Part shown: positions 1-64,000 of the stretch, piece by piece | Position numbering within the stretch: position 1 is the first letter of the stretch | How the letters are laid out: every line of letters starts with the position of its first letter | Origin: Naegleria gruberi | Taxonomy: Eukaryota | Assembly: GCA_000004985.1 (NCBI GenBank) | Contig: GG738863.1 | Length of the DNA stretch: 64,000 bases | Strand: one strand, 5' to 3' | Notes under the pieces: model-generated | The model's input: only the letters and a program-made list of their open reading frames with translations | What the model was told of the DNA's origin: nothing | Database searches by the model: none | Translations under genes and position numbers: made by a program

Positions 1-360
1 CCAACCCAAACCCAAACCCAACCCAAACCCAAACCCAAACCCAAACCCAAACCCAAACCCAAACCCAAACCCAAACCCAAACCCAAACCCAAACCCAAAC
101 CCAAACCCAAACCCAAACCCAAACCCAAACCCAAACCCAAACCCAAACCCAAACCCAAACCCAAACCCAAACCCAAACCCAAACCCAAACCCAAACCCAA
201 ACCCAAACCCAAACCCAAACCCAAACCCAAACCCAAACCAAAACCAAACCCAAACCCAAACCCAAACCCAAACCCAAACCCAAACCCAAACCCAAACCCA
301 AACCCAAACCCAAACCCAAACCCAAACCCAAACCCAAACCCAAACCCAAACCCAAACCCA
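1..360 (+). repeat. Terminal telomere array, (CCCAAA)n on the + strand (G-strand unit TTTGGG), with rare variants (CCCAAC at positions 1-20, CCAAAA/CCAAA at ~236-250)
   Basis: Seen directly: about 60 perfect hexamer units starting at base 1. The C-rich strand runs 5'->3' on +, which fits a left chromosome end. The array stops abruptly at 360 into unique AT-rich sequence. Confidence 0.9.
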
Positions 361-399
361 GAACTAAAAATAGAATTCTTCTAAACCCAACGTTCAAAC

Positions 400-1128
400 C
401 CTAGCCCAAAATTATAAACTTATTCAAATATCATAAAATTTTATATCATTCGATTGTAAATGATGAGTAGAACAATGTGGCATATTTAGTTTTTCAATTT
501 GTAATATATTAACTTTGTAAATAATGTCAGATTAAAATTGTTAAAATGAAACCATAGGAAGAATGATATTTTCAAAATCCTTTAATGAGATTATATAGTT
601 TATATCATCATTAACAACATTTATAATTACTTTCATATCAAATTTCAAAAGTTCAGGTCTGTAGGTATAAAAGTATAGAGTGAAAAGGGAAGTTGTGAGG
701 TAAAAGAGGTTAACTATAACTTTTGAGTTTCTCATCAAAACATATTGAATCCTGACATGAAAATGTTCCATTTGGTGAGTATACATCGAATATCAAATTT
801 ATTTTAACTTTCATATTTAAAGATTTCTTCCCTCAATCACACATGGTCAACAGGAGGAAATCTTGAAAAAGGACCACCTATTGAAACTTTACCAAAATGA
901 TTTATATGATCTATAGTGATATAGAATTCAATTTCATATCATAAGAATTAGAAATGGTACCATGGGAATGTAAATGTTGATTTTCCAAAGTTGACTGANA
1001 GGAAAGACAAGTCAGACCAAGTCTATCAAATATATCACTTCAATCAACAAATTATACATGAAAATGCTCCATTCGATGTGTAGAGATAGAATATCAAGTT
1101 TATTTTCACTTTCATATTCATGATTTTC
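400..1128. repeat. Subtelomeric tandem repeat family, unit ~305 bp, degenerate; copies approx 755-1060 and 1060-1128 (truncated by the gap), with weaker similarity at 400-750
   Basis: The motif catgaaaatg[c/t]tccatt...atatcaagtttattttaactttcatatt recurs at ~755 and ~1060. The 820-1128 block is ~80% alignable by eye to 3010-3300. Confidence 0.75.
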
Positions 1129-2450
1129 NNNNNNNNNNNNNNNNNNNNNNNNNNNNNNNNNNNNNNNNNNNNNNNNNNNNNNNNNNNNNNNNNNNNNNNN
1201 NNNNNNNNNNNNNNNNNNNNNNNNNNNNNNNNNNNNNNNNNNNNNNNNNNNNNNNNNNNNNNNNNNNNNNNNNNNNNNNNNNNNNNNNNNNNNNNNNNNN
1301 NNNNNNNNNNNNNNNNNNNNNNNNNNNNNNNNNNNNNNNNNNNNNNNNNNNNNNNNNNNNNNNNNNNNNNNNNNNNNNNNNNNNNNNNNNNNNNNNNNNN
1401 NNNNNNNNNNNNNNNNNNNNNNNNNNNNNNNNNNNNNNNNNNNNNNNNNNNNNNNNNNNNNNNNNNNNNNNNNNNNNNNNNNNNNNNNNNNNNNNNNNNN
1501 NNNNNNNNNNNNNNNNNNNNNNNNNNNNNNNNNNNNNNNNNNNNNNNNNNNNNNNNNNNNNNNNNNNNNNNNNNNNNNNNNNNNNNNNNNNNNNNNNNNN
1601 NNNNNNNNNNNNNNNNNNNNNNNNNNNNNNNNNNNNNNNNNNNNNNNNNNNNNNNNNNNNNNNNNNNNNNNNNNNNNNNNNNNNNNNNNNNNNNNNNNNN
1701 NNNNNNNNNNNNNNNNNNNNNNNNNNNNNNNNNNNNNNNNNNNNNNNNNNNNNNNNNNNNNNNNNNNNNNNNNNNNNNNNNNNNNNNNNNNNNNNNNNNN
1801 NNNNNNNNNNNNNNNNNNNNNNNNNNNNNNNNNNNNNNNNNNNNNNNNNNNNNNNNNNNNNNNNNNNNNNNNNNNNNNNNNNNNNNNNNNNNNNNNNNNN
1901 NNNNNNNNNNNNNNNNNNNNNNNNNNNNNNNNNNNNNNNNNNNNNNNNNNNNNNNNNNNNNNNNNNNNNNNNNNNNNNNNNNNNNNNNNNNNNNNNNNNN
2001 NNNNNNNNNNNNNNNNNNNNNNNNNNNNNNNNNNNNNNNNNNNNNNNNNNNNNNNNNNNNNNNNNNNNNNNNNNNNNNNNNNNNNNNNNNNNNNNNNNNN
2101 NNNNNNNNNNNNNNNNNNNNNNNNNNNNNNNNNNNNNNNNNNNNNNNNNNNNNNNNNNNNNNNNNNNNNNNNNNNNNNNNNNNNNNNNNNNNNNNNNNNN
2201 NNNNNNNNNNNNNNNNNNNNNNNNNNNNNNNNNNNNNNNNNNNNNNNNNNNNNNNNNNNNNNNNNNNNNNNNNNNNNNNNNNNNNNNNNNNNNNNNNNNN
2301 NNNNNNNNNNNNNNNNNNNNNNNNNNNNNNNNNNNNNNNNNNNNNNNNNNNNNNNNNNNNNNNNNNNNNNNNNNNNNNNNNNNNNNNNNNNNNNNNNNNN
2401 NNNNNNNNNNNNNNNNNNNNNNNNNNNNNNNNNNNNNNNNNNNNNNNNNN
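1129..2450. other. Assembly gap (1322 N)
   Basis: Run of n. The ORFs the track reports across it (1012-2880) are artefacts of translating repeats and Ns. Confidence 0.99.
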
Positions 2451-2826
2451 ACCCAAACCCAAACCCAAACCCAAACCCAAACCCAAACCCAAACCCAAAG
2501 CCAAACCCAAACCCAAACCCAAACCCAAACCCAAACCCAAACCCAAACCCAAACCCAAACCCAAACCCAAACCCAAACCCAAACCCAAACCCAAACCCAA
2601 ACCCAAACCCAAACCCAAACCCAAACCCAAACCCAAACCCAACCAAAACCAAACCCAAACCCAAACCCAAACCCAAACCCAAACCCAAACCCAAACCCAA
2701 ACCCAAACCCAAACCCAAACCCAAACCCAAACCCAAACCCAAACCCAAACCCAAACCCAAACCCAAACCCAAACCCAAACCCAAACCCAAACCCAAACCC
2801 AAACCCAAACCCAAACCCAAACCCAA
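2451..2826 (+). repeat. Second, interstitial (CCCAAA)n telomere-like block in the same orientation as the terminal array
   Basis: About 62 hexamer units, with variants cccaaagcc at ~2489 and ccaaccaaaaccaaa at ~2640. It is bounded on the left by the N gap and on the right by subtelomeric repeat sequence. Confidence 0.9.
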
Positions 2827-3800
2827 GTCCATAATTCAAAAGTTAGTACTGACCTGACCTTTAAATATCTATCAATATAAGAAATGAAACCATCAAATTT
2901 ACATCATTAATAGATGATAAGAAATATAATCAATGATATGAATCTTCACTAAGTAATCTCTTAAATAACCCAAATAAATCAACTCTGAATCCTAACCAAA
3001 CCCACAAGTATGAAAAGGATAAAATCTTGAAAAAGAACCACTATTGAAACTTTACCAACATGATGTAGATGATCTATAATGATGTAGAATTCAATTTCAT
3101 ATCATAAGAATCAGAAATGGTACCGTAGGAAGATAATGGTTGACTTTATAAGGATGACATTAAGGAAAGACAAGTCAGACCAACTCTATCAAATACATCA
3201 CTTCAATCAGCAAAATATATATGAAAATGCTCCATTCGATGTGTAGAGATAGAATATCAAGTTTATTTTAACTTTCATATTCAAGATTTCATCCCTTTCA
3301 TACCAACTAGTCAACTGAGTAAAACGAATGAAAATCTGGAAAATGACCACTCTATGAAACATTACCATCATGTTCAACATCTCAAATAATGTATATAATT
3401 CAGTTTTAAGACGTTTTGGTGAACATTCCATCTTTCAGTAAGGTACAGAGTGATTTATCAAGGTTGACTTGGGAAGATCAGGAGGAAATCTTGAATATAG
3501 AAAACCACATCCTCAATCTACAAAATACATATCAATCGATTGGAAATCATTAGTACATCTCGAAAATATAATTTATTTTATGTGTTGAAATCTCTCCTTG
3601 ACCTCTTTTAGTCAATTAAGACAATTAAGGATGATACTATAGGAAAAGTTACCAATCTCATAATAAATGATAATATCGTGTTCTACATCTCAAATAAAGT
3701 GGACTTTCTTCAAATTATATGTTTTCATTTCAAGAAATGCATCCAGTAGATAGTACATGCTGATTTGTCAGGAGAATGGAAATCTGAAGGGTCCAGAAAC
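2827..3800. repeat. Subtelomeric tandem repeat family (same ~300-bp unit as 400-1128); at least three progressively degenerate copies (~2830-3219, 3219-3520, 3520-3800)
   Basis: 3010-3300 aligns to 820-1128. The motifs ggaggaaatcttgaa and catctcaaataa recur at the expected ~300-bp spacing. Confidence 0.7.
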
Positions 3801-5025
3801 AACTCCAATTTCACTGAAATTGATATCATGGTATGTAGACACTCTAATTAGTATGTGGTATCAATTTCATGAATATTGGTTCAGTAGATGTCGAGATGTC
3901 AACACTATCAATTTACTATAGACATTTGACATAATATCATAGATTATACTCCAACTCACTCATTTTACATATAATAAGTCTAGAATTGATACCACATAGT
4001 CTATATATCAATTAATATACATCTACAATAGTTAAGAAACATTTCAAACTATTTTCATAAAATTAATCAGTAAATGTTCAATATCAACATTATATATATC
4101 CTAGTGAACACTCCATCTCAGTGAAAGTTATTCCAATCATTCTGTAACTTTACCCAATACGTCTAATCACATTATTATACATCTGGTATCAATTGCATAC
4201 TGTTAGAATTGAATTCAATATGATAATAATAACAATCTTTCAAAATGTCACATTTCAAAAAAAAGATTACACTCCATCTCAGTCAGTTTACAAAATATCA
4301 TACTAGAATCAAATATGAATACACTCCTCTTGATGAGGAGTACAATCTGAGAAAGTTTCAAATTGATGGCTCAGTATCTTCAAGTCAACTAAGTAACCTA
4401 AGAATAGACAAGTCAATTAAGTACATCAAGTCAACAATTGAAAATTGAAATATAGTATATTTATTACAAATTAATAGGACTATTCTAAATAACCATATTG
4501 TTTAAATCAATGTTTGTAAAGTTGTCAATACATCATGTCACAGATCATACTCTTTCTCAATGAATACTTGACTAAATCAATTGAAATTGACATCTAGTTG
4601 TTTATATGTAGTATTGTATATGTGGTATCAATATCTTTTAAAATTGTCAAGTATTAAGGAAGATCTAAAAAAATAAGGTGGTAATAATGAATAAGTTAGT
4701 AAAATCACCTTGAATCGATCACTCGTCACTTAATTGACACTCCAACATACAACCACTGAACCAACAGTGCTAACGCTTTAATTTCTAGAAATGATTCGTA
4801 TGAATAACCAAGGGGTTGTATGACTATTAAGGGAAAATTGTCGGTTTCTATTAAGAACAACAATTAACAACAAATAACAACAAGAATTGTATCATTATAT
4901 GATAATAACAATAATTTATTAAACGATATGGAAGGGAGAAGTTGCTCCCTCACCAAATGATGAGGGGAAGATTCAACTTGATGATCAAGAGATGGTACCT
5001 CCACCAATCTACTTAAATTATAGTA

Positions 5026-5259
5026 TCATTGAAGATTATCCTGATGATCTTGTTGATAAATAGATTCATACATCGGAATAGTTTTGGAAGCAGAGTTATT
5101 TAGCGTTGTATTTTGATAATCGTAATATTGTAAAGGGTTAAAAATGGAGTTGATTAATGCGATTATCAAAATAATGGCTTCAAATCCATGGCTATTAGCA
5201 TTGCCAACAAGCAAATAACTTGTGGAGTGAGAAACATTACCACTTCCACCTTCTAAATA
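5026..5259 (-). CDS. Possible terminal exon of an unidentified gene encoding a hydrophobic segment (…LLVGNANSHGFEAIILIIALINSIF…)
   Basis: Open frame on - with a TM-like stretch. There is no in-frame ATG nearby (the track's M is a TTG), so this is probably an internal or 3' exon. No homology recognised. Confidence 0.2.
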   Translation of the reverse strand, partial: YLEGGSGNVSHSTSYLLVGNANSHGFEAIILIIALINSIFNPLQYYDYQNTTLNNSASKTIPMYESIYQQDHQDNLQ

Positions 5260-6440
5260 ATATTAATAAATATTATTTACTTGTTCCTTAATGATCTTAA
5301 TGATATCGGAATAAGTGCGCACCGCAATTAAAGGTAGTTTCACACTTGTTCAACACAGCTATTAAGCAATAGAAAATTAACAAGTTTAACACCAATTCAA
5401 ATACAAAATGCTCAACAATTACTGAATTAAATGCAAATATCCCAAAGTCATTTTGTAGAGAATTAAGTTGAACCTATGCGATTTTTCACCATTTGCCAAA
5501 TGGTTGCGTATCTAGCAAGCCCCCCCAAGAGAACAAAAAACACAGAAATATCGAGGTAAAACGAGTTGATTATCTCCATTATTTGATAGCAACCAATATT
5601 AAAATTATATATCAGCATGTAGCTGTGAACATTTCCTATCTAATGATATATATCGATGTATATGAAGTCTTATAAATAATGATGTTTTAAGAGCGCAGAT
5701 TAATATCTTTTGATAGAAACTTTAGAGTTTTGTGAATATGATCCATTTTGAATGAGCAACCTGCACAATGACATCAAATTGTGACAGAAATGGAAACTCC
5801 ACACTCTGATCTTCCTGAATCATCAATCCTGACTCATCACTCTGTTTAATCAAATCGAATAGATACGAATTACATGTTGTGAATAATTCCATTTGATTTT
5901 TCACAGTTATTGATCTTTTCCTTTTTGGATCATAACGGCTGTTGGGCTGGAGCGGTGATTGGGCTAACAGTTCCTAATACCTTCATTGTAATGGATTATA
6001 ACCTTAATCTCCCAGATCTTCCAAAGCTTCAAATCATCTAGAACATATGAATCCAAACAGTGAACATTGTATCAAATAAAAACATCATTATGATTTTGTG
6101 GTGGTGCATTGTCTACAGATATTAAGAAAAATGGATTTTCCATCTGAAAGTACATATCCCCGACATTTCGATTTGTGTTTCAAATCTTCAATATTCATTG
6201 CTATTGGTTTATCTTTTAACCTCAATCTTGATTGCACTCTACCAGAAGCATACAAAAGCAAGACTGCTTTAACAGCAATATCCAAACTGAAAAACCCTTG
6301 TTTACAAAATGAGTCAACAAGTCACTTGACTTCAAAAACCTTTATTGAGATTTAGTAACTTCAATTGAAATGAATCGTAAAAGCCTATCAACACCTTAAA
6401 AGGTTTCAACTGTTAACAGTTGTTTTTATCTTCCTTGTTA

Positions 6441-7736
6441 TTAGGCAAGACTAGCAGCCTCCATGATAACTTGATTATTTGTGAAAGAGAATGCATAAAC
6501 CATTTGATTTCCAGCAGACACAACAAACCTCGATCCATCTCCTGTGATTTTGGATGAGGCAGTTTTGAGAACCTTTCCATTCTGATCATTAGAAATAACT
6601 AAATATTTAGTTGCATCCATCAAAATAACAGATTGCCTATTGGGCTGTGCACTTGCAACAGTGAAGCCAGACAACTTGTTGTTTTGCCATGTTCCATCAA
6701 TTTCAAGACGCGCAATACTATTGTCTTTTTGAATGTCAAAACTTGTGTGTGTACCAAAGTATCCTCCAGAAAAACCAGTGTAAGCACTCAATGCACTGAA
6801 AATATGGACACTTGTTCCATTCTGAATTACAGAGCTAACGATGTTTGATGTCTCAGCCACTAATTTCTTGGCATCACCATAAAGAACTGTGACCATATCC
6901 GCCTTTTGAGCGTCAACATTAACTACACCCACAACTGAACTATCTTTTAAATTCATTCCCAAAATTAACCAACCTGGTAGTCCACTAAAACTCATACTAT
7001 CTACACCAGCACCAGAAAGGTAATCTGGAATTGTGAATCTGGAAATTAATTTCCCTGTTTGAATGTCCAATTTGTGAATGGTTTGATCACCTGTGGCCAC
7101 ATACAAATCTCTAGAGACAAGAAGAATATCAATTGGCTCATTATCACATTCGAAAGACCATAATTGCTTGAAATTTTTGGTTTCATACGCAATAACATGG
7201 CTATAAGTATACGTAATGAGAATAGTGCTGTCTTCTGAGAGGAGAATTACCATACCTGCTTGTTCCACTATCTTATAGAGAATATTCTTGGTATTTGTCA
7301 AATCTGCCTTAATCAATATTTTAGTACCATCACTTCCAATAAGAGTGAGATATGCATTACTATTTGAATCAATTACCAAGTTGGATTGTACTGGAGACAT
7401 GGTTGAGGGTGGTGCAGCATATTGTAAAATACTTTGATTTCCATTCAAAAGATCAACTTCAATAAATGTAAGATTGTATCTGTACAAATCAAAAATCAAT
7501 GCCTTTCCTCTATTGACATCAAATGCAACAGAACCAGAACTGGCAAAAGTGTCTTGAAACTTGGTAATCCATTCCTTGTGTGGTTTATAGAATTGAATAC
7601 TGTTACTACGATACTTGTCGGAATTTACATGTCCCCACGAAGGCAACAATTGACCATTCGCAACCTCTTCATACATGAATAAAATTGCCAATAATAATGC
7701 CAATAACCAAGTGGCTAATGTAACAATTTTGAACAT
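6441..7736 (-). CDS. Hypothetical secreted/membrane-anchored protein (431 aa) with an N-terminal signal/anchor and a beta-rich body
   Basis: ATG at 7736. N-terminal MFKIVTLATWLLALLLAILF. Long uninterrupted ORF. No domain recognised. Confidence 0.55.
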   Translation of the reverse strand: MFKIVTLATWLLALLLAILFMYEEVANGQLLPSWGHVNSDKYRSNSIQFYKPHKEWITKFQDTFASSGSVAFDVNRGKALIFDLYRYNLTFIEVDLLNGNQSILQYAAPPSTMSPVQSNLVIDSNSNAYLTLIGSDGTKILIKADLTNTKNILYKIVEQAGMVILLSEDSTILITYTYSHVIAYETKNFKQLWSFECDNEPIDILLVSRDLYVATGDQTIHKLDIQTGKLISRFTIPDYLSGAGVDSMSFSGLPGWLILGMNLKDSSVVGVVNVDAQKADMVTVLYGDAKKLVAETSNIVSSVIQNGTSVHIFSALSAYTGFSGGYFGTHTSFDIQKDNSIARLEIDGTWQNNKLSGFTVASAQPNRQSVILMDATKYLVISNDQNGKVLKTASSKITGDGSRFVVSAGNQMVYAFSFTNNQVIMEAASLA

Positions 7737-8201
7737 TTTTTTTCTTCTTTGTTACTCCATAGTCCGTGATTCTTTGCGTCACATTGTTTCTAGGAGTTCT
7801 TGAAGTATTCTCCGTAGTGGATTGGCTCAGGATGGTATAATTTCACTGATTTTCTGAGCCATCCAATATTGTAATACTGATGGAATGGAAACAGGCAACC
7901 GAAAAAATCCAATATTTTCTTGTAGTTTCACAAACCTGATGATGTCTGAAAAACAAATTCTGAATTGTAACGCAAATTCAGTTTTTGATGAACGGAGACA
8001 CCAAATGTAACCAAATAAGAGCATTGTTATTGTTTCTCTTTCATCCTAGTGGCATCAGCATTATGTGCCAAATTATGGAAATTTTTGGAGAGGAGAATAT
8101 TTTCTAATAAACTTTCCTAATAAATATAATAAAATAATTCCACTGAGTTTTAATAAAACATTGTGTGAATTGATATTGGTGTAGTTTTGTCTTGTGCATT
8201 T

Positions 8202-9152
8202 TCATTCATTCATTCCATCAACAAATGTTGTTCCAAAATCTTTCAATTGTTTGAAAGAGCCCTTAAGTCTCTTAAAAGCCACAGCACCCAATACTAAAAT
8301 GACAATAAAATTGATGGCCAGTAGTAACCAAATAATAGCCATAGCTACATTACAAGCAAATGCAGGAGTGCCACCAATCACACCTCCATAAATATGTGGA
8401 TCAAAGTACACAGCAATCATAATTCCACTAAATCCGTATGTCATAAATCCTGACATTCCAAATAAACAAAAAATAATCACCACACCATAACTGATAAAGA
8501 ACAAGACAAATCTTGGAACAGTACCCTTTTCCATTGCCTTATAGAGTGGATAATAGGTGAGGAAGAAATGAGCTGGTGGAAGGAAAAAGATCATGATTGT
8601 TGCCACCACCAGATATTGCACTTTCATCATTGTTGTAATCTCCAATGGAACACCCTTGATTAGAAGTGGATAGAATACTGTAGTATAGGCAGCTGCTGCG
8701 TTCAATATGGAGCATAGACTAAAGATTATCCACGAGACGAATCCCATATAAACTACTTTTCTTCTCATGAACTCTGGTGGAATGGAACTAATATTGTGAT
8801 ACATTATAGGATAGCAGAATGGAAAATTCTTTGGAACAGTGGCAGTAGCAGCACGGGAGTTTACAGAAGGAATAATTGCTTCCACAAAATTGAGTGAAGG
8901 TTGAGCAGTGTTATTATTATTGTTCAATAATTGACTTTTAACTTTGGCTTGAAATTCATATTCCCTTCTCTCCAAATCGTATTCCCTTTTCGAAATTTCC
9001 TTTGCTTTACGTCTCAAGGTCTCGAAATCTTCTAATGGTTCTTGTTGTGAAGATGAATAGTATGGATTGATGGATGCTTCTGATGATCGGTTAAAGGTGT
9101 TACCACCAATATCTTGTGAGTAATCATATGGATCGCTGTTATCGAAGGACAT
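8202..9152 (-). CDS. SCAMP-family secretory carrier membrane protein (~316 aa)
   Basis: NFPFCYPIMYHNISSIPPEFMRRKV matches the SCAMP N[W/F]PP..CP..P.FY.DI...IP.EFQ segment. Four TM helices follow, and LTYYPLYKAMEKG matches the conserved CWYRP[I/L]YKAFR loop. An upstream coiled-coil is present. The likely true start is the ATG at 9152 (MSFDNSDPYDY); the track ORF extends to 9305 through an alternative start. Confidence 0.8.
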   Translation of the reverse strand: MSFDNSDPYDYSQDIGGNTFNRSSEASINPYYSSSQQEPLEDFETLRRKAKEISKREYDLERREYEFQAKVKSQLLNNNNNTAQPSLNFVEAIIPSVNSRAATATVPKNFPFCYPIMYHNISSIPPEFMRRKVVYMGFVSWIIFSLCSILNAAAAYTTVFYPLLIKGVPLEITTMMKVQYLVVATIMIFFLPPAHFFLTYYPLYKAMEKGTVPRFVLFFISYGVVIIFCLFGMSGFMTYGFSGIMIAVYFDPHIYGGVIGGTPAFACNVAMAIIWLLLAINFIVILVLGAVAFKRLKGSFKQLKDFGTTFVDGMNE

Positions 9153-9383
9153 GTTGGTGCTTTTTTTTCTTGTTGTGGCTGCTGAAAGATTCATTTCTGT
9201 TTGTGTAATATTCTCACAATTTTTATCCGTAAACGGCCGTGAGATTCGCCTGATACAAATAAGGAACTGTTGTAATAATGTTTTATGAAAAGACATCATG
9301 TACAAATTTACTATATTATGTGATGAAAGTAAATTTACAAATATACACAGTATTGAAGGACAATTCAGAGGATAGACATTAAT

Positions 9384-11002
9384 TTAATTTCTGAGAGAAA
9401 TCTGAATCTTCATGTTTGAAGAAGGTTGATTCATAGGAAGAGCCTCGTTTACAATAGGGTCAACACTTTCATCATTCAATAATTTAAATCTATACTTGGT
9501 TGCCATACAGCTCAATATCATACAAGATTCCAAAAGGGAAAATTTCTTTCCGATACATTGACGATTACCCATAGAGAAAGGAACCCAAATGAGGTTTTGA
9601 ATAGAATCATCCTTGGTGGTTGGATTGACGAAACGATCTGGAATGAATTCGTTTGGTTTCTCCCAAATGTCTTCTCTCTTGTGAAGAGAATTAAAGAGTG
9701 TATACACTATAGTTCCTTTTGGAATTGTATGATTACCTAAAGTGGTGTCCTTAGAAGCTACTCTACCATTAACAAGAACAGGAGAATCTTTTCTCAGAGT
9801 TTCCATCAGTACACTATTGACATAGCTCAATTGTTCATAATCATCCATGGTAGGATCTCTTCCATTTAACACCTTATTGACTTCTGTACATAGGGTATCT
9901 TGAATATCAGGACGTTTGGAAAGTTCATATAAAACCCATTGTAATAATGTTGATGTTGTCTAAAAAATATTAGATGAATATTATAAAAACCTTGAAAACC
10001 TACGTCATGACCAGCAAAAGCCATTGCCACACTGTTTGATTTTAATTCAGAATCAGAAATGAGCTTTTCAGACATGTTTGCTTCAACCAAACGAGTCAAA
10101 ATGTCACTTGTTTCATCGAGTGTCATTTCTCCAGTCTTTAACTTTTCCCTTCTTTCTCCAATAATTTTATCTAAATGATCACTACAGTGATTGATAGCAT
10201 CAGTAATACCAACAGCCTTTTCAATCATTCTTCCAATAAATCCTGACTTGAAAATTCCCTTAATAATCATCGTTTTCATTGTAAAGGTAGCATGAAGTGC
10301 ATTCTTGAACTTTTTACCTTCATCATTGCCTGAAAAGACACCAAAATCAAGATTAAAACCAGCCTTTCCCAATACTTGGAATGTAATATCGGATAAATCT
10401 TGTTTAGTTAGCAAGCAAGTTCCATTTCCTCCCTCTTGAATCTTGGTATTCCATCTTTCGAATAATTGCTCTACAGATTCAACTGTAACCTTACACATGT
10501 ATCTGAGATTAGTTGGAGAAAATGCAGGACTACACACTTTAAAGTGTTTCTTCCACTCTTCTGTGTGAAGAACAGTCACAATATTCTCACCAAAAACCTT
10601 GGCTATGGTCAAATCAGTCTTATCAAACGAACTAGCCTTGGTAATGAAAATCTCTTTCAATAATTTAGGATCATTGGTGCAGATAACTGAATTGTTAGCA
10701 GTTACAATTCTCATCAGATTACAATTATTCTCCTTGAAAAACTTGACAGCATGTTTCTCAGTCTCAAAGAAGGAAGCAATATAAAAGTATGGAGCCAATA
10801 TTGGAATCTTGAAAGGAGCCTTCTCAAAGAATTGAATCACACCTGGAATGTCCTTCATCTTTGCATAGTTGGAATATAATTTGAACAAACTCTTGAGAAG
10901 ATAGGTAAGGAACATGACCAAAAATGTTGTACCAACGATCATAGTCAGTGAAATTTCATAAGAAAACTTGTCATTGTGTGGATCAACAACACCTTTGTCC
11001 AT
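9384..11002 (-). CDS. Cytochrome P450 monooxygenase, two exons (11002-10004 and 9959-9384; intron 9960-10003, 44 nt, GTAGGT…TTTAG), ~524 aa
   Basis: Heme-binding loop PFSMGNRQCIGKKF (FxxGxRxCxG) and ETLR are present. The I-helix AGHD|TTS is split by the intron. There is an N-terminal membrane anchor. Both exon lengths keep the reading frame. Confidence 0.85.
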
Positions 11003-11223
11003 TTTTTTATCTTTCTTTTTGTTTGGATATGAGTTATTTGCCGCCTTCTTGTTTATTTTGCATCCAACTCCTCCACTAGCGGTCTAAGAATTTCTTCACT
11101 ACTCCTTGCAGAGGCATTACCAGCCAATCGTAAGTTTTCTTGAACAATTCTCAATTTGGATAATGATTGATCGGAAGAAAAGAATCATCATAAAAAATAG
11201 AGAGTAACAAAATATCATCATCC

Positions 11224-12053
11224 ATGCCCAGTATTGATGGTTATGCATCGATGAGTAGTAATAGTGGACAACAATCCAATTGTTCTTCCTCCGTTGGATC
11301 TTCTCCATCATCGGGTGTGCCACAACAACAACAACAATATCATCATCAGCAACAACAACCACCATTAATGTGGTCACAACAACCCAATAACAATATCAAC
11401 AATAATCATCATTTAAATTATAATATAATCCCTAATAATAATAATATTCCTAATATAAATACAATTCCTAATATAATTCCTAACAATAATAATATGTTCT
11501 CTAATAATAATAATAATATCCAAACACCCATCATATTACCTCCAATATCTTTGTGTACACCAACAAAAACAACAACACCATCATCATCTGGTGTCACTGC
11601 TCAATTCCATCCCATAGCCTGTTCATCCTGTCGAAAGAACCATAAGCAGTGCGGTAAATATCATTTCAACATATATTTAAATTTTAAAATTCAATAATAT
11701 AATAATTTCAAATAATCAGATAGAACATTACCTAGTTGTGGTCGATGTATAGAAAAAAATCAAGCTTGTGAATATAAAACTCCCCTAAGAAAACGAAATC
11801 CTTTAGGAAATAATATTTCAAAAAAGAAGAAATCATCAGCCATTCCGAAGAATGTAGTATCTTACAAGGATTGGATTATTTTTCTGCAGAATTCTGATAA
11901 TTTAACGAGAGAGAATGTTGTCAAATTCCACAAAGTTTATCATATTATTGAATTTATTGATCCTATAGAGTTTGAGAAATATATTTACATTATGATGATG
12001 ATTCGACGAATGATAGTAATAATAGTGTGGATGAAGAGTCAAAAATGATGAGG
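11224..12053 (+). CDS. Zn2Cys6 (binuclear cluster) transcription factor, 5' part. Exon 1 is ~11224-11654, the intron (~66 nt) ~11655-11720, and exon 2 runs from ~11721 into the 50-N gap
   Basis: Exon 1 ends with CSSCRKNHKQC (C-x2-C-x6-C). Exon 2 begins …PSCGRCIEKNQAC (C-x2-C-x6-C), which completes the six-Cys motif. The N-terminus is Q/N-rich. A frame ambiguity near 11990-12050 (…EFEKY vs …HYDDDSTNDS…) and the gap prevent a complete model. Confidence 0.65.
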
Positions 12054-12103
12054 NNNNNNNNNNNNNNNNNNNNNNNNNNNNNNNNNNNNNNNNNNNNNNN
12101 NNN
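12054..12103. other. Assembly gap (50 N) inside or next to the Zn2Cys6 gene
   Basis: Run of n. Confidence 0.99.
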
Positions 12104-12161
12104 TTGGACGTGCAGATGATGCTGAGGAATCTGCAATTAAAGCAAGAAAGAAGATTTCAAA

Positions 12162-13085
12162 TTGCATAGTAGAGTGGCAAGCTATTTGATAGCTTGCGCA
12201 CACTTTTCATTGGGACAATTTGAATTTGGAGCTGGAAGGACTACACAATCAAAATATCACACCTATACTGCCATGTTTTATTTCAATAACATGACAGAGA
12301 GTCAAAAGGCAAATATGGGTAAATATGAAATAAGATTGATGAGAATGTTATCTGTCAATGACGGTCTTTCGGGAATTGATTTTGATTTTCGTACAATGAT
12401 ATCCAAATTGCCCAGGATTTTTGAACTCACTACAGGAATTGAGATACCTCCAGAAGTTAAGCAAGTTACACAACAAGATGTGTCACTTGCGAATATTGGA
12501 GATTATTTGAAAATTGTAGATATTATGGTATTTAAATTGTCAGAGCACTATCAAGCAGAAACCAACAATGTACATACTCAACTGATTGAAACAAGTGCCA
12601 AATTAATTTTAAATGGTCTCAGACTTGCTGTTCTACTCAAGTCTGGATACGATAGAAGTGTAATTGAAGAAGGAGCACTAAGAATTACATATAATGGAGA
12701 GAGTAATTTTGGTCTACCAATTCACACCTTGCCCTACATGGCATTGGCTTCTAAATTTCACTTGCAGATTGTAAAGAATATTGAACAAAGCCTCATTAAG
12801 AATAATCGAGATAATATTCTCCCTGATGGTCAAACTGGACCTGTTGACTATTACGTAATATTGGAAAAGGATTTAAACCTTCTCAGGGAAATGGGATTGA
12901 AATATAAACGAGTGCAGGTTTATTATGGACATTTAATAGAAGAAATGGAAATGATTTTAAGAGTGAAACGATCACGAACTGAGGTTACCATACCACTAGA
13001 AGAGAATTTAGGAATTTCAAGTGATGAATCATTTTTAAACATATTCAAGGACGTTTTTGGTTTTAATTTTGATGGATTTTACTAA
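12162..13085 (+). CDS. Open reading frame (307 aa), probably the C-terminal part of the Zn2Cys6 factor gene, or else a separate hypothetical gene
   Basis: Same strand, directly downstream of the gap. It begins at a TTG rather than an ATG, which suggests an internal exon. No motif recognised. Confidence 0.35.
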   Translation: MHSRVASYLIACAHFSLGQFEFGAGRTTQSKYHTYTAMFYFNNMTESQKANMGKYEIRLMRMLSVNDGLSGIDFDFRTMISKLPRIFELTTGIEIPPEVKQVTQQDVSLANIGDYLKIVDIMVFKLSEHYQAETNNVHTQLIETSAKLILNGLRLAVLLKSGYDRSVIEEGALRITYNGESNFGLPIHTLPYMALASKFHLQIVKNIEQSLIKNNRDNILPDGQTGPVDYYVILEKDLNLLREMGLKYKRVQVYYGHLIEEMEMILRVKRSRTEVTIPLEENLGISSDESFLNIFKDVFGFNFDGFY

Positions 13086-13120
13086 ATACTAGTAACTTTA
13101 TATCAAATTATTCAATAATT

Positions 13121-14077
13121 TTATTCAAAATAATAACCAAACATGACATCAAATTTTGAAGAAATAGGATTCGTTGTTGACAAGACCAACTTTCTTGCCT
13201 TGATATCAATGACGAATACCTTTCCGGTAGATGCCATAATGTAGTAATATCCATTCAATGAGGAATACGAAACAATATGATTAGAATTAAGACCAGTACC
13301 TGGGATTGAAAACCTTTCAACTTTTGTAGTGCTTGCATCAATAGTGATCAAGTCAACAGAATCATCTGAAGTTACTGGATAGTAAAGACCAATAACTAAA
13401 TCCAAACTTGAATCATAATCAAAATCACCAAATTCACTGAATTGATCCTCCAAAACAATGGCAGAAATCTTGTCATTCTTAATATCGAATTTGAGAATTC
13501 TGTTATGACCTGGAATCCATCCACCATCATTCACAACCATATAAAAAACATTTCTATTGAAATCAAAAGCACTGTAACTAGTTCGTACAGGAGTGAATGA
13601 TTGATTCATCATTCTGTCAATCTCCATCACATAATTAATTTGTCCATTATTTTGAGGAGAAACAGTAGCAAGTAAATAATTACGATCCTTAATCAAAACA
13701 ACCAAATTATCAGTTTTTGGATTATATTCCATATTTACAATATTTTGATTAATTGGAATTTGTTGTTTAACACTCAAAGACTTTCTATCAATATTATAAA
13801 GAATAGAATTGGTAAAGAGATGAATTAAATTATCCTTTCTATTCACAGAAGATGTTAAACCATATTGACTCTTGAAAGGTAATTGTTGTGATGATTGAAT
13901 TGTAAACTGTGGTAAAGACATGGACACGAGAGTGGTGTTTCCACCATTAGCTTCTGTTGTCACTAGTGAAACTAATTGACCTCCGAGTTGGGCAAAGACT
14001 GTTTGTTTATCACCAACAAGAAAACAGCAACAAACAAAAAGAACAGCCAGTGAAATAGTACCTATCGATCTAGACAT
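13121..14077 (-). CDS. Hypothetical secreted protein (318 aa) with a signal peptide
   Basis: ATG at 14077. MSRSIGTISLAVLFVCCCFLVG signal-like N-terminus. Beta-rich and T/S/N-rich. Confidence 0.5.
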   Translation of the reverse strand: MSRSIGTISLAVLFVCCCFLVGDKQTVFAQLGGQLVSLVTTEANGGNTTLVSMSLPQFTIQSSQQLPFKSQYGLTSSVNRKDNLIHLFTNSILYNIDRKSLSVKQQIPINQNIVNMEYNPKTDNLVVLIKDRNYLLATVSPQNNGQINYVMEIDRMMNQSFTPVRTSYSAFDFNRNVFYMVVNDGGWIPGHNRILKFDIKNDKISAIVLEDQFSEFGDFDYDSSLDLVIGLYYPVTSDDSVDLITIDASTTKVERFSIPGTGLNSNHIVSYSSLNGYYYIMASTGKVFVIDIKARKLVLSTTNPISSKFDVMFGYYFE

Positions 14078-14246
14078 TTTTTAAAGTTGATAAATTCATC
14101 AATGAGATTCTCGGAGCCACTACTAATTTAATAAAACTGCGGATTATTCAAAACTCCGCTCCCACATATTACAAGCCGATTCTCCTTAAACATACAAGAA
14201 TATCATAAGGAGTTGTAAAACAGCAGGGGTTTCACAGTAGTTCAAT

Positions 14247-17200
14247 TTATGGCTTTATTTGATCCTTTGTAGCTTTCCTTGGTTCATTTCTTAATGCCAA
14301 ATCATAAAGTGGTTTGTCTTCCATTTGCTTCCAATCAAAGAGTAAATAGGCGAGAAATTCCAATAATTGTACATTGATTCTAATCATGGCAGATTCATCT
14401 TGTGGTGAAGGATTTTGTTGTTGGGGAATTAATTTCAATTTGGCAAGAATCTTATCTCCTAACTTTCTTTTAAGAATGAGTTTTCTTGTTTTCTCAGGTA
14501 CTTGAGCGATGAGTGGTGTGCAGATTGATGGTTTTTTCAATCTTCTTGAATGGAGACGTTTCATGGTTTGAGTCATGAGTTGATACTTGTGACAATTAAA
14601 AATAACACCATACTTGCTAGAAACAAAGTCATTATGACTCTCACTGATAAATGAAATATCTGTCAATAGGGCACCAAGGAATGGAACGAGCAATTCTGAT
14701 TCTTTTGCTATTGCTTCCTGTCTTAGGCCTTTCACTGTACATTTTTCTGATATGGTTGTTACCATTGAATGTAATTCTTTTCCTAAAAGTTCTTGACATC
14801 TGGCAAGAGTAAATTTGTTACTTCCAAGAGCTGAAGAATTTATGGTACTCGTACAAATCATGGTAGTACTAAAATCATTGACACTAAAACTCAATGCCTT
14901 AATTTGTTCAATCTTTTCCAATATCTGTGAACGCTTTTCTAGAGATGGCTCAGAAAGGCAGGAAACTAGGAGGTAATTACTCAAATTATTGAAAATATTG
15001 CAGAGCTTTTTAAGAACCATGAATCTAGTCTGTGAAGGGTCGTAGTTTTGTGGAGAGCTAGACTTGTATACAAGTGTTCTACTTTCAAATAAGCTGACAT
15101 GTCTGAACAAGTAGTCCATCAGTATAAATTGATGAAAGACAAAATCTTCTACTGTACATAAAGGAGGTGAATTTTCACTTTGAGAAATGAAAATACTTTT
15201 TGATTCCAATGTTGCTGAAACGAATGGGTTATTCTCTGGTGTTGGTAGTTGAGATGAGGTAGTATTACTTGGTTGAATGGAGCGAGAGAGAATTAGATCA
15301 TTCATCATGGAAGAGCACTCAAAATCCAATGAATCTTTGGTCATATCAATAAGCTTGAAGAGTTTGATACATTTTTTGTGAATGACATTATCACCATTTG
15401 AAAAACTACAATGACAAAGAGCATAGGAGGCAAAAGCTTCGACCAATTCAATCATATGGACCTCGCACAACGCACCATTGGTTCTATAAAAATCAAGAGT
15501 GGAATATCTTTTGAATCCAAAATCCTTAATCCAAATAAATAGCACATCCAATAAAACCTCAACTTCAAATAGGTATTGCTTGAAAAAATCATGCCTCACC
15601 TCTGGATTATTTTGAACTTGAGCACGAATGAATGACTTTTCAATATTTGGGAAGCATCTCATCCATAACTTTTCATGATTTTCAGTATCTAATGTAAAGA
15701 CTCTCTCAAATAATTTGTACAAGAGCATTTCTGGAGTGATTTTTGATGCTGCAATATTGGAAATCATTGATTCATAAACACCTTCTGGTGTGTTGATATC
15801 ATTGTAATTCTTTTGCTTGTTATCCTTTTGAAGATTCAGTGAAGCGTTGCACAATTTGCACAACTCATTATATACGAGTGGTTGCTGTGAGACCATGTAG
15901 AAGAATTGAAGATAGAGATTGCAATAAGTGTCGTGTCTTTCCTGAAGTGTACGCTTAAAAATCTCAGAAGGACTTTCAGTGATGGCAATGGCTGAGAAGA
16001 ATAGAGGCGACTCTGACAATATGTCATCAGCATTAGGGGAAGTTATCGATGAGGTATCTGGACTTGCATTTGGAGTCTTGGTGTTAAAGAGAGCCCCTAA
16101 CTTTTTCTTGGTCGAATTGGCCTTCTCTGATGAAGCCACACTACCACGAGGTGTCAGAGAATTGGATCGTTTCTTTCTCAAATCATTCATAATCTTCCAA
16201 TGATCTTGTGCCCAAATATTAATCTTGATTTGTGATTCCCATTCTTGTTTTTCTCTTTCATTCAATGCAAATAATTTTTCATCTTCAGAACTGTTGGCCA
16301 ATTGATTCATTAAATCCTGTCTTACAATTCTCGAATGCATAAGTGAACAAAATTTGTACAAAATTCCACTTGATGCCTCCTCACCTGAAAAATCTCTAGC
16401 AACAAAGTGATGAATGAGTGCTACCTGAGAGAGTGTATTATTAACTTGTAGAGAAGATGCCTTTTTCTGAGAGTTTGGTAAATTTACCATTATGGTTGAC
16501 CTTCTCTCCCTCGATGTCACATGAGCATTCACTTCATCACCTTCCACACCTATTATACAAGTATCATAATCTGCATCAATGAGAATGGTTGCCCATCTTT
16601 TACAGACCCATCTCAAACTACATCGTTGTTCACTTCTCGAAATGAAACTAAATATGAAAGGCATTAAATCGAATTTCTCCCACCATCCAATTGAGGAATG
16701 TTGATTAATGGCTGTCATCTTTTTAGCCTTTCCATTTGATGAACCATGTCCAATATTCGTAATTTGAAATGATTTCTCCCTGAAAAAGTTAATTACATTA
16801 TTCTTGGTTTGAGGAAGACCTTCAGAGAAGGAATTTGAAGAATTGGAATGATCGGAAGTGGTCGATCTTCCAGAGAAGGTTCTTGGAGTTTTAGAATCAG
16901 CACTGGTAGGTGTTGGTGTTGAGTAGCAAGCGTCCATTGTTGTTGTTGATGTTATTGAATTTGGTGAGAGTGCTCTATTTAAATTGGTTGAATTATTTGA
17001 AACTGTTGGTAGAAAAGTTGGAAGTGAGAGTGATGGTAAATCGTCTTCTGAAATTCTAAATTGTTCGGGAAGAGGTTGCAAGTAGTGTAATGATGTCGAG
17101 GTGGAGGACTGTTTAGCAGTGCTGGATGCCTTACCAACTTGAAGTAAATTCATAGAGGCTGCTTCTCTATACAATTGTTTTCCTTCTGTTGTCGTTGCTG

Positions 17201-17876
17201 TTTGATTGTTATTATTACTATTATTGCTATTGTTATTACTACCATTAGTATTATTAGATGGTGTGGGCTGATTATCCACAATGATATTTGGATTATTTAC
17301 TTGGTGATGATGATTGGATTCTTCTCCACTCGATAAAGAATGATGATGAGTGAATCGAGAGGGTGAATTTGCTTCATTATTATTAGTACTATTTGTTGTA
17401 CTCTTGGAACGTATTCGGGGAGAGGAAGCAGCTGAAGATGATGCTCTTCTTCTTCCATTTCCAGTGTTAGGTGATGAAGATGATGAATTTTCATGATAAC
17501 AAGTAGTACCATTAGTAGTATTAGTATTGTTATTATTCATATTAGATTGAAAAGCATGAACATCTCCAACATAGAATGTCGAATTAATCAATTCATCCGG
17601 ATTATTAGAACCACTCGATTCCAAATACGAAGAGGGTGAAGAATTCAATAGGAATTGAATCAGAGTTTGTGGTATCGATCCAACCCTTCTCAACTCTCCA
17701 TCATTATCATTGGATGCAACAACATTACCCGATGTTAGTGGTGATAGAGGTGAAGAGGGCAAAACAGGTGAGCCGACTGAAGAAGCATTTTCTCGTAAGT
17801 TTGTTGGCGGGAGGAATGTAGTGTTGCTTTGTGGACTGTTTGCTAGAGAATTCGTTCTTCTCTTGCTGGTAGACAT
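14247..17876 (-). CDS. Ras guanine-nucleotide exchange factor (CDC25-homology RasGEF domain) with an internal F-box-like motif and a long S/N-rich N-terminal region (~1209 aa), single exon
   Basis: C-terminal …LEKIEQIKALSFSVNDFSTTMICTSTINSSALG… and VPFLGALLTDISFISESH match RasGEF catalytic-domain motifs (NFNSLMAI…ALNSS; IPFLGxYLTDLxFI). F-box-like LMPFIFSFIS…CSLRWVCKRWATIL. The likely ATG is at 17876; the track start at 17915 is a TTG. Confidence 0.75.
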   Translation of the reverse strand: MSTSKRRTNSLANSPQSNTTFLPPTNLRENASSVGSPVLPSSPLSPLTSGNVVASNDNDGELRRVGSIPQTLIQFLLNSSPSSYLESSGSNNPDELINSTFYVGDVHAFQSNMNNNNTNTTNGTTCYHENSSSSSPNTGNGRRRASSSAASSPRIRSKSTTNSTNNNEANSPSRFTHHHSLSSGEESNHHHQVNNPNIIVDNQPTPSNNTNGSNNNSNNSNNNNQTATTTEGKQLYREAASMNLLQVGKASSTAKQSSTSTSLHYLQPLPEQFRISEDDLPSLSLPTFLPTVSNNSTNLNRALSPNSITSTTTMDACYSTPTPTSADSKTPRTFSGRSTTSDHSNSSNSFSEGLPQTKNNVINFFREKSFQITNIGHGSSNGKAKKMTAINQHSSIGWWEKFDLMPFIFSFISRSEQRCSLRWVCKRWATILIDADYDTCIIGVEGDEVNAHVTSRERRSTIMVNLPNSQKKASSLQVNNTLSQVALIHHFVARDFSGEEASSGILYKFCSLMHSRIVRQDLMNQLANSSEDEKLFALNEREKQEWESQIKINIWAQDHWKIMNDLRKKRSNSLTPRGSVASSEKANSTKKKLGALFNTKTPNASPDTSSITSPNADDILSESPLFFSAIAITESPSEIFKRTLQERHDTYCNLYLQFFYMVSQQPLVYNELCKLCNASLNLQKDNKQKNYNDINTPEGVYESMISNIAASKITPEMLLYKLFERVFTLDTENHEKLWMRCFPNIEKSFIRAQVQNNPEVRHDFFKQYLFEVEVLLDVLFIWIKDFGFKRYSTLDFYRTNGALCEVHMIELVEAFASYALCHCSFSNGDNVIHKKCIKLFKLIDMTKDSLDFECSSMMNDLILSRSIQPSNTTSSQLPTPENNPFVSATLESKSIFISQSENSPPLCTVEDFVFHQFILMDYLFRHVSLFESRTLVYKSSSPQNYDPSQTRFMVLKKLCNIFNNLSNYLLVSCLSEPSLEKRSQILEKIEQIKALSFSVNDFSTTMICTSTINSSALGSNKFTLARCQELLGKELHSMVTTISEKCTVKGLRQEAIAKESELLVPFLGALLTDISFISESHNDFVSSKYGVIFNCHKYQLMTQTMKRLHSRRLKKPSICTPLIAQVPEKTRKLILKRKLGDKILAKLKLIPQQQNPSPQDESAMIRINVQLLEFLAYLLFDWKQMEDKPLYDLALRNEPRKATKDQIKP

Positions 17877-18231
17877 TCTTCTAGTTGATATAATAAACGT
17901 GTGTTGGAGAAGCAACCAAACAGACTGAAAGAGATCTGGAGTTGATGATGTTTTTTTGGTGAATGTTGACAGAATTTAAAACTAGACAGGAGGGAACTGC
18001 CCACATCACACCTCTCTTTCCAACAGTTGCTAATGTCTCATCTTTCGTGGGGCGTGTGGCAATAAAAGGATTGCACTTGTGTCAATAACTCTCAGCTTTC
18101 TCTGTTTGGTCAGTAAATGGTATTGATAATGACATTGCTCTGGCAATCTAGATGGAAAGAAGAGCTCTGTTGAGAAATGATAATAAATTAAAATTGTTTA
18201 TGATGAAAGGTTTAAATTAATTGCAAACCAT

Positions 18232-19115
18232 TTACTTTTCATAGACCCATTGGGCGTTGGCAAGTTCATAATTGGCAACTTCTTCAGGCTTGAACCAGAG
18301 GTTGATTTCATCTTTAGCAGTTTCAACAGAATCAGAACCATGGACACTATTTCTACCGACTGTTGTTGTTATAAATCAAGATGATGAATATGGATGAAAA
18401 TATATAATGATGGAGCAGAATAATATAGGTGATCCAATATTATTAAGAGCCGCAATGGTATCATATTGTATCATAGTAGAAATAATAATAGAATTAGAAA
18501 AACACAAAATGACAAGAAATATTACTTACCATCAACAGAGAGATCACCACGAATAGTTCCTGGTGGAGCAACAAGTGGATTGGTGGCACCAATCATGACA
18601 CGAGAATAGGAAATAACACCCTTACCCTCTATAGTTGAATAATATGATGAAGAAACAAATTCATACAAATCAACAAACAACAAATTGTGAGCATCGAAAA
18701 AGTGTTAATAACAAGATCGTTAGAACAAACAAAATATAATAAGAAAATACTAACCAGCAACAATACAGACGAGTGGAAGACCAGTCATGTAATCAACCAA
18801 ACCAGCAAAGAATGGTCTACCCTTCAAGTCATGGTAGTGAGCTTCAATTTGTTGACGAGTTGGAGTAACCATCTTCAAACCAACAATCTTGTAACCCTTC
18901 TTTTCGAGTCTGCCGAGAATTTCAGAAATGTTACCACGTTGAATAGCGTCATACTTGATAGCCATGAAGGTTCTTTCATGTCTAGTACCAGCAACACCTT
19001 GTGGTGGGAGACCTTCAGCAACCAATTGAGCCTTGTTTTGATTCTTGCCGTAGAGGGTAGCAGATACAAGGATAGCAGCACTAATAACACCGACCTTTCC
19101 AATTCTTGACAACAT
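18232..19115 (-). CDS. Nucleoside diphosphate kinase, three exons (19115-18755, 18628-18530, 18359-18232; introns 18754-18629 and 18529-18360), ~195 aa, with a hydrophobic N-terminal extension
   Basis: Exon 1: [14 protein letters not shown]…[14 protein letters not shown]. Exon 2: [33 protein letters not shown]. Exon 3: [23 protein letters not shown]…* (NDK active-site region). Donors GTTAGT/GTAAGT, acceptors AG, and the phases close the frame. Confidence 0.85.
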
Positions 19116-19311
19116 TTTTTTTCGAAAACAATTTTAATATTTTATTGTTGAATATAATTTTTAACGGTGCAAGTACACACCTAGAATCTTTCAGGACCTT
19201 ATTAGTAATTTCGCGAGTTTAATTTGCACTCCTGAAAACTACAGAGACAGTTGTTTTGCTTAATAGCAAAGGACGTTGAAAACTAAGGAATCAATGTTTC
19301 ACATTTGAATT

Positions 19312-20451
19312 TTACACTTTGGAATCATATTGATGAACATCTTGAGAGGTCAGAACAACTTGAGTTGGTTCTGGTGGTTGATAGACAACAACACCAGCCT
19401 CAGCAGAAAAGTAATTGCAAGCAACAGTTGGTTCTTGTGCCACTACTGTTGCAGTATTAGATGATAACGGTTGCATGGTTGGAGAATAGTATTGAACTGT
19501 GCTCATGGTTTGAATCTTTTGTGGTTCAATATAGGCAATAATTGGCACACCTCTTCTCCTTCTGTGAATTATTGATCCAATCACTACACATAGAGCCAAT
19601 AGTAAGCAAATGGCAAAGCTAGCCATCACAATACCAAAGATTGTCCCCAAGTAAGGTGCATCATCTTCCACATTGAACAGATTAATGACCAAACGACACA
19701 ATTCACTCTCCACACATTGAATATGAAGATAGAATGGAACATAGTGTTTCTCATCTAGTTCAGGTACGTCGTTTGGAACATCAATTTCCAACATCTTATA
19801 ATTCAATGAAGAGAGAGTGTAAGGAGTAAACTGAACTTGTTCAGTATTATTAAAGGCGAATCCAACATGAATTGTTTGTGAGCCTCCAATTTGTTGATTA
19901 ACATTTCCGCTCATCAATACTAGATTGTTGTGCTTTCCCTTACGAACTTGTTTTTGACTAAAGAACCTCTGAAATCCATAGGATGGGATGTAAACAGTTC
20001 TTTTTCCAATGTTCAATGTTTCAAATCCAATTGTCATTTCAAAATCAACTGTAAATTCTGTTGGTGCTGTGAATATTAAATAATCTCCTGATGATGAAGT
20101 TCCTGTAATGATAACAACCTTATCTGTCTCTCTTGATGAATATTTAATAATGCCATTGTAGACTACTGATGTGTTTGTATTCGTATCAGAGAAGGGAGAT
20201 GTTCCGACAGATATCGGCAAACTCGAATTAAAAGATAATGTATACATTCCAGCAAAGTACTTGTTAGATGAGGCGATTGCATATTGTGCTCGTACAATAG
20301 TTATAACTGAGGTAAATGGAAGAGATAAAATACAGATCAACACAATGATCATTAGATAGAGTACACTTTGTCGCTGATGCTTAAACAGCTGCGTTGATGA
20401 ATTAATGGTGGACAATCTCTGAAATAAAAACATTATTGATTGATAAGGCAT
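19312..20451 (-). CDS. Hypothetical type-I membrane protein (379 aa): signal/anchor, lumenal domain, one TM (IFGIVMASFAICLLLALCVVIGSII), basic cytoplasmic tail
   Basis: Uninterrupted ORF with an ATG at 20451. Hydrophobicity pattern read by eye. Confidence 0.5.
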   Translation of the reverse strand: MPYQSIMFLFQRLSTINSSTQLFKHQRQSVLYLMIIVLICILSLPFTSVITIVRAQYAIASSNKYFAGMYTLSFNSSLPISVGTSPFSDTNTNTSVVYNGIIKYSSRETDKVVIITGTSSSGDYLIFTAPTEFTVDFEMTIGFETLNIGKRTVYIPSYGFQRFFSQKQVRKGKHNNLVLMSGNVNQQIGGSQTIHVGFAFNNTEQVQFTPYTLSSLNYKMLEIDVPNDVPELDEKHYVPFYLHIQCVESELCRLVINLFNVEDDAPYLGTIFGIVMASFAICLLLALCVVIGSIIHRRRRGVPIIAYIEPQKIQTMSTVQYYSPTMQPLSSNTATVVAQEPTVACNYFSAEAGVVVYQPPEPTQVVLTSQDVHQYDSKV

Positions 20452-20612
20452 TTTTTTTTATAGTTGTTAAGGTTTTGTTTTTGTTCGTAACAGCAGCAGT
20501 AATGCAACTAATTGACTTTTCGTTTTTGGTGGCGCAGTTTTAAATATGCAATCAGAGAATCTTCAAAATTCTCTCTGAATTTATAATATTCAAGATAAAA
20601 ATATGATTTTAT

Positions 20613-23600
20613 TTACTTTGAAAAGTAAGGATCTTTGAGGATATCCTTGGCACTTGGTCTTGATGATGAATCTTTGGTGAGCATTTTCAAACAGATGGAA
20701 ATGAGTTCTTCTGAATAATTAGAAGTTTGTTTCATCTTGTCGTGGAGAATTTCACAAACTTGTTTTTCATCCTTTGAGAGGTACATGTGACTGATGGCTG
20801 TTGTGTTATCCTTTGTCATGAGTTGGTAGATTGTTACTCCCAAACTCCAAATATCAGTATTGGAATTATAACTAGCTCCCAATCCAAGTTCAGGACTCAT
20901 GTCTTTAGAAGAATGGTTAAATATCTTACAATGAAATTGAAAAAACTTACAAAGTGGAGTTCCTGCATATGATTGCATAGCTGATGCATGATTGTCCTTT
21001 GCAAGACCAAAATCAGCAAGAATAGTATGAATACTTGTATCATCAATACTCTTAATGAAAATATTGGACAATTTAACATCACGATGGATGGCCTTCAAAT
21101 TGGAGTGAACAAAATCCAAAGCACTACACATTTGATACACTATTTGTTTGACAATGACTTCACCACAGAAAGGAGTTTCAGGTTTGATGAATGCAGATAA
21201 ATCTCCCTTCTCATAAAATTCCATATCCATGCAGAGAATTTCCTGCTTGTCCACAAATAAATCATTCACTTTCAGAATATTTGGATGACTGATATTCATC
21301 AATTGCATTCCTTCTTTCATGATTGCGTTCAACTCTCCAAAGCTTTTAAATTTAATAATTTTCAGAGCTTTGGTCTTGTTTGTTTTGGTGTCAAATGCTT
21401 TTTTTGAAATATTAGAAACTAATCAAATAATAATACAAACCTTTGAAGACACTTCCAAATGCTCCTTGTCCAATCTTGGTTAATTCTTTGTATCTAGAGA
21501 GAGGATCAAATGTTGCTTCACTATTTGTAACAGAAGACATGCTACTGCTGAGAGGTCTGAAAAAGCTGTCATCTGTTGGGAAATCAGAAATTTGATCAAA
21601 AGTGCTGGCATTAGCATCCTTCATTTCAAAGTTTTGACGAGATTTCACAACAGAATTGGTTACAGTTGATCCTTGTTTCTTGAGTTTCATATAAGCAATC
21701 ACAAATGCAACAATTACAACTATCAAAATTGTAATGAACAGCACAACTAACACAGGTACAAGAACTGCAATAAGAACGATTTGTCCATTATTGCTATCCA
21801 CTCTTCCACCACTAGTACTTGTTGAATTCAAAGTTACTGGAGTTGAAATTAAACATTGAGAACCACTCCATGTAGAAGAACATTGACAAGTATCTGGAGC
21901 AATACAGCTTCCTTGAAGTGGGCCACCACATGAACTCGATCCAACAGCTCCATAACAAATTGGTGTACATGTTGTAATGTTCAAAGAATATCCACTATCA
22001 CAATATGGTGTTAGTTTGTAAATATTTCTCCTTTCAGAAACGTAGAGCTCTCCATTTTCTCCATAAATAATACGAGAGGGATCAGCAGAAAGGACTATTG
22101 TTGTTGATAAATTAAAAAATAAAAGAGGAATAACCACTTACATGGCAGTGTAATGTTTGTGAAAGTACCACCAGTTTGGAAACGAGAAACTCCCAAACTT
22201 CCTCCCACAAAAATAGTTCCATCAGAAGCAATGGCTAAACCAGTTTTTTTAACAGTTCCTATTATTTCATTATGTAAGATTAATCTATTATTTGGAAATA
22301 CTAACCGAGGTAATTAATGGAAGTTGAGGTTATAGTTTTGAGATAGTAACTGGTATCGTCCAAGAAATAAATTCGCTTATCAAGAGGTGAAACTGTCATG
22401 GCATTGGCGAAAACTGGTGAATCAAGAGGGACTGATGGAGATGTTTTACTAACACTTTGTGAGCCTCCAGCAACTGTGGTCACCATTCTCGTCGAAAATG
22501 AAATCTTTCTAATCTTTGCAGTGGCCAAATCAAAATAGTACAAATATTCGTTATCAACTGCTATTCTATAACAATTCATAGTAGTATTGAGTGCAGGAAT
22601 ATTTTCTGCAAAGTTGGAACTACTGGACGATCCGGCAAATATTGAAATGGATTTGTTTGAGGGATCAATCATACGGATACTTTGAAAAGAAGAAGAATAA
22701 ATAATGCCATTCTTAATTACAAAGTCTGAAGGAATAAGAGCAATTCGTTCGTAGGAATCAGGATTTTCGGTGGCAATACTATAAGATCCAATTACTCTTT
22801 CTATCTTTCCATCTGTTTTGATTTTGTAAATAATGTTAAAAACTGTAAAATATAATTCAGAATTCCAAAAGTACATGGTATTTCCAAAGGTATCTACTTT
22901 CATCTTGGTGGCTAATGTTTTATCTTGATTAACAATATAATTACCAACATTTCTCAGTGCTGAAAAAGCTGAATCTCCAGCTTTGAAAGTATTAATTTCA
23001 TATTCAAAAGTATTAGCAACAAATATATCAGTTCCATTATCTGAATATCCAATTGCTTGTGGATTTGCGAAATCATTGGCAGAATTAATTAGATTATCTG
23101 ATAGATCTTTTGTTGTGTCATATTGAAAAACGTTAGTACCAAAGGTTACCAGTAAATAGTTATTAAAAGTGGCCACTGCAGTAATTTTGTTGGTTAAAGT
23201 TAAATAAGTACTAGTTGAGTTATCAGCTAATGTGAGCATGATTCTTTTGTTTTCGCTATCTGCAGTGAAAACTCTACCATCGAATGATACTGAAACTGAG
23301 TGAGGATGCCAAAGTTGCTGATTATTTTTACCTGGTCGATTACCAACTCCAATAAGAGTCTCAATAAAACCATTTGAATTGATTCTTCTCATTTTGTTAT
23401 TAAAAGTATCTGCAATATAGACAATATCTGTCATTGTTTGATTATCGTACCAAACACTCACACCAAGAGGGTTGTTCAATTTTGCACTTGTTGCCAAAAT
23501 ATTATCTCCATTATATCCAGGACTTCCTGTTCCAGCAATTGTTGTAATAATATTGGTAATTGGATCAATTCGTCTAATTCTATGATTGTATGTATCAGCA

Positions 23601-24991
23601 ATGTAAATTGCTTTGGTTCCACTTGAAAAAGCAACAGCAGTTGGGTTATTGAATTGAGTATTTGAATCTAAAACAAGGCCATCTCCTGCAAATCCTGCTT
23701 CTCCTTTACCGAATGAATATACTTGTGAATTCTTAATTTGTAATATTGAGTGAGTCAAACTTTGTGTTAAATAGAGTACATTCTGAACTTTTGTTACTCC
23801 ATAAGTTTTGGTCAATCTAATACTGAAAGGATCAGAGTTAAAAGATGGTTCAAAAGGAGATCCACAAAATCTTGAAATTGTACCAGTTTGAGAAAGCAAA
23901 CTAATTCTATCAGCCCTACTCTCGAGAATGTACCACTCTTCAGTGAATGGATTTCTCATAATTGAACGCGGTTCATATAATTGAGCTTGAGTTGCTTGAA
24001 TACTAATATTATCACTGGTGCCACCACCTGCAATTGTAGTTACCATTCCACTCAATGTGTCATATTTTCTAATTCTATTGTTACCAGTATCCGCAATGTA
24101 CAACTCAGTTTCCAATTTGTTCATCCAGAGTTTAGTTGGATTATTCAAAGTGGTTGAAAGTCCACTTGAATCAGAATCAAACCCAATATTTACAGTACCA
24201 ACTAGAGTTACAATAGTTCCGTTTGTCAAAATCTTTCGTATTCTGTTATTTCCGGAATCTGAAACAAAAATTTCACCACTCGATTGTGAAACATAGATTC
24301 CTTGAGGATAACTAAAAGAAGCATTCAAAGCAAGAATTCCATCTCCATAGAATGTATTGTTAGTATTTACATTTCCTGCTATTGTAGTAATAACATTAGT
24401 ATTGGTATCAATCTTTCGAATAACATGATTTCCGCTATCACACACATAAAGACACTCATCAAATGCTGAATAGAAAAGACCTGTAGGATTATTCAATAGA
24501 GCACTCTTTGCCAATGAATTATCTCCTGAGAAACCTGCCGTATCTGATCCAGCCACAAAAATCGAAGGGGAAAGAAAATCGATATTAGTGGCGTAAACAC
24601 CATTTCCAAAAGTATAGTAAATAAAATAGTCATTACCTGCAATTCCTTTGTATTCATAGTTGCCATTATCATTTTGGAAGATGGATATCTTTCCATCTGT
24701 CAATGACACCTTTCGAACAGCACGGCGATAATGGTCAGTGAAATAAAGACTATTCTTCTGCGATGAAAAGAACATATCGTACGGATACGCCAGAGTGGCA
24801 TCAATAGCCTCACCTCCATTTCCAAATTCATCAGAATATCCAGCAAAATTCGAAACTGTATATCTAGCAAACTTTGTTTCCGCACCACCAACCACTTCAA
24901 CAACAACAATGGCAACACACGACAATAACAGTACCAATAAAAGAACTGCACTACGTTGGCCAAAGAAAACCGCCCGGCAGTTGTTGTCCAT
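20613..24991 (-). CDS. Receptor-like protein kinase with an NHL-repeat (six-bladed beta-propeller type) ectodomain, an EGF-like Cys module, one TM and a cytoplasmic Ser/Thr-Tyr kinase domain. Four exons: 24991-22306, 22258-22142, 22094-21441, 21397-20613. Introns 22305-22259, 22141-22095, 21440-21398 (47, 47, 43 nt). ~1413 aa
   Basis: Signal peptide MDNNCRAVFFGQRSAVLLLVLLLSCVAIVVV. Repeated …ADTGNNRIRKY…, …SDSGNNRIRKI…, …ADTYNHRIRRI… NHL motifs. CTPICYGAVGSSSCGGPLQGSCIAPDTCQC. TM LIAVLVPVLVVLFITILIVVIV. Kinase GQGAFGSV|…K, HRDVKLSNIF, DFGLA, and HPNIL after the intron. Junction phases were checked by hand. Confidence 0.8.
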
Positions 24992-25501
24992 TTTTTTTGT
25001 TTTTCAGATAATTGTGGAATTTTTTAGGAGGGAACTGGAAGTTGGGATTCTCTGCCTTTTTCAGAAGATATTCTTTGTGTGTTTTGATTGGTTGATAGGG
25101 CCTGTTTGTTACAAACTAACATCAAGATATTTTAACTAGTTCTAGTTCAGTTTCGAATAAATGGTGGGAAACTGTAGTTGGGTTCATAAGAAACAGTAGA
25201 TGCTTTAGAGGTTAGATAATGGTTTTGAGTTTGATGGTTTGGTGGAGCATAAAGAACAGTTAGAACTGTTCCAAAACCTAAACTTGGTTTTGACCTTTCG
25301 AACAAATTGTTATTGATATTGGAAACAAATCGAATAATGGAAAGATTGAGAAGTGTAAATAATTGGAAATTGTTAGCAGATGGAATTAGAAGAGTTTGGT
25401 CTTTGTGGTGGTATCTATCATTGTTCATTCCATTTTTAGAAAAATCAAAGATTAGAATAAAATTTTGTAATGATTAATATTAGTATTCTTTAAATTAAAA
25501 A

Positions 25502-27382
25502 ATGTCTTTTCGATTGGCAAGAGCATCAGTAAGAATAGCAACAACTGAAATCAATTCCAAGTCATTTACTGTTAGAGACCAAGGAAAACGACTTTCGTCT
25601 TCGGCACAACAACTTTCGGAAAGTTTCCACACCTTTGATAAACCAATTCATTTACTTTCTCCTCTTCATAGATCAAATAGTCATCGATTCGTTCGCTACG
25701 ATTCATTCATTCACAATGAAGAATGCAGAAAAGTTTTCTTAGAGTTTCTTCAAATTTCCAAATGTGAAGAATTAGTTTTGTTTTGGGAAGAATTACATTC
25801 GTATAAGGAATGTTACAAACAATTCTATATGAAACTCAATAACAAACATGGAACTATCTATAGTCGAGGATTTGACCCGAAAAAGAAACAGAAATTGATT
25901 TTTAACTTGGTTGAGAGAGCAACATTTATTGTAAACACATACTTAACACCAAATAGTTTATTAGAATTGAATTTACATTCTAAACATAGAGTTCATGCTC
26001 CAAAAGTGATTGATTCCATTAATAATCGATTAAGAGTTGAGAAGGATGTATTCGAAATGATTAGAGAAACTCAGGAAGAAACTCAAGAATTATTGATAAT
26101 AATTTTGAATGAATTGAATCCAAAATACATTTTTGGGGATGTAGAAGCAACAGTCAACTTGGATTTGAAAGATCAATTGCAATCTCATTTTCTCAAATCA
26201 GAAATTGGCGCCAAATTTGTGAAATCCAAAGGTGAAGAATTTTTTAACAATCTTTCAAAAAGTAGAGAACAAGAACAGGTTGAAGATGAATTTAAGGATT
26301 TGGTCATGTCACTTAGCAGTTTGAAATCCAAGCTTTTTCAGAATCATATGATTTGCGACTCTTTGAAAAAGAATACGAAACTTGTCATGTTTAGTTCGAA
26401 TTATTCCAGTTGTATTTCAGATGATGATATTTACAGTACCATTTTATGGGAAAGAGATGATTCCGAATGGACTTCATTCCATAAGAATTATGATTCTTCT
26501 CACAAGTTTTCGTATAATTTGAGTTTATCCAAATCTTGGACTATTTCACAATCATTTCATTCAGATTTTGTAAATCCAAAACATGATCCAAGTACTTCCT
26601 CATTCAGAGTTGGTAGAGTTGACATGATTATTCCATTCGAAAGGGAGAAAGTCTTTCATGCATTTTCACAACCAGATATTCGAAAGTACATTGAAGAGGC
26701 TTTGGATATTTCCTTACTTGAATCGTATACTCAAGACTCTTTGGATGATTTAGATGATGCATCTGATTGTGTGGTAGTGTCTGGTGATGATTTCTCTGAA
26801 ATTATCGATGTTTCGAATGATAGAAAGCCGAAAGGTTTATTCACATCGAAATGCTCAATGACTGTACAGAATGGAACTTCCATCTTGCAAAGATTCGAAA
26901 AAAAGAAGGTTTACGATATGAATCATACCACTTTATATGATTCAGAGCTAGATTGCATCATTCATGTGTCCAAGTCAATTGTCAAGGATTCAAAATCTGA
27001 TAATCTTGGATTTTCACACTTTTTCTTTTACAGAGATAATGAATCTGGATCTGATTCCACCTACATGGTACATCTATTCAATCTGGAAAAGAAACGTATC
27101 GATTCCAAATTTAAAATGAAACAAACCATCAAGTCACGTGTCAAACGAGTGAAACAAACTTTCCATAATTATTTCTCCAAACATTCTGACGTTTCCGACC
27201 TACTTCGAACCAATGATCCTCTCTACATTGTAAATACCTTACTATTGAACAAATTTTCCAATCCACATCGTTCATGGTATCGAGAATTATTGAAAGAAAC
27301 AAAAAGTATTAATTTTCAAAAAGAATTGAAATCAAATTTTACGTTGAGTTGTGAATCTTTGAAAAATAATACGAGTTTTTAA
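25502..27382 (+). CDS. RGS (regulator of G-protein signalling) domain-containing protein (626 aa)
   Basis: RYDSFIHNEECRKVFLEFLQISKCEELVLFWEEL…FIVNTYLTPNSLLELNL resembles the RGS box. The rest is low-complexity. Single exon. Confidence 0.5.
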   Translation: MSFRLARASVRIATTEINSKSFTVRDQGKRLSSSAQQLSESFHTFDKPIHLLSPLHRSNSHRFVRYDSFIHNEECRKVFLEFLQISKCEELVLFWEELHSYKECYKQFYMKLNNKHGTIYSRGFDPKKKQKLIFNLVERATFIVNTYLTPNSLLELNLHSKHRVHAPKVIDSINNRLRVEKDVFEMIRETQEETQELLIIILNELNPKYIFGDVEATVNLDLKDQLQSHFLKSEIGAKFVKSKGEEFFNNLSKSREQEQVEDEFKDLVMSLSSLKSKLFQNHMICDSLKKNTKLVMFSSNYSSCISDDDIYSTILWERDDSEWTSFHKNYDSSHKFSYNLSLSKSWTISQSFHSDFVNPKHDPSTSSFRVGRVDMIIPFEREKVFHAFSQPDIRKYIEEALDISLLESYTQDSLDDLDDASDCVVVSGDDFSEIIDVSNDRKPKGLFTSKCSMTVQNGTSILQRFEKKKVYDMNHTTLYDSELDCIIHVSKSIVKDSKSDNLGFSHFFFYRDNESGSDSTYMVHLFNLEKKRIDSKFKMKQTIKSRVKRVKQTFHNYFSKHSDVSDLLRTNDPLYIVNTLLLNKFSNPHRSWYRELLKETKSINFQKELKSNFTLSCESLKNNTSF

Positions 27383-27579
27383 TTTTATCTCTTTTAATAA
27401 AATAAAAATGTAAATAATAATGATTTCCAAATTAAGAATATATGTTTGAGTATTCGAAACAATTCATAAAGAAAACCATTTAACTGTAGTATTTACAACA
27501 AACTAACTACAGTTAAACGATCAAATTCCTAATTGGACGACTGTCAATCTCTTCATTATTTCTGTAACAAAACCTTCAC

Positions 27580-28795
27580 ATGTCAAAACGCTTGAAAAAA
27601 ATGCGTCCCTATCTCAAGCATTTGTATTCCTCATCACCCAAGAAATCATCTTCAAATAACAAATCAGAAAAGATTAATACACCTTCGAATAGTTTATCCA
27701 TAGTTTCGTCTAAAAAAACTTCGTCACCCAAGAAGGTTGTTATTATTGCTGAATCAGAAACGGAGAAGGAGGAGCACAAATCAAATATCGATAGGGCAAG
27801 TGATCATAAACTCATCAAACCTTCATCATTTAGAATTAAAAAGGGAATTATTCAAGATTCGAATAGAGATGATTTCCTACGAATTCATTTCGACAAGTTT
27901 CGAGAAGGTAAATTAATTTTAATTCTCAATCATTCATTCATCAAATATTGAAACAGTTCAACCTGAAGGAGAAACAAAATCATCCAATGAAACTTTATCC
28001 GAAACTTCCTTAACCAGAACAAAGAGTTCTCCAAATATGGAGAAATCAAAAACTCAACAAAAAACCGAAACAAAACGAAACCACCATCACAATCAACATC
28101 GAAATTCACTTTCCCACCAAAAAACAATTCGTCCGCTCCAACCACAAGATGAAGATAAATTAGATCTTCCATCATGTATAATGAATTCTCTATATTTGGG
28201 AGATTGTTTCCAAGCAACTAATAAGAAATCAATTGACCATTTGAAAATTACACACATTGTTAATTGTACAAAGAATGTTGAAAACAAATTTGAAAGAAAT
28301 CATGAAATTTCAGATCATTCCAAATTGGAACATGTTCAAAGTATTGATTTGGACGTTTCTGAAATTAATTTAGAAGATGAATGTGTTAAAAATATGGAAA
28401 ATGTTAAATTAAAAGATAATAGACAAGTGAAATATTTGAGAATTCCAATTGAAGATGTACATACTGAGGATATTTATCAATATTTTCAAGAGGCACATAA
28501 TTTTATTGAAGAGGCAATGTTTGAATGTGGAATTGTACTTGTACATTGTGCTGCTGGAGTTTCTAGAAGTTCTACTATTGTAATTTCACATGTTATGAAA
28601 AAGATGGGCCTTTCTTTCATGTTTGCTTTCAATATGGTGAAGAGAAGAAGGAGAATGATCATGCCAAATGAAGGATTTTTCAATCAATTATTGGAATGGG
28701 AAAGAAAACTAAATGGTGGTAAATCAATTTCTCAATTTAAAGATGGATACATGGATTTATTGGAAATTGAACAGCAAATGTATAGTTCCTACTAA
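27580..28795 (+). CDS. Dual-specificity protein phosphatase, two exons (27580-27907, 27957-28795; intron 27908-27956, 49 nt), ~388 aa
   Basis: Catalytic loop VHCAAGVSRSSTIV (HCx5R[ST]). S-rich N-terminal exon. GTAAAT…ACAG intron, and the phases close. Confidence 0.8.
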
Positions 28796-29000
28796 TTTAC
28801 TCTATCCATAGAGTGTCTATCGTTTGATAGAATAATTCCATATCAAGAGATTGTCTACTTTCTAGTCAATCACCAACTATTCCAAATTACCATTTTTGGA
28901 AAATTCTATAATTGTAAATAACAATGAACAATTCATTCACCAAATTGTATTTAACAACTGAAAATTATCTTACATTCACAATCAAAACAAAAATCAAAAC

Positions 29001-29942
29001 ATGAAAACTTTACTTTTCATTGCAATTTGTCTCTTAATTACTTGGTTGACTTTCATCAAGGCCAACAATGTTGTAATCAACAATAACCAAGAAAATGCAG
29101 CACCAACCGAAGCTTTGAAACAAAAGAGAGGTAATCCAATGCCATACTATTCACAACGTCCACACACTGATTGTTATACTTACAAACATGGTAAACCATG
29201 TCCAAAACCATCACCTTCTCCACTTCCATCTTTTGGTATTCCTGGAGGTTCTTCACCAATTGATGTGTACGTTCCAACATCTGCTTCATGTGCAAATGCA
29301 TTCGCATCCATTTCTTCATACACTTTCGAATCTGGTAATCTAGTTCAATATAGACAATGTAGATCTTTAGTTTTATGTTTACAAAGATGGGTTGAACAAT
29401 TGCTTCAACTTATTCTTGCTGGATTGACTCCTGGAGCTACATTTTCCAATACTCTTTCAAGTGTAGTGGTTGAATTGAATACTGCATTTGGTTATGTCAA
29501 TTCAAATCTTGGTGGAATTTTATCCGAATCTGGAACAACAGTTAATCCAGTTACACCACCTAATTCTCCATGTACATTAGAATTTGCACCTGTCTTGGCA
29601 GCTAATGGTCTTGTCTATCCAAATGAATGTTCAGCTCGTGTTGCAGGAGCTCCAAATCCATACGTCAATGTCACCTTAAATGAAGGAGCTACTGCTAGTG
29701 CAGGTGCTTATTCATTGAGCGATGTTACCAATCCTAGAATTGCATTGACAGTCTTATACACTAAATATGTTGTCAAAATTTTAGGTTTCATTCAAACTTA
29801 TTTGAATGAGTGCGTCTTATCAACTGAGAGTAGAGTTTTCACAAGTGGAATTTCCTCATTGAATACTGCAATTGGATTGATTTGGAGTGGAGATTACAAT
29901 GCAGCAAAGAATTTGGTACTCGATTTATCAAGAAATGTTTAA
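29001..29942 (+). CDS. Secreted protein (313 aa) with a signal peptide and a Kazal-like Cys motif
   Basis: MKTLLFIAICLLITWLTFIKA. CTLEFAPVLAANGLVYPNECSARVAG resembles the Kazal C…PVCG.dG.TY.N.C spacing. Confidence 0.4.
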   Translation: MKTLLFIAICLLITWLTFIKANNVVINNNQENAAPTEALKQKRGNPMPYYSQRPHTDCYTYKHGKPCPKPSPSPLPSFGIPGGSSPIDVYVPTSASCANAFASISSYTFESGNLVQYRQCRSLVLCLQRWVEQLLQLILAGLTPGATFSNTLSSVVVELNTAFGYVNSNLGGILSESGTTVNPVTPPNSPCTLEFAPVLAANGLVYPNECSARVAGAPNPYVNVTLNEGATASAGAYSLSDVTNPRIALTVLYTKYVVKILGFIQTYLNECVLSTESRVFTSGISSLNTAIGLIWSGDYNAAKNLVLDLSRNV

Positions 29943-30135
29943 TTTTTCTTTACAATTTTAATGTAAATTTTGATTCCAAAATTGGAAGGTGAGAAAATTT
30001 CGATTTCAACCAACTTGTGAGTTTTCAATAAAAATTTTGCGTGTTTATTGCATTTGGTATCCACTTAAAACCTATTGGACAAGACTATATTTCATCTCTT
30101 GCCAACAAAATGACACCTGTCACTCATCAAAAAAA

Positions 30136-31425
30136 ATGCAATTCATCAAGAGCCTTCAACGAACTAATTCCTTCAAAACAAATAATGCACAAGAATGGTC
30201 CAAGAAGGAGCTTGAGCTCTTCTTTCGATCTATCGGATTAGAATTATTCACTTCTAAAATATTTTCCAAGCAAAATCCTTTATTTTCATCAGTTGAAAAT
30301 GGTGAAATGTTCTTGACAGCTGTCAATAATATATTTAATAATACTGATACAATGTTACAAGAGAAGAGTTCTTGTATTGACTTGTATGATCCATATGCAA
30401 AATTAGATACAAAATCACTTTCTTTTTTAGTGTCAAGTGTCAGCCATTTAATTGATGACTTGGATATTGGATTGTATAAAGTTCATGAATTGGAAGGGTT
30501 AATTGGAGCATTTTTACATATTTCTATTGATAATCAATCATATAGATCATCAAATAATTCTAAAGCAACTAAACCAAGTGCTAAATTCGATTCCATTCCA
30601 ACACATCCATTAATTAAACAAAGATTGAATCAATTAAACTTGTATTTAAAGATTCAAAAGACATATTTCCAAGAATTATCAGAAAAGAATGAAAATCAAG
30701 GAAAAGAAATTGACATTTCTCATTCAGGTGAAGAAGAAAATGATTTTTACAATTTTCAACAAAATTTTGTATTGGACCATTTCATTGCTTTACAATATTT
30801 CAGATTTGATCAGAATTCTGTACAGAAAAATAAGGTAGCCAATCAAATGAGTAGTTCAAGTGAATCAGGATTAGTGGAAGATCAACAATTTTTAACAGAA
30901 GGTGTGAAATTTGGTCATTTACGTAAACTTTCCATTCAATTGAATAATTTGAAAAATAATGTGAATCATTATGATGAAAATTTCACAACTCATGAAAAGA
31001 ATAAGGGTTCCAAATCATTGTTCTTTGCCTCTTCAGGTGATAAGGGATTTTTCGTTTCACAAAGTATTGAAAGTGTTGAAGCAGCATTTATTGGAAATGG
31101 AGTTGATTGTCGATTGCTGACAACTCATCAAGTGATGGAATATTTGAGATATAGAAGAATTATGAAAAAATCATCACTCTTACAAATTATTGATTTGAAT
31201 GAAATTGATGGTCAAGTTTTTGTTACAATGAGAGATCCAATGGAATGGAAAGTTTTACTGTATCCATACAGGAATGAGATACCAGGCGCCAAGAATGGAA
31301 GTGTCTATGAATGTATTTGTACTTTGGCAAATGCATTGGCAAATATTGTAAAGGCAATTTGTAAGAATAATTTCAAATTGGGTGAAAATAAGGAAGCAAG
31401 GGAATTGAAACAACTTGAACTGTAA
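30136..31425 (+). CDS. Hypothetical protein with an N-terminal SAM-like domain (~429 aa from the first ATG)
   Basis: WSKKELELFFRSIGLELFTSKIF…ENGEMFLTA is SAM-like. The track ORF begins earlier at a GTG (29989). Remainder unrecognised. Confidence 0.4.
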   Translation: MQFIKSLQRTNSFKTNNAQEWSKKELELFFRSIGLELFTSKIFSKQNPLFSSVENGEMFLTAVNNIFNNTDTMLQEKSSCIDLYDPYAKLDTKSLSFLVSSVSHLIDDLDIGLYKVHELEGLIGAFLHISIDNQSYRSSNNSKATKPSAKFDSIPTHPLIKQRLNQLNLYLKIQKTYFQELSEKNENQGKEIDISHSGEEENDFYNFQQNFVLDHFIALQYFRFDQNSVQKNKVANQMSSSSESGLVEDQQFLTEGVKFGHLRKLSIQLNNLKNNVNHYDENFTTHEKNKGSKSLFFASSGDKGFFVSQSIESVEAAFIGNGVDCRLLTTHQVMEYLRYRRIMKKSSLLQIIDLNEIDGQVFVTMRDPMEWKVLLYPYRNEIPGAKNGSVYECICTLANALANIVKAICKNNFKLGENKEARELKQLEL

Positions 31426-31558
31426 TAAAATCATAATCAAATAATTAAATATTTACAATTTTTATTTTGAAATATTTACAAAGAATTTGAAACCTAGTTC
31501 AATATCTATAAAAAATTCAAAAGTGGGAAGCTAATTCGATATATTAAAATCAACAAAA

Positions 31559-32998
31559 TCACCATCCAAATTCAATCTTTTTCTGTCTCTTCTCAATCCA
31601 TTCCAAAATTCTATTCATCGTATTCTCGAAACAAACTTCAAACAGTAAATCATGATAAAGACCTGAACAAATTTCAATTTCCTTATCTTGAACAAGTGTT
31701 GTCTTCTCCATGAGGAGATTGGCACCTGATGGATCACAATATTCATCCTCTGATCCTTGTAAAACTAGAAATGGTGTTCCAATTTTGGAAATATCTTGAT
31801 CTTTGAATTGTTTGGTCATTTCAAGAATTTGGAAACAACATTTTGCTTTGAGTTTTTCCTTAATGGTGAGTGGATCCTTCTTGAAATTCTCAATTTCTTC
31901 CTGACTATGAGTTCTCTTTTGTAATTTCAATTCCATGACAGACATGTTTGGCAGACAAGCGGCAATTCCTTTTGCAATTCTAGAAATTTAATGAATTTCT
32001 AAACATTTCATATGAAAAATTACTTACTTTTGGAGGAAGGCATGTAATTCTGATGGAACTGTAACCATAGGAGCACTCAGAACCATTCCATTAATAAATG
32101 CAGGTCTTTCAATGGACATGTACATGGCCACAGTAGCTCCAATTCCTTGTCCAAAGAGGAATATTGGTTTTCTTGGATTATGTTGACTTGTAGAGGTACT
32201 ATTCTTTCCATGTTGAGCAAATCCATCATAACTTTCAACATCTGATTGTCTGGCAATATCCAGATTAGGTAAAAGTGGTTGAGCTGATGGAAAATGATCA
32301 ACTTCCACCAAACCAGATATAATTTCCATTATAGATTTCATTTTAGAAGGTGAATATATCTGATCCACAACTGTTTCCATATTTCCACTTGATTTTGACT
32401 TTCTTTTTAAACCAGAAGTCAAACTTTTTCTATTTTTGGAAATATTCAACTCTGTTTCTGAAGAAAATGATAAAGACAATATTTCTTTACCTTCCTTATC
32501 ACAAGTATTCAAATGTAGAGTTCCATTTGCAATCAAATCCAAAAACTGAATTCCATTTTGTAACCACATTGTAAAGTCGTCAATAAATGCTGGTTTTCCA
32601 TCTGATTTTCCATGACCTTCCATATCGAATGAAAACACAGCAAAATGCCTCGATAATAACTCATTAGTAAGTGTTGAATATCTGCCAGCTTTTTGTAAAC
32701 TTGTTTGAAAAATTTACAATTTGTTTTTTAACTTACAATGCTCGTTGAGTCCGTGACAAATAATTACAACACCACGAATCTTTAAATCTGATGGACACCA
32801 TACTTGATAATGGATTCTACTAGATGGTATTTTAGATTTGATGGATTTCGAACTGGTTGAACTGTCAGTTGTCGAAGAATTTGATGGATCATTAGATGAC
32901 ACATCCCTGTTCACATTTTGATAGTTGCATTGGAAATAACCTGCTTGTTGGAAGGATGAAACGTTGAACGATCCGAATGATGAAAAGCTTCTTAACAT
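31559..32998 (-). CDS. Monoacylglycerol-lipase/lysophospholipase-like alpha/beta-hydrolase homologue LACKING the nucleophile serine (likely pseudoenzyme). Three exons: 32998-32737, 32688-32028, 31979-31559. Introns 32736-32689 and 32027-31980 (48 nt each). ~447 aa
   Basis: VVIICHGLNEH|SGRY (MGLL HGxGEHSGRY). The nucleophile elbow reads LFGQGIGATVAMYM, where the family has GHSMGG; the DNA is ggacaaggaattgga at 32138-32152 (- strand). The catalytic Asp and His contexts are kept (LVLQGSEDEYCDPSGA; GLYHDLLFE). A large S/K-rich insertion lies before the elbow. Confidence 0.75.
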
Positions 32999-34123
32999 TT
33001 TTTTTTAAAATGGTTTTGGCAGGTGACTTTGAAAGGTCAATAACAGTTCCGTCGTTTTTTTAAATATGATCAATCTATCTCTTCAGTTTTTGTAATTGTG
33101 GTCAGCATGCAACATTCTTATAATCAACATGTTTCGGTTAGAATACCTCTTATTTGATTATTAGAAACAAAACTAAACATTTATTTTGAACCATTTTTAC
33201 ACCTTTTGTAAAGGGTATTTCAGTCTGTTTAAATTCTCCTCACTTCTCAGTCCTATCTTCATCTCAGTTTATCCCGAAATATGAAACGATGAGTTTCACA
33301 AAGTTTCCAATATCTGCACGGGTGTGGACGAATCCTTTCCTCACCAAACCTCTTATAAACTCCTTCAGTTGACCATTGGTATGTTTCAATTTCAAATAAT
33401 ATTCGATATTCAGGAACCAAAAGTTAAAAATACGAAACAACTTAAACTTTACAATGCATCAATTCTTAGAATTAAATGTAGCAATCACACGGCAACTAAA
33501 AAAAGAATTGGAGAAGGCAAAACTGCAGTTAAGGATCATGAATGGTGATTGCTGGAAAAACGGCCTGAAGTGATCTCTGTAGTTTTTTATCAAACACACA
33601 TATTTACTGCTTCACAAATGATAGAATGTATTCTTAAGTTTAATGTCGTTCCATTCAATATTGAATCAGTTTTTGAAAAATAGTATATAGCTTGTCGATA
33701 GGAGTATGGGAACTATTCGAAATTATTAGTTTTGTAAAATGTTTGGAAAAAGTGCAAAGTTATCTCCTTTCAATTTCGAACTTTCAAGACCTCACAATCT
33801 CATTGACATCAATGTTTCACTGAATCTCTACTGACCTTTCGAATAAACATTAAATATATTATTTAATACAATACATTAAAATTCCACAATCCAACAAATA
33901 AACTGTAAATCGATTCCCACTCAATTCAAATGAGATACGCAATCTTAAAGTGAACCTTATCGTTGTATTCACTTTACAGTTTCCTTCTAGGTTGTGAAAA
34001 TTGAAAGCTGACGTTGAAGACTGACACGAAGAAAGACACAACAACAAAAACGAGAAAACCGCAAAACAACAAGCGCTTCATCCTTTTAAAAAAAATAATC
34101 TACATCCTATTATCAACTGCCAA

Positions 34124-36247
34124 ATGTCACCTAAAAATTTCATCTTGGCATGTTGCCTTCTCTTCATCCTTCTCACGAGCTCAACGCTCCTGATCTCCCC
34201 AACACAAAGCAAGGAATCTCCTTCATCTGATTTCGAACTATTGGTCAAACAATTAGTCATCCAAAAAAAACAACTTGGTGACAAGTGGAATCCTAAAAAA
34301 TTTATTCCAACTCGTGTTCGTAAAATAATGAAAAAGCTTGCAATTTCACTTCCAGAAAAATGTGCCAGAAGAGAAAATCAAGTTTCTGATATTTTGATTG
34401 AACAAATTCGTGATTTATCGAAATGTTTTTCTGAAAAGAAGAAATGTCCAAAATTGAATTATGAATTGACTTGTAAATGTGGACAAGAAAGAATTAGAAA
34501 GACTAAATTGGTAAATGGATTGAATTGTCCTTATTTTGAATGTAGAAAGAAGGATCAACCAACTGTTAAATGTCCATTAATTTTCACACAAGATCAGAAA
34601 TGTAAAGAAGGATATTATCAAGTTGTTAAAAAGGTTAAATTTGGAAAATTGGATTGTGATAGAAAGGTTTGTGTCAAGAAGGTTGAAAAATGTCCAGAAA
34701 TTTCAGTCAATTGTGCTGCTGGAGAAACTAGACAAGCTTCCAGAGATGAGAAAGGATGTCCAGTTGTTACTTGTACTAAATTGACTTGTCCACCTGAATT
34801 TACTGACAAGACTAAGGTTAAATGTAGAGATGGATGGACTTTATCTGAACAACAAGTTAATTATCAATCAATTACTTGTAATATGTTGAAATGTGTCAAG
34901 ACTCCATGTCCAAGAGAATTGAGAGAAACTCGTTCTATTAAATGTAAGGTTGGACAAAGAGTTGTCAGAAAGGTTGTCACTATTAATGGAAGAGAATGTG
35001 GTAAATATGAATGTGAAGACATTGTCTGTCCACAAGAATCCAAACCACAATGTGCAGATGGTCAAGTTGCAAGAGAAATTTCAGTTTGGTATCATGGAAA
35101 GAAGTGTAATGCTTTCAGATGTATGCATGATCAATGTCCAACTGTTGAAACAAAGGAATGTAATCCAGAAACTGAACAAGTTAAAGTTTTAACATTCAAG
35201 ACTGATTCTGGATTGACCTGTTATAGACAAGAATGTGAAAAGAAGAAGAAGACTTGTAAGAATGTCTGTGTTAATTATTCTCAAAGAGCTGGCAAATGTG
35301 TCAGATATGAAATGAAAGGAGAACAACAAAGATGTATCAAATGGTCATGGACTGGTTCAAATAACTGTATTGAAGAAAAGATTGTCAATCAATGTGTTAG
35401 ATATGTTCAAGGTGGTCAAACTTGTACCAATAAGAAGGTTGTTACTTCATGTGCTCGTGAAGGAAGCAGACAAGAATGTACCAAATACGGTGAAAAGGAA
35501 GTTTGTGCTGAGAGAGCTGATAAGGCAGTTTGTGAAAGATACAGCACCAGAGTTGTTGGGTGTAACAAGTACAATGAAGTCACTTCATGTGCTCAATGGA
35601 ATTCCATTCCAAAGACCAAATGTAAAGCTGTCAAGTATTGTGTTAAGGAACTTCCATCCAGAACTGAAAAGTACTGTACTGCCTACAAGAAGCAATGTCA
35701 AAAGGGTAAACGTGAAGTTTGTACCACAACTACTTGTCCTTGCAATAAGAAGCCAGTTACCAAGTGTAGAACTTACTACTTTGATGGATGTTGTGAAAGC
35801 AAGTGTCAATCTTGGGCAACTCGTACTGTTCCAGGAAAGTGTACTGCCTATGGATACAAACAAGAATGCACTCCAAATGGAAGTGAACGTGTCTGTGCCA
35901 AATATAAGAGCACAAAGGAATGTGTCTCTCCACGTACTGAAAAGATTTGTACCAGATGGACCAAGACTAGTTCTGAAGTCTGTTCAAAGAAGGAGAAGAT
36001 TAGTGTTTGTTTATCTTCCAAATATACCAAATATTGTGCTGAAACTACTCAAAAGGAAGTTTGTGAATCATGGGCTGTCACCAATGCCAGATGTGCTGAA
36101 TATAAGCAAAGCAAGGTCTGTATCAGAAAGAGTGAAGGTCAAAAGATTTGTCAACAATACCAAAGCTTTGGTGGTGAACAAGTTTGTGTTGAAAAATCAA
36201 AGGAAGATGTTTGTGCCGAATATAAGCAAATGTGTACCTACGAATAA
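34124..36247 (+). CDS. Secreted Cys- and Lys-rich repeat protein (707 aa), not assignable to a known family
   Basis: Signal peptide MSPKNFILACCLLFILLTSSTLL. More than 90 Cys. N-terminal half has CP…C / TC…C modules. C-terminal half has ~12-15-aa periodic units ending …K(E/Q)VC (CAKYKSTKECVSPRTEKICTRWTKTSSEVCSKKEKISVC…). Single exon. Confidence 0.65.
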   Translation: MSPKNFILACCLLFILLTSSTLLISPTQSKESPSSDFELLVKQLVIQKKQLGDKWNPKKFIPTRVRKIMKKLAISLPEKCARRENQVSDILIEQIRDLSKCFSEKKKCPKLNYELTCKCGQERIRKTKLVNGLNCPYFECRKKDQPTVKCPLIFTQDQKCKEGYYQVVKKVKFGKLDCDRKVCVKKVEKCPEISVNCAAGETRQASRDEKGCPVVTCTKLTCPPEFTDKTKVKCRDGWTLSEQQVNYQSITCNMLKCVKTPCPRELRETRSIKCKVGQRVVRKVVTINGRECGKYECEDIVCPQESKPQCADGQVAREISVWYHGKKCNAFRCMHDQCPTVETKECNPETEQVKVLTFKTDSGLTCYRQECEKKKKTCKNVCVNYSQRAGKCVRYEMKGEQQRCIKWSWTGSNNCIEEKIVNQCVRYVQGGQTCTNKKVVTSCAREGSRQECTKYGEKEVCAERADKAVCERYSTRVVGCNKYNEVTSCAQWNSIPKTKCKAVKYCVKELPSRTEKYCTAYKKQCQKGKREVCTTTTCPCNKKPVTKCRTYYFDGCCESKCQSWATRTVPGKCTAYGYKQECTPNGSERVCAKYKSTKECVSPRTEKICTRWTKTSSEVCSKKEKISVCLSSKYTKYCAETTQKEVCESWAVTNARCAEYKQSKVCIRKSEGQKICQQYQSFGGEQVCVEKSKEDVCAEYKQMCTYE

Positions 36248-36299
36248 TTTCCAAGTAATAATAATAAATTGGCAAAAAGTTATTTAAAAGAATTGAATG

Positions 36300-38084
36300 T
36301 TAATGTCTAATATTACAATGAGTCAATATTTTGAGAAACACTTCTTTTGGTACATTTTCAAAGGTCTGTAAATCCTTTTCCATTACTTTTAGAGCAATTT
36401 CAATATCAGTCAACAGTTCATGTGATAAATGAGATAACCTAGTCCCATCTTTAACATATTGTAAATATTGTAAAACCACTTGCTTATCCCTTTGCAATTC
36501 ATAAGAGGCATGTAAAAAACATTCTGTATGTTTTTGGATAGCTGTCATTACAAAATCTCTATCAGCCTTCAATGCAAAAGATGCACTTTTAAATGCATTT
36601 CCATTTTGCTCAATTGCTTGTAAAACAATTTCCTTATCATTTCTCAATTCCTCTGAGGCAAATTCAAGTGCCAATCCATCTTGGTTAACAGCAACTGTTA
36701 CAATTTCCTCATCATTTCTCAATCGCTCAGAAGCGTGTTTGAGTAGAGTTCCTGCTTGACCAACAGCTAGTAACATTAATTCCTTATCATTTTTCTTGTC
36801 CTTACTCGCTTTTCGAAGAGATCCTGTTTTTAATTTGAAAGCTGTCATTAGCAATTCCCTGTCATCTTGTAAATTGAGAGAAGCATAATCAATAGGTTGC
36901 TTACTCCATCGCACAGATCTCGTGTTAATGGCTTGTAAAACTATTTCACGATCATTTCTGAGTTTGGATGATGCGTATTTAAGCGAAATTCCATTTTGAT
37001 TTATGGCAGATAAAACTATCTCCTTATTGTTTTGCAATTCCTTCGAAGCATATTCAAGAGCTAATCCATTTTGACACACAGCTTGTAAGACAATTTTCTT
37101 ATTCTTTTGGAACTCATATGACAAATATTTGAGAGATAGTCCATATAGCTTACAAGCTTGCATTACAATCTCCATATCATTCAATGACCGAGGAGATAAA
37201 TAGAAAACATATCCCTCCCAATTAAGAGCTTTCAAAATTAATTGCTTATCATTCCTCAATTCTTCAGAAGCATATCTTAATGCACCTTCACTTTGATTAA
37301 CAGCTTTCCAAACAAGTTCCCTGTCATTTTTCAATGAATAATTTAAATATTCTGGTTTGTGTCCTTCCTGTAAAATGGCCATCGAAATAACATTATTAGA
37401 AGCAAATCTAATTGCCTCTCCATTTTGTGAAATAGCTCTCAAAACAATACTCTTATCTCTCCTCAACTCTTCACTTGCAAATTCAAGTGCCAATCCATTT
37501 TGTTCAATTGCAATGTCTACAATTGTCTTTTCATTTTGTAATTCTTTATCCGCAAACGCGAGCGCTAATCCATTTTGAGAAAGAGCTTGCCTTACAACTT
37601 CCATATCTTTTTGTAATTCTTTGGAGGTATGGTTGAGAGCTAGCCCATTTTGCTTACAGGCACATATTGCAATTTCCTTATCATTTTTCAAGTCTTCACT
37701 TGCAAGTTGGAGTAATAATCCATTTCGAATAACAGATTGGTTGACTATTTGTTTATCATTTGTAAAATCTTTGAATCTCTTCAAAACATTTATATCATAA
37801 TCCAAAACCCGCAACACAAACGACTTTACAGACCAAAAATTCAGCTTATCTGCAATATACATTCCATTTGATTTTTGTAAATATTCAACAATATATTTAG
37901 CATCTCTCCAATTTATGAATAATTGATCTTTAAGTAATAAATGGGAAAGGATTGGAAAGAAAATTGTTTTAAATTTTAGAGAAGTGGGAACATCTCGGAT
38001 TTGAGTGGTGAGGAGAAGTGATGAATAATTACAATCTAAAATGATTGTGGTGAGTTGACCTCTCATGTTCTCCAAGTTTTCCAT
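36300..38084 (-). CDS. DUF4116-repeat protein (594 aa)
   Basis: At least 12 tandem ~28-aa units of the form L+NDKEIVLxAVxQNGLALEFASEELRxD. Confidence 0.7.
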   Translation of the reverse strand: MENLENMRGQLTTIILDCNYSSLLLTTQIRDVPTSLKFKTIFFPILSHLLLKDQLFINWRDAKYIVEYLQKSNGMYIADKLNFWSVKSFVLRVLDYDINVLKRFKDFTNDKQIVNQSVIRNGLLLQLASEDLKNDKEIAICACKQNGLALNHTSKELQKDMEVVRQALSQNGLALAFADKELQNEKTIVDIAIEQNGLALEFASEELRRDKSIVLRAISQNGEAIRFASNNVISMAILQEGHKPEYLNYSLKNDRELVWKAVNQSEGALRYASEELRNDKQLILKALNWEGYVFYLSPRSLNDMEIVMQACKLYGLSLKYLSYEFQKNKKIVLQAVCQNGLALEYASKELQNNKEIVLSAINQNGISLKYASSKLRNDREIVLQAINTRSVRWSKQPIDYASLNLQDDRELLMTAFKLKTGSLRKASKDKKNDKELMLLAVGQAGTLLKHASERLRNDEEIVTVAVNQDGLALEFASEELRNDKEIVLQAIEQNGNAFKSASFALKADRDFVMTAIQKHTECFLHASYELQRDKQVVLQYLQYVKDGTRLSHLSHELLTDIEIALKVMEKDLQTFENVPKEVFLKILTHCNIRH

Positions 38085-38520
38085 TTTTTAATTATTTAGA
38101 AAATCAATCTCAAAATTCCACATCCTTTTTTCTGTAAAATAATATTATTAAATCCTATTCCGAAATTAACATTATTATTGAAGACAGAATATTGTAATCA
38201 TTTTGAACCTATTAATCGTTACATTTAAAGCAAGAGGGTGATGAGCACCAACCTCAGCCTTCATCAAACAGAGAGTGATATCCAACCACCATAATACAGC
38301 ATCAATCCCTCACTTCCAATCCTTCTCCATTTACCATCCAACTCACACATGATCATTTAAAATTATCCAACATATTAAATCGTACCTTTTTCATTCTTCC
38401 TTACTACTACAACTCAAAGCCTTTTCTCTTCTTTATGTTGGGAATCTTTTTTATGAGTAGAAAAATGAGCGCCCTTTTTTTTGACAAACAACTCTGGACC
38501 TCAATCACAAGAGAAAAAAA

Positions 38521-38838
38521 ATGAACGTTTGGATCACCATCGCCGCTCTTGCTGCTCTAGTATTGAATTTTGCTTGTGTTGTGGAAGCTAATTATCCAAT
38601 GGTGGAGGCCTCTGTTATTGCTCTTAATAGTACAGGGAATGGTACTACACCATTTGTTTATGACTTTTGGCGTATCAACAAGCCACCAATCATTGGTGGT
38701 ATAATAGTTTTAGTAGTTGGTGTAATCATTGCTATTATCGGAGGAGGTATTTATTATTGGAAGAAGAGAAGGGATGCTAGACAAACCCAACATGATGAAC
38801 ACGAAGATATGCATCGTCTTGAGGATGAAGATCATTAA
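38521..38838 (+). CDS. Small single-pass membrane protein (105 aa) with a signal peptide, a G/I-rich TM and an acidic His-rich tail
   Basis: MNVWITIAALAALVLNFACVVEA… IIGGIIVLVVGVIIAIIGGGIYYW KKRRD…HDEHEDMHRLEDEDH. Confidence 0.45.
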   Translation: MNVWITIAALAALVLNFACVVEANYPMVEASVIALNSTGNGTTPFVYDFWRINKPPIIGGIIVLVVGVIIAIIGGGIYYWKKRRDARQTQHDEHEDMHRLEDEDH

Positions 38839-39171
38839 AATAAAATCACTTTGTTTCCGAAAATTGTCGATTTGTATTCCAACAATGGTTGATCCGAAAA
38901 ATGTCAATTTATTTATCTAATTCAAAAAATTGGTAATAACATATTTTATTATTAATATTAATAATGGTATGTATTAATCATTTAATCATTACTATTATTT
39001 AGATTGTATATTTGGAATAATAAATAGTATCATCAAATGGCCAATTTTTTGAGTTAATCCCGAAAAGTACCTCTTTACTGAAAAGTGCCACTTTCCAAAA
39101 TTGTTAATGCAAAGGATTTTCATATTTGAAAAATACAGAGACAATCAAATTTTAATTTAAAAATTATAAAT

Positions 39172-40395
39172 TTAATCATTAAAATTAAGTGCCTTGTGAC
39201 ACATTTTGTGCATGGTCACAACAAGTAATTTCAAATTATAAAGCAATGGTTTGCTAAATTCAGAACTGTACAAATCAAACAAGAACATGCATAATAAGGC
39301 ACATTCCAGAGTACTGGTACGATCCTTCTCTGTTTGTTTTCTGAGTAAATTAAAGATTGGTTCCTTTTGTTGATAGAGATGCACAACTTTGGATTGATCG
39401 AATTTAAGTCTATTAGGGAGATCCTTCTTGTTGCAGAGAGCTTTGAGAACATGCTTGGCTTGTTGCCAAGTACTATCCACAATAATGAGATTAATACTTT
39501 TCATTGGTCGCTTATTGGTGGTTGAGTAGTTCTCTTGGTCTTTCCACATTTCTTTTGATAGGTCCATTTGCTTTTGTTTAATTTGTTCCACAAGTGTTTG
39601 ATCCAAATCGAGAGCATCTTCACTTGGGAAGAGCAAGTAGGTCAACTCTTGTCCATAATATTTCTCCTTAAATTCAATTTCATGAGCTTCTACATCCACT
39701 AGATAAATTTCCACAAATCCCTTTGGTAATGTATCCATCAAAATCTTTCCAGTGTTTGATTTTCTGAAAAATTCCTTGGCATGCATTAGTAGAATAATCT
39801 TTAAACGTGGCTCGTCTGATTGTAATTCAGATGGCTTCTCACAATGTTCACGAACAGAGTTCAATTCCTCGGAAGGTTCTGAAACAAATGTGTCCAAATG
39901 CTTATTCTCTCTCCAAGGGAAAACCATTTGTTTACAAATGCAATAATCAATATTTAACCAACAATATGGACAACAACGAATTGGTGATTGTTTAAATATT
40001 TCATCAATTAAAAAGTAGGCCATTCTTCTCTGAACCGTATAGTATTGTTTCTCCTTGTGTTTTTCCTTTTCGGAGAGTCCAACTCCTTCCTTCTGTGCCT
40101 TCCTAATCATTTCATGATCTTGCTCTGATTTTGGTGTTGGCACTGGAGTCTTGTCTTTTAATTCCTTCAACTGTGGGAAATATTTTGACATGACTCTAAA
40201 CAAGTCATGCTCCCAAAAGTGACAATAATGTGGATTGTGTGGAATACTGAGATGGTGAGTATCATAGAGAGTTTCAAGTTTTGGTTTTTTAGCTTCGGAA
40301 TTTTCAACATGTTGTTGCTGTTCGGAATCATTTGTTGTTGGACTTGCTGAACAACTATGAGATGAAGATGTTTCCTCTGTTGCTTGTCTTTTCAT
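39172..40395 (-). CDS. DTW-domain protein (DTWD/TapT-like, putative tRNA acp3U transferase family), 407 aa
   Basis: Cys cluster CCPYCWLNIDYCICK (C..C…C.C) and IIVDSTWQQAK (the D-[ST]-W signature). Confidence 0.6.
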   Translation of the reverse strand: MKRQATEETSSSHSCSASPTTNDSEQQQHVENSEAKKPKLETLYDTHHLSIPHNPHYCHFWEHDLFRVMSKYFPQLKELKDKTPVPTPKSEQDHEMIRKAQKEGVGLSEKEKHKEKQYYTVQRRMAYFLIDEIFKQSPIRCCPYCWLNIDYCICKQMVFPWRENKHLDTFVSEPSEELNSVREHCEKPSELQSDEPRLKIILLMHAKEFFRKSNTGKILMDTLPKGFVEIYLVDVEAHEIEFKEKYYGQELTYLLFPSEDALDLDQTLVEQIKQKQMDLSKEMWKDQENYSTTNKRPMKSINLIIVDSTWQQAKHVLKALCNKKDLPNRLKFDQSKVVHLYQQKEPIFNLLRKQTEKDRTSTLECALLCMFLFDLYSSEFSKPLLYNLKLLVVTMHKMCHKALNFND

Positions 40396-40685
40396 TTTTT
40401 AAATATTGAATAACAAACAGCAAGCAGTTGGATATTGCACCTTTACAGTCATTTTCAATAATTGAAGATTTTACAGAGATTGCGCATTCATTTAAATATA
40501 ATTTATTAGTTCTTTTTTGATAAAGAACTAATGGAATTGTGAAGTAATTGTCTACTATTATTGTAGTGTGAAGGAATAATAATAACAATACTACAGTGTT
40601 GCATTAGGTAGGTTTGTGTTTGTGGATTGAATTACATTGGAAGGGTGATGGTATTATTGGAATAGTGTGTTTCTGCTGATTGAAT

Positions 40686-41941
40686 TTAAAAGATGAGCAA
40701 GAGTTTTGGATTCTTCTTGACAGCTTCTTGAATTTCCTCAAGTGAAATTTCACCATCTCCATTAATATCAGCAAAGTCCATCAATTGCTTCACTCGTTGT
40801 GAGATAATGTGCTTGAATTTTTCACTATCAACATCATGTCCTAACAAACGGAATGTATCCTTCATACCTTGTTCCAATTCAACTGAAGTTAAACGACCAT
40901 CACCATCAGCATCGTACAACAAGAAGGTAACTTCAATGATTTTGCTTGGATCTTGTTCTGTTTGAGTTGGAGCAGTGATGGAGAGGTAGAGAATGAATTC
41001 TTCAAAACTAATACTACCATCTGTTGGAATATATTGTTAGTTTGTTGTGTTTTAGTTATATTGTTGTTAGGTTGATAATAATTGTTTTAGAATGTTCATC
41101 ATTGGATGAATAAGTAGTTTTTGTATCATTCACGTTGTTGTTATTGATCAAAAGTTAAACCGAAATTCATCATATTTTGTTAAAATATATTAATAGTAAC
41201 GGATCAAGTTATTATTATTGATACAAATATATTCGATAGTTAAATGTGTTACCAAGTAAAAACATCATATTAATTCCAAATTATTATGTTATAAACATTT
41301 AAATATATATAAATTTAAATTATTATCATTAACATACCTCTATTACGATCATAGGAACGGAACAAGTGATCTATTGGAGCATCCTTTGGAAGGTTAGGGA
41401 AAATACCAATAGCCTTTATCCACTTTTTAAAACCATCCTTGTCCATTTCCTTATCACCAAACATATCCAACCATATCTTTCTGTAACGTTTGATATCCTT
41501 CTTTGAGACTGTATTCAATAATAATTACAAAGTAGTACCATCATCATTATATTCATCCAACACAATGTTATTGTTATTATTGTTGAATTCAGCATTAAAC
41601 CATCAAAATATTACAAATTTCGCCCGTAGATCAACACAAATTATCATCATATGAATTTACAAGCATTCATTATTAGCACATATTCATCATCAATCATATG
41701 TTTGCAATTTTTGTTATTGTTGTTGTTCCACAAACAACACGGTGAGAAGAGAACGTTGAAAATTACAGTAAAATTTGGCGGGCAAACATTTTTGGTCGTC
41801 ATCACGGAATGAATATATTAAATATTATGATGAGATTTAATATATTATTAAATAATGTTATTACATACGTCTATTCTCAGCAATTTCTTGCCAGTCGTGA
41901 ATTTGCTTTGTAGAAATTCCCTTTTGATTTTCGTTACCCAT
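40686..41941 (-). CDS. Neuronal-calcium-sensor/recoverin-family EF-hand protein, N-myristoylation consensus. Three exons: 41941-41869, 41508-41338, 41020-40686. Introns 41868-41509 (360 nt) and 41337-41021 (317 nt). ~192 aa
   Basis: MGNENQKGISTKQIHDWQEIAENR|L|SKKDIKRYRKIWLDMFG…FRSYDRNR|DGSISFEEFILYLS…LYDADGDGRLTSVEL…DINGDGEISLEEI. Donors GTATGT ×2. Phases verified. Confidence 0.8.
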
Positions 41942-42711
41942 GATTTCTCTTATATACAATTATTCTAAAGGTTTAGTTTCGATTATTGTTCTCTTCAAAC
42001 TTGTCTTTTATTAAGAATTTGTTGTTGGAAATTTTTGTATAAAGACAGCGTTGTCTGCGTTGTAATAACAATCTAACGTTTTTTTTTGATTTGTTGACAT
42101 TGACGTTTGGCATCATAGTTCCGTTATGAGGCTTTGTGTTGAACGATATAATTATTAAAATAAAGTTAATTGGCTTAGTACGTTGAAGAAAGTGGATCAG
42201 TGATAAGAACTGACCTTCAGTTACATGTTTCCACTGGTTTAGTTTCTTTCGACTACTTTCCTTTATGTTTAAAAGAGAATGATAAGGTGTTGATGAATGT
42301 CAATTGTTGGACTACTTGCGGGTTCAATAATGGAAATTTTCAATCACCATCAAAAATAATACAAATTAGTACAAAAACACTTTCATTTGAAAAAGAAAAT
42401 AAAAAAATTGAAATGCAAATTCTTGGTTCTTACAACCATCGTCAAATTTGAACTGAATGGACCCTGGAAATAATTTTCAAATTCAACAAATTTTGTACTC
42501 AAAAATCGTAAAATTAATAAAAATGTTAGTTTTAAATGAATTCAAACAGAAATTGTAAACCCTCATTGTAAAATGTTAAATTATAATCCACCAAATACAG
42601 AAAACAAATGTCTTAAATTGGCAGATCAAAACCAAACATTAAATCCCATTGGATTTCTTTTTTAACAAGATTACAACAGGTCACTTGTCGATTATTTTCA
42701 TCGATAAAAAA

Positions 42712-44001
42712 ATGTCTCAACACCTGTCATTAAAATATCTACTATTACTTGCATTTTTGCAATTTCTCACACTCCAACTCCTCACCACACATGCCTACAT
42801 TATCAATATTGAAAGTTTTAATCCGACTTATTTACAATTTTGCTTGTCGGATGCCAAAAACTCTTCACAAGTTTTCACAAATGTTCAAATCATGACTTAT
42901 GACTGGGAAACAAATATTGAAAATCCAGTTTTGACATATTATCCAATGCAGAATTATGCTAAAAATTGCTATTATTTGGGAGCTCCCACAAATGCTCATA
43001 TTTTCTTTCTTCCAGCTACTGTAAAGTTTTCCATAAATGGAAATGAACAGGTTGAGTTGAAGAATATAATTTCACAAATGAGTGTTATGAAAATAGATAC
43101 TTCAACTGTTAATCAAACTATTTCTCATGCAAACGAATTGAAAATTCCAATTGCAAATCAAACATTTGCCTATCAAACAGTTGTAACCTATTTCACACCA
43201 AATGCAGGAGCTTGTCAATTGAATCCAATTCCAACTGAATATGCCACCATGTATGCAGCCATTAGAGTTCAGGATTGGTCAACTTCCAGAGTTTGTGGTC
43301 AATGTTTACGTCTATGCAATGCCACTGGTCATTCTGTTGAAGTTTTAGTTACTGACATGTGTCCATTTCCTAATTTATGTACCAGATACAATTGGTTAGA
43401 TATAAGTGATACTGCCTTTAATTATCTGAGTGGAGGAAACTTGGGATGGGGAGTTCAACAATTAACTTGGAGATTTGTCCAATGCACAAAATTCAAATCT
43501 TCAACTCCATCACCAAATATGAGTTTTCTCTTTACTGATTACTCGAGAAATTATGGATTTGAATTACAAGTGAGAAATTTCAATATTGGATTGAAATCTG
43601 TCGATATTCAAAGTAAAGTTCAGGGAAATTGGATTTCATTGAATAGAACTGAGGGAAATACTTGGTTATACACAACTGGAAATGTTATTACATGTCCATG
43701 TAGAGTGAGATTGACATCCATTTCTGGACAGGTTGTTATTGATGAAAATGCAGTCAACCAAGACATTGGATCACTTCCTAAAAAACCAGAATATTTGAAT
43801 ACAACTGTTCAATTTGATAACATTCCAAGTGGATATGAAAGTTCCAATTCATGCATTCCTTCAGTATTCAATCCAATCACTCCAATCACTTCTACCAATC
43901 AACCAAGAGGTTCAAACAGTTCGAGAATGGTAAATGCTTCCTCAACACATTTCATTAATGGATTCATTGCTTTAAGCTGTTTATTATTATTCTTCTTTTA
44001 A
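42712..44001 (+). CDS. Expansin-like protein (DPBB domain + CBM63-like domain) with a signal peptide and a C-terminal hydrophobic GPI-anchor-type tail, ~430 aa
   Basis: GACQLNPIPTEYATMYAAIRVQDWSTSRVCGQCLRLCNATGHSVEVLVTDMCPFPNLC…WLDISDTAFNYL is DPBB-like; the HFD motif is replaced. WRFVQC…ELQVRNFNIG…WISLNRTEGNTWLY is the beta-sandwich domain. C-terminus …FINGFIALSCLLLFFF. Confidence 0.7.
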   Translation: MSQHLSLKYLLLLAFLQFLTLQLLTTHAYIINIESFNPTYLQFCLSDAKNSSQVFTNVQIMTYDWETNIENPVLTYYPMQNYAKNCYYLGAPTNAHIFFLPATVKFSINGNEQVELKNIISQMSVMKIDTSTVNQTISHANELKIPIANQTFAYQTVVTYFTPNAGACQLNPIPTEYATMYAAIRVQDWSTSRVCGQCLRLCNATGHSVEVLVTDMCPFPNLCTRYNWLDISDTAFNYLSGGNLGWGVQQLTWRFVQCTKFKSSTPSPNMSFLFTDYSRNYGFELQVRNFNIGLKSVDIQSKVQGNWISLNRTEGNTWLYTTGNVITCPCRVRLTSISGQVVIDENAVNQDIGSLPKKPEYLNTTVQFDNIPSGYESSNSCIPSVFNPITPITSTNQPRGSNSSRMVNASSTHFINGFIALSCLLLFFF

Positions 44002-44109
44002 TATTAACTTTTGAATATTAAACATCATCATTTTCATAATCAAGTAAAGTAAATATTAAATAAAATTAAATTTTTGAAAATAATAAAAAATTCCGTGATC
44101 CGAAAAAAA

Positions 44110-46250
44110 ATGGTTAAAATTCAAACTCTTATCAAGAATCGATTATCGCAATTTTTTAAGCAACTCGCAACGAGTAGTACCATCATTGTTGGTTATTTGA
44201 TCGGATTGAATAAGGTTGATCAACAAAATGATGAGCAAGTTATTCTCAACTTTATGAAGAGTCTTTCAAATTTTGATCAAGATGAATTGGATTTAATGCA
44301 GCAAGTGATTATTCCGAATGGAATGGACATGTTGGGAATTTATATTACTGCTAATAGTGTTGGAAAATTGTTGGGAGAGGCTGCGTTGAGTGATTTGGTT
44401 CAAAATTTGCCTCTATTGATAAGTAAACAATTCAACAAATTGATCGGAAGAGAATTATTAATAATGGTTGGTGGAGCATCATCAATTGATTTGTATAGAG
44501 TGAGTAAGGACAATAATTGTACAATGGAAAGTTTTGAAGAGTTTTCCGAATTGAATATTATTGGAGATAGAGGAGATTTGTCCAATTTAAAGGAAGATCA
44601 ATTATCTTGTGTGATTGCTCGTGTTCATTGCGATTTGAACATTGTCTATCAAGTAGATTCCAGTAACAAGTCAGAAAATGACTCTACAGTAGAGAGCTTT
44701 AAACGTCAAACTGACAGATTTATTCAAACTTTGAAAAAGCCAGAAAATGTAATATTGAAAACTCTTCCAGAACAATCAGAAACAGCCACCCCTTCTCGTA
44801 AGAATAAGAATGCTCAACAAGCATCCAATAATTTGGTAGCCAGTGTGGAGATTCATGACTCTGCAGAGACTCTCTCACAAAATGTGGAAACCATCTTGCC
44901 AGAAAAACTCTCCCTCATCGATCAATCTACACAACATCTCAAAGTTGATGCCAATTTTAACAAGAAGGAAACTACCAAGAATAAGAAGAAAAAGCTCCCA
45001 AAACAAACCCTTGGAGAATTCCTTAAAACTACAGAAAAATTGAACGATGCCTCACAAACCATGACAACCATTTCTAAAATTCTGCACTTGAATTGTTTTG
45101 TCAGCATGGCTCCAAATCAATATAGTACCGAGCAAGGAATTGTCATTTCAACAGACAAAAAACTCACAAATTGTACCATCAGCTTGGAATCTTCATCTTA
45201 TATTCCAGTAAGTGCTTTAAAGAAATCACTCTCCCTTGGAAGAATTCGTGAAATTGTCATTGAAGGATTAATCAAACAACTCGTCTATATTAGTAACAAT
45301 ATTGGAAAGGGATTCCTTGTTACAAGTGTTGGAGCTAACAAGTCTTTAAAGAATATTGGATTTTACCAATTCCTTCCAAAGGATTATCCTCACATTTTCA
45401 CATGTTGCTACCCATTCTACAGTGAAGATCTCGTTTTTGAACAACGAAATGAACAATATTGCATCAAATTGAGAGAGGAATATCACAAGAGACTCTACTT
45501 TTCACTCAAGCAACCATTCATTAGAACTAATCAGGCATTGGCTTTTGGACGCTCTTCCAAATCCAAAGTTAGTGATTTTAACAAGAAGATCTTGAATGTT
45601 CACAATTATGTTGGCTATCCTTCCACAATCAAATCATCAGGAGCCAATAATTTACATCTTGTTCGTGGCGACTATTTATATGCTCACTATTGCCAAGATA
45701 AATTCAATGATGAAGGATGGGGATGTGCCTACAGAAGTCTTCAAACACTTATTTCACATGCTCAATATCATTCTGGTTCTCTCGTTGTCAACTTGCCAAC
45801 CCATGATGAAATTCAAAAGTGTCTAGTAGATTGTGGAGATAAGCAAAGTCCTTCTTGGGCTCTTCTCAATGGATTGGCGCTTTTGAAAATACCATTGTTC
45901 TGGAAAAGTGGTGCGGTATTCAAAGTAAAGTTCTGTATGTAAATAGAGGTGATGAAATGAATTCACATGCAAGAGCCATCGCCAATCACTTTGATGTTAA
46001 TGGTAGTCCAATTATGATAGGAGGTGGTGTTCTTGCATACACCATGTTGGGAATTGAATTTGATGAAATGACTGGAGAGGTATCCTACCTCATTTTGGAT
46101 CCTCATTTCACTGGTAGTATTAGTGACCCAGAATATTTGGAAGATGTCATTTCAGGAGGATGGTGCGGATGGAAGACCAGAGAACAAGTATTCAAAGATA
46201 GTGTCTTTTACAATTTGTGTATGCCTCAATTAACAGCAGATTCTGTTTAA
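44110..46250 (+). CDS. UFSP-like (Ufm1-specific protease, peptidase C78) gene with a -1 frameshift near 45850 that splits it into two overlapping ORFs (44074-45942 and 45855-46250)
   Basis: N-terminal MPN-like IVGYLIGLNK…MLGIYIT. The catalytic region CQDKFNDEGWGCAYRSLQTL sits in frame A. …SSQWIGAFENTIVL…GSPIMIGGGVLAYTMLGIEFDEMTGEVSYLILDPHFTG…GGWCGWK…YNLC sits in frame B. No GT…AG intron fits the junction. Confidence 0.65.
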
Positions 46251-46277
46251 ATAAATCAGTTTACAAAAAATAATTTA

Positions 46278-49038
46278 TTACAATTTCATAAAGTGTTTAC
46301 CTGTGACTGGACAAACGTTCATGTTTTTAGCACAAATATAATGTGTAACGACACCATTAGGATAACAAACAAAGGCACTCATACCTAATTTCTTATTGCA
46401 CACTGCACAAGTTCTATCTGGTTTAACCTTTACAACTCTCTTTCTTTCCTTAATGACTTCTTCGTGAACTTGGAGATTCTCAGATCGATTGATATTTTTC
46501 ATAATTTGAGCACGTCTCTTTTGTTCCGTATGGCACCTCAGAGTTGCTTCAAAGTACTTCATCAAATCAGATATTGGAACATTTTCTGGGAGCAATTTAA
46601 TTGCCTTGATCAAGTCAATCTTTGAAAAGTGACGTTCCAATAATCCAATAGCATCTTCAAAGAATAAATTGTTTTCTGTACTGGCACTTTGCTTTAAAAT
46701 CATATTGAGAAGAATGATAAATATTTCCCTACTTTCTTCACTTCCATCTGGATTATAGTGTTGCTCGCAATATTTCTCAGCCTTATCCATACTTTCCAAT
46801 TTGGTAACATAGATAGTCAGAGCTTGGGAGTGTCTATTAATCTTACTCAACAAAATAGCTCTCTCTTCGTACAGGGAATCGAATGGGAATCTCGAAAGCA
46901 TCTTTTCAGAGTGGTAAAAAGTAGAGTGGGTCAAAAAGTCGTTCATTCTACGCTTGACATCCTTAACTGGTTGAAGGAGTCCAGGAATACTATCTTCCTC
47001 ATAGTTGGATGCTGATGTTGAGTATTTGGTCACATATTCCAAATAGTACAATAAAAGTTGATTGTGAAGGTTTGGATCCACAGATTTTTCAACCTTAATC
47101 AAGTGTTCCAAATAGGCAATCTTCATGGCCAGAGCATGATCAAACAAATCCAAGTGAGATAAAATTTCATTTACACTAATTGGACAATTTGGTACTTGGA
47201 AAATCTTTAAACCACGAAGTGGCTCAGCACTGAGTACCCACTTTGAGAATTCTAAAATGTACTGTTGTCCTTCTCCAACCTGTTGTAATTCCTTCAAATA
47301 GTTAATAGTTGGCATGACACCAATCAAGTCGGTGTAAATAGATGTTGCTGATGACTTGTCTCCCAATAATTTCAACAATTCAAGAGCTCTATCGTGCAAC
47401 CCTTTGGTCTTGTAGAAGAGAACCAACTCTCTAAACTTTTGATGGGAGTGGAGGGTCTTTTGACTGTCCATAATGTTACAATGATTTGGTTGGGTGATAA
47501 AATCTTCAACGTGAGGGTCATTAGTGTATAAAAGTGCCTTCAATAATGCTGTATCAACTGCCTCAGCTTCATCTAGAGCTTGCTCATTCAAATCCTTTTC
47601 TGTTGTTCTTCTGTGAAGCAAGTATTGAATCAGGGCTTGAAGGGCCTTATTTCTTTGTTCAATATCCTTTAAAAAGTGATCAATCTTTCGTTGCTCTTCA
47701 GAAGTGTAAGGGAGGGAGAATTTAAATGAAGATTTTGGTGGTAACAAATCAGGGAAGAGTGAAATAATCATACGTGGATCATCTTTAGTCTTATCAAAAT
47801 GTTCCATTGCCTTGTCAAATTCACCTTTGGCAAACAAGTGAAAACCAAATTGTGTGTGAATGGAACTAACTCTCCAATCTTCAATCTTATATCTGGTATT
47901 CTCTACAGTATTACAGAGATGGAGAGCCAATTCAAATTGTTGATTGGATAAGAGTTCTCCAGCTTGCAAATCAAATTGTTTCATTACCATAACATAGATG
48001 GAACTCTTTGAAGCGAGGAAAATTCTATTTTCTGGATCAATGGTGTCATCTCTGTCGAGTTCATTTCTTACCTTGAATCCAACACCCATACCATGATCCA
48101 TATTTTCTGGATGATCCAAATCAATGAAATTCTGTTGACTTGTTGTAATGATATCCTTGAGTGGAAGACTCTGAATGAAAGTATCCTTTTTCACAGTGGT
48201 ACTCAAAATTCTAACCTCAACAAAAACAGAGAGTGGTGCAATGAGGTATGGTTTCAAATAGCCAATCATGTTTGGAGCTTCACTCCATCCAATACCATGT
48301 GATCGTGAAGGTTTACCAGAAAAGTTGATGGTCACACCAATTCCATTCAAAACCACAATAGTTTCATTGGGAAGTGATAATCCAAGAGTATTTTGTTGTG
48401 AAACACCTGTATCGAAAAGTTTTTGTGGCATGGCAGATGGCTTTAATACATCAATTAATGAATATTCCTTTTTGAAACCAACACAGAGCTTGTCGCCACT
48501 CCAATTCAAAGATTTGGCAGCATCTGGCAGAACCAATTCCTGTTGATATTTAAATTTAGATTCCTTACTACCATATTCAAAGATTGAAATCTTTTTCTTT
48601 GATGCAACTGCCATTGTAAATTCACCATTGTGCTTTTTCAGAGCAAAAAACATGCATCCCTTCAATTGATTTTGCTATCAATTTAATTACACTCAAAATA
48701 TTCCAAATTATTCTTACCTTTAAATTCTTGAGTGTATCAATTTCACTCAACATTCCGAGAGTATATACTTTAATAAATCCATCTGTCAAACAAATCAACA
48801 TTCCCAATTCTGGAACTGAGCACATTTGAGTGATTGGCTTTTTGCTAAATTGTTTCTTTTGACTGTCCAGAGCACAAGTAAACTTTTCCTTGTTTGCCTT
48901 TTTATCATATCGAATATTGTAAAGGGATAAGGTACCATCAGTGGTGGCCACAAAAAGAGTATTGCACCACACACACAATGATTCTACCTTTCCCAATCCA
49001 TCCAATAATTGGAAATATTCAAAGGCTGTATGTCCCAT
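46278..49038 (-). CDS. Vam6/Vps39/TRAP1-like tethering-complex subunit (CNH domain + helical repeats + C-terminal zinc-binding tail). Two exons: 49038-48718 and 48674-46278. Intron 48717-48675 (43 nt; alternative acceptor at 48660), ~905 aa
   Basis: N-terminal MGHTAFEYFQLLDGLGKVESLCVWCNTLFVATTDGTLSLY (CNH-like). C-terminal CAVCNKKLGMSAFVCYPNGVVTHYICAKN. Donor GTAAGA; the 43-nt choice matches the local intron size. Confidence 0.7.
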
Positions 49039-49929
49039 TGTTTTAATAAATTATTCTTCTTCCGAATATAAAATCCAACAAATTAATTTCCTATAACTAT
49101 TGTGTCTCTGATCTTGTTCAACAATTCCGTTCTTTCGATCTATCGTATTTGATGCTGATGATAATATTTTCAGAGTTTGATTATTATTATCGTGTGATGA
49201 CCAAGAAGAACGAGAAAAGATTTTTTTATAAAATTAAAATTGAATTTTATTGTTTTAAAAAAAACTAATAAAAGATTTTATTTGTTCCAGCCAACAGAAA
49301 GCTGTTTTTTACCTTCTTCTCATTACTGTTCGTGTCGATTTGATAGCGATTTGATGGATTGTATTTTAATTGATTGTGCCTCTCTTAAAGCGGAGGTAAC
49401 TACTTTCTTCTACAAACTTGTATGTGCGGAGAAGGAAATCCTCGTGCTTCCTCTCTTCATATCTTCATAATAAAAAGTTTATTCTTCAAAATATTTAATA
49501 GATAAGAGATTATCAAAAAATTTGCCAACCAACCACCAGATTCTGTTTGATTAGCAAAATCCGCTTTGCAATTGTTTATTCACTGCGTTTTAAATACGTT
49601 TTCTTCATCATCAGAGAGAGTGGTTTTTAAAAAGTTGTGTGTTTGGTTTAATCAATAGTACAATTCACTAGAACAATAACAACAAATCTTCATCATTAAC
49701 TTCTCTCTAGGTTTTACTTACAATATCAAGTAATATATTAAAGCGCACATCTTATATCTAATAAGGAGAACAACAAGTCTACTACTATTAGAATAATATT
49801 ATTTAAATTATTTACACACCACCATCATAATACAAATTGGTAACAATACGGAAGGATAACAATTTAATTATCATCAACTACCATCATTAATTTAAACAAC
49901 ATCACATCAAAATATAAAAGCGAATAACA

Positions 49930-51009
49930 ATGCTGTCAGATTCTAATTCCTTCATGATGGAAGATCAACAAATGCCTCCTTCTTCGTCATCTTCTTCTGC
50001 TTCTTCTTCCCCTGCTCCTTCCTCTCCACTTTCACCTCATCATACAGCAACTTTTGAAACAAACATGCTTGATGAATATGGAAGCAGTATCAATCACCCT
50101 TCTAAGCCACTTAACACAACAAATACAGCAACAACAACACTAAATAATGCATCCAACAATAATATAGAACACATGAGATCAGCTGGCAATGATGATTCTT
50201 TACCACCTATTGCTTCCATACCACCAAACAATTCAACTTCTCGTGTTGTTAATGTTGGGCCAATTATGAATGCAATTCAAGCTTATAGTGGTAATAATGG
50301 TAATAGTACACTTGTTGATAATGTAAATGTCAGAATATCCTCCGCCTCATCTTCATGTTCAACCATTTCAGATCATTCTATGAATAATACAATGATTAAT
50401 GGACAAGCACCAAAACCACTTAATGATTTTGAAAATGTATTTGCTAGTTTCAAGAAGAGAAATAGAGAACAATACGAAAATAATAATCAATCCTCGTCAT
50501 CATCTGATCCAGTTTCATATATTAGAGATTTGGAAGATAAAATTGATTTTATGGCACAATTAGTCACTATTCAATCTGCCAAAATGAGAAAGATGGAAAT
50601 GAGATTGAAAAAATTGGAAAACTTACTTCCTCAATCAGGGGATGAATTTGTAAATTCAGGCAATCTTCATCGTATGCCACATAGTGATGAGTTATCATCA
50701 ATTAGTGATGATATACCAACATTTTCAGCACCAAAGAAGGAAAAGGGTAATAGACAACCTAATGCCTATAATATTTTCATGAAGGGAGAAATTCAACGTA
50801 TTCGAACAACTCACACAGAATTAACACAAAAACAGGCATTTAAACTTGCTGCCAATAATTGGACTTTGAAGAAATCTGAAATCCTTGGAGCTTCAAATGG
50901 TTCACAGAAAAAACCAGACGACAGAACTAGCACAGTAAGCACACCTAGTGATACTACCATGGCAGATTCACTTTCTGAAACACCACTCAATCAACTTGAC
51001 GAAAAGTAA
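49930..51009 (+). CDS. HMG-box-like / YABBY-like DNA-binding domain protein (359 aa) with a coiled-coil and an S/N-rich N-terminus
   Basis: PKKEKGNRQPNAYNIFMKGEIQRIRTTHTELTQKQAFKLAANNW aligns by eye with the YABBY consensus PSAYNRFIKEEIQRIKA.NPDISHREAFS.AAKNW and with HMG boxes. Coiled-coil IRDLEDKIDFMAQLVTIQSAKMRKMEMRLKKLENLL. Confidence 0.55.
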   Translation: MLSDSNSFMMEDQQMPPSSSSSSASSSPAPSSPLSPHHTATFETNMLDEYGSSINHPSKPLNTTNTATTTLNNASNNNIEHMRSAGNDDSLPPIASIPPNNSTSRVVNVGPIMNAIQAYSGNNGNSTLVDNVNVRISSASSSCSTISDHSMNNTMINGQAPKPLNDFENVFASFKKRNREQYENNNQSSSSSDPVSYIRDLEDKIDFMAQLVTIQSAKMRKMEMRLKKLENLLPQSGDEFVNSGNLHRMPHSDELSSISDDIPTFSAPKKEKGNRQPNAYNIFMKGEIQRIRTTHTELTQKQAFKLAANNWTLKKSEILGASNGSQKKPDDRTSTVSTPSDTTMADSLSETPLNQLDEK

Positions 51010-51261
51010 AGATTTAATTTTTCAAATATGATGACCCATTCATCAGATTTACTATTATCAAGAGTTGACCAACCTGGCCATTCAAAATTTCTATTTCTTC
51101 TAGGAAAGGATGTGGATTGCCTCTTGGATTTGATGAGAAAAAGGTCTTTTTAGATTTTTCAAAGAAAAAGAATCTTCACAACTCATGTTTCCTAATACCA
51201 ACAACATTCAATAATTTATTATCATTTTGCAAAACAGAAATATACTTTAACAGATAATAAT

Positions 51262-52783
51262 ATGGCATTCGGATCGTGCGNNNNNNNNNNNNNNNNNNNN
51301 NNNNNNNNNNNNNNNNNNNNNNNNNNNNNNNNNNNNNNNNNNNNNNNNNNNNNNNNNNNNNNNNNNNNNNNNNNNNNNNNNNNNNNNNNNNNNNNNNNNN
51401 NNNNNNNNNNNNNNNNNNNNNNNNNNNNNNNNNNNNNNNNNNNNNNNNNNNNNNNNNNNNNNNNNNNNNNNNNNNNNNNNNNNNNNNNNNNNNNNNNNNN
51501 NNNNNNNNNNNNNNNNNNNNNNNNNNNNNNNNNNNNNNNNNNNNNNNNNNNNNNNNNNNNNNNNNNNNNNNNNNNNNNNNNNNNNNNNNNNNNNNNNNNN
51601 NNNNNNNNNNNNNNNNNNNNNNNNNNNNNNNNNNNNNNNNNNNNNNNNNNNNNNNNNNNNNNNNNNNNNNNNNNNNNNNNNNNNNNNNNNNNNNNNNNNN
51701 NNNNNNNNNNNNNNNNNNNNNNNNNNNNNNNNNNNNNNNNNNNNNNNNNNNNNNNNNNNNNNNNNNNNNNNNNNNNNNNNNNNNNNNNNNNNNNNNNNNN
51801 NNNNNNNNNNNNNNNNNNNNNNNNNNNNNNNNNNNNNNNNNNNNNNNNNNNNNNNNNNNNNNNNNNNNNNNNNNNNNNNNNNNNNNNNNNNNNNNNNNNN
51901 NNNNNNNNNNNNNNNNNNNNNNNNNNNNNNNNNNNNNNNNNNNNNNNNNNNNNNNNNNNNNNNNNNNNNNNNNNNNNNNNNNNNNNNNNNNNNNNNNNNN
52001 NNNNNNNNNNNNNNNNNNNNNNNNNNNNNNNNNNNNNNNNNNNNNNNNNNNNNNNNNNNNNNNNNNNNNNNNNNNNNNNNNNNNNNNNNNNNNNNNNATT
52101 TATTGTGGAATGATTATTTGAATTCTGTTCAACAATTTCAATTGGAACCCAATAATACTCATCATTATCATCCATTGAAAACATTCAAGGCGAGAGTGAA
52201 GAATTTCTCTGGAGTTTTACTTTCCTCTCCAACAATTTCAATGAGTTTCATATATAATCAGGTATTTTGGATTACACCTTATGGAAAGGGTGATTCGTCC
52301 AATAATTTTGAATATTATAGGGAGAGAATTGAGAGAGCTATTTCAAATTTCAATTTGCATGTGTTAAAGTTTTTGGTTGTGCCTGTTTTACGGATATTCC
52401 CTTCACTTCCATTGTATCCACCATTTGGAATACCGTGTGCTCAACCAAAATGCAGAGAACGTTTCCAAAATGATGCTCTACTTTACAAGGGCTACTGGAA
52501 GAGTTCAACATCTATTTCCATTTTGGAAGAGATGAGGAGTGTGAAAATTTTACTGGCCTCCTTTAATCCTGACCAATCTCAATCCACACAGAACGTACCC
52601 ACACTCATTGTATACGGAGAATCTGATAATTTCTTCTCGTGGGACGAAACTAAACATCTCTTCTCCAAACATTTTCAAAATATAACATGGAAATCATATC
52701 CCAATCTTAAACACGACGTTTTCCATGAGGATGTTAAAGAACCAGTGTGCAGAGATTTATACAACCTTGTTGTAAGAAACTGA
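51262..52783 (+). CDS. Alpha/beta-hydrolase (MGLL/lysophospholipase-like) gene interrupted by an 817-N gap; only the C-terminal ~225 aa (52098-52783) and a possible start (51262 MAFGSC) are visible
   Basis: C-terminal PTLIVYGESDNFFSWDETKHLF…NLKHDVFHE (Asp/His region of hydrolase_4). The frame across the gap is unknown. Confidence 0.45.
51281..52097. other. Assembly gap (817 N)
   Basis: Run of n. Confidence 0.99.
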
Positions 52784-53132
52784 AACTCATTATAATCCTC
52801 AGTAATGATAATGACTGACGACTGATTGGTTTTTATCACACAATTGAATATTAAACCTATTCAATATATTTATACTGTCCTCACTACAGCCACACCTCAA
52901 AATCTGCTTAATTGTTCTTATTTGTGACTCGAATCCACATTTTGAAACTGCAAACTTTGAAACATTTTTTAGATCTACTAGAATCTTTCAACGAACTCTT
53001 TCTGAACATTTAAATGTAACAAAACAGGAAGCTGATCATAATGTAACTTTCCAGTAGTAACGAAAATAATCTTTTTGTTCTTCTCTTCTAGTATAAAAAA
53101 CGCGGTCGGTTCCATTGTGTGAAAAAACTTGT

Positions 53133-55046
53133 ATGCCATCAATTGTTAATCTCCAAAAGAAAATGAGAACTACACATTTCAAACATACCAGAAGAGTTGT
53201 TCAGTTATCGATGGTGATGAACAACAAGGAGAGTACAGTAGCTGCTTTGTTGAAGAGCAAGCATACGGGTTCATTGGTTTCGAATAGTGTGAGAAACAAG
53301 ATGGAAATCAGTCATGCCAATCTATCACCAATTAAACCATACATGCAAGAGGAAGATGTTGAATACCAACAACACGAACAACATCAAGTAGCAGTGTTAC
53401 ACGAAAATATGTACTTACATTTAGGTAACTTTCGAATGGAAAGAGCTTTAGAAGAATGGTCAAACATCTTTTCTCCAGATCAAATCTGTACTGATCCAAA
53501 CATGCTAAAGACATTACTACAAGATTGCTCTGCCATGGAACAAGTCAACCAAGTAAGAGCTGTCATTTATCCAACTGATAAAGAACAAATTGTGAAACTT
53601 GTCAAGATTTCCAACAAATTCAAAATTCCAATCTATCCAGTGAGTACAGGTAATAACTGGGGATATGGCAGTATGAATCCACCTCCTCAACATGACGTGT
53701 CAACCAACTCTGTTCGAGAAGGAATCATCTTGAACATGTCAAGAATGACAGAAATCAAATTTGACATCAAAAGTGGTGTAGTAACAGTTCAACCAGGAGT
53801 AACCCAACGTTTACTCAATCAATATCTTAAAGACAATAACCTCTCCTATCTCATACCTGTCACTGGTGGTGGACCTGACACAAGTCTACTGGGAAATGCC
53901 CTAGAGAGAGGTTATGGAATTACTCCACATGCTGATCACTTTTCTGCTTGTATGTCTCTAGAGGCAATTCTACCAAATGGAGAAGTTTACAATTCAATGC
54001 TTCATCAAATGGGAGCTCCACAAATAGATAAACTCTATAAATGGGGAACAGGTCCGTATGTTTGTGGAATTTTCACTCAGGGTAATTTTGGTATTGTAAC
54101 AGAGATGAGTATTGCGTTGGCTACTAGACCTGAAAGGGTGGAGGCATTCTTTTTTGCAGTGGATGAGTTGGATGTTGGAGTTCAGAAAGTTAAGGAGATT
54201 TTAACCAAAATTGGAAATGTTACTGGTTCCATTAATTTGATGAATAATAGAAGGATGATTTCAATGACACTTCCTTATCCGAAAGAAAAGATTGGGAAGG
54301 ATCAGGTAATTCCTGACGAAATGCTTTCGAATATGCAAAAAAGTATTGGAGTTTCGAACTGGAATGGTGCGGGAACCATTTATGGAAGTGAACAAGTTGT
54401 GAAAGCTGCCAAGAAGGAAATCAAAAAGATTTTGAAACAATCCACTAGAAAAATTATCTTTCTCAATCCAAAAGAAACCTCAACTTACTGTTCCATTCTA
54501 GATAAGGTTAGTTTCGTCCAGAATATTCCAATTGTCAAAGCTCTGTACGCTGTCAATGAAAGCTTAAAATTAATGAATGGAGAACCAAGTCAAGTTGCTC
54601 TTCCATTGGCTTATTGGAAAGCTGGGAAGAAACCAACAGAGAAACCAATGAATCCATCACAGGATGGTTGCGGACTTTTATGGTTTGCTCCATTGGTTCC
54701 ACTTCATCCAGAAAATGTTCAGGAATTTGTAGAGTTGGCTCAACGTGTCTGTATTAAGCATGGTATTGAACCACTCATCACTTTGACAAGTATGAACGAC
54801 AGGGCATGTGACAGCACTATTCCAATATTATTTGACAGGTCAGATCCAGAACAAGTCAAAAAAGCTCATCAATGTTTTGATGAATTATTTGAAGAAGGAT
54901 CCAAGTTGGGTTATGTACCTTATAGATTAAATGTAAATGCTATGCGAAAGGTTTCAGATAGAAAGGCAGTTCCATCCATTTTGAAATCTTTAAAAACTGC
55001 AATCGATCCAAATAATATCATTGCTCCAGGAAGATATGGTTTGTAA
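53133..55046 (+). CDS. FAD-linked oxidase (PCMH-type FAD-binding domain; vanillyl-alcohol-oxidase / D-lactate-dehydrogenase superfamily), ~637 aa
   Basis: RAVIYPTDKEQIVKLVKISNKFKIPIYPVSTGNNWGYGS…VTVQPGVTQRLLNQYLKD…IPVTGGGPDTSLLGNALERGYG. Start uncertain: ATGs at 53133 or 53163, and the track start at 53115 is a TTG. Confidence 0.7.
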   Translation: MPSIVNLQKKMRTTHFKHTRRVVQLSMVMNNKESTVAALLKSKHTGSLVSNSVRNKMEISHANLSPIKPYMQEEDVEYQQHEQHQVAVLHENMYLHLGNFRMERALEEWSNIFSPDQICTDPNMLKTLLQDCSAMEQVNQVRAVIYPTDKEQIVKLVKISNKFKIPIYPVSTGNNWGYGSMNPPPQHDVSTNSVREGIILNMSRMTEIKFDIKSGVVTVQPGVTQRLLNQYLKDNNLSYLIPVTGGGPDTSLLGNALERGYGITPHADHFSACMSLEAILPNGEVYNSMLHQMGAPQIDKLYKWGTGPYVCGIFTQGNFGIVTEMSIALATRPERVEAFFFAVDELDVGVQKVKEILTKIGNVTGSINLMNNRRMISMTLPYPKEKIGKDQVIPDEMLSNMQKSIGVSNWNGAGTIYGSEQVVKAAKKEIKKILKQSTRKIIFLNPKETSTYCSILDKVSFVQNIPIVKALYAVNESLKLMNGEPSQVALPLAYWKAGKKPTEKPMNPSQDGCGLLWFAPLVPLHPENVQEFVELAQRVCIKHGIEPLITLTSMNDRACDSTIPILFDRSDPEQVKKAHQCFDELFEEGSKLGYVPYRLNVNAMRKVSDRKAVPSILKSLKTAIDPNNIIAPGRYGL

Positions 55047-55140
55047 ATAGATTTAAATCTCATAAAACCAAAAAACTAATGGTTAACAAACCGTTCACTT
55101 GTATTCGAAAGTTGAAATAATATGAAATTATCATAAAAAG

Positions 55141-55212
55141 AGAGGTATCGGCGATTCGAACCCCGGACCTGAAGATGTGCTGTCTACCGCTCTCCCACTG
55201 AGCTAATACCCC
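55141..55212 (-). tRNA. tRNA-like gene, closest to tRNA-Cys(GCA), with non-canonical features; possibly a pseudogene
   Basis: Minus strand GGGGTATTAGCTCAGTGGGAGAGCG…GGTTCGAATC…ATACCTCT. Acceptor stem 7 bp with one G-U. A-box and B-box are present, and a T5 run follows immediately after the 3' end. BUT the anticodon loop reads CAGCACA (A at 33, C at 37), and there are a T·T mismatch in the anticodon stem and a G·G mismatch in the T stem. Confidence 0.55.
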
Positions 55213-55291
55213 CTTGGTTGACTTTATTAAATATCCATATTAACATTTTACAAAATATTATTATTTTACAATTTAAAACAATACAAAAAAA

Positions 55292-57115
55292 ATGAAACCA
55301 CACAACAATAAGCGAACCATGAAACCAATTCGACCTCTTCGACCAGCCCGAGGTAACAAAAACACTAATTCCGAACACACTTCCGACCAACAACAACACA
55401 ACAAAACTAAACAAACCATTCGTCTCCCAACCAATCATCGAACTCTAATCAAGGCAGCAATCATTGGAAAGCAAGGAAGTCAAATTAAATTAATTTCCGA
55501 ACTGAGTCAGGGATGTAGAATTAAGGTCGAGGAGTCGAGAGTTGTAATTTATGCTGCAAATAATAATCAAAAAGTTGCTGGTAATGATTCTTTATCATCG
55601 AGTGGTAATAATTTGCAAATTGCAGTGAATTTGGTTCAATCAATTATTAATAATGTATTGTGTGTGTTTGAGCATCCGAATGTCATTTGTTCAATCTATG
55701 AATGTAATGGTGAAGAAGAGAGGATGAAATTAACAAGATTTGAAACTCCAATTGTTCTTGTTTCAAATAATCATAATGATGATGATAAAGAAGAAGGAGA
55801 ACAGAGAGAAAAAGTAAAACATCATCAGAATTATTATCGACTTGCTCTTGCTTCGGATGATAATGATGAACTGGCTGATGAGGAAGTGAAAGATCTTCAA
55901 TCAACAATACCTTCTTCTTCTTCTTCAATGGAATTCTCTAATAATGGTTCTTCTGCATCACATGAAGAGCAATTGCTATCTAATAGTAGTAGTAATGGTG
56001 GGGATAAAACTAGTGATACATCCTCATCCTCATCATCATCATTATTGGTGGAGAAGAGATTGGTCAAATCGGATCATCAATTATATTCACAGAGAAAGGA
56101 GAGACAATTAATTTCAGAGGGATTATCATCTGCTGTATCGAACTATTTGAAATTGGATCAATTTGAAGGAATGGAGAGAAAGCTTCTTATTAAGGTTGGA
56201 TTGGGAAGAAAGGTCTTTTATGATGCCAAGAGAAATGTGGAAATGACAAGTAGTATTTTGAATAGAGTTTATAATTTTGAATCGTTCTCCAAGTTGGATA
56301 TTGGTTATGGAAAGGATTTAAAATCTTCATTTAGATTGGAAATGGGAGGAGATTTTGCATTGAATTTGAAAGAATACTTGTTGAAGAATAATTGGAAACA
56401 CACAGAAACAATCAAGAGTGCCACATGTTATGTGGTGAAATTAATGCAAGGAATTATGGGAAGTGCTGGTGGTAAGAGAATGAGTTTCAAAGTAGTTCCC
56501 AATGGATCATTGGCTAAAATTGGAAAATTAAAGATTGCACTGGATAAGCTTTCCTATCTGGACTTTTGTAACTTGGAGGAGAATTGCCCAGATTTGAGAT
56601 TGAGATTTGAAACTGAACAGTATTCGAGAGAATCAACCGATGAAGAATTCAACAAATTCATTTCAGCGCTCAAGTTCAATGAGAAGGATCAAGTCGACAT
56701 GTCTGGAGTTCCTCAAGAATTGTTAGATATTTTCAGAATTGACAGTGTTAGAAATAAGGTTAAGGAAATATACTGCTTGAATGATTTAAAGATTACGATC
56801 AATAAGATTCTCTCTAACGGTAGAGGGTGGTATGAAATTTCCATGTCTTCATTACAACCTTACAATGAATTATCATCTTCTGAGGATGTTGTAAACGTAT
56901 TGAGTACAATGAGAAGTGTATTGAATGGTGTTTGTGGACCAAGAATACATTGTCCAATAATTTCGAATATAGAAAATGTTAACACCACAACCAAGAAGGA
57001 AACAAAAACATCTGCAAAACCTTCCAAAGATTCAACACCTTACTGGACTGTTTTAGGTGTAGCTGCTTTCTGCGCTGCTGTGGGATTTGGATTGAACAAG
57101 TTAATCCACAAGTAA
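55292..57115 (+). CDS. KH-domain protein with a C-terminal transmembrane anchor (607 aa)
   Basis: IRLPTNHRTLIKAAIIGKQGSQIKLISELSQGCRIKV (type-I KH). Acidic S-rich middle. C-terminal YWTVLGVAAFCAAVGFGLNKLIHK. Confidence 0.5.
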   Translation: MKPHNNKRTMKPIRPLRPARGNKNTNSEHTSDQQQHNKTKQTIRLPTNHRTLIKAAIIGKQGSQIKLISELSQGCRIKVEESRVVIYAANNNQKVAGNDSLSSSGNNLQIAVNLVQSIINNVLCVFEHPNVICSIYECNGEEERMKLTRFETPIVLVSNNHNDDDKEEGEQREKVKHHQNYYRLALASDDNDELADEEVKDLQSTIPSSSSSMEFSNNGSSASHEEQLLSNSSSNGGDKTSDTSSSSSSSLLVEKRLVKSDHQLYSQRKERQLISEGLSSAVSNYLKLDQFEGMERKLLIKVGLGRKVFYDAKRNVEMTSSILNRVYNFESFSKLDIGYGKDLKSSFRLEMGGDFALNLKEYLLKNNWKHTETIKSATCYVVKLMQGIMGSAGGKRMSFKVVPNGSLAKIGKLKIALDKLSYLDFCNLEENCPDLRLRFETEQYSRESTDEEFNKFISALKFNEKDQVDMSGVPQELLDIFRIDSVRNKVKEIYCLNDLKITINKILSNGRGWYEISMSSLQPYNELSSSEDVVNVLSTMRSVLNGVCGPRIHCPIISNIENVNTTTKKETKTSAKPSKDSTPYWTVLGVAAFCAAVGFGLNKLIHK

Positions 57116-57450
57116 TTTGTTCAAAAACAAAAGGAATCATAGAATCATATTGGAATGCAACATAATCCTGACAAATTAAAGAAAATTATGGAACAAGATT
57201 CTCGATATCTCAATGAAATAAAAGAAACTAAACATGTCAAAATGTTCCTTACAATATCCATTGGAGAATCTTTGAATTAAAGAATGATTCATTAATGGTG
57301 CAACTCTTACCCTTTAAAATATGATAACAGCTTCTCATTTCAATTATTAAAGCCCGATACTCCTTCACGACCATCACTTGTCATTGTGTGAATGAAATAT
57401 TATAACTAAGCCACTGACAGATACCCTTTATAACATTTCAAAAAAACAAG

Positions 57451-59158
57451 ATGATTAAAACACTTTCATTCATACTACTAGTGTTATTATCACTCTATTC
57501 TATTATATCTTTCATTAGAGCTCAAGAAAGATTCATTAATGTCAAGTATTCAATTAAAACTTTGATTGGAACTGGTGCTGGAATATTTAACTTGGATGGG
57601 TTGACTGGATTGGCTACTAATATTAATTCACCTATTGGCGTGTTTTATGAAGAGAGTAGTGGTGATTTGAATTTCTCACATACATGTAAGTTTCATACTT
57701 TCGAATAATAATTTTCATGTTATTCGAAACAACAGTAAACAATACAGTAAGAGTTTTGAGAAACTCATCNNNNNNNNNNNNNNNNNNNNNNNNNNNNNNN
57801 NNNNNNNNNNNNNNNNNNNNNNNNNNNNNNNNNNNNNNNNNNNNNNNNNNNNNNNNNNNNNNNNNNNNNNNNNNNNNNNNNNNNNNNNNNNNNNNNNNNN
57901 NNNNNNNNNNNNNNNNNNNNNNNNNNNNNNNNNNNNNNNNNNNNNNNNNNNNNNNNNNNNNNNNNNNNNNNNNNNNNNNNNNNNNNNNNNNNNNNNNNNN
58001 NNNNNNNNNNNNNNNNNNNNNNNNNNNNNNNNNNNNNNNNNNNNNNNNNNNNNNNNNNNNNNNNNNNNNNNNNNNNNNNNNNNNNNNNNNNNNNNNNNNN
58101 NNNNNNNNNNNNNNNNNNNNNNNNNNNNNNNNNNNNNNNNNNNNNNNNNNNNNNNNNNNNNNNNNNNNNNNNNNNNNNNNNNNNNNNNNNNNNNNNNNNN
58201 NNNNNNNNNNNNNNNNNNNNNNNNNNNNNNNNNNNNNNNNNNNNNNNNNNNNNNNNNNNNNNNNNNNNNNNNNNNNNNNNNNNNNNNNNNNNNNNNNNNN
58301 NNNNNNNNNNNNNNNNNNNNNNNNNNNNNNNNNNNNNNNNNNNNNNNNNNNNNNNNNNNNNNNNATTCGAAAGTTTGTGGAACTAATGGAAAATGTCTGA
58401 CAATTGACAAGTGTGTTTGTAAAGATGGATTTTATGGTCTTGATTGTTCACTTCCTATTTGTTTGAAAGCAGAAAATGGAAAGTGTGCTAATGATACAAC
58501 AGGTGTAACTGTAGAAAATATTGAAACAAGTCAATTGTCAAACAAATCAATTTCTCTTAGTTCAGGAAATTTGACAGAAAGTTCAGTAGTTTCAGTTTCC
58601 TTTCCTTCTGATTTTTCTCATTATATTTCCAATCAAACAACCTTCTCATCAGTTTCTCTACTCACAGCGGTTTCTACAAGCGGAAACAATTTGACAAACT
58701 CAAATTCTGCTTTCTCCATAGTTTCGAATATAATCACAATTTCACTTGCCTTAACAAATGGAAAAAAGATTCCAGTTTCTAATTTGGAAAATCCTATACA
58801 AATCTCATTCCAAAAACCAACAAGTTATTCTGGAAATTTGACATGCATGTACTTGGACGAATTGACCAATGAATGGAAATCAGATGGTGTGAAAACTGTT
58901 ATTGAACCATTAACAGTCAATTGTCTGACTTCTCATTTAACTTCCTTCTCGGTAATTGATATTAATCTCAGGAAGGAAATTGGAAAACCAAAAGAATCAC
59001 CGAGTGTCAGTAATCAAACAATTTCACAAAGTCAACTCTCTCAAGAAGCTATCATTGCAATCTCAGTATCAATTGCTGGAAGCTTCATTGTTTGTTGTGT
59101 TGTTGCAATAATCCTGTCAGCTGTTATCTGCTTAATAAGAAGAAAATCGAAGAAGTAA
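57451..59158 (+). CDS. Single-pass membrane protein with a signal peptide, NHL-type repeats, an EGF-like module, an S/T-rich stalk, a GPS (GAIN-type autoproteolysis) motif and a TM + RRKSKK tail. Exon 1 57451-57685, intron 57686-57735 (50 nt), exon 2 from 57736, interrupted by a 595-N gap, resuming 58365-59158
   Basis: [24 protein letters not shown]. After the intron, LNNTVRVLRNSS is an NHL motif like the GNNRIRKI of the kinase ectodomain. CGTNGKCLTIDKCVCKDGFYGLDCSLPIC is EGF-like. GNLTCMYLDELTNEWKSDGVKTV…TVNCLTSHLTSFSVI matches the GPS consensus (W…G…C.C.HLT.F.V). TM IIAISVSIAGSFIVCCVVAIILSAVICLI. Confidence 0.65.
57770..58364. other. Assembly gap (595 N) inside the NHL-EGF-GPS gene
   Basis: Run of n. 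Confidence 0.99.
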
Positions 59159-59210
59159 AATAAACAATGATAAAGACCTTAACTTTCTAATTAAACTTAT
59201 TGAATTTAAT

Positions 59211-60686
59211 TTAAAAGTATAAATTCAATAAGGAATATTCTGAAGAAACTCCAATACGTAATGGGAAACCATAATGACCTGTTCCTCTGTGAGCATACAA
59301 TCTCAGTGATCCTCTTCCATAGAGACCTTGATCTGGTGGATGGACTTTGAAAATCTTCTTACTTCCAAATAATCTCAATGCCTTGAAGAGTACCTTTACA
59401 AATGTTAAACGGCGGAATCTAGTTCCAATATGCCCACCATGTAAATGGCCTGCAAAAACAATGTCAGTATCATCCTTCATGCTCATAGAGGAGAGAATAG
59501 ATGGATTGTGAATGAGGAAGAGCTTTGGAATATCTTGAGAAAGCTTTGGGAATTTTTTAGAGAGCTCTTGAATGTGTCTGGTTGATGAATCATGTCCAGC
59601 GAATGAGAATTGAGATCCCACAACTTGAACAAGTGATTTTTCTCCTTTAATTTTTGAAAGTCTTTCCACTTCCACAATAGCTTGGTCATCTTCCAATAAA
59701 ATAATATCATTTTGTCGGTAAGCTTCTCTTACCCTTTCCAAAACTTCATAATCGTGACTATTTAAAAAGAATGATATTATAATTATAAATAGTTCATAAA
59801 CCTACTTTCCTAGACAAGCAATTGTTCTACCTTTCAATTGTTTGAGAGGTGATAATGCTTCACTGAGTGAATGATCATCGTCGTGTGTATCCATTGTTTC
59901 CATATCACCAGTAATCAAAACTAAATCAATATTATCTCTATTGTCGACAATATTTTGACAGAGAGACTTGAGTTTTTCCTTACTCATACAAGTTCCCAAG
60001 TGTGGATCAGTAATTTGGAAAATTCTCAAAACTCTGGATTCATCTGTGTGAAGAGGTTTATCATGATGGTCAATTTCAATAACTGTATCTTCTTGGGAAG
60101 ATTTATCAATAGTTTCCTTTCTCAAATCAATATGAACGAGTTCCTTTCCAAACTTTGGTCCCACCACTGAAATGTACAATGCATGAAGTGAAATAGCTAG
60201 TACGAGTCCATTAAATCCAGCATCTAACAATGGCAAATTTACATTATTTACAAAGAGTGGCAATACCCATCTCGTTGCAATCGAGTACGGTATTACTGAC
60301 ATACTACCAATGAAAGCAAGAGCCAAATACCAATAACCAGGGAATGCAACACTTGCCAAATACCACCAAGGTTTCAATTTCTTCCAATGAGTCAACACAA
60401 ACAAGTGCAAAAACAAGGCAGAATTGAAATACATGTGAATTGGCACTGAAAAGAATGGAAAATCTCCAAACAAATTGTAATATCCATTTGCCATCAGTGA
60501 ATGTATTCCTCCAAATATCAAATAAAAGAATGAAAATCTCTTTTGTTTCATCAAGTATCTGGAATACAAAAACAAGGCTGCTGTTCCCAAAACTGATTGA
60601 ATACCAAACACCCAAGAACCATGCTCAGCAATCCATCCCAAAATTGATGAGGATGAAGAAGTAGAAAGAAGGTTTGTTTCATCCAT
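59211..60686 (-). CDS. TMPPE-like transmembrane metallophosphoesterase (calcineurin-like phosphoesterase domain behind an N-terminal multi-TM region). Two exons: 60686-59806 and 59757-59211. Intron 59805-59758 (48 nt). ~483 aa
   Basis: IFQITDPHLG and ITGDM motifs. The intron sits inside the GNH[DE] motif codon: …ACLG N|HDYEV… is restored only after splicing. C-terminal FAGHLHGGH and YAHRGTGHYGFP are present. Confidence 0.75.
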
Positions 60687-61376
60687 TTTATTGTCCAGTT
60701 TCCGAATCAATTATTTTAATTATTATAAAATTAATGATCCTCTCGAGATAGGGAATAGATGATAAATAACAATAAGATGTTGTTGTAGATGTATTTTTTT
60801 GATTGTTTTTAAAAATTGATTCTTTCAATGATAATGAATTAATTGAAAGCTAAAAGGACAAATTGAAATGTACGCGTATAATTAATTGGCGCACCCATTC
60901 CAACATCATTTAGAATCTCATGCATTCAATTTAAATTGAAATTGTGCACTCAATCTATTTGAAATCATGAACAAGATTGAAGGAGTATTCTCCTCTCATA
61001 GACCCACATTCTATCATCACTCACATTGAATTATTATTTGGATCGTTCTCAACAATAAAAGATTCTGATGATCGGAATGAAAGAATAAAAGGTTGTTTTC
61101 TGAGGCGGGAGCATGTGACATCATTCTTACTGATGCACCTGCGAGAAGCCAAGTAAATTCCTATATTGTATTTCCTAAGCCAATCCTCTCTTCCGAGACG
61201 AGAAAACTGGTGGTTTTGGGAGAAATCAAATTTCAAACACTAGCAAATAGCAGTAAACTTATCACATCTCGTGGTTTTATTTTTTTTTAATTTGCAAAAA
61301 TTGTGGTAATTCAATTTTTATTATTTTAGACAGGTCCAACAAGAAGTGGACTTGGGAATAATTTAACAGAGTATTC

Positions 61377-63275
61377 TTAATGGCGTGAGGTTGGTTTTTG
61401 GATGGTGGAAAGGATTGGCTTGAGGGAGGGATCAATTTTGAGCATGGTGTTGAGGAGGTGTTTGGAGTGTTTGTTGGTGTTCATGGAACGAATGGAATCA
61501 GTATTAAGCTCCTCAATATTTTGAACATTTCCCAATAATTCATGATTCATAATGTCTCTAATGACTTGTGGACTCACTTGGTAGAGTTCTTGAAGTATTA
61601 TAGAGCTATTTCTCTCAGTGCTCATCTTGGCAAGCTTTCCTTCAAAAGATTTCACAAGAGCTGTATGATCGTTGAGAGAACCCTTCTTAATAAATAGGAG
61701 AGTAAGCTTGAATAAAGGTTCTGCAATGTCACCATTCAGTTCGCTGAATTTTGGTAATATACAATACTTTAAAACCTCATTTCTCTCAAAAGGATTACAT
61801 TCATTAATGAGATGGAAAATCACTTGCTGACAAGTGGTATAATGTCCTACAATGTCATACTTGAATGATTTGAGGATGGCCTTTCTACCTTCTGGATATT
61901 TGGCCATTTTAATGGAAAGGAATTGTGAATTTTTGTTGGAGGAAATACTCAAAAGGTTTGGCTTGACCATCTCAATAATAGTAAGGGCACATTCTCTATC
62001 ATCTGCCACCAATGAGGAGAAGAAGAAGGAGCTAGTAAAACCTTTTGCCAAGTCTACAATCTTTTCACTCAATTTGTTCAATACATTAGTTTTACAAGTT
62101 GTTCTAGAGAAGAGGTAAGAGAAGGCAACAATTCCATTCTTATCTTTGAGCAATTCTTCGATTTGATCTGTGCTGAGAGAATCTATCAGTGAATCGAGAG
62201 TATTCTTTTCGGAAAATCCAATAAATGCATTAATTACATCTTTGTGATCTCTCTTCATGGATAAATTGTAAAAATTCTTCATAATGAGAGTAGAGGTCTC
62301 CCCAAATTCCTTGCTATTGGTAGGTAATCTAGTATAAACTCGTGACAAGGCAAAAGCATGCCTTTCATCTAATTGGGTAATATTGTCCTCGGATAGAGAT
62401 TTGATCAATTCCAATTTGATATCTACAGAAGATTTCTCTATAGATTTAGACAATGGTTGTCTCAATCTTTGCTCACTAATTTGTTCGTCATCCAAATTGA
62501 GTAAAAATTGAACCATCGGTTGTTTTACAAAGCTCTCTAAAGTATTCAAATGTATTTCAATCATTTGAGTGAGTGAATTGGTTGAATTTTCATTTTCTAA
62601 CATGATAAGCACTAGCTCAGAGTTGAAATTCATCAATCCAAGTAATTTTTCAATGTGGCTAGAATTCAATTTGGGTAACAATTTAGAAATGACTCTCGAT
62701 GAATTTTCCTGTGTGAATAAGTTAATTATATCCTCTCTCGATTTCTTATCAGAAAATAAACTATTAAATATAATATCCAATTGATGAGGAAGAGCTCTCA
62801 ATATCACTCTCTCCATAACAATTGATCCATTACTATCTATACACAACTCATAAATATTTGGTTGAATTTCATTAAATACTTTTTCCAATTCATCAATTGT
62901 AGCATGTCGTAACAACTTGTTAAATGATGTACAATATTCACTCGATTTGGCAAATTCAATAACATTTCCCGAGAGGTGTTTCAAGAGTTGTGAAATTGTA
63001 ATTTCCTCCTCTTCATTAATTTTAATTGTTTTTACTCTTGTAGAATAAAACCTTCTTTGCATTGATGCAATCAAACTCGAACTATTTGTATTATTATTTA
63101 CATAATTATTATTATTAATATGTAATGATGATGATGTAATATTCCTCTTCAAAATTCTTCCTCCAAAATTCAAAGCTAGATTTGATGCAAGAAGAACATG
63201 TTCTTTTCCGTGCAAATTCGCAAGATGTAAAAGCTTCTTACCACCACAAGCAGAAGCACGTAAGCCAATCAACAT
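61377..63275 (-). CDS. Hypothetical alpha-helical repeat protein with a predicted organelle-targeting N-terminus (632 aa)
   Basis: MLIGLRASACGGKKLLHLANLHGK…RRFYSTR presequence-like. Long helical L/I/K-rich body. No motif recognised. Confidence 0.4.
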   Translation of the reverse strand: MLIGLRASACGGKKLLHLANLHGKEHVLLASNLALNFGGRILKRNITSSSLHINNNNYVNNNTNSSSLIASMQRRFYSTRVKTIKINEEEEITISQLLKHLSGNVIEFAKSSEYCTSFNKLLRHATIDELEKVFNEIQPNIYELCIDSNGSIVMERVILRALPHQLDIIFNSLFSDKKSREDIINLFTQENSSRVISKLLPKLNSSHIEKLLGLMNFNSELVLIMLENENSTNSLTQMIEIHLNTLESFVKQPMVQFLLNLDDEQISEQRLRQPLSKSIEKSSVDIKLELIKSLSEDNITQLDERHAFALSRVYTRLPTNSKEFGETSTLIMKNFYNLSMKRDHKDVINAFIGFSEKNTLDSLIDSLSTDQIEELLKDKNGIVAFSYLFSRTTCKTNVLNKLSEKIVDLAKGFTSSFFFSSLVADDRECALTIIEMVKPNLLSISSNKNSQFLSIKMAKYPEGRKAILKSFKYDIVGHYTTCQQVIFHLINECNPFERNEVLKYCILPKFSELNGDIAEPLFKLTLLFIKKGSLNDHTALVKSFEGKLAKMSTERNSSIILQELYQVSPQVIRDIMNHELLGNVQNIEELNTDSIRSMNTNKHSKHLLNTMLKIDPSLKPILSTIQKPTSRH

Positions 63276-63441
63276 GTTTTTTTGAAAAAATAAAAATTTT
63301 AAAAATCATATTAAAAAAATTCAAAACAACAAAAAGCGTTTTATTTTCTCTCACTTTAAATTCGGAGTTTTTGTATTTTAAATATCTAAGAAGAAGAAAT
63401 AACATCATCATCATCGACAATTAAGAGTAAATATTATTGTG

Positions 63442-64000
63442 ATGGAGAGTAGTGGAGAAAACGGATCATCAAAAACAAAACAAACAATAACTAGAAATGA
63501 CGATCATCAACATCAATATTTGGTGGACATTGAATCGAAAATTAAAAATCATATTAAAACGTTGAAAACACTTCGAGATGAGACACCACAACAGACAACA
63601 TCAAAGACTTGTTCGATAACACCTATGGATATTTTCTTCTTTAATCAGAGAGTCAAATCATTCCAAATAACAACATGGTTTAATAAGCCATTCATTGTGA
63701 ATCCTTTACAATGTGCTAGGTATGGATTTATAAATATTGACAATGATAAGATTGAATGTTGTCAATGTAAGACTAAAAAGTTGCTAAAATCATCCTTTGA
63801 TAATATCAAAATATCGAGTGATGTGTTGGAAAAGAGAGCTTTGGAATTTTGTGAGGAACTTAAAACCAGTCACACACCACAATGTGTCTTTTATAATCAA
63901 CCCTCACCTCTTCGATTTACGCTCTTCTCTCATCAGGATACATCATCGGGAAAGAATTCCAACATTACCAAAATTCACTGCTTTGAATTCCACGACTTGA
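63442..64000 (+). CDS. zf-C3HC-type (NIPA/Rsm1-like) zinc-finger protein, 5' part (open to the window end)
   Basis: NKPFIVNPLQCARYGFINIDNDKIECCQCKTKKLL…HTPQCVF fits the C3HC finger pattern. My by-eye translation from the ATG at 63442 has no stop to the window edge; the frame is absent from the track because it lacks a stop. Confidence 0.45.
   Translation, partial: MESSGENGSSKTKQTITRNDDHQHQYLVDIESKIKNHIKTLKTLRDETPQQTTSKTCSITPMDIFFFNQRVKSFQITTWFNKPFIVNPLQCARYGFINIDNDKIECCQCKTKKLLKSSFDNIKISSDVLEKRALEFCEELKTSHTPQCVFYNQPSPLRFTLFSHQDTSSGKNSNITKIHCFEFHDL

Follow-up and report, generated by a model that had tools for sequence, protein, structure and literature searches.

The 64,000-nucleotide stretch of Naegleria gruberi DNA analysed here (the window) begins with a tandem array of the hexamer CCCAAA. 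The locus raises the question of whether this array is a telomere, and of which organism, of what its irregular units say about the enzyme that would have made them, and of whether it caps the chromosome whose genes follow it.

Identity of the array at the window edge

The array is oriented as follows.

1-360, + strand: telomere array A, (CCCAAA)n, which is the C-strand; the G-strand TTTGGG runs 5' to 3' toward position 1

Direct reading and tokenising gave 56 perfect CCCAAA units, and tokenising resolved the variant units as a truncated CCAA at 1, CCCAA at 17, CCAAAA at 238 and CCAAA at 244. Tandem Repeats Finder placed the array at 3-360 with a period of 6, 60 copies and 98% matches. Inward, the array ends at A360, where ...CCCAAACCCA is followed directly by GAACTAAAAATAG. 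A three-unit 18-mer, searched with at most one mismatch, gave 112 matches, on the + strand only and confined to 1-362 or 2452-2827 (the latter interval corresponding to a second array, B, described below), and 0 matches in 100 dinucleotide-preserving shuffles. Neither (CCCAAA)2 nor (TTTGGG)2 was found on either strand in the other 61 kb outside arrays A and B. A sequence-only reading of the same DNA had placed a CCCAAA array at 1-360, and this is confirmed by direct reading, tokenising, Tandem Repeats Finder and the shuffles. Its list of variant units proved accurate; its description of a perfect array with an abrupt end at 360 holds for the abrupt end at A360, "perfect" being slightly overstated in view of the four variant units.

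A telomere tract is recognised as a tandem of a T/G-rich unit whose G-rich strand runs 5' to 3' toward the end, and about 60 CCCAAA units in this arrangement were found on the + strand at the left edge. Array A occupies the sequence edge, and the subtelomeric repeats inward of it are AT-rich and contain no genes. The earlier proposal of a telomere-type array built on the unusual unit TTTGGG was thereby supported, the polarity being correct for a left end (C-rich strand 5' to 3' inward on the + strand). Considered as a whole, 1-360 is very probably the telomeric repeat tract of N. gruberi strain NEG-M, written as its C-rich strand.

TTTGGG is the published candidate telomere of N. gruberi, derived from the same genome assembly (Fulneckova et al. 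2013, Genome Biol Evol 5:468; PMC3622300). In that study, according to its available text, 143 genome assemblies were scanned for terminal, correctly oriented minisatellites, terminal occurrence of TTTGGG across the N. gruberi assembly was reported, and experimental tests were said to be still needed to confirm the terminal position. The organism, the assembly, the hexamer and the criteria used (terminal position and orientation on scaffolds) are the same as here, and the window is one instance of that result. The double array, the subtelomeric repeat of about 310 bp and the variant units presented below are not described in the available text of the article (PMC3622300). The TTTGGG telomere of N. 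gruberi is already known, and array A is real, not new.

A second array across the scaffold gap

A gap and a second array of the same kind follow contig A.

1129-2450, no strand: scaffold gap, 1,322 N between contigs A and B
2451-2826, + strand: telomere array B, with the CCCAAA unit and polarity of array A, beginning at the first base after the gap

The run of 1,322 N at 1129-2450 means that the first 1,128 bp form a separate small contig (contig A, 1-1128, with an ambiguous base, N, at 999). Its length of about one or two Sanger reads, together with the N at 999, suggests low coverage. Contig B, which holds every gene of the window, opens with array B, which the sequence-only reading had missed. 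Array B contains 58 perfect units (period 6, 63 copies, 98% pure, by tokenising and Tandem Repeats Finder), its variants being a C to G change at 2500, CCCAA at 2638, CCAAAA at 2643 and CCAAA at 2649. Its inner end reads ...CCCAA followed by GTCCATAATTC. The spacing between arrays A and B is about 2.1 kb and their polarity is identical. The proximal side of array B is sequenced from 2827 onward, and its distal side is the gap of 1,322 N.

By position alone, array A reaches window position 1 and array B reaches the edge of its contig. The earlier statement that 1-360 is a true chromosome end is ambiguous, since contig B, inward of contig A, also opens with a telomere array; judged from the sequence, either of the two may cap the chromosome.

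Subtelomeric sequences

The DNA next to the two arrays was divided into contig-specific flanks and copies of a repeat common to both contigs.

361-753, no strand: contig A-specific subtelomeric flank, 393 bp, AT-rich, unique, without ORF
754-1128, + strand: copies of the ~310-bp subtelomeric repeat in contig A (754-847 partial, unit positions 206-299; 849-1128 cut by the contig end)
2827-3013, no strand: contig B-specific subtelomeric flank, 187 bp, unique, with degenerate telomere-like motifs at 2967-2974 and 2996-3004
3014-4309, + strand: degenerate tandem copies of the ~310-bp subtelomeric repeat in contig B (3014-3321, 3326-3580, and weaker copies to about 4309)

Degenerate telomere-like pieces also lie past array A, at 379-411 (CTAAACCCAA..CAAACCCTAGCCCAAAA). 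No similarity was detected between the flanks adjoining arrays A (361-753) and B (2827-3013), and no ORF or transposon feature was found in 361-1128. The repeat copies of contig B match one another at 57% over 1,035 bp with an offset of about 310 bp; the repeat was not detected by Tandem Repeats Finder. The contig A copy at 849-1126 and the first contig B copy at 3013-3289 share 88% identity, the differences being scattered substitutions. The interval from array B to the first gene, about 3.6 kb long and AT-rich, contains no ORF of at least 100 aa. These surroundings (repeats, degenerate telomere-like motifs, and no ORF of that size before the first gene) are typical subtelomere anatomy. The possibility that contig A is the contig B locus assembled twice was considered and rejected, the array flanks being unrelated and the shared unit only 88% identical.

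Genes of the window and lineage

The following genes of contig B are referred to below.

6441-7736, - strand: first gene inward of the arrays, 100% full-length identity to N. gruberi NAEGRDRAFT_79425 (XP_002678146.1 / EFC45402.1)
9387-11083, - strand: cytochrome P450 in two overlapping ORFs (9869-11083 corresponding to Pfam profile positions 7-276, and 9387-9959 to 277-455)
46281-48674, - strand: Vps39/Vam6-like ORF, 791 aa, with CNH, Vps39_1 and zf-Vps39_C domains
55140-55212, - strand: tRNA-Cys (GCA), the sole RNA gene detected in the window (Rfam)

The sequence-only reading had held that the lineage could be inferred from the array, and had compared its variant units with those of some ciliates. 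A ciliate-like lineage does not agree with the genes: the standard genetic code applies, and the first gene is that of N. gruberi XP_002678146.1, which makes the organism a heterolobosean amoeba and not a ciliate. The longest ORF measures 1,242 aa under the standard code and 1,257 aa under the ciliate code (code 6). A ciliate origin was rejected on the grounds of the long ORFs under the standard code and of proteins that come from N. gruberi. At ciliate macronuclear ends, TAA and TAG would be read as glutamine, and telomeres would be added de novo to ends that have no subtelomere in common; the window does not fit this description, its genes using the standard code and its two array-bearing ends both carrying the ~310-bp repeat family. 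A dictyostelid origin, suggested by proteins rich in N, Q and S, was likewise dropped in view of the Naegleria and Willaertia matches given below, and a search of the literature turned up nothing for it. The motif by itself gives no lineage, because Paramecium and environmental contigs also carry TTTGGG or (CCCAAA)n.

The product of NAEGRDRAFT_79425 has a weak match to the PQQ_2 beta-propeller. Further inward, the genes are ordinary ones, encoding a SCAMP-family protein, the cytochrome P450, a RasGEF, a protein kinase and an NHL-repeat protein. The division of the cytochrome P450 between two overlapping ORFs suggests a short intron or a frameshift. The Vps39/Vam6-like ORF shares 83% identity with a Naegleria fowleri protein and 69% with a Willaertia magna protein, and no identical N. 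gruberi protein was found for it in the database, where the best N. gruberi entry reaches 59% over 54% of the query; judging from these matches, the N. gruberi annotation may lack a model for this gene.

Variant units

Every variant of arrays A and B alters a C or A run by one base, in length or in identity, and the variants make up about 3-7% of units, a share at which the telomere tract is close to homogeneous. One compound variant, CCAAAA-CCAAA, is present at 238-248 in array A and at 2643-2653 in array B; its G-strand form is TTTGG-TTTTGG, in which the third G is changed to T in one unit and lost in its neighbour. A slip of telomerase could account for it. Its recurrence in array B means that it is not an independent random slip, and leaves an inherited, a recurrent or an assembly effect. 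Two of the array A variants sit at the contig edge, where the base quality of a low-coverage Sanger contig is presumably poorest, and the C to G change of array B lies 49 nt from the edge of its contig.

CCCCAA units are absent from arrays A and B (0, compared with 56 and 58 perfect CCCAAA units), and all 4 CCCCAA hexamers of the window lie outside the arrays. A telomere of the Paramecium type is a random mix of both hexamers at comparable frequency. With no CCCCAA in the arrays, that of N. gruberi is not such a mixed telomere.

In Paramecium, TTTGGG is mixed with TTGGGG (10.1101/2025.11.06.686955). The likeness to N. gruberi is that Paramecium has TTTGGG among its two units and that variation falls at a single position of the hexamer; the N. 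gruberi arrays differ in having no TTGGGG/CCCCAA and only about 3-7% variants, and in coming from a heterolobosean, whose genetic code is the standard one. The Tetrahymena-type TTGGGG and the vertebrate-type TTAGGG are likewise T/G-rich hexamers with a run of three or four G, and RNA-templated synthesis by telomerase is presumed for Naegleria as for them, whereas the Naegleria unit is one base off each.

Environmental contigs carrying the hexamer

When metagenome contigs were scanned for (CCCAAA)6, 120 loci were obtained. Among the arrays lying at most 30 nt from a true contig end, 30 had the polarity consistent with a telomere and 8 did not, a balance that speaks for the telomeric reading of the unit. 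The (CCCAAA)6 loci showed no resemblance to the subtelomere or to the proteins of the window.

Thirteen contigs of a single metagenome WGS project, JAESGV01 (L007, L029, L031, L042, L054, L077, L078, L082, L083, L084, L102, L115 and L120), belong to this group of contig-end arrays and end in (CCCAAA)n with telomere-consistent polarity. They have no subtelomere in common, and they contain long ORFs with standard stop codons. Two of them, L082 and L083, carry a few CCCCAA-like units near the junction, and in L084 (1-3900) a retroelement pol ORF with RVT_1, RT_RNaseH and rve integrase domains directly adjoins the terminal (CCCAAA)n. An assignment of the 13 contigs to ciliates, made because longer ORFs were obtained under code 6, was withdrawn. 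In-frame TAA and TAG are present only at the ends of genuine long ORFs, and are therefore stop codons; the code-6 ORFs of the AT-rich contigs are low-complexity artefacts. All that follows from the JAESGV01 contigs is that there are other eukaryotes whose contigs are capped by TTTGGG.

A separate observation concerns the interior of the window. The ENA metagenome contig k127_365944 (ERZ929261, ERR1078381, PRJEB11402; L001, 86-8085) is 99.0% identical over 8 kb to window positions 43285-51279, an identity that indicates DNA of a near-identical Naegleria strain in the PRJEB11402 sample. The match stops at the edge of a gap of 817 N (51281-52097), into which the first 85 bases of k127_365944 may extend.

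Presumed telomere synthesis and search for a telomerase RNA

By analogy with other eukaryotes, telomerase would add TTTGGG to the 3' end of the G-strand by copying an RNA template that is a permutation of CCCAAA; fill-in of the C-strand would follow, and telomere-binding proteins would cap the duplex and its overhang. No recognisable telomerase RNA was found in the 64-kb window, where Rfam at gathering thresholds gave just the tRNA-Cys. Three 9-mers matching the permuted repeat occur outside the arrays in the 64 kb, close to our chance estimate, and they are located in the subtelomere, antisense in a large ORF, and inside a small ORF. The 9-mer at 38782 was rejected as a telomerase RNA template: it lies inside a small membrane-protein ORF, and a permissive Rfam scan there gave a chance match only. 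A literature search on Naegleria TERT, telomerase RNA and the telomeres of long-read Naegleria genomes returned nothing usable, and the Naegleria telomerase RNA appears to be undescribed.

Weighing of the alternative explanations

Two other accounts of the array itself were considered. The hexamer does occur as an ordinary microsatellite, the (CCCAAA)6 matches in metagenome contigs being mostly short, internal and high in GC. That array A is such a non-telomeric repeat, present by chance at an assembly edge, is nevertheless extremely improbable in view of two arrays of at least 360 bp, each at a contig edge with telomere polarity, of 61 kb of further sequence without such an array on both strands, of flanks of subtelomere type, and of the fact that the unit had been assigned as the telomere in print from its terminal occurrence in the assembly as a whole (PMC3622300). 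The other account is that of the sequence-only reading, which took the variants as the mixed-unit product of an imprecisely templating telomerase, as in ciliates; on this view they would be signs of enzyme infidelity and of a ciliate-like lineage. It draws on the fact that every variant is a one-base change in a C or A run, the central one being TTTGG-TTTTGG on the G-strand, and on the telomerase of Paramecium, which yields TTTGGG and TTGGGG via misincorporation at one template position (10.1101/2025.11.06.686955); the compound variant found in both arrays could moreover represent a recurrent slip. Against this, neither array contains a CCCCAA unit, array A varies in only 4 of about 60 units, two of which lie at most 21 nt from the contig edge, and the genes are those of N. 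gruberi, read with the standard genetic code. A mixed-unit telomere is accordingly judged very unlikely. The rare variant units very probably reflect either noise introduced at contig edges by sequencing or assembly or infrequent telomerase slips that were inherited, in a telomere that is not of mixed units.

The arrangement of the two arrays is a matter of more even balance. Contigs A and B may well be two different telomere-bearing ends (paralogous ends or divergent haplotypes) that have the ~310-bp repeat in common and were chained by the scaffolder, an explanation to which we give about as much weight as to all others taken together. The scaffolder would in this case have joined the contigs through mate pairs, and array B would cap the genes of the window. 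This explanation is favoured because array B starts exactly at a contig edge, because it is as pure as array A, as expected of a telomerase-maintained tract and unusual for an old interstitial block, because the sequences adjacent to the arrays (361-753 and 2827-3013) are unrelated, because the shared ~310-bp unit is only 88% identical between the contigs, and because contig A is so short. It has against it the links of the assembler, which put contig A 1.3 kb outside array B and which, at face value, support nesting. Under nesting the scaffold would be correct, array A being the terminus and array B a long interstitial block, with a module of about 2.1 kb bounded by telomere repeats between them. 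The contigs are indeed linked by a sized gap (1,322 N) and not by one of default size, the arrays are head-to-tail with one polarity, the ~310-bp repeat family follows both, the compound variant CCAAAA-CCAAA is common to both as in a duplicated module, and Paramecium has internal telomere blocks of the same orientation kilobases from its chromosome ends (10.1101/2025.11.06.686955). On the other hand, the distal side of array B is a gap, so that no non-telomeric base is seen attached there; decay is usual in interstitial blocks, and array B is still 98% pure; and 361-1128 is without ORF or transposon feature. The proximal flanks of the arrays have no similarity, so that this is no simple recent duplication of a module including the array and its junction, since the junction flank should have been copied too. 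A correct scaffold with nested arrays is thus considered somewhat unlikely. Neither model explains everything. The compound variant, being present in both arrays, suggests a shared ancestry or an error that telomerase makes repeatedly, and neither is well explained by two separate ends chained by the scaffolder. Other assembly artefacts, for example a chimeric clone, are an unlikely source of the arrangement of contig A and array B, and less probable than nesting.

Nested arrangements of this kind have precedents in other organisms. In yeast, tandem Y' elements are separated by internal TG1-3 telomere tracts. At the ends of Paramecium MIC (germline) chromosomes, internal telomere blocks flank Helitrons in the same orientation (10.1101/2025.11.06.686955). 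The window resembles both in that about 2.1 kb separate two equally oriented telomere tracts and that subtelomeric repeats are present between and inside them; it differs in that the distal junction of the inner tract falls in a gap, that the sequenced intervening DNA is without ORF or transposon signature, and that the arrangement may be a scaffolding artefact.

Significance for Naegleria

The significance of the locus is mostly one of annotation: a scaffold of the N. gruberi reference reaches the telomere, and the scaffolding of its first 2.8 kb is probably at fault, a nested telomere module being the other possibility. The unit TTTGGG restricts the template of the Naegleria telomerase RNA to a permutation of CCCAAA. 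The nested arrangement, if real, is the sole mildly novel possibility here. If the scaffold is right, Naegleria chromosome ends would carry nested modules, consisting of an internal, near-perfect (TTTGGG)n of at least 376 bp, an element of about 2.1 kb made of ~310-bp repeats, and a terminal tract; the TTTGG-TTTTGG variant common to both tracts would then be a mark of module duplication, and the whole would be a Y'-like or telomere-targeted element architecture, so far undescribed in Heterolobosea.

What the first reader, a model, noticed from the sequence alone, without database searches (positions are those of the whole stretch)
1..3800. Duplicated telomere + subtelomere module: a second (CCCAAA)n block 2.4 kb inside the chromosome end
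The structure is telomere (1-360), ~300-bp subtelomeric repeats, an N gap, then a second same-orientation (CCCAAA)n block (2451-2826) followed by homologous subtelomeric repeats. This is either a real interstitial telomeric sequence, formed by tandem duplication or telomere healing and capture, or a scaffolding join of two different chromosome-end contigs. The gap lies exactly at the junction. The two possibilities have very different biological meaning (end instability versus artefact).
Basis: partly seen in the sequence, partly recalled or inferred. Interest (0 to 1): 0.65.

Follow-up and report, generated by a model that had tools for sequence, protein, structure and literature searches.

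The report
Two telomere-ended contigs joined by scaffolding
The "second telomere 2.4 kb inside the chromosome end" is real sequence, but it sits at the edge of a contig next to an assembly gap in the old Sanger draft of the amoeba Naegleria gruberi. It is most likely a second true chromosome terminus that the scaffolder placed in series with the first, not an internal telomere.

Summary
(CCCAAA)n runs occupy 1-360 and 2451-2826 in the same orientation. A run of 1322 N (1129-2450) abuts the second block. Diverged ~300-bp repeats follow both blocks.

The window is the start of a 467,654-bp scaffold of Naegleria gruberi, whose assembly is the Sanger draft GCA_000004985. TTTGGG is this organism's candidate telomere repeat.

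No base of non-telomeric sequence is joined to the left of block 2, so only a scaffolding link makes it "internal". Block 2 is as clean as the terminal block: each is 4 edits from a perfect repeat. The flanking subtelomeres share only one 294-bp unit, at 86.7% identity. A single duplication of telomere plus subtelomere is therefore rejected (P about 3e-7 for such purity at that age).

The outer contig is 1.1 kb, ends in a low-quality tail and was never extended.

Best reading (about 0.6): two independently capped termini placed in series. They are probably the two homologues' versions of this end in a heterozygous diploid, or otherwise a paralogous end. That makes it a false tandem duplication with an associated gap.

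A real, recent, yeast-Y'-like interstitial telomere tract is not excluded (about 0.2).

The existing nanopore data or the archived Sanger mate pairs would settle it. Interest is low.

The parts
1..360 (+). Telomere tract 1, (CCCAAA)n, at the start of the scaffold. The C-rich strand reads inward, as expected for a left chromosome end.
   Evidence: TRF gives 60 copies at 98% matches. 56 units are perfect and the tract is 4 edits from a perfect repeat. TTTGGG is the candidate N. gruberi telomere (PMC3622300).
361..532 (+). Distal cap of contig 1: 172 bp that do not resemble the repeat unit. It holds degenerate telomere-like motifs at 383-414 (AAACCCAA, CAAACCCTA, GCCCAAAA).
   Evidence: It is not similar to 2827-2996 or to the units.
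533..1128 (+). Subtelomeric units A (533-833) and B (834-1128) of contig 1, with a period of 301 bp. There is a single N at 999, and the contig stops at 1128.
   Evidence: A against B gives z 14.7. B against 2997-3289 is 86.7% identical.
1129..2450 (.). Sized scaffold gap of 1322 N. It is the only thing that connects contig 1 to contig 2.
   Evidence: The other gaps in the window are 50, 817 and 595 N, so gap sizes were estimated rather than fixed.
2451..2826 (+). Telomere tract 2, (CCCAAA)n. It forms the extreme left end of contig 2 and has the same orientation and purity as tract 1.
   Evidence: TRF gives 63 copies at 98% matches. 58 units are perfect and the tract is 4 edits from a perfect repeat.
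2827..2996 (+). Distal cap of contig 2: 170 bp that do not resemble the repeat unit. The junction with the telomere is abrupt (CCCAA|GTCCATAATTC). Telomere-like motifs appear only at 2967-3006.
2997..4560 (+). Degenerate tandem array of ~309-bp units (U2 2997-3289, U3, U4, and weaker U5 and U6). U2 is the specific counterpart of unit B in contig 1.
4561..6440 (.). Remaining gene-free subtelomeric DNA before the first gene.
   Evidence: No ORF that looks convincingly coding, and no Rfam or tRNA hit.
6441..7736 (-). First gene, NAEGRDRAFT_79425 (431 aa, weak PQQ-like beta-propeller match). It identifies the organism and was the only sequence recovered from the protein database.
   Evidence: 100% identity to the N. 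gruberi protein, which lies on a 467,654-bp contig. It was the only hit with E<=0.001. Pfam PF13360 match at 26.1 bits, below the 27.6 cut-off.

Best explanation
Contig 1 (1-1128) and contig 2 (2451 onward) are two separately assembled chromosome termini, each carrying its own telomerase-maintained (TTTGGG)n tract. No single DNA molecule carries both tracts. The mate-pair scaffolder of the Sanger draft placed the 1.1-kb contig outside contig 2 and wrote a sized gap, which created a false tandem duplication. The favoured sub-variant is that the two contigs are the two homologues' versions of this same chromosome end in the heterozygous diploid strain NEG-M. Under that reading the homologues are collapsed into one consensus further in and differ in their last ~0.5-1 kb. 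In homology register, contig 1 overlays contig 2 with an offset of 2163 bp, so the gap would be fictitious. The second sub-variant is that contig 1 comes from a paralogous chromosome end with a related subtelomere and was linked through ambiguous telomeric or subtelomeric reads. What is shown: the anatomy, the species, the purity of both tracts, the limited homology, and the absence of any assembled left flank for tract 2. What is inferred: how the scaffolder behaved, and that the two contigs are allelic.
For: (1) Tract 2 starts at the first base of contig 2 and everything to its left is N. A 376-bp array is shorter than a Sanger read (read length from my own knowledge), so a true internal tract should have been read through and given a left flank. 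(2) The two tracts have near-equal length (360 and 376 bp) and equal purity (4 edits each), as expected for two maintained termini. (3) The flanking subtelomeres are 13.3% diverged in the one unit they share and unrelated in the ~170 bp next to the telomeres. A tract as old as that divergence should carry about 25 changes, and P(<=4) is 3e-7. (4) Each contig has the same complete layout of telomere, ~170-bp non-unit cap and unit array, so 2827 does not look like a random break inside a continuing array. (5) Contig 1 is only 1128 bp, has an N at 999 and a ragged end, and was never extended. Assuming about 8x coverage with 700-nt reads, a real 1.3-kb stretch with no assembled read has P about 1e-5 to 3e-3. 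The overlay model only needs no read to start in about 500 bp of one homologue, which has P about 0.06-0.24. (6) The assembly is a Sanger draft (GCA_000004985, PMC8040595), and Naegleria is described as a mainly heterozygous diploid (PMC9928731). False duplications with associated gaps, where divergent homologues are assembled as false paralogues, are a recognised error class (PMC9668749). (7) The first gene inward gave only itself in the 5.8-billion-protein database. Mate links into that region would therefore tie contig 1 to this chromosome end rather than to a duplicated one.
Against: The scaffolder had some linking evidence and wrote a positive, sized gap of 1322 N. A simple overlay predicts an overlap of about -841 bp, so the overlay model needs an error of about 2.2 kb in the gap estimate. 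That is plausible for a few large-insert clones but is unverified. An identity of 86.7% is far below ordinary allelic divergence, so the 'alleles' would have to be structurally heteromorphic subtelomeres. The other three gaps in the window show no flanking duplication, so the assembler does not produce this pattern routinely. Both tracts carry the same rare compound variant CCAAAACCAAA, which hints at a shared history between the two tracts. No reads, depth or mate-pair data could be examined.
Confidence: 0.6

Rival explanations
1. A real interstitial telomere tract. One molecule carries telomere 1, about 2.1 kb of subtelomere, an internal tract of at least 376 bp of (CCCAAA)n, and then the second subtelomere. 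It would have formed recently, when a paralogous chromosome-end module was added onto an existing telomere by telomere capture or break-induced replication. This is the arrangement of tandem yeast Y' elements separated by telomeric repeats.
For: The two tracts have the same orientation, and the scaffolder placed contig 1 outside contig 2 with a positive sized gap. Both tracts share the compound variant CCAAAACCAAA, which copying of one tract from another could explain. A long internal array would itself explain why the gap could not be assembled. Interstitial telomeric repeats at the boundaries of subtelomeric elements are common in yeast (PMC5145143). Many genomes show large internal telomere blocks (PMC3622300).
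Against: No left flank of tract 2 is assembled. Contig 1 ends in non-telomeric sequence and was not extended toward any internal array. Tract 2 is full length and undecayed while the modules are 13% diverged, so the join would have to be very recent. The modules share only 294 bp, unlike the much more homogeneous yeast Y' elements (PMC5145143).
Confidence: 0.2
2. Long and short forms of one chromosome end. The real end extends about 2.4 kb beyond 2827 to telomere 1. A fraction of the molecules, either one homologue or a subclone of the culture, were broken at 2827 and healed by new telomere addition. The assembler took the telomere path for contig 2 and left the conflicting read-through sequence in the gap.
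For: The junction at 2826/2827 is abrupt and has no degenerate telomere-like sequence next to it. The junction of tract 1 is followed by degenerate telomere motifs at 383-414. This reading explains both a positive sized gap and a mate-pair link. It also explains why the gap abuts the tract, because the reads conflict there.
Against: It requires about 1.7 kb of real sequence with no assembled read (P about 1e-5 to 3e-3 under the assumed coverage). The 170 bp inside 2827 do not resemble the repeat unit, whereas a break inside a continuing array should leave unit sequence there. It does not explain the shared tract variant.
Confidence: 0.12

Closest known systems
False (haplotypic) duplication with an associated gap in a collapsed diploid assembly
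   Same: Two related but diverged copies flank a scaffold gap. One copy is a very short contig. The organism is reported to be a heterozygous diploid. The error class is documented (PMC9668749; PMC9928731).
   Different: The duplicated object here is a whole chromosome terminus including its telomere. The copies are only 86.7% identical over 294 bp, which is much more diverged than typical alleles. Depth and k-mer evidence could not be examined.
Yeast subtelomeres: tandem Y' elements and X-Y' junctions separated by interstitial telomeric repeats
   Same: The layout on paper is the same: terminal tract, subtelomeric element, internal telomeric tract in the same orientation, next subtelomeric element (PMC5145143).
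   Different: Yeast Y' elements are described as much more homogeneous (PMC5145143). From my own knowledge, their internal tracts are shorter than the terminal one. Here the 'elements' share one diverged 294-bp unit, the internal tract would be full length, and contiguity is not shown.
Terminal deletion with new telomere addition (chromosome healing), giving long and short forms of an end
   Same: The transition from unique sequence to perfect repeats at 2826/2827 is abrupt, and a more distal telomere-capped sequence is linked to the same scaffold.
   Different: No read-through form is assembled, and the sequence inside the junction does not look like an interrupted array.
Candidate N. gruberi telomere repeat TTTGGG (Fulneckova et al. 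2013)
   Same: Same repeat unit, same species, at a scaffold terminus with the C-rich strand reading inward (PMC3622300).
   Different: That survey gives the repeat type only. It does not describe subtelomeres or this locus, and its authors state that terminal position needs experimental confirmation.

Membership tests
Terminal telomere tract of N. gruberi | Tandem array of the species' telomere unit (TTTGGG/CCCAAA) | tested here: met
   Both blocks have 56-58 perfect units and are 4 edits each from a perfect repeat. The unit matches the published candidate.
Terminal telomere tract of N. gruberi | Orientation: the G-rich strand runs 3' toward the end, so the C-rich strand reads inward at a left end | tested here: met
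   Both blocks read CCCAAA on the + strand, with unique DNA to their right.
Terminal telomere tract of N. gruberi | Lies at the physical end of the molecule | tested here: inconclusive
   Block 1 is at the scaffold start. Block 2 is at a contig start, and only N lies to its left. Physical termini need Bal31 digestion or long-read evidence.
Interstitial telomeric sequence (ITS) | Telomeric repeats flanked on both sides by non-telomeric sequence on one contiguous molecule | tested here: not met
   The left flank of block 2 is a run of 1322 N. No contiguous sequence crosses it. The feature is absent from the data, but it is not disproved for the genome.
Interstitial telomeric sequence (ITS) | Old ITSs show decay relative to the maintained terminal tract | tested here: not met
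   Block 2 is as pure as block 1 (4 edits each). About 25 changes would be expected if it were as old as the B/U2 divergence.
Y'-like tandem subtelomeric modules | Adjacent modules are long and highly similar copies of one element | tested here: not met
   Only 294 bp are shared, at 86.7% identity. The ~170 bp next to each telomere are unrelated. Most of module 1 lies in the gap and cannot be seen.
False haplotypic duplication at a scaffold gap | Two homologous copies flank a gap, and one of them is a short contig | tested here: met
   834-1126 and 2997-3289 flank the gap, and contig 1 is 1128 bp.
False haplotypic duplication at a scaffold gap | Each copy has about half the normal read depth, and reads or mates place the short copy in overlay register | not testable with these tools
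   No reads or depth are available. N. gruberi contigs could not be reached through the look-up of encoding contigs.
False haplotypic duplication at a scaffold gap | Divergence between the copies is compatible with alleles | tested here: inconclusive
   Overall identity is 86.7%. In 30-column windows it ranges from 70% to 100%. This is higher divergence than ordinary alleles, but subtelomeric alleles can be heteromorphic.

The most novel reading that the evidence does not exclude
The scaffold is correct. N. gruberi would then carry a full-length, undecayed (TTTGGG)n tract about 2.1 kb inside a chromosome end, between two paralogous subtelomere modules. That would be a recent capture of another end onto an existing telomere, and a Y'-like modular subtelomere in a heterolobosean. 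The shared CCAAAACCAAA variant would record the copying of one telomere tract from another.
Probability: 0.2. Interest if true: 0.45.

Novelty: not a real feature. Interest (0 to 1): 0.18.

Why it matters
If it is an artefact, the practical message is narrow. The first 2450 positions of this N. gruberi scaffold should not be read as evidence of an internal telomere or of end instability, and contig 1 should be treated as an alternative or unplaced terminus. The sequence still gives two clean examples of N. gruberi telomere-subtelomere junctions: about 360-376 bp of TTTGGG repeats, a ~170-bp cap, and an old ~300-bp unit array. No paper I found describes this anatomy, but it is an ordinary kind of structure. 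If the join were real, it would document telomere capture and modular subtelomere growth in a deep-branching eukaryote. That would be of moderate interest, but the mechanism is known from yeast and humans.

Tried and rejected
(1) Ciliate macronuclear chromosome with alternative telomere-addition sites. This was my first guess, from memory that Paramecium telomeres include G3T3 repeats. I rejected it because the standard genetic code gives ORFs of up to 1242 aa with dense genes, and the first gene is 100% identical to a N. gruberi protein.

(2) Dictyostelid origin, suggested by Asn- and Ser-rich proteins. One search rejected this too.

(3) Finding the same locus in other assemblies through the look-up of encoding contigs. 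Three look-ups found nothing on record.

(4) Scanning JGI metagenome contigs for the 2827 junction and for the conserved repeat core. Both scans gave 0 hits.

(5) An RNA gene or tRNA-derived origin for the ~300-bp unit. There was no Rfam hit at E<=1 in 1-7000 and no tRNA there.

(6) Hairpins at unit boundaries. The folds are not better than shuffles, with z of -1.5 and 0.05.

(7) A smooth rise in identity toward the inner end of contig 1, which would have supported allelic convergence. The identity is patchy instead (0.70, 0.93, 0.83, 0.97, 0.77, 0.77, 0.93, 0.90, 1.00, 0.86). The near-identical stretch is also the conserved core of the unit family, so it is not diagnostic.

(8) Homology between the two ~170-bp caps, which would have indicated a one-unit copy-number polymorphism. 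It is not significant (z 1.5).

(9) Strand-composition bias in the subtelomere. It is weak once the telomere tracts are excluded.

(10) The Fritz-Laylin 2010 genome paper and the supplement of Fulneckova 2013 are not held. The assumed sequencing coverage and my account of how the assembler sized gaps therefore rest on my own recollection.
Full report
**What is in the sequence**

The window opens with (CCCAAA)n from 1 to 360. Tandem Repeats Finder reports 60 copies at 98% matches, and 56 units are perfect. A second tract in the same orientation runs from 2451 to 2826, with 63 copies at 98% matches and 58 perfect units. An 18-mer of the repeat matched 115 times, against none in 100 shuffles, and every match lies inside these two tracts. 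There is no other telomere-like block in the 64 kb.

Positions 1129-2450 are 1322 N. The first base after the N run is already telomere repeat. The window has other N runs of 1, 50, 817 and 595 bases. Gap sizes were therefore estimated, as in a mate-pair-scaffolded draft.

**Whose genome it is**

My first guess was a ciliate macronuclear chromosome. That fails, because the standard genetic code gives ORFs of up to 1242 aa and a dense gene map.

The first ORF inward (6441-7736, minus strand) is 100% identical over 431 aa to NAEGRDRAFT_79425 of Naegleria gruberi, which lies on a contig of 467,654 bp. The window is therefore the start of a scaffold from this species. Its published assembly is the Sanger draft of strain NEG-M (GCA_000004985, 40.9 Mb, 33% GC; PMC8040595). 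The window's GC content agrees with that figure.

Fulneckova et al. (2013) proposed TTTGGG as the candidate telomere of N. gruberi, based on its terminal position on scaffolds (PMC3622300).

Genes from 6.4 kb inward are ordinary: SCAMP, a split cytochrome P450, RasGEF, NHL-repeat and RGS.

**Anatomy of the two ends**

- **Contig 1:** telomere (1-360), then a 172-bp segment that does not resemble the repeat unit (361-532), then unit A (533-833), then unit B (834-1128), where the contig stops.
- **Contig 2:** telomere (2451-2826), then a 170-bp non-unit segment (2827-2996), then units U2 (2997-3289), U3 and U4, then weaker U5 and U6 to about 4560. Gene-free DNA follows up to 6440.

Neighbouring units are only 59-65% identical, so this is an old, unhomogenised array:
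- 599-826 against 901-1126: 64.7%, E 2e-16.
- 3013-3986 against 3322-4309: 58.6%, offset 309, E 1e-19.

The one specific cross-match is B against U2, at 86.7% over 294 columns (E 5e-85). The two ~170-bp caps are not significantly similar to each other or to any unit. Nothing else in the window is repeated, and the other three gaps have no flanking duplication.

**Why a single duplication of the whole module is rejected**

Each tract is 4 edits from a perfect repeat. If tract 2 had been internal since the time B and U2 diverged (13.3%), about 25 changes would be expected in its 376 bp. The probability of 4 or fewer is 3e-7.

Tract 2 is therefore either still maintained by telomerase, which makes it a terminus, or it became internal very recently through an event unrelated to the old paralogy of the subtelomeres.

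**Why I think it is a terminus and the join is an artefact**

1. Nothing is assembled to the left of tract 2. Its 'internal' status rests entirely on the scaffolder. From my own knowledge, a 376-bp array is shorter than a Sanger read, so a true internal tract should have acquired a left flank.
2. The two tracts have nearly the same length and purity.
3. Both contigs show the same complete end layout of tract, ~170-bp cap and array. Position 2827 therefore does not look like a random break inside a continuing array.
4. Contig 1 is 1128 bp, has an N at 999 and a ragged end. It looks as if it was built from reads that start in the telomere, and it was never extended.
5. A rough coverage calculation supports this. 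It assumes about 8x coverage, 700-nt reads and only inward-pointing reads near an end; these figures come from my memory of the project, not from a held paper. A real 1.3-kb stretch with no assembled read then has a probability of about 1e-5 to 3e-3. A fictitious gap only requires that no read started in about 500 bp of one homologue, which has a probability of 0.06-0.24.
6. Naegleria is described as a mainly heterozygous diploid (PMC9928731). [quoted passage not shown]
7. The first gene inward returned only itself from the 5.8-billion-protein database. Mate links into that region would tie contig 1 to this chromosome end.

In homology register, contig 1 overlays contig 2 at an offset of 2163 bp. 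The two telomere junctions would then lie about one unit (303 bp) apart.

**What argues the other way**

- The scaffolder wrote a positive gap of 1322 N. Overlay predicts about -841 bp, so that model needs a 2.2-kb error in the gap estimate. This is plausible for a few large-insert clones but is unverified.
- An identity of 86.7% is far from ordinary allelic divergence.
- Both tracts contain the same compound variant, CCAAAACCAAA (238-248 and 2642-2652). It lies 18 units from the inner junction in tract 1 and 28 units in tract 2. Independent sequencing errors are an unlikely cause. It could be a characteristic telomerase slip, or it could be a trace of one tract having been copied from the other. 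I could not test this because no other N. gruberi telomere was reachable.
- A real internal tract between subtelomeric elements would have a good precedent in yeast, at X-Y' and Y'-Y' boundaries (PMC5145143).
- A third possibility is long and short forms of one end, with healing at 2827. The abrupt junction at 2826/2827 fits this, in contrast with the degenerate telomere-like motifs just inside tract 1 (383-414). It needs about 1.7 kb of real but unassembled sequence.

**What could not be done**

- Two metagenome scans, for the junction and for the repeat core, found nothing.
- Rfam and tRNA scans of the subtelomere were empty.
- The palindromic motif at unit boundaries does not fold better than shuffles.
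- A nanopore assembly of N. gruberi exists (PMC12695648), and it or its reads would decide the matter.

**Verdict**

The interpretation as a duplicated module or an interstitial telomere is most likely wrong for any single molecule.

| Reading | Confidence |
|---|---|
| Two independently capped termini placed in series by scaffolding (two homologues favoured, paralogous end possible) | about 0.6 |
| Real, recent interstitial tract | about 0.2 |
| Long and short forms of one end | about 0.12 |

This is an ordinary draft-assembly problem at a chromosome end. Interest is low.

Noticed in passing
window 238-248 and 2642-2652: Both telomere tracts contain the same rare compound variant, CCAAAACCAAA (TTTGG-TTTTGG on the G-rich strand). 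It lies 18 perfect units from the inner junction in tract 1 and 28 in tract 2. Tract 2 has one further deleted A just before it. The cause could be a characteristic telomerase slip, tract-to-tract copying, or a consensus glitch.
   Followed up: partly
window 383-414, compared with 2827-2966: The junction of tract 1 is followed by degenerate telomere-like motifs (AAACCCAA, CAAACCCTA, GCCCAAAA). The junction of tract 2 is abrupt, and telomere-like motifs appear only at 2967-3006, just where the homology with contig 1 begins.
   Followed up: partly
window 818-870; 3008-3037 with 3274-3303; 3469-3498: Unit boundaries carry an inverted motif pair, TTCAAGATTTC(A/T)TCCC and GGAGGAAATCTTGAA. One pair of 30-nt arms is 87% complementary across a whole unit. 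The predicted DNA hairpins are not better than shuffles.
   Followed up: yes
window 2827-6440: About 3.6 kb next to the telomere has no ORF that looks convincingly coding and no Rfam or tRNA hit. The first gene (6441-7736) gave only itself among database hits.
   Followed up: partly
window 9384-11002 (- strand): A cytochrome P450 is split over two adjacent ORFs. The 9866-11002 ORF matches Pfam profile positions 7-276 and the 9384-9872 ORF matches 310-455. This suggests a short intron or a frameshift in the draft.
   Followed up: no
window 999; 12054-12103; 51281-52097; 57770-58364: There is a single ambiguous base inside contig 1 and three further gaps of 50, 817 and 595 N. None of these gaps has duplicated flanks, unlike the gap at 1129-2450.
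   Followed up: yes
window 55140-55212 (- strand): The only tRNA gene in the window is tRNA-Cys (GCA). It lies between the ORFs at 53097-55043 and 55277-57112.
   Followed up: no
window 11224-11697 and 14247-17915: The proteins here have long Asn-, Gln- and Ser-rich low-complexity runs (for example NNNINNNHH and SNNNSNNSNNNN). These at first suggested a dictyostelid. The 18-bp-period tandem repeat at 11416-11517 lies inside one of them.
   Followed up: no

Follow-up and report, generated by a model that had tools for sequence, protein, structure and literature searches.

Short spliceosomal introns of 43–50 nt in a 64-kb window of the Naegleria gruberi genome

Short-intron systems and the Naegleria window

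A sharp peak of intron lengths at a minimum is well known in many eukaryotes and is conventionally read as a sign of splicing by intron definition under a length constraint. The short modes lie at ~47 nt in Caenorhabditis elegans, ~45–55 nt in Schizosaccharomyces pombe and Cryptococcus, and ~60 nt in Drosophila. Ultra-short introns are found in Stentor (15 nt) and in the nucleomorph of Bigelowiella (18–21 nt), and depletion of stop-free introns with a length divisible by three (3n) is a hallmark in Paramecium. The genome of N. gruberi NEG-M was reportedly published and annotated by Fritz-Laylin et al. in 2010; both the phenomenon, a minimal-length intron peak, and the data, a genome annotated in that year, are already known. 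Short introns have been described across many species, including those of ~25 nt in Paramecium (PMC5014332), and PMC2856156 speaks of "minimal introns". For N. gruberi, the published mean intron length is 203 nt and the number of exons per gene is 1.7 (PMC8296547); with such a mean, the genome must hold many long introns too. Within the literature searched, mean lengths but no modal length were found for Naegleria introns.

The window analyzed here, a 64-kb stretch of DNA, is part of a 467,654-bp scaffold of N. gruberi NEG-M, and its NHL-kinase ORF matches an N. gruberi protein at 100% identity. Fifteen introns were placed in it. Like the minimal introns of compact genomes, the majority form a sharp peak near a lower limit, with GT–AG ends, weak 3′ signals, a higher A+T content than the exons, and long flanking exons, which favor splice-site pairing across the intron. 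Compared with other minimal-intron genomes, the peak of N. gruberi is at a species-specific position (43–50 nt), the acceptors have no pyrimidine tract and often carry A at −3 (3 of 15), and the intron density in the window is low (~0.5 per gene). Very narrowly distributed lengths and weak motifs also mark the ultra-short introns of ciliates and nucleomorphs, but the Naegleria introns have about double their length, which is in the conventional spliceosome range. The introns of the window are, very probably, ordinary U2-type GT–AG spliceosomal introns, most of them at, or slightly longer than, the minimum that the spliceosome handles. They are listed below in order of position (a slash marks the splice junction).

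9960–10003, minus strand: P450 intron, 44 nt, phase 0, GTAGGT..TAG
18360–18529, minus strand: NDK intron 2, 170 nt, phase 1, junction SVD/VGRN
18629–18754, minus strand: NDK intron 1, 126 nt, phase 1, junction IVA/EGKG
20903–20950, minus strand: NHL-kinase intron 4, 48 nt, phase 1, GTAAGT..AAG, absent from the earlier note
21398–21440, minus strand: NHL-kinase intron 3, 43 nt, phase 1, GTTTGT..AAG
22095–22141, minus strand: NHL-kinase intron 2, 47 nt, phase 1, GTAAGT..TAG
22259–22305, minus strand: NHL-kinase intron 1, 47 nt, phase 1, GTTAGT..TAG
27908–27956, plus strand: DUSP intron, 49 nt, phase 1, GTAAAT..CAG
31980–32027, minus strand: lipase-like intron 2, 48 nt, phase 2, GTAAGT..TAG, in-frame stop inside
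32689–32736, minus strand: lipase-like intron 1, 48 nt, phase 1, GTAAGT..AAG, in-frame stop inside
41021–41337, minus strand: NCS (EF-hand) intron 2, 317 nt, phase 1
41509–41868, minus strand: NCS (EF-hand) intron 1, 360 nt, phase 1
48675–48717, minus strand: Vps39 intron, 43 nt, phase 0, GTAAGA..TAG
57686–57735, plus strand: NHL-GPS intron, 50 nt, phase 1, GTAAGT..CAG
59758–59805, minus strand: TMPPE (phosphohydrolase) intron, 48 nt, phase 2, GTAGGT..TAG, in-frame stop inside

Placement of the junctions

Every junction was placed by protein-level inference or from public gene models (GenBank EFC45xxx and RefSeq XP_0026780xx–81xx), the latter being partly predictions. Mechanical GT..AG pairing of open frames yields thousands of candidates and is of no use without homology; a homolog search with a chimeric 4830-residue concatenation of exon translations gave no match. 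Ten of the 15 junctions (NHL-kinase, Vps39, TMPPE, NDK, and NCS) reproduce GenBank/RefSeq proteins exactly, and at the other five, splicing restores conserved motifs, unbroken Pfam matches, or the architecture of an ortholog.

The five-exon model of the NHL-kinase equals the N. gruberi protein P0028 over all 1397 residues. Its fourth intron lies in the kinase activation loop and is invisible in an ORF map because it is 3n long and free of in-frame stops; its 16 codons are absent from P0028, and their excision restores the activation-loop motif GTPLYMSPE. Spliced Vps39 (905 aa) and TMPPE (475 aa) are identical to XP_002678158.1 and XP_002678159.1, respectively. In TMPPE, splicing restores LG/NHD, and a Metallophos match appears in the spliced protein only. 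Residues 1–108 and 109–910 in the alignment with N. fowleri Vps39 flank the intron, and the site is also occupied in a related species, by a 46-nt intron whose sequence is unrelated. The spliced NDK from Met51 and the spliced NCS (192 aa) equal XP_002678151.1 and XP_002678157.1. An intron is also present at the position of NCS intron 1 in N. fowleri (488 nt) and N. lovaniensis (305 nt), and the counterparts of NCS intron 2 in these species measure 161 and 391 nt, respectively; the NCS ortholog of a relative is encoded on an intron-less 1077-nt Logan contig.

For the P450 and lipase-like models, no exact public protein counterpart was found, and scans of metagenomes gave no relatives of the lipase-like and TMPPE genes. 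The Pfam p450 profile stops at position 276 at the P450 donor and restarts at 277 at the acceptor; the spliced protein gives a single unbroken p450 match of 251 bits, with the I-helix motif AGHD/TTS restored. In the lipase-like gene, removal of intron 1 restores HGLNEH/SGRY with an Abhydrolase_1 match unbroken over the junction. Intron 2 is the sole frame-compatible GT..AG segment of 25–75 nt at its site, and a Hydrolase_4 match (residues 254–422, profile 69–237) spans its junction without a gap. The DUSP intron connects two ORFs lying in different frames; the donor is firm, whereas the acceptor is ambiguous (49, 61, or 64 nt). In N. fowleri, a single protein, the ortholog P0180, combines the exon-1 motif NRDDFLRI with the exon-2 motif LTRTKSSPN, and its gene is interrupted by a phase-1 intron at the equivalent position. 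Exon 1 and the 49-nt intron are missing from the public N. gruberi-type model P0179, which seems to be mis-built, with a spurious 111-nt intron. Support among the 11 short introns is weakest for that of NHL-GPS, where the next exon runs for only 34 nt before an assembly gap. Unspliced, this frame would end at a stop seven codons on; the predicted splicing gives ..SGDLNFSHT/LNNTVRVL, in line with the NHL repeat pattern ..ADT.NHRIRK of the paralogs.

Some of the frame breaks could instead be sequencing or assembly indels or pseudogene lesions, with the GT..AG segments being bridges picked by eye or by predictors. The assembly is indeed of draft quality and contains four N runs of 50–1322 bases and one single N, and the apparently spurious intron of the public DUSP model points the same way. 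The frame break near 45844 in UfSP is precisely of this kind: in a 99%-identical strain, the sequence carries one extra A at this position and the ORF of 714 aa is uninterrupted, and the candidate intron was rejected as a 1-nt indel. As an explanation of the short introns, however, indels are extremely improbable. Each of these segments is 43–50 nt long and 74–84% A+T, with a GTWWGT-like donor, and its excision restores motifs to the residue. The three with in-frame stops listed above involve no shift of frame whatsoever, a situation that indels do not explain; the same 99%-identical strain shows zero differences within the Vps39 intron; and introns occupy the same sites in relatives. Two other groups of candidates were rejected: an intron joining 28962–29939 to 29974–31422, which are two separate annotated single-exon genes, and introns upstream of RGS, RasGEF, DTW, and P450.

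Intron lengths and splice signals

All 14 introns listed in the earlier note were located with agreeing lengths, and the span given there (9960–59805) starts at the first base of the P450 intron and ends at the last base of the TMPPE intron. The narrow size window it claimed was confirmed: 11 of the 15 introns are 43–50 nt long (mean 46.8, SD 2.4), and none is shorter. The remaining four are those of NDK and NCS, the same two genes that had been named as exceptions. These short introns are real, and within the window the class is strikingly narrow, with a sharp mode beside the lower length limit. The junctions were set by independent evidence, and length was not a criterion. If junctions were chosen at random among frame-compatible GT..AG segments of ~25–75 nt, the chance that all eight of the eight tabulated ones fall in 43–50 nt would be ~3e-4; the clustering of lengths exceeds chance.

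A narrow peak may also result from ascertainment: short introns that separate long ORFs stand out in raw sequence, and if long introns, UTR introns, and introns adjacent to small exons were missed, lengths in both the window and the genome would really be spread much more broadly. The mean over all 15 introns is 99 nt, well below the published 203 nt, 10 of the 29 annotated genes inferred for the window were not reproduced, and the earlier note did overlook one intron. Assembly gaps account for three of these 10 genes, and the 10 might hold further, possibly longer, introns; a search in them for additional 3n stop-free introns gave nothing convincing. On the other side, the other 19 genes were rebuilt residue for residue against the public proteins, and 14 of the 19 are single-exon, which leaves little room for hidden long introns there. 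The overlooked intron (48 nt) also falls within the peak, the four long introns were spotted by the same reader, and a mean of 203 nt is what a peak followed by a long tail could give. We consider ascertainment an unlikely explanation of the peak. One 64-kb window is nevertheless too small to establish the "genome signature" that had been proposed, and the peak is stated for this window only.

All 15 introns begin with GT and end with AG. The GT start given for the donors in the earlier note holds, but its consensus, GT[A/T]AG/TGT, is corrected here to GTWWGT: the donors are GTAAGT (6), GTAGGT (2), GTTAGT (2), GTATGT (2), GTTTGT (1), GTAAAT (1), and GTAAGA (1), with G at +5 and T at +6 in 14 of 15 each. 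The donors are GTRAGT-like, as predicted for complementarity to the 5′ end of the U1 snRNA. The plain AG acceptor also stands (TAG 7, CAG 5, AAG 3), whereas the weak pyrimidine tract ascribed to it does not, the last 15 nt being 0.33–0.73 pyrimidine with no real tract. U12-type introns were considered and rejected, as no donor resembles RTATCC (expected, a /[AG]TATCCTT donor and a TCCTTAAC branch site). The short introns are compositionally distinct from the exons, as is typical of minimal introns: the exons are 65% A+T, against 74–84% in these introns, and only 2.9% of 46-nt exon windows are at 77% or above.

A branch-point motif search in the 15 introns gave nothing significant, and YTNAY-type motifs show no excess over shuffled introns. 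YTCAY is present in seven of the 15 (P = 0.006, uncorrected, with 15 patterns tried), at inconsistent distances to the acceptor. A donor-plus-acceptor weight matrix did not separate the introns from background, with 22 matches in the real and 17 in the shuffled sequence at score ≥14, and at moderate thresholds the shuffled sequence gave as many matches as the real one. The extra matches break the frames of exactly matched proteins, lie on their non-coding strand, or fall outside confirmed gene models. Such weak discrimination fits a recognition that depends on spacing and context.

Here, we propose a mechanism that draws on what is known of short-intron eukaryotes in general. As the motifs alone carry too little information, the two splice sites would be recognized as a pair spanning the intron (intron definition). 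The lower bound of ~43 nt may correspond to the U1/U2 snRNP spacing needed between donor, branch point, and acceptor. Unconstrained introns would be driven to this bound by deletion bias or by selection for compactness, and the few long ones in NDK and NCS may be kept long for other reasons or may simply not have shrunk.

Retention, relatives, and annotation

Alternatively, the short class may be a functionally distinct population, serving for example regulated retention or mRNA export, and not a passive minimal-length peak. The 3n stop-free intron in the kinase activation loop would, if retained, alter the protein and not truncate it, and in vertebrates a role of minimal introns in promoting mRNA export has been proposed (PMC2856156). 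Four of the 11 short introns are 3n long, and of the four only this one is stop-free, a small sample for the deficit of 3n stop-free introns expected under selection through nonsense-mediated decay. However, the other 10 short introns are predicted to give premature stops on retention. In addition, intron sequences are not conserved among close relatives, and the DUSP intron measures 49 nt in N. gruberi but 162 nt in N. fowleri, so the length at a given site is not conserved either. A distinct function is very unlikely, and a minimal-length peak is the preferred reading.

The same short class is seen in gene models of a sampled locus of Willaertia magna (introns of 36–53 nt). In the sampled loci of N. 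fowleri and N. lovaniensis, introns range from 56 to 488 nt with none in 43–50 nt, and none below 56 nt was found in two sampled 21-kb loci of this lineage; the class is not a genus-wide property. It is possible, though doubtful, that N. gruberi and Willaertia retain a separate class of introns no longer than about 50 nt, with the introns of N. fowleri and N. lovaniensis at the same or neighboring sites being several-fold longer. The excess of phase 1 (11 of 15 introns) might be linked to this contrast of lengths within the genus.

The warning that gene finders trained elsewhere would mis-split these genes was largely not borne out: public JGI/GenBank models contain at least six of the 11 short introns exactly and all four long introns as derived here. 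The public DUSP model is apparently wrong, but most of the short introns were handled correctly. For annotation of N. gruberi, the minimum intron length setting must be below 43 nt, 3n stop-free introns can hide in seemingly intact ORFs, and indels in a draft assembly can mimic introns. The contrast of intron lengths within the genus could merit a genome-wide look. If it is true genome-wide, the set point of the minimal intron would have shifted within one genus, and Naegleria would be a compact system for the question of what fixes minimal intron length.

Splice junctions and the evidence that fixes them

Each junction was fixed with evidence independent of intron length. The features discussed are as follows.

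14250-17876 (-), RasGEF gene
18966-19115 (-), frame upstream of the public NDK start
20903-20950 (-), fourth NHL-kinase intron, 48 nt
22304-25003 (-), NHL-repeat ORF
28037-28795 (+), DUSP gene
32028-32688 (-), exon 2 of the lipase-like gene
44053-46247 (+), UfSP (Peptidase_C78) gene
49930-51006 (+), YABBY-like gene

The five-exon model of the NHL-kinase gene, with introns of 47, 47, 43, and 48 nt, equals the N. gruberi NHL-kinase protein P0028 across all 1397 residues. The match bears out the three kinase introns listed in the earlier note and adds a fourth that it overlooked; this intron is in frame and stop-free, and hence invisible in the ORF map. Its removal restores the activation-loop motif GTPLYMSPE. 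Retention is predicted to insert 16 residues, changing the Tyr of the motif to Cys...Asp, and because the protein would not be truncated, the intron is a candidate for functional retention. The spliced Vps39 and TMPPE proteins equal XP_002678158.1 and XP_002678159.1, respectively. N. fowleri Vps39 aligns as residues 1-108 and 109-910, flanking a 43-nt gap, and at the same codon two metagenome contigs from a related species, with 74% DNA identity, have a 46-nt intron of unrelated sequence. At the TMPPE junction, the metallophosphoesterase motif LG|NHD (the bar denotes the splice junction) is rebuilt, and the Pfam Metallophos match is obtained only after splicing. The introns of NDK (126 and 170 nt) and NCS (360 and 317 nt) are longer than the rest, as had been noted, and their spliced models match XP_002678151.1 and XP_002678157.1 exactly. 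Ahead of the public start, the NDK frame stays open for another 50 codons and reaches an ATG at 19115. This additional N-terminal peptide looks like a targeting sequence, and the public model of 145 aa may lack part of the N-terminus.

The other junctions are supported by profiles and orthologs. In the P450 gene, the Pfam match breaks off at profile position 276, where the donor lies, and restarts at 277 at the acceptor, and splicing yields a single unbroken 251-bit match with the motif AGHD|TTS. In the lipase-like gene, Abhydrolase_1 is continuous across the first junction (HGLNEH|SGRY) and Hydrolase_4 across the second. Exon 2 of this gene contains a long low-complexity insert inside the hydrolase fold, and GQGIG stands in place of GxSxG at the nucleophile elbow; the catalytic serine may thus be absent from the protein. 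The DUSP gene consists of two ORFs in different frames, and the conserved segments of both occur in one protein in the N. fowleri ortholog, which has a phase-1 intron of 162 nt at the equivalent place. The DUSP donor is firm, and the choice of acceptor gives 49, 61, or 64 nt. P0179 (215 aa), presumably the public N. gruberi DUSP model, is 100% identical to the window; it begins at an internal Met and treats as intron a stretch encoding 37 residues (CTKNVENKFERNH...) that is conserved in both the N. fowleri and the N. lovaniensis ortholog, and on this comparison it looks mis-predicted at both places. The 50-nt intron of NHL-GPS, located 34 nt ahead of an assembly gap, has one line of support: once spliced, the peptide follows the NHL repeat pattern.

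In the UfSP gene, a frame break was considered as a further intron and rejected. One missing A in the run GCAAAG at 45844 breaks the gene into two frames, and contig L001 of a 99%-identical strain (ENA metagenome assembly ERZ929261) has one more A after this position and a single 714-aa UfSP ORF. The break probably stems from an error in the assembly or from a frameshift specific to the strain. Contigs L001 and L004 of this metagenome (run ERR1078381) represent an N. gruberi strain; across 8.5 kb (42742-51279) they match NEG-M at 99.05% identity and differ by 62 substitutions and at 19 indel positions.

Intron length, splice motifs, and composition

The narrow mini-intron size class proposed earlier is present in the window: the lengths of the 11 short introns lie within 43-50 nt (mean 46.8, SD 2.4). 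Across all 15 introns, the donors are GTWWGT-like and the acceptors are TAG (7), CAG (5), or AAG (3). The weak pyrimidine tract described in the earlier note does not hold up, as no pyrimidine enrichment was found at these acceptors. The branch-point motif search suggested there, run on the same 15 introns, gave no motif that stands out. The A+T content of the short introns is 74-84%, versus 65% in the confirmed exons (20.5 kb), and a content of 77% or more is reached by just 2.9% of the 46-nt windows in exons. A weight matrix built from the splice sites of these introns gave about as many hits in shuffled as in real sequence, indicating that splice motifs alone are insufficient to define the introns. 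Retention is predicted to cause a premature stop for 10 of the 11 short introns. Phase 1 accounts for 11 of the 15 introns, a post-hoc excess (binomial P ~0.0007-0.002); the phase-1 share is 5/9 in the Willaertia sample and 5/7 in the N. fowleri sample.

Public gene models and the state of the assembly

The N. gruberi genome has been publicly available since 2010, as have most of these gene models. The NHL-repeat ORF matches, at 100% identity, an entry named "serine/threonine protein kinase [Naegleria gruberi]" on a 467,654-bp contig, and 18 more window-derived proteins match NEG-M entries from the same contig letter for letter. The UniProt accessions climb from D2VCD9 to D2VCG7 in step with window position, implying 29 annotated genes within 6.4-63.3 kb, of which 19 were reproduced exactly (14 single-exon). 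Pfam scans of long ORFs gave eukaryotic signalling and trafficking genes (P450, RasGEF, kinase, RGS, DUSP, DUF4116, Vps39, and others). The window (G+C ~33%) is draft assembly, as four N runs of 50-1322 bases each and one single N indicate. Positions 1-6000 are very A+T-rich (G+C 19-30%) and contain none of the 19 matched genes; the first 4 kb, which include the 1322-base gap, are strongly asymmetric between the strands (GC skew as low as -0.46, AT skew +0.29).

Comparison with related species and interpretation

Introns of other species were reconstructed from gene ranges and product lengths at three loci (see the table).

Reconstructed introns in related species
Species: intron lengths (nt); further genes
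Willaertia magna: 44, 37, 40, 46, 47, 40, 36, 46, 50; one gene totals 238 without a unique solution (top-ranked split, five introns of 44-53), another is best solved as 67, 53, 63, and Vps39 has no intron
N. fowleri: 79, 142, 187, 488, 161, 172, 162
N. lovaniensis (L009): 56, 82, 305, 391; two genes total 188 and 207, splitting not unique

The short class is common to N. gruberi and Willaertia, but the N. fowleri and N. lovaniensis sample gives no sign of it. All three Naegleria species have long NCS introns. RasGEF and the YABBY-like gene, uninterrupted in N. gruberi, have one intron each in N. fowleri (172 nt, L007 16882-17053; 187 nt, about 6877-7036) and are also interrupted in N. lovaniensis (82 nt in RasGEF; an intron total of 207 nt in the YABBY-like gene), which means that the genus has seen intron gain or loss.

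Published mean intron lengths are 203 nt for N. gruberi and 126-144 nt for N. fowleri (PMC8296547), so N. gruberi must have both a peak of short introns and a long tail; the 43-50 nt class, documented within this one window, is a candidate genome-wide signature. No statement of a modal intron length for Naegleria was found in the literature searched. The observation is nonetheless not a new kind of finding, as sharp short-intron peaks are well known from compact eukaryotic genomes (PMC5014332, PMC2856156). The junctions and the intron statistics are direct results of this analysis. Of the readings considered, the standard one is best supported, namely, conventional U2-type introns at the minimal workable length of the organism. 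Because the intron ends are low in information, we infer that splice sites would be recognized across the intron, and otherwise unconstrained introns may have shrunk down to this minimal-length bound.

Follow-up and report, generated by a model that had tools for sequence, protein, structure and literature searches.

The region between positions 20613 and 24991 of the window, by which we mean the whole 64,000-nucleotide stretch of Naegleria gruberi contig GG738863.1 (assembly GCA_000004985.1) that was analysed, raises the question of whether a single eukaryotic gene can encode a receptor kinase whose extracellular part is an NHL β-propeller and, if so, where such a receptor came from and what it may sense. 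Receptor kinases are usually treated as inventions of animals (tyrosine kinases and TGF-β receptors) and plants (RLK/Pelle), with a few cases among protists.

Gene structure

The coding sequence lies on the minus strand, with the ATG at 24991 and a TAA stop codon at 20613-20615. Splicing of four introns gives five exons and a protein of 1397 aa which matches, with 100% identity from its first residue to its last, a GenBank entry named 'serine/threonine protein kinase [Naegleria gruberi]' (P0001). Following the direction of transcription, exon 1 (22306-24991) encodes residues 1-895 plus 1 nt and is separated by intron 1 (22259-22305; 47 nt, GTTAGT..AG, GC 0.19) from exon 2 (22142-22258), and intron 2 (22095-22141; 47 nt, GTAAGT..AG, GC 0.23) precedes exon 3 (21441-22094), in which the end of the ectodomain, an EGF-like module, the transmembrane segment, the juxtamembrane region and the kinase G-loop are found. 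Intron 3 (21398-21440; 43 nt, GTTTGT..AG, GC 0.16) is followed by exon 4 (20951-21397), with kinase subdomains II-VIII up to the residues GTPL, and intron 4 (20903-20950; 48 nt, GTAAGT..AG) by exon 5 (20613-20902), with subdomains VIII-XI and the stop codon. All of these features are on the minus strand, and all four introns are of the GT..AG type and in phase 1.

The original prediction had described one gene of about 1413 aa with three introns in phases 1, 1 and 1. The single gene and the coordinates and phases of those three introns stand, but a fourth intron at 20903-20950 has to be added, and its removal shortens the product to 1397 aa. Splicing of three introns does give 1413 aa free of internal stops; the length of intron 4 is a multiple of three and it contains no in-frame stop, so the reading frame remains unbroken if it is kept. 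Its retention inserts 16 aa (CKFFQFHCKIFNHSSK) in the P+1 loop of the kinase, an insert that is absent from 10 of the 10 aligned relatives, while its excision, which joins the two parts of the Tyr1302 codon, restores the kinase motif GTPLYMSPE. The GC content of this intron is 0.23 vs 0.35 for the coding sequence, a homologue on a metagenome contig (L001) has a 47-nt intron at the equivalent codon position, and the NCBI model likewise excises it. The three-intron model was rejected on account of the relatives lacking the insert, the position of the L001 intron and the deposited model. A pseudogene was rejected as well, the frame and all catalytic motifs being intact. Judged by its sequence, the coding region at 20613-24991 is a real N. 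gruberi gene forming one five-exon unit.

Predicted topology and the kinase domain

A Kyte-Doolittle scan of the protein reveals only two hydrophobic segments, a leader at residues 14-36 (24884-24952, minus strand) and a single transmembrane helix at residues 1040-1070 (21688-21780, minus strand) followed by KLKK, in agreement with the signal peptide and one transmembrane segment that had been proposed. The hydrophobic core of the leader is long (about 20 residues) and could instead be an uncleaved signal anchor. The predicted topology is thus type I and single-pass, with the ectodomain N-terminal and the kinase C-terminal of the transmembrane helix.

The Ser/Thr protein kinase domain occupies residues 1136-1395 (20622-21492, minus strand, across introns 3 and 4) and is matched by Pfam Pkinase (PF00069) with E=1.8e-54 and 185.3 bits against a cut-off of 31.7, covering profile positions 1-263 of 263. 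The analysis of its motifs, of which GxGxxG, HRDVKLSN and DFG had already been noted, locates the G-loop GQGAFG at 1143-1148, Lys1165 (the VAIK Lys, here in ALK), Glu1181 of helix αC, HRDVKLSN at 1257-1264 with the HRD itself at 1257-1259, DFG at 1281-1283 and the APE-like SPE at 1304-1306; the P+1 loop is intact solely when intron 4 is spliced out. The pattern HRDxKxxN is of the Ser/Thr type, and within it a Leu is present where all aligned relatives have Pro. Where MST and NEK kinases have their activating Thr, this protein has Ser1295, and all clade members in the alignment likewise carry a Ser there. With every catalytic motif intact, this appears to be a working-looking kinase of the active Ser/Thr type. 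The nearest solved kinase structures are those of MST3 (1.6e-28), NEK1 and NEK2. Between the membrane and the kinase, a juxtamembrane segment (residues 1071-1135; 21493-21687, minus strand) carries the motifs DFP(S/T)..S and (F/D)PxSRY, which alignment shows to be conserved in the clade described below.

A kinase clade of Naegleria and Willaertia

We define the clade by a C-terminal kinase of at least 38% identity, the conserved juxtamembrane motifs and a long transmembrane protein, all of which are present in the N. gruberi protein. An exhaustive search located long proteins ending in this kinase, with 38-59% identity, in N. gruberi, N. fowleri, N. lovaniensis and Willaertia magna. The clade appears to be confined to Naegleria and Willaertia, and the kinases closest to it from outside are STE20/MST and NEK kinases. 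The ectodomains of its members are of several types (NHL+EGF, RCC1+EGF and EGF-rich or EGF-only), and one member is named 'GPS domain-containing' in its source. A survey of paralogues, which had been suggested together with the original prediction, gave at least 9 members with NHL ectodomains in N. gruberi, besides 2 in N. fowleri and 3 in N. lovaniensis, and the same domain order is found in at least 14 paralogues and orthologues from the three Naegleria species. The N. fowleri protein P0390 can be aligned with the N. gruberi protein from end to end, and the identity of the ectodomains between paralogues and orthologues is low (24-31%). The homologue L001 contains the C-terminal part of the ectodomain, the EGF module, the transmembrane segment and the kinase in one ORF of 687 codons; its ectodomain part is weakly NHL-like, under the Pfam thresholds. 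Related ectodomains are also found away from this kinase: the Naegleria proteins P0033 and P0087 have NHL, EGF and transmembrane parts and no kinase, and P0109 is a GPS-7TM-RGS receptor bearing a related NHL ectodomain (about 29% identity).

The propeller ectodomain

HMM searches, proposed earlier as a check, placed both NHL and Pkinase above their curated Pfam cut-offs. NHL (PF01436) matches in 4 stretches with E=8.7e-25 and 85.9 bits against a cut-off of 20, and the teneurin NHL model (TEN_NHL, PF25021) in 3 stretches with E=2.6e-28 and 99.5 bits against 27.1; among PDB sequences the top match is 9ifo, named as a 'teneurin-like protein' (E=1.3e-44). The structure prediction that had likewise been proposed gave for residues 38-400 a six-bladed propeller similar to solved NHL propellers, with 24 strands in 6 groups (AlphaFold, pLDDT 83.5, pTM 0.84). 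This propeller 1, which AlphaFold, Foldseek and Pfam place at about residues 70-377 (23861-24784, minus strand) in six four-stranded blades, is close in Foldseek comparisons to NHLRC2 (TMq 0.73-0.76), to SOQ1 (0.76-0.77) and to the sensor domain of Mycobacterium tuberculosis PknD (1rwi, TMt 0.80), the TM-scores against solved NHL propellers being 0.73-0.79 overall.

Propeller 1 makes up the first third of a large, all-β ectodomain, the remainder of which is less clearly NHL-like in sequence. A blade HMM recognises about 8 NHL-like blades, all of them inside residues 57-581, and gives only marginal matches at residues 600-985, so that the about 890 aa of NHL-type repeats claimed at first were an overstatement. 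Four-stranded blades are still predicted by AlphaFold at residues 600-985, and the model of the whole ectodomain (mean pLDDT 68, pTM 0.44) shows about 15 confident blades and 3 blade-sized stretches of low confidence; in structure it is most similar to a teneurin-like protein, to NHL propellers and to the propeller-EGF arrays of LRP. These predictions of about 18 blade-sized units are consistent with three tandem six-bladed propellers. The putative propeller 2 would span about residues 399-680 (22952-23797, minus strand), of which about 428-581 are NHL-like by sequence according to the whole-ectodomain model, the blade HMM and Pfam. The putative propeller 3 would span about residues 700-980 (21958-22894, minus strand, across introns 1 and 2); its sequence is degenerate, the pLDDT of its modelled blades is mostly 70-90, and it has probably diverged past sequence recognition.

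Next to the membrane, residues 981-1015 (21853-21957, minus strand) contain six Cys at 981, 990, 998, 1004, 1006 and 1015 with an EGF-like spacing. The Cys-rich EGF-like module noted earlier shows up as this six-Cys pattern, but every Pfam model of the EGF type scores below its cut-off here (EGF_PEAR1L 14.2 vs 37.5, EGF_DL_JAG 14 vs 27 and DUF7949 21.1 vs 27); the equivalent site in several paralogues (e.g. P0002, P0125, P0128 and P0241) exceeds the cut-off of EGF_2. The ectodomain shows no enrichment of N-glycosylation sequons (1.2 per 100 aa vs 1.5 in the cytoplasmic part).

Proposed mechanism and origin

We consider it likely that the product of this five-exon gene is a receptor-like Ser/Thr kinase of type I that spans the membrane once and has an NHL propeller ectodomain. 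At the sequence level we found neither separate genes for propeller and kinase nor a lack of matches to the NHL model, the two outcomes named beforehand as counting against such a protein. In the mechanism that we propose, the propellers would bind an extracellular macromolecule, the EGF-like module serving as a stalk beside the membrane, and binding of the ligand would gather or re-orient the receptors. The kinase, which is of the RD type, would then trans-autophosphorylate on the activation loop, where Ser1295 takes the position of the activating Thr, and would finally phosphorylate cytoplasmic targets. The role of the propeller ectodomain as a sensor is what we infer from this architecture.

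The propellers may alternatively act in adhesion or recognition of the teneurin type, mediating homophilic or heterophilic contacts of the cell with other cells, prey or substrate that the kinase would report. This proposal, to which we give a minor but real share of the probability, agrees with 9ifo being the top PDB sequence match, with the Pfam matches of this protein and its relatives to teneurin NHL and teneurin EGF models, with the kinase-less relatives P0033 and P0087 and with the presence of a related ectodomain on the GPS-7TM-RGS receptor P0109; against it, the ectodomains of paralogues and orthologues are only 24-31% identical, as would be expected of ligands that have diversified rather than of a homophilic interface kept constant. 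The kind of ligand is the sole difference between adhesion and the sensing of a macromolecule proposed above.

It is very unlikely that the ectodomain is instead a surface-tethered enzyme with six blades, whether a lactonase, an arylesterase or a lyase (SGL, Vgb or PAL type), and that the kinase has no part in sensing. Many bacterial homologues are named 'sugar lactone lactonase YvrE' in their sources, and weak Pfam scores were obtained for SGL (25.4 bits), Arylesterase (24.4) and Vgb_lyase (22.5); however, SGL and Vgb_lyase remain under their cut-offs of 26.3 and 50, and Arylesterase exceeds its cut-off of 21.3 for the whole protein only, no single stretch passing and the best one comprising 30 residues. 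Such cross-matches are expected because the SGL, Vgb and Arylesterase families and NHL have a common blade fold, and the closest structural matches are non-enzymatic NHL propellers.

Returning to the propeller receptor kinase, the limitation of its clade to Naegleria and Willaertia, together with STE20/MST and NEK as the nearest kinases outside, suggests that it was most likely assembled in this lineage by joining a kinase of cytoplasmic type to modular ectodomains. That an NHL receptor kinase like PknD was recently acquired from bacteria by horizontal transfer is a still slimmer prospect than an enzymatic ectodomain. The top matches of the ectodomain are mostly unnamed metagenome proteins, the few with a taxon label are bacterial (about 24-37% identity), and one match, P0107, is a metagenome protein that resembles PknD in having both NHL and Pkinase domains; against this, PknD and P0107 have the opposite domain order, with the kinase N-terminal and the NHL part C-terminal, the kinase of N. 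gruberi is closest to eukaryotic STE20/NEK kinases and a Naegleria-specific clade, and the gene has four spliceosomal introns and a base composition like that of its surroundings. The NHL module alone may have an older bacterial origin. Least credible, and close to refuted, is the wrong joining of two adjacent genes, for propeller and kinase, by hand splicing and by the automatic model: three of the four introns do fall in the stretch from the large propeller ORF to where the kinase ends, and the databases include several N. gruberi models with a kinase only (P0121, P0124, P0126 and P0127), but exon 3 reads in one frame from the end of the ectodomain to the G-loop, L001 runs from the C-terminal part of its ectodomain through to the kinase in a single ORF, the at least 14 relatives with the same order are full-length, and the kinase-only models appear to begin at an internal Met, the 'MIISSS' start of P0124 and P0126 being internal in P0128.

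More broadly, and with somewhat less than even confidence, we suggest that the heterolobosean amoebae Naegleria and Willaertia invented their own receptor Ser/Thr kinases independently of animals, plants and Entamoeba, by placing a STE20/NEK-like kinase behind interchangeable propeller ectodomains of the NHL or RCC1 type with EGF stalks. Together with the related NHL ectodomains on the GPS-7TM-RGS receptor, the receptors would make up a system of surface recognition peculiar to this lineage, e.g. for prey bacteria, kin or, in N. fowleri, host tissue.

Significance

The N. gruberi protein is already in GenBank with an identical model, and its domains are found by standard HMMs. Both an extracellular NHL propeller beside EGF repeats, in teneurins, and a receptor kinase with an NHL sensor, in PknD, are already known, and the novelty first claimed for NHL as the extracellular sensor of a receptor kinase was too strong. 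A literature search, the N. gruberi genome paper (doi 10.1016/j.cell.2010.01.032) aside, returned no work pairing Naegleria with the NHL repeat. The literature on Naegleria receptor kinases, teneurins and the kinome was also searched, and none of it, in the parts of those papers that were available, concerns this receptor family; a paper mentioning both Naegleria and teneurin (PMC3482391) does not concern it either. What the present proposal would add is a receptor family of Discoba built on a different type of kinase (STE20/NEK-like) with propeller ectodomains, and its members in the brain-eating pathogen N. fowleri are candidates for the sensing of prey, surfaces and host tissue.

Comparison with known systems

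The six-bladed NHL fold is common to the TRIM-NHL proteins (Brat, TRIM71 and Thin; Drosophila melanogaster Thin, 6d69, TMt 0.77), but these are cytoplasmic RNA- or protein-binding E3 ligases without a transmembrane segment or kinase. In the animal receptors Sevenless/ROS1 (YWTD propellers), MET (Sema propeller) and LRP4/5/6 (YWTD-EGF arrays), all of type I, ligands are bound by one or more propellers that alternate with EGF modules or precede them, and the LRP arrays are among the top whole-length structural matches of the present ectodomain. The propellers of these animal proteins are not of the NHL type. The kinases of the animal receptor kinases belong to the tyrosine group, whereas that of N. 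gruberi has the HRDxKxxN pattern of the Ser/Thr type and is nearest to STE20/NEK.

Plant RLK/Pelle and Entamoeba transmembrane kinases are likewise type I receptor Ser/Thr kinases that expanded within their own lineages and whose ectodomains are interchangeable. They belong to the TKL/IRAK-like group, whereas the nearest relatives here, both solved and in databases, are MST/STE20 and NEK, which suggests an independent origin.

With the teneurins and the bacterial 'teneurin-like proteins' (9ifo, 6ske and 8fia) the N. gruberi protein has in common an extracellular NHL propeller in a single-pass membrane protein, combined with EGF repeats in the former and with a putative EGF-like module here, and teneurin models (TEN_NHL, EGF_TEN and EGF_Teneurin) are the best Pfam models for it and its relatives. 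Teneurins have type II topology, a YD-shell, an FN-plug and a toxin-like C-terminus, and they lack a kinase. The Pfam scan of the N. gruberi protein reported no YD or Tox model and no FN-plug, hydropathy predicts type I topology, and the resemblance is limited to the NHL part and the putative EGF-like part.

A close design is that of PknD of M. tuberculosis (1rwi), a single-pass membrane Ser/Thr kinase with an extracytoplasmic six-bladed NHL propeller as sensor, the ligand of which is unknown (PMC1847690). PknD begins with its cytoplasmic kinase and ends with the propeller, the reverse of the order found here; its one propeller is compact and highly symmetric, in contrast to about three larger and divergent ones (two of them putative) in N. 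gruberi; and it has no EGF module and a bacterial Hanks-type kinase instead of one from a STE20/NEK-like eukaryotic clade. The N. gruberi protein is thus not a member of the PknD family but resembles PknD in design, of which it would be a eukaryotic counterpart.

Results

The composition profile of the window shows AT-rich DNA (GC about 0.30-0.37), and the receptor-like kinase gene is located on its minus strand as three long ORFs in series, 22301-24991 (896 aa), 21412-22137 and 20613-21332, separated by short GT..AG segments. Splicing out of 22259-22305, 22095-22141 and 21398-21440, precisely the three introns of the original prediction, produces an uninterrupted 1413-aa reading frame; all three are in phase 1 and have a GC content of 0.16-0.23 versus 0.35 in the coding sequence. 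A fourth minus-strand intron at 20903-20950 (48 nt, GTAAGT...CTAAAG, phase 1) had been overlooked; its length is a multiple of three and it contains no stop codon, and therefore it leaves the ORF unbroken. Its retention adds 16 residues (CKFFQFHCKIFNHSSK) between GTPL and MSPE, an insert found in none of the 10 relatives in the alignment, and its removal restores GTPLYMSPE as the kinase subdomain VIII motif. At this codon position, and in the same phase, a homologue encoded on the ENA metagenome contig L001 is interrupted by a 47-nt intron (GTAAGT..CAG), which contains a stop. The four-intron product is 1397 aa long instead of 1413 aa and is identical (100% over 100% of the length) to P0001, deposited in NCBI/UniRef as 'serine/threonine protein kinase [Naegleria gruberi]', confirming that both proposed gene ends, 20613 and 24991, are exact. 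At the sequence level the hand reconstruction is thus right apart from one intron.

The possibility that two genes had been mis-joined was also considered, and is close to excluded by the sequence evidence. Exon 3 by itself runs in a single frame from the last part of the ectodomain through the EGF module, transmembrane segment and juxtamembrane region to the G-loop of the kinase. The L001 homologue carries the C-terminal part of the ectodomain (NHL-like only weakly, under Pfam thresholds), the EGF module, the transmembrane segment and the kinase within an unbroken 687-codon ORF, and the deposited model P0001 likewise unites propeller and kinase parts, all in agreement with the single gene originally proposed. 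Kinase-only N. gruberi database models of the same clade exist (P0121, P0124, P0126 and P0127, 217-290 aa). These models are probably truncated: both P0124 and P0126 begin with 'MIISSS...', a sequence that is internal in the contiguous ectodomain, transmembrane and kinase ORF of P0128, the L001 protein.

In Pfam searches Pkinase matched residues 1136-1395 over the whole profile (E=1.8e-54), and two propeller models also scored, Teneurin-NHL at E=2.6e-28 and NHL at E=8.7e-25 in four stretches. Of the proposed Cys-rich EGF-like module, the six Cys with EGF-like spacing are present at residues 981-1015, although the EGF-type models and DUF7949 matching residues 986-1016 all score under their cut-offs; the EGF_2 cut-off is passed at the equivalent place by several paralogues (e.g. 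P0002, P0125, P0128 and P0241). Hydropathy analysis revealed just two hydrophobic segments, an N-terminal one at residues 14-36 and the single predicted transmembrane segment at 1040-1070, followed by KLKK. Such a profile is consistent with type I topology, in which ~1000 residues would lie outside the cell and ~325 inside.

The kinase domain is intact, as had been predicted, with all catalytic motifs present (GQGAFG, Lys1165, Glu1181, HRDVKLSN, DFG and SPE). The HRDxKxxN pattern is of the Ser/Thr type, and the position of the Leu in HRDVKLSN is occupied by Pro in all aligned relatives. Ser1295, three residues ahead of the Gly of GTP, is Ser in every aligned clade member and corresponds to the site of the activating Thr in MST and NEK kinases, which suggests an RD kinase that is regulated through phosphorylation of its activation loop. 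The nearest solved kinases are MST3/STK24 (E=1.6e-28), NEK1, NEK2, MST4 and STK25, and database kinases outside Naegleria, mostly named STK24/25/26, NEK or PAK, reach 27-35% identity at most.

A blade HMM built on the regular 56-aa repeats of Naegleria paralogues located ~8 clear blades, confined to residues 57-581, with only marginal matches past residue 600; the ~890 aa of NHL-type repeats first described are therefore clear only in that part. The same HMM counts ~16 blades in P0002 and 12 in P0008, two N. gruberi paralogues. The entire ectodomain (residues 30-1039), modelled with AlphaFold from a 32-row alignment (mean pLDDT 68, pTM 0.44), is all-beta, with ~15 four-strand groups and three low-confidence stretches, each one blade in size. 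The blade-sized units in this model would total 18, the number needed for three six-bladed rings. In Foldseek the model matched a teneurin-like protein, the NHL propellers of SOQ1 and NHLRC2, and LRP-type propeller-EGF arrays. Residues 38-400 folded alone gave exactly six four-stranded blades (pLDDT 83.5, pTM 0.84), resembling the NHL domain of SOQ1 (TMq 0.76-0.77, TMt 0.79), NHLRC2 (TMq 0.73-0.76), teneurins (TMq 0.65-0.71) and the PknD sensor domain 1rwi (TMt 0.80). Since this model is confident and is matched by solved NHL propellers, the first predicted propeller is well supported, and the rest of the ectodomain may form a second and a third.

We searched 1.84 billion representative proteins exhaustively with phmmer, using the juxtamembrane region and kinase as query, and found kinase relatives at 38-59% identity, placed C-terminally on long proteins, which were grouped by Pfam scans and source names. 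NHL repeats, with or without teneurin-type EGF, accompany the kinase in at least nine N. gruberi proteins (P0001, P0002, P0008, P0243, P0248, P0252 of 2807 aa, P0253, P0389 and P0398), in P0386 and P0390 of N. fowleri, and in P0245, P0246 and P0397 of N. lovaniensis. P0390 aligns end to end with our protein at 31% identity overall and ~60% in the kinase. An RCC1-repeat propeller (WD40_RLD, 297-350 bits) lies N-terminal to the kinase in P0266 (N. gruberi), P0267 (N. lovaniensis) and P0264 (metagenome); two of these have EGF as well. N. fowleri P0401 is EGF-rich and named 'GPS domain-containing', and several Naegleria proteins and P0259 of Willaertia magna have the kinase with no recognised ectodomain. 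Source names in the clade are predicted, hypothetical or uncharacterised protein, or a generic protein kinase.

The NHL ectodomain also occurs in other settings in Naegleria. P0033 and P0087 are kinase-less NHL, EGF and transmembrane proteins, and their relative P0043 bears a GPS-like motif. N. gruberi P0109 (2103 aa) combines an NHL ectodomain ~29% identical to ours with a GPS motif, a multi-pass (7TM) region and a C-terminal RGS domain, an architecture that identifies it as a predicted adhesion-GPCR-like receptor with built-in RGS. Because it is found on kinase-less, GPS-like and GPS-7TM-RGS proteins, the NHL ectodomain is, by domain content, a reusable module in Naegleria. P0125, on metagenome contig L002, has EGF followed by a GPS-like Cys/Trp motif (CKYLD..W..G....LTCLTTHLTSF), a transmembrane segment and a clade kinase; the motif, recognised by eye, resembles those of P0043 and P0109 and has no Pfam GPS match at E<=0.001.

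Neighbouring ORFs at 14247-17915 (-), 25502-27382 (+), 28037-28795 (+) and 9866-11002 (-) encode a RasGEF (E=7e-17), an RGS-domain protein (E=5e-7), a dual-specificity phosphatase (E=6e-36) and a cytochrome P450 fragment; we found no evidence of functional linkage between the kinase gene and the neighbouring signalling ORFs. Directly downstream on the minus strand, a 379-aa ORF (19312-20451) without any Pfam match shows by eye two hydrophobic segments, one N-terminal and the other near residue 280 (GIVMASFAICLLLALCVVIGSII, then HRRRR), and looks like a further type I membrane protein. Two (CCCAAA)n arrays of ~60 units each (98% matches) are located at 3-360 and 2451-2826. The first, which sits where the window begins and has its C-rich strand running 5' to 3', looks like a telomere at the scaffold end, the second being a telomere-like array beyond an assembly gap; the pair could have arisen by subtelomeric duplication or by the joining of two chromosome-end contigs during scaffolding. 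Runs of N at 1129-2450, 12054-12103, 51281-52097 and 57770-58364 account for the low-GC windows in the profile and for spurious ORFs that overlap on the two strands at 1012-2880, 51222-52184 and 57715-58410.

Discussion

The observation is real and its interpretation as a receptor kinase correct, once the intron number and protein length are amended. We propose that the propellers of this type I receptor would bind a putative extracellular partner, and that the resulting clustering or re-orientation of receptors would allow the RD kinase to trans-autophosphorylate, with Ser1295 as the candidate site, prior to signalling in the cytoplasm. The ectodomains (24-31% identity) have diverged much faster than the kinases (55-60%), which suits diversified ligand recognition. 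A role in adhesion, as in teneurins, is plausible and is set apart from the receptor reading solely by the type of ligand. For the reading of the ectodomain as an enzyme, Pfam gives only sub-threshold or fragmentary matches. A recent acquisition of a PknD-like gene conflicts with the domain order, which is the reverse of that in the PknD-like protein P0107, with the eukaryotic affinity of the kinase and with the presence of introns. If the receptor topology also holds for the RCC1 members of the family, repeats that are usually cytoplasmic or nuclear would be extracellular in P0266, P0267 and P0264.

The gene belongs to a receptor-kinase family that is already deposited but undescribed, and on which a search of open-access literature found no publication. 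Type I receptors with propeller-EGF ectodomains include ROS1/Sevenless and, likewise, the LRPs. Teneurins share the NHL and EGF makeup of the ectodomain, whereas their remaining parts are absent from our protein. Mycobacterium tuberculosis PknD is a receptor Ser/Thr kinase that uses an NHL propeller as sensor (PMC1847690; structure 1rwi); our protein may resemble it in its way of working, yet lies outside the PknD family. With these precedents, the novelty first claimed for an NHL sensor on a receptor kinase was overstated. Two features appear new: that a eukaryotic protein joins an NHL-type propeller array to a STE20/NEK-like kinase, and that this pairing has expanded into a family confined to Naegleria and Willaertia.

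Follow-up and report, generated by a model that had tools for sequence, protein, structure and literature searches.

A monoacylglycerol lipase-like protein of Naegleria gruberi with glycine at the catalytic serine position, a candidate pseudoenzyme

Introduction

What does a monoacylglycerol lipase (MGLL)-like protein do when glycine stands where the catalytic serine should be? The question is raised by a gene within a 64,000-nucleotide stretch of Naegleria gruberi contig GG738863.1 (the window, to which all positions refer), which the original prediction described as coding for an MGLL-like hydrolase and candidate pseudoenzyme. Lipids are reportedly the preferred energy substrate of Naegleria (PMC6205838), and in N. 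fowleri fatty-acid oxidation is under study as a possible drug target (PMC7526813); an MGLL-derived regulator or unusual enzyme, if that is what the gene codes for, could therefore be relevant to lipid metabolism in the amoeba. Literature searches gave no account of any lineage descended from monoacylglycerol lipase that lacks the serine, and searches pairing Naegleria with monoacylglycerol lipase or lysophospholipase, or pseudoenzymes with lipase, returned nothing on the N. gruberi protein.

Results

Gene structure and family membership

The gene codes for a 447-aa MGLL-like alpha/beta-hydrolase-fold protein in three exons separated by two GT-AG introns of 48 nt, and the spliced frame runs uninterrupted to a TGA codon (Table 1), in agreement with the exon structure first proposed. 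The motifs HGLNEHSGRY, LQGSEDEYCD, and GLYHDLL that had been picked out in the DNA are all present in the product. Exon 2 is 99% identical to a metagenome protein (P0210), and the positions of both introns, the first with its donor after HG.NEH, are common to Willaertia magna and to a second Naegleria-like organism represented by contig L005. Protein searches returned no N. gruberi model for this gene, although they did return that of a neighboring paralogue, and the gene may be absent from the N. gruberi annotation in the protein collection searched.

Table 1. Features of the serine-less MGLL-like gene, in window coordinates
Feature	Position	Strand	Description
Whole gene	31559..32998	(-)	Spliced in-frame model; ATG at 32998, TGA at 31561-31559
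Exon 1	32737..32998	(-)	Low-complexity N-terminus, strands beta1-3, and HGLNEH (32738-32755) of the HG/oxyanion motif
Intron 1	32689..32736	(-)	48 nt, GTAAGT...AG, phase 1; unchanged in independent strain contig L006
Exon 2	32028..32688	(-)	Helix A to strand 6, including insertion and nucleophile elbow; unbroken ORF
Insertion	32177..32524	(-)	aa 143-258, between helix B and strand 5; S/L/K-rich, lineage-variable
Nucleophile elbow GQGIG	32138..32152	(-)	aa 267-271; Gly269 codon GGA
Intron 2	31980..32027	(-)	48 nt, GTAAGT...AG, phase 2, after ...FLQK
Cap/lid region	31805..32062	(-)	aa 297-366, with intron 2 inside
Exon 3	31559..31979	(-)	Most of cap, strands 7-8, acid and His loops, C-terminal helix, stop codon
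DEYC	31736..31747	(-)	Catalytic acid Asp386 and Cys389 (human MGLL Asp239 and Cys242)
His417	31652..31654	(-)	Within GLYHDLL; human MGLL His269

The likeness to MGLL and lysophospholipases along the length of the protein, previously judged by eye, is borne out by profile searches, with a Pfam Hydrolase_4 (PF12146) match of 181.2 bits against a cut-off of 27 (E = 2.6e-53) and human MGLL as the closest solved relative (phmmer, 4e-36). A custom hidden Markov model (HMM) of 178 serine-bearing relatives matches in two domains scoring 83.6 and 166.1 bits. Structure was modeled on the Willaertia orthologue (P0001) rather than on the N. gruberi protein itself, giving an AlphaFold2 model with pLDDT of 85 and pTM of 0.85 that is predicted to retain the alpha/beta-hydrolase core and an MGL-type cap; the fold is intact in the orthologue model. 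The top 26 Foldseek matches to this model are all monoacylglycerol lipases, the first being human MGLL (3hju; TM, 0.88; rmsd, 2.5 Å), and its Gly183 is placed between a strand (177-182) and a helix (184-195).

Glycine at the nucleophile elbow

The elbow DNA reads GGACAAGGAATTGGA on the minus strand and is translated as GQGIG, such that relative to GHSMG Gln268 replaces His, Gly269 replaces the catalytic Ser, and Ile270 replaces Met. Three independent alignments agree on this register: phmmer sets FLFGQGIG opposite FLLGHSMG of human MGLL, so that Gly269 corresponds to Ser122; the nucleophile column of a MAFFT alignment is Ser in 141 of 148 other relatives; and the HMM built solely from the serine-bearing relatives aligns its kpiFllGHSmGG to KPIFLFGQGIGA with top posterior confidence. 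The profiles could have placed the nucleophile elsewhere and overturned the claim, but they put it exactly on Gly269. The nucleophilic Ser of the family's G-x-S-x-G motif is therefore missing from the strand-5/helix-C elbow; with Gly in its place no acyl-enzyme can form there, and the protein has lost the means to act as a serine hydrolase. The phmmer alignment with human MGLL also provides the equivalences of Asp386, Cys389, and His417 in Table 1; the other two triad residues are thus retained, as had been read from the sequence, along with the HG oxyanion motif (H82-G83, human H49-G50).

The same appearance might arise if a Ser codon had been lost to sequencing or assembly error, if the exon model were wrong, or if the gene were a recent pseudogene, and a skeptic could point to the missing N. 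gruberi protein model and to several assembly gaps in the window. The independent metagenome contig L006, from a strain 97.5% identical, has the same five elbow codons, and the GQGIG elbow recurs in W. magna and L005, in which the 15 bases differ from N. gruberi only at the last, synonymous one (the first four codons are the same and the fifth is GGT instead of GGA). Both intron positions are kept in the three species. The 447-codon frame is intact, and there are 12 codon differences from L006 in the coding sequence, 11 synonymous and one nonsynonymous, with no indels, whereas the flanks of the gene differ by 3.5 to 6.7% and do contain indels. The ratio omega is ~0.02 (binomial P = 6e-8 against neutrality), a pattern that points to strong purifying selection. 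The L006 codons, the orthologous elbows, and this pattern of selection rule out all three of these alternatives, and we give an artifact or a dying gene almost no credence.

A serine-less clade

A neighbor-joining (NJ) tree groups the N. gruberi protein with those of the second Naegleria-like organism and W. magna and six more distant sequences, with bootstrap support of 80% that falls to 64% when the elbow columns are omitted; the monophyly of this clade rests on that tree and its support is moderate. The nucleophile column reads Gly or Ala in all nine members, and the serine loss, being common to all of them, appears to be old. The clade contigs look eukaryotic wherever gene context was seen, and the serine-less MGLL lineage spans genera of heterolobosean amoebae together with further eukaryotic-looking contigs. 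A metagenome scan with a trimmed clade alignment gave no new members, recovering a known contig and an unrelated serine-bearing bacterial protein with HDLLHEVC.

The former active site is altered around the missing serine. The clade has an Asn or His, both bulkier, beside the oxyanion-hole residue, Asp for Glu after the catalytic His, and clade-specific residues at His303, Arg330, and Cys424. Among the three close orthologues the DEYCD and GLYHDLLFE flanks are identical. The Asp386 position is Asp in all nine members and the His417 position is His in eight (compared with 147 of the 148 other relatives aligned), and this degree of conservation, seen in an alignment, would fit a His/Asp dyad that is still used and a structural role equally well. 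The HG Gly is present in 148/148 of the other relatives, but is changed in two of the distant clade members, to HE in L004, which also has Asn (codon AAT) for His, and to HS in P0062; the other catalytic elements thus appear to be partly relaxed in these two.

[quoted passage not shown] In the cofactor-independent dioxygenases of this fold the elbow Ser is not an essential catalytic residue, and in the close orthologues here Asp, His, and their flanks are kept and the surroundings are remodeled and not degraded. However, there is no similarity to such enzymes beyond the common fold, in both sequence and structure the leading matches are all MGLLs, and the losses of His in L004 and of HG in L004 and P0062 also count against it; we consider this chemistry improbable.

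Cys389 raises a second catalytic option, which we also think unlikely, if slightly less so. This position is Cys in 9/9 clade members and in 21/148 of the other relatives aligned, and human MGLL Cys242 is described as lying near the catalytic Ser122 and is targeted by covalent thiol-directed inhibitors. Cys389 could thus in principle be a substitute nucleophile, judging from the alignment with Cys242, activated by His417-Asp386 in the space freed by the change of Ser to Gly, and the product would be a thiol esterase, a thioesterase, or an acyltransferase. A bacterial Hydrolase_4 protein with GQCIG (P0021) suggests that a thiol nucleophile can occur in the family, although there at the canonical position. 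The Cys is also present in ordinary serine-bearing MGLLs, including those of human and Ciona, and so may be inherited and not newly recruited, and it is kept in the clade member that lacks His and in the two that lack the HG oxyanion motif. To our knowledge, moreover, no established mechanism in the alpha/beta-hydrolase fold moves the nucleophile away from the elbow.

Insertion, cap, and genomic context

The large insertion noted in the original prediction is real, and its 116 residues are most often S (20), L (11), and K (10). It has no counterpart in the canonical profile, whose first HMM domain match stops at aa 141 and whose second begins at aa 249, and is placed on what we take to be the face of the fold opposite the active site. 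The insertion differs in length among lineages, having about 40 aa in Willaertia and more residues in L005 than in N. gruberi, and its identity across the three species is 3%; relative to L006, the frame is open with six synonymous codon changes and one nonsynonymous. The insertion is probably a disordered, fast-evolving appendage and is unlikely to carry a conserved new function, because it is lineage-variable and poorly conserved. The cap behaves differently. It is the best-conserved segment in the three Naegleria/Willaertia orthologues, with 53% three-way identity compared with 33 to 43% in the core segments, whereas in serine-bearing relatives conservation is lowest there (27%, compared with 34 to 38%).

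Gene order is not informative in N. gruberi. We found no conserved synteny among N. gruberi, L005, and Willaertia, and the neighbors therefore provide no functional hint. A patatin gene is located ~7 kb from the Willaertia orthologue, and none is present among the N. gruberi window ORFs scanned.

A second MGLL-like gene had been proposed at 51262-52783 as a comparator. Its family assignment has marginal support, with a Hydrolase_4 match of 28.9 bits (cut-off, 27), but most of the interval is an 817-base run of N (51281-52097) and the readable part is a 226-aa C-terminal ORF (52103-52783). The ORF is 26% identical to the serine-less gene over 93 residues, its N-terminal half, nucleophile region included, falls inside the run of N and so precludes a comparison of the elbows, and its sole database match is the N. 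gruberi model itself.

Discussion

We favor the interpretation that this gene codes for a conserved, selected MGLL-fold pseudoenzyme that acts without hydrolysis through an unusually conserved cap, and put the probability of this at roughly 60%. A residue essential to the chemistry of the family has been replaced (Ser to Gly), the loss is kept among orthologues (GQGIG in L006, L005, and W. magna), and the intact frame is under purifying selection; the original prediction of a pseudoenzyme carried the expectation that the Gly would be conserved and the gene selected, and both are found. We envisage that the old serine loss came with coordinated remodeling of the former active site, including the His-to-Gln and Met-to-Ile changes at the elbow, the Asn or His by the oxyanion residue, the Asp after the catalytic His, and the appearance of His303, Arg330, and Cys424. 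The MGLL lipid-binding tunnel and lid would be retained, with action that is presumably nonhydrolytic, and the cap may bind either a partner protein or a ligand resembling a monoacylglycerol or a lysolipid. We infer the lack of any catalysis, the binding of a ligand or partner, and the role of the cap from these patterns of loss and conservation.

A broader and considerably more speculative proposal is that the clade, comprising at least Naegleria and Willaertia, is a group of eukaryotic serine-less MGLL-fold proteins that is functional at the old site, either as a Cys389-His/Asp enzyme or by regulating lipolysis in the role of a lipid sensor or co-activator. We would not expect this to hold, although its prospects seem somewhat better than those of the thiol enzyme considered by itself.

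The pseudoenzyme interpretation can be set against several known systems. Human and other metazoan MGLLs (PDB 3HJU and 3PE6) share with the N. gruberi protein the core and cap, the HG..EHSGRY, D.xGHG.S, and DPL cap motifs, the positions of the catalytic Asp and His, and the Cys at the Cys242 equivalent. They differ in having GHSMG, the N. gruberi GQGIG having lost the nucleophile, in lacking the extra ~110 aa before strand 5, and in having a cap that is variable in the MGLL family but conserved in the N. gruberi orthologues. The residue after the oxyanion Ala/Leu is Gly or Ala in MGLL and Asn or His in the clade, the residue after the His is Glu in MGLL and Asp in the clade, and the residues at His303, Arg330, and Cys424 are those of the serine-less clade and not of MGLL.

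The bacterial GQCIG protein P0021 resembles the N. gruberi protein in the Gln before and the Ile after the nucleophile position and in its D.EGHG and DDE..DP-like motifs, but its own residue at the nucleophile position is Cys, and the protein is presumably a functional thiol hydrolase. Its gene context is bacterial, it lacks the insertion, and the NJ tree places it outside the serine-less clade. Neuroligins and thyroglobulin also lack the active-site serine, in neuroligins through replacement of Ser by Gly, and their cholinesterase-like domains are similarly alpha/beta-hydrolase folds that serve as binding or scaffold modules. These are, however, extracellular metazoan proteins of the carboxylesterase/cholinesterase family and are unrelated in sequence beyond the fold.

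The closest functional analogy is with ABHD5 (CGI-58), a co-activator of PNPLA lipases and a pseudoenzyme derived from the phospholipase ABHD4 by inactivation of the catalytic serine, in this case by substitution of Ser with Asn. Like the serine-less protein, ABHD5 is a paralogue of a lipid hydrolase that has lost its serine and kept its fold, with a noncatalytic role in lipid metabolism of the type that we propose here. The two arise on different branches, ABHD5 from ABHD4, whereas for the N. gruberi protein the leading hits in Pfam, in the PDB, and by fold all belong to MGLL/Hydrolase_4 and give no indication of descent from the ABHD4/ABHD5 branch; the analogy with ABHD5 is therefore one of function only.

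Gene structure and position of the missing nucleophile

The N. gruberi gene splices in frame as the three-exon model of the original prediction had it, and each of the motifs named there (HGLNEHSGRY, LQGSEDEYCD, and GLYHDLL) is found in the translation. The replacement of Ser by Gly at the elbow is likewise confirmed: minus-strand DNA at 32138-32152 is GGACAAGGAATTGGA, encoding Gly-Gln-Gly-Ile-Gly (aa 267-271). No N. gruberi model of this gene is among the protein-search matches, though these do include a metagenome fragment with 99% identity and, separately, the N. gruberi model of the second MGLL-like gene; the gene may be absent from the annotation or from the protein collection searched. 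We note that aa 1-31 (32906-32998), and 41 residues of the orthologue on the Naegleria-like metagenome contig L005 (649-771), are without acidic residues, and that both N-termini are high in Ser, Arg, Lys, and Phe and resemble mitochondrial presequences, a feature that the Willaertia orthologue lacks.

Features of the gene and its neighbors in the window
Feature	Position	Strand	Details
Whole gene	ATG 32998 to TGA 31561-31559	minus	in-frame spliced 447-aa protein
Exon 1	32998-32737	minus	spliced model
Intron 1	32736-32689	minus	48 nt, GTAAGT...AG
Exon 2	32688-32028	minus	spliced model
Intron 2	32027-31980	minus	48 nt, GTAAGT...AG
Exon 3	31979-31559	minus	spliced model
Insertion	32177-32524 (aa ~143-258)	minus	~110 residues extra vs canonical profile, between helix B and strand 5
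RasGEF	14247-17915		neighbor
NHL-repeat protein	22301-24991		neighbor
Dual-specificity phosphatase	28037-28795		neighbor
DUF4116 protein	36300-38084	minus	594 aa, 13 repeats, 6.4e-151
DTW-domain protein	39172-40395		neighbor
Vps39 homologue	46278-48665		neighbor

The protein matches Pfam Hydrolase_4 (PF12146; 2.6e-53, 181 bits, cut-off 27), and its closest relatives of solved structure are human monoglyceride lipase chains (~4e-36). HMMER sets FLFGQGIGATVAM opposite FLLGHSMGGAIAI in the human chain and pairs human Ser122, Asp239, Cys242, and His269 (chain numbering) with Gly269, Asp386, Cys389, and His417; the human MGLL catalytic triad is Ser122-Asp239-His269 (PMC7161712). In a MAFFT alignment that took in the best 150 library representatives, 148 sequences lie outside the Ser-less clade described below, and 141 of them have Ser in the Gly269 column. 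A hidden Markov model made from 178 Ser-bearing relatives only, so that fitting to this protein is excluded, places 'kpiFllGHSmGG' on 'KPIFLFGQGIGA' with maximal posterior confidence. All three methods agree on Gly269, and the objection that profile alignment might put the nucleophile elsewhere thus fails.

An independent strain argues against error or decay. A 199-aa fragment from the profile search (P0210) is 99% identical to exon 2, and its contig (L006), from an unrelated ENA metagenome assembly, matches 30695-33706 with 97.5% nucleotide identity and carries the identical elbow DNA, so a miscalled Ser codon finds no support. The coding sequences (1344 nt) are separated by 13 base differences, spread over 12 codons, and by no indels; 11 of these codons changed synonymously, and the one non-synonymous change is G248E, within the insertion. 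Neither intron differs; divergence is 3.5% in the 5' flank and 6.7% in the 3' intergenic spacer, with indels in both. With 79% of sites taken as non-synonymous, omega is ~0.02 (binomial p = 6e-8 against neutrality). Given the identical elbow, the intact frame, and the 11:1 ratio, we can effectively exclude both an artefact and a recent pseudogene.

A clade of relatives without the serine

Among named database matches the top one, P0001, is a 366-aa hypothetical protein of Willaertia magna and reads IYLFGQGIGGL; its gene has two introns at the N. gruberi positions, after HG.NEH and after ..FLQK. The third orthologue, on L005 (4 kb, 39.5% GC), keeps the three-exon structure and reads LFLFGQGIGG. 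GQGIG is thus conserved in both relatives, and the 15 bases of the elbow are the same in all three species but for a synonymous difference at the final one, where N. gruberi has GGA and the others have GGT.

An exhaustive phmmer search with P0001, covering 1.84 billion cluster representatives, gave 6768 relatives, the nearest of which have no Ser: their elbows are GQGIG (P0058, P0061, and P0070), GQGMG (P0064), GMGIG (P0062), and GDAIG (P0059). In a neighbor-joining tree these six cluster with the three orthologues, and the resulting nine-member group has no Ser-bearing sequence inside. Bootstrap values suggest moderate support for this group (159/200, or 128/200 without the elbow columns), and the Naegleria and Willaertia trio is recovered in 180 to 184 of 200 replicates. 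Gene context is informative for two clade members, which appear to lie on eukaryotic contigs, one (L004) with a RhoGEF/myosin-TH1 gene and introns and the other (L009) with a CENP-T histone-fold gene, G6PD, and a PQ-loop gene. No additional member came from a scan of JGI metagenome contigs. The clade gene on L004 (~5600-7000 of 73.6 kb) has an intron splitting its C-terminus that was misread by a prokaryotic gene caller. Outside the clade in the neighbor-joining tree, a bacterial Hydrolase_4 protein (P0021; L002 8001-8894, also L003) reads GQCIG, sharing the unusual Gln and Ile neighbors but with Cys where the amoebae have Gly; its gene context is dense and bacterial, adjoining a beta-lactamase-like gene.

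Fold, active site, and cap

The Willaertia orthologue stands in for the N. gruberi protein in an AF2 model made with a 56-sequence alignment (mean pLDDT 85.2, pTM 0.85). Gly183, in the GQGIG that starts at residue 181, is flanked by strand 177-182 and helix 184-195 (block pLDDT 97), and in the model this site is a canonical nucleophile elbow; Asp299 and His330 follow strands 291-296 and 320-325. All 26 top Foldseek matches in the PDB are monoacylglycerol lipases, the best being human 3hju (target-normalised TM 0.88, rmsd 2.5 A).

Active-site residues (N. gruberi numbering) in the Ser-less clade and in aligned sequences outside it
Position	Ser-less clade (n=9)	Others (n=148)
85, adjoining oxyanion-hole residue	Asn or His, 6/6 covering position	mostly Gly or Ala
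268, preceding nucleophile	7 Gln, 1 Asp, 1 Met	His 131/148
269, nucleophile	8 Gly, 1 Ala	Ser 141/148
270, following nucleophile	8 Ile, 1 Met	Met 104/148
His303	8/9	6/148
Arg330	7/9	2/148
Asp386, catalytic acid	9/9	148/148
Cys389	9/9	21/148
His417, catalytic His	8/9	147/148
418, following His	Asp 9/9	Glu 123/148
Cys424	8/9	4/148

Position 84 aligns with human Ala51, an oxyanion-hole residue (PMC8468992). The sole clade exception at His417 is L004, with an AAT codon (Asn; YNDLL), and the HG oxyanion motif, whose Gly is present in all 148 outside sequences, is altered to HE in L004 and HS in P0062. The remaining catalytic machinery is therefore fully kept in Naegleria and Willaertia, with some relaxation in distant clade members. 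This pattern bears on two ways in which catalysis might persist, with Cys389, activated by His417 and Asp386, as a substitute nucleophile, or with the His/Asp dyad as general base for another reaction. DEYCD and GLYHDLLFE are tightly conserved in close orthologues, as either would have it, but distant members have lost the His and HG; we regard the Cys389 route as unlikely and the dyad route as somewhat more so. Human Cys242 is described as near the catalytic Ser and is a target of thiol-directed inhibitors, and since Cys is also found there in ordinary MGLLs (human and Ciona, for example), Cys389 may simply be inherited.

The large gained insertion of the original prediction is genuinely coding: its frame is open and most of the changes in it are synonymous. 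Every clade member has extra residues at this site, but their length and sequence vary widely (~40 aa in Willaertia, longer in L005 than in N. gruberi), three-way identity among the orthologues is 3%, and the Willaertia model has two lower-confidence helices there (pLDDT 60-72). The insertion thus looks a poor candidate for carrying a conserved function. In the three orthologues no segment is better conserved than the cap (aa 297-366), with 53% three-way identity versus 33 to 43% in core segments; in Ser-bearing relatives it is the least conserved (27% mean pairwise identity versus 34 to 38%), and within the Ser-less clade it equals the core at 37%. Because the MGL cap forms the lipid entry and binding tunnel and is conserved in the orthologues, selection appears to be focused on it.

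Genomic surroundings

Neighboring genes offer no synteny or functional clue across the N. gruberi window, L005, and Willaertia. A patatin-domain (PNPLA-like) gene ~7 kb from the Willaertia orthologue (18739-20498 of its locus, L001) is suggestive given the ABHD5-PNPLA analogy, but is probably a coincidence, as a scan of ORFs in the N. gruberi window turned up no patatin domain.

The second MGLL-like gene proposed at 51262-52783 stands only in part. Its readable C-terminal ORF (52103-52783; 226 aa) has a marginal Hydrolase_4 match (28.9 bits), retains Asp (GESD) and His (KHDVFHE), and is 100% identical to a 180-aa NCBI 'predicted protein [Naegleria gruberi]', but most of the interval is an 817-base N run (51281-52097) that takes in the N-terminal half with the nucleophile elbow; its identity to the Ser-less protein is 26%, over 93 residues only. 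Other assembly gaps lie at 1129-2450, 12054-12103, and 57770-58364. A 359-aa S/N-rich ORF (49930-51009, plus strand) clearly matches the YABBY C-terminal domain (PF04690; 9.4e-13, 48.8 bits, cut-off 28.6), which is unexpected in a heterolobosean amoeba because YABBY is a DNA-binding domain usually assigned to the plant lineage.

Interpretation and comparison with known pseudoenzymes

The simplest reading, to which we give a probability of roughly 60%, is an ancient, selected pseudoenzyme, in which the MGL scaffold and lid would be retained, serine chemistry lost, and function exerted through binding of a lipid or partner. The conserved, purifying-selected Ser-less clade strengthens the original proposal of a candidate pseudoenzyme. 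What is new here is that the elbow change marks a conserved clade under purifying selection, in Naegleria, Willaertia, and eukaryote-like contigs, and that the conserved part, as judged from the alignments, is the cap and remodelled active-site shell, not the insertion. A role as a lipid-related regulator is plausible since lipids are reported to be the preferred substrate of N. gruberi (PMC6205838), although this proves nothing. Alpha/beta-hydrolase pseudoenzymes are already known as a kind, and the Ser-less MGL clade would be a variant of them. The closest analogies are ABHD5, a pseudoenzyme derived from the phospholipase ABHD4 through inactivation of the catalytic serine, and the neuroligins and thyroglobulin, in which the active-site serine is likewise missing.
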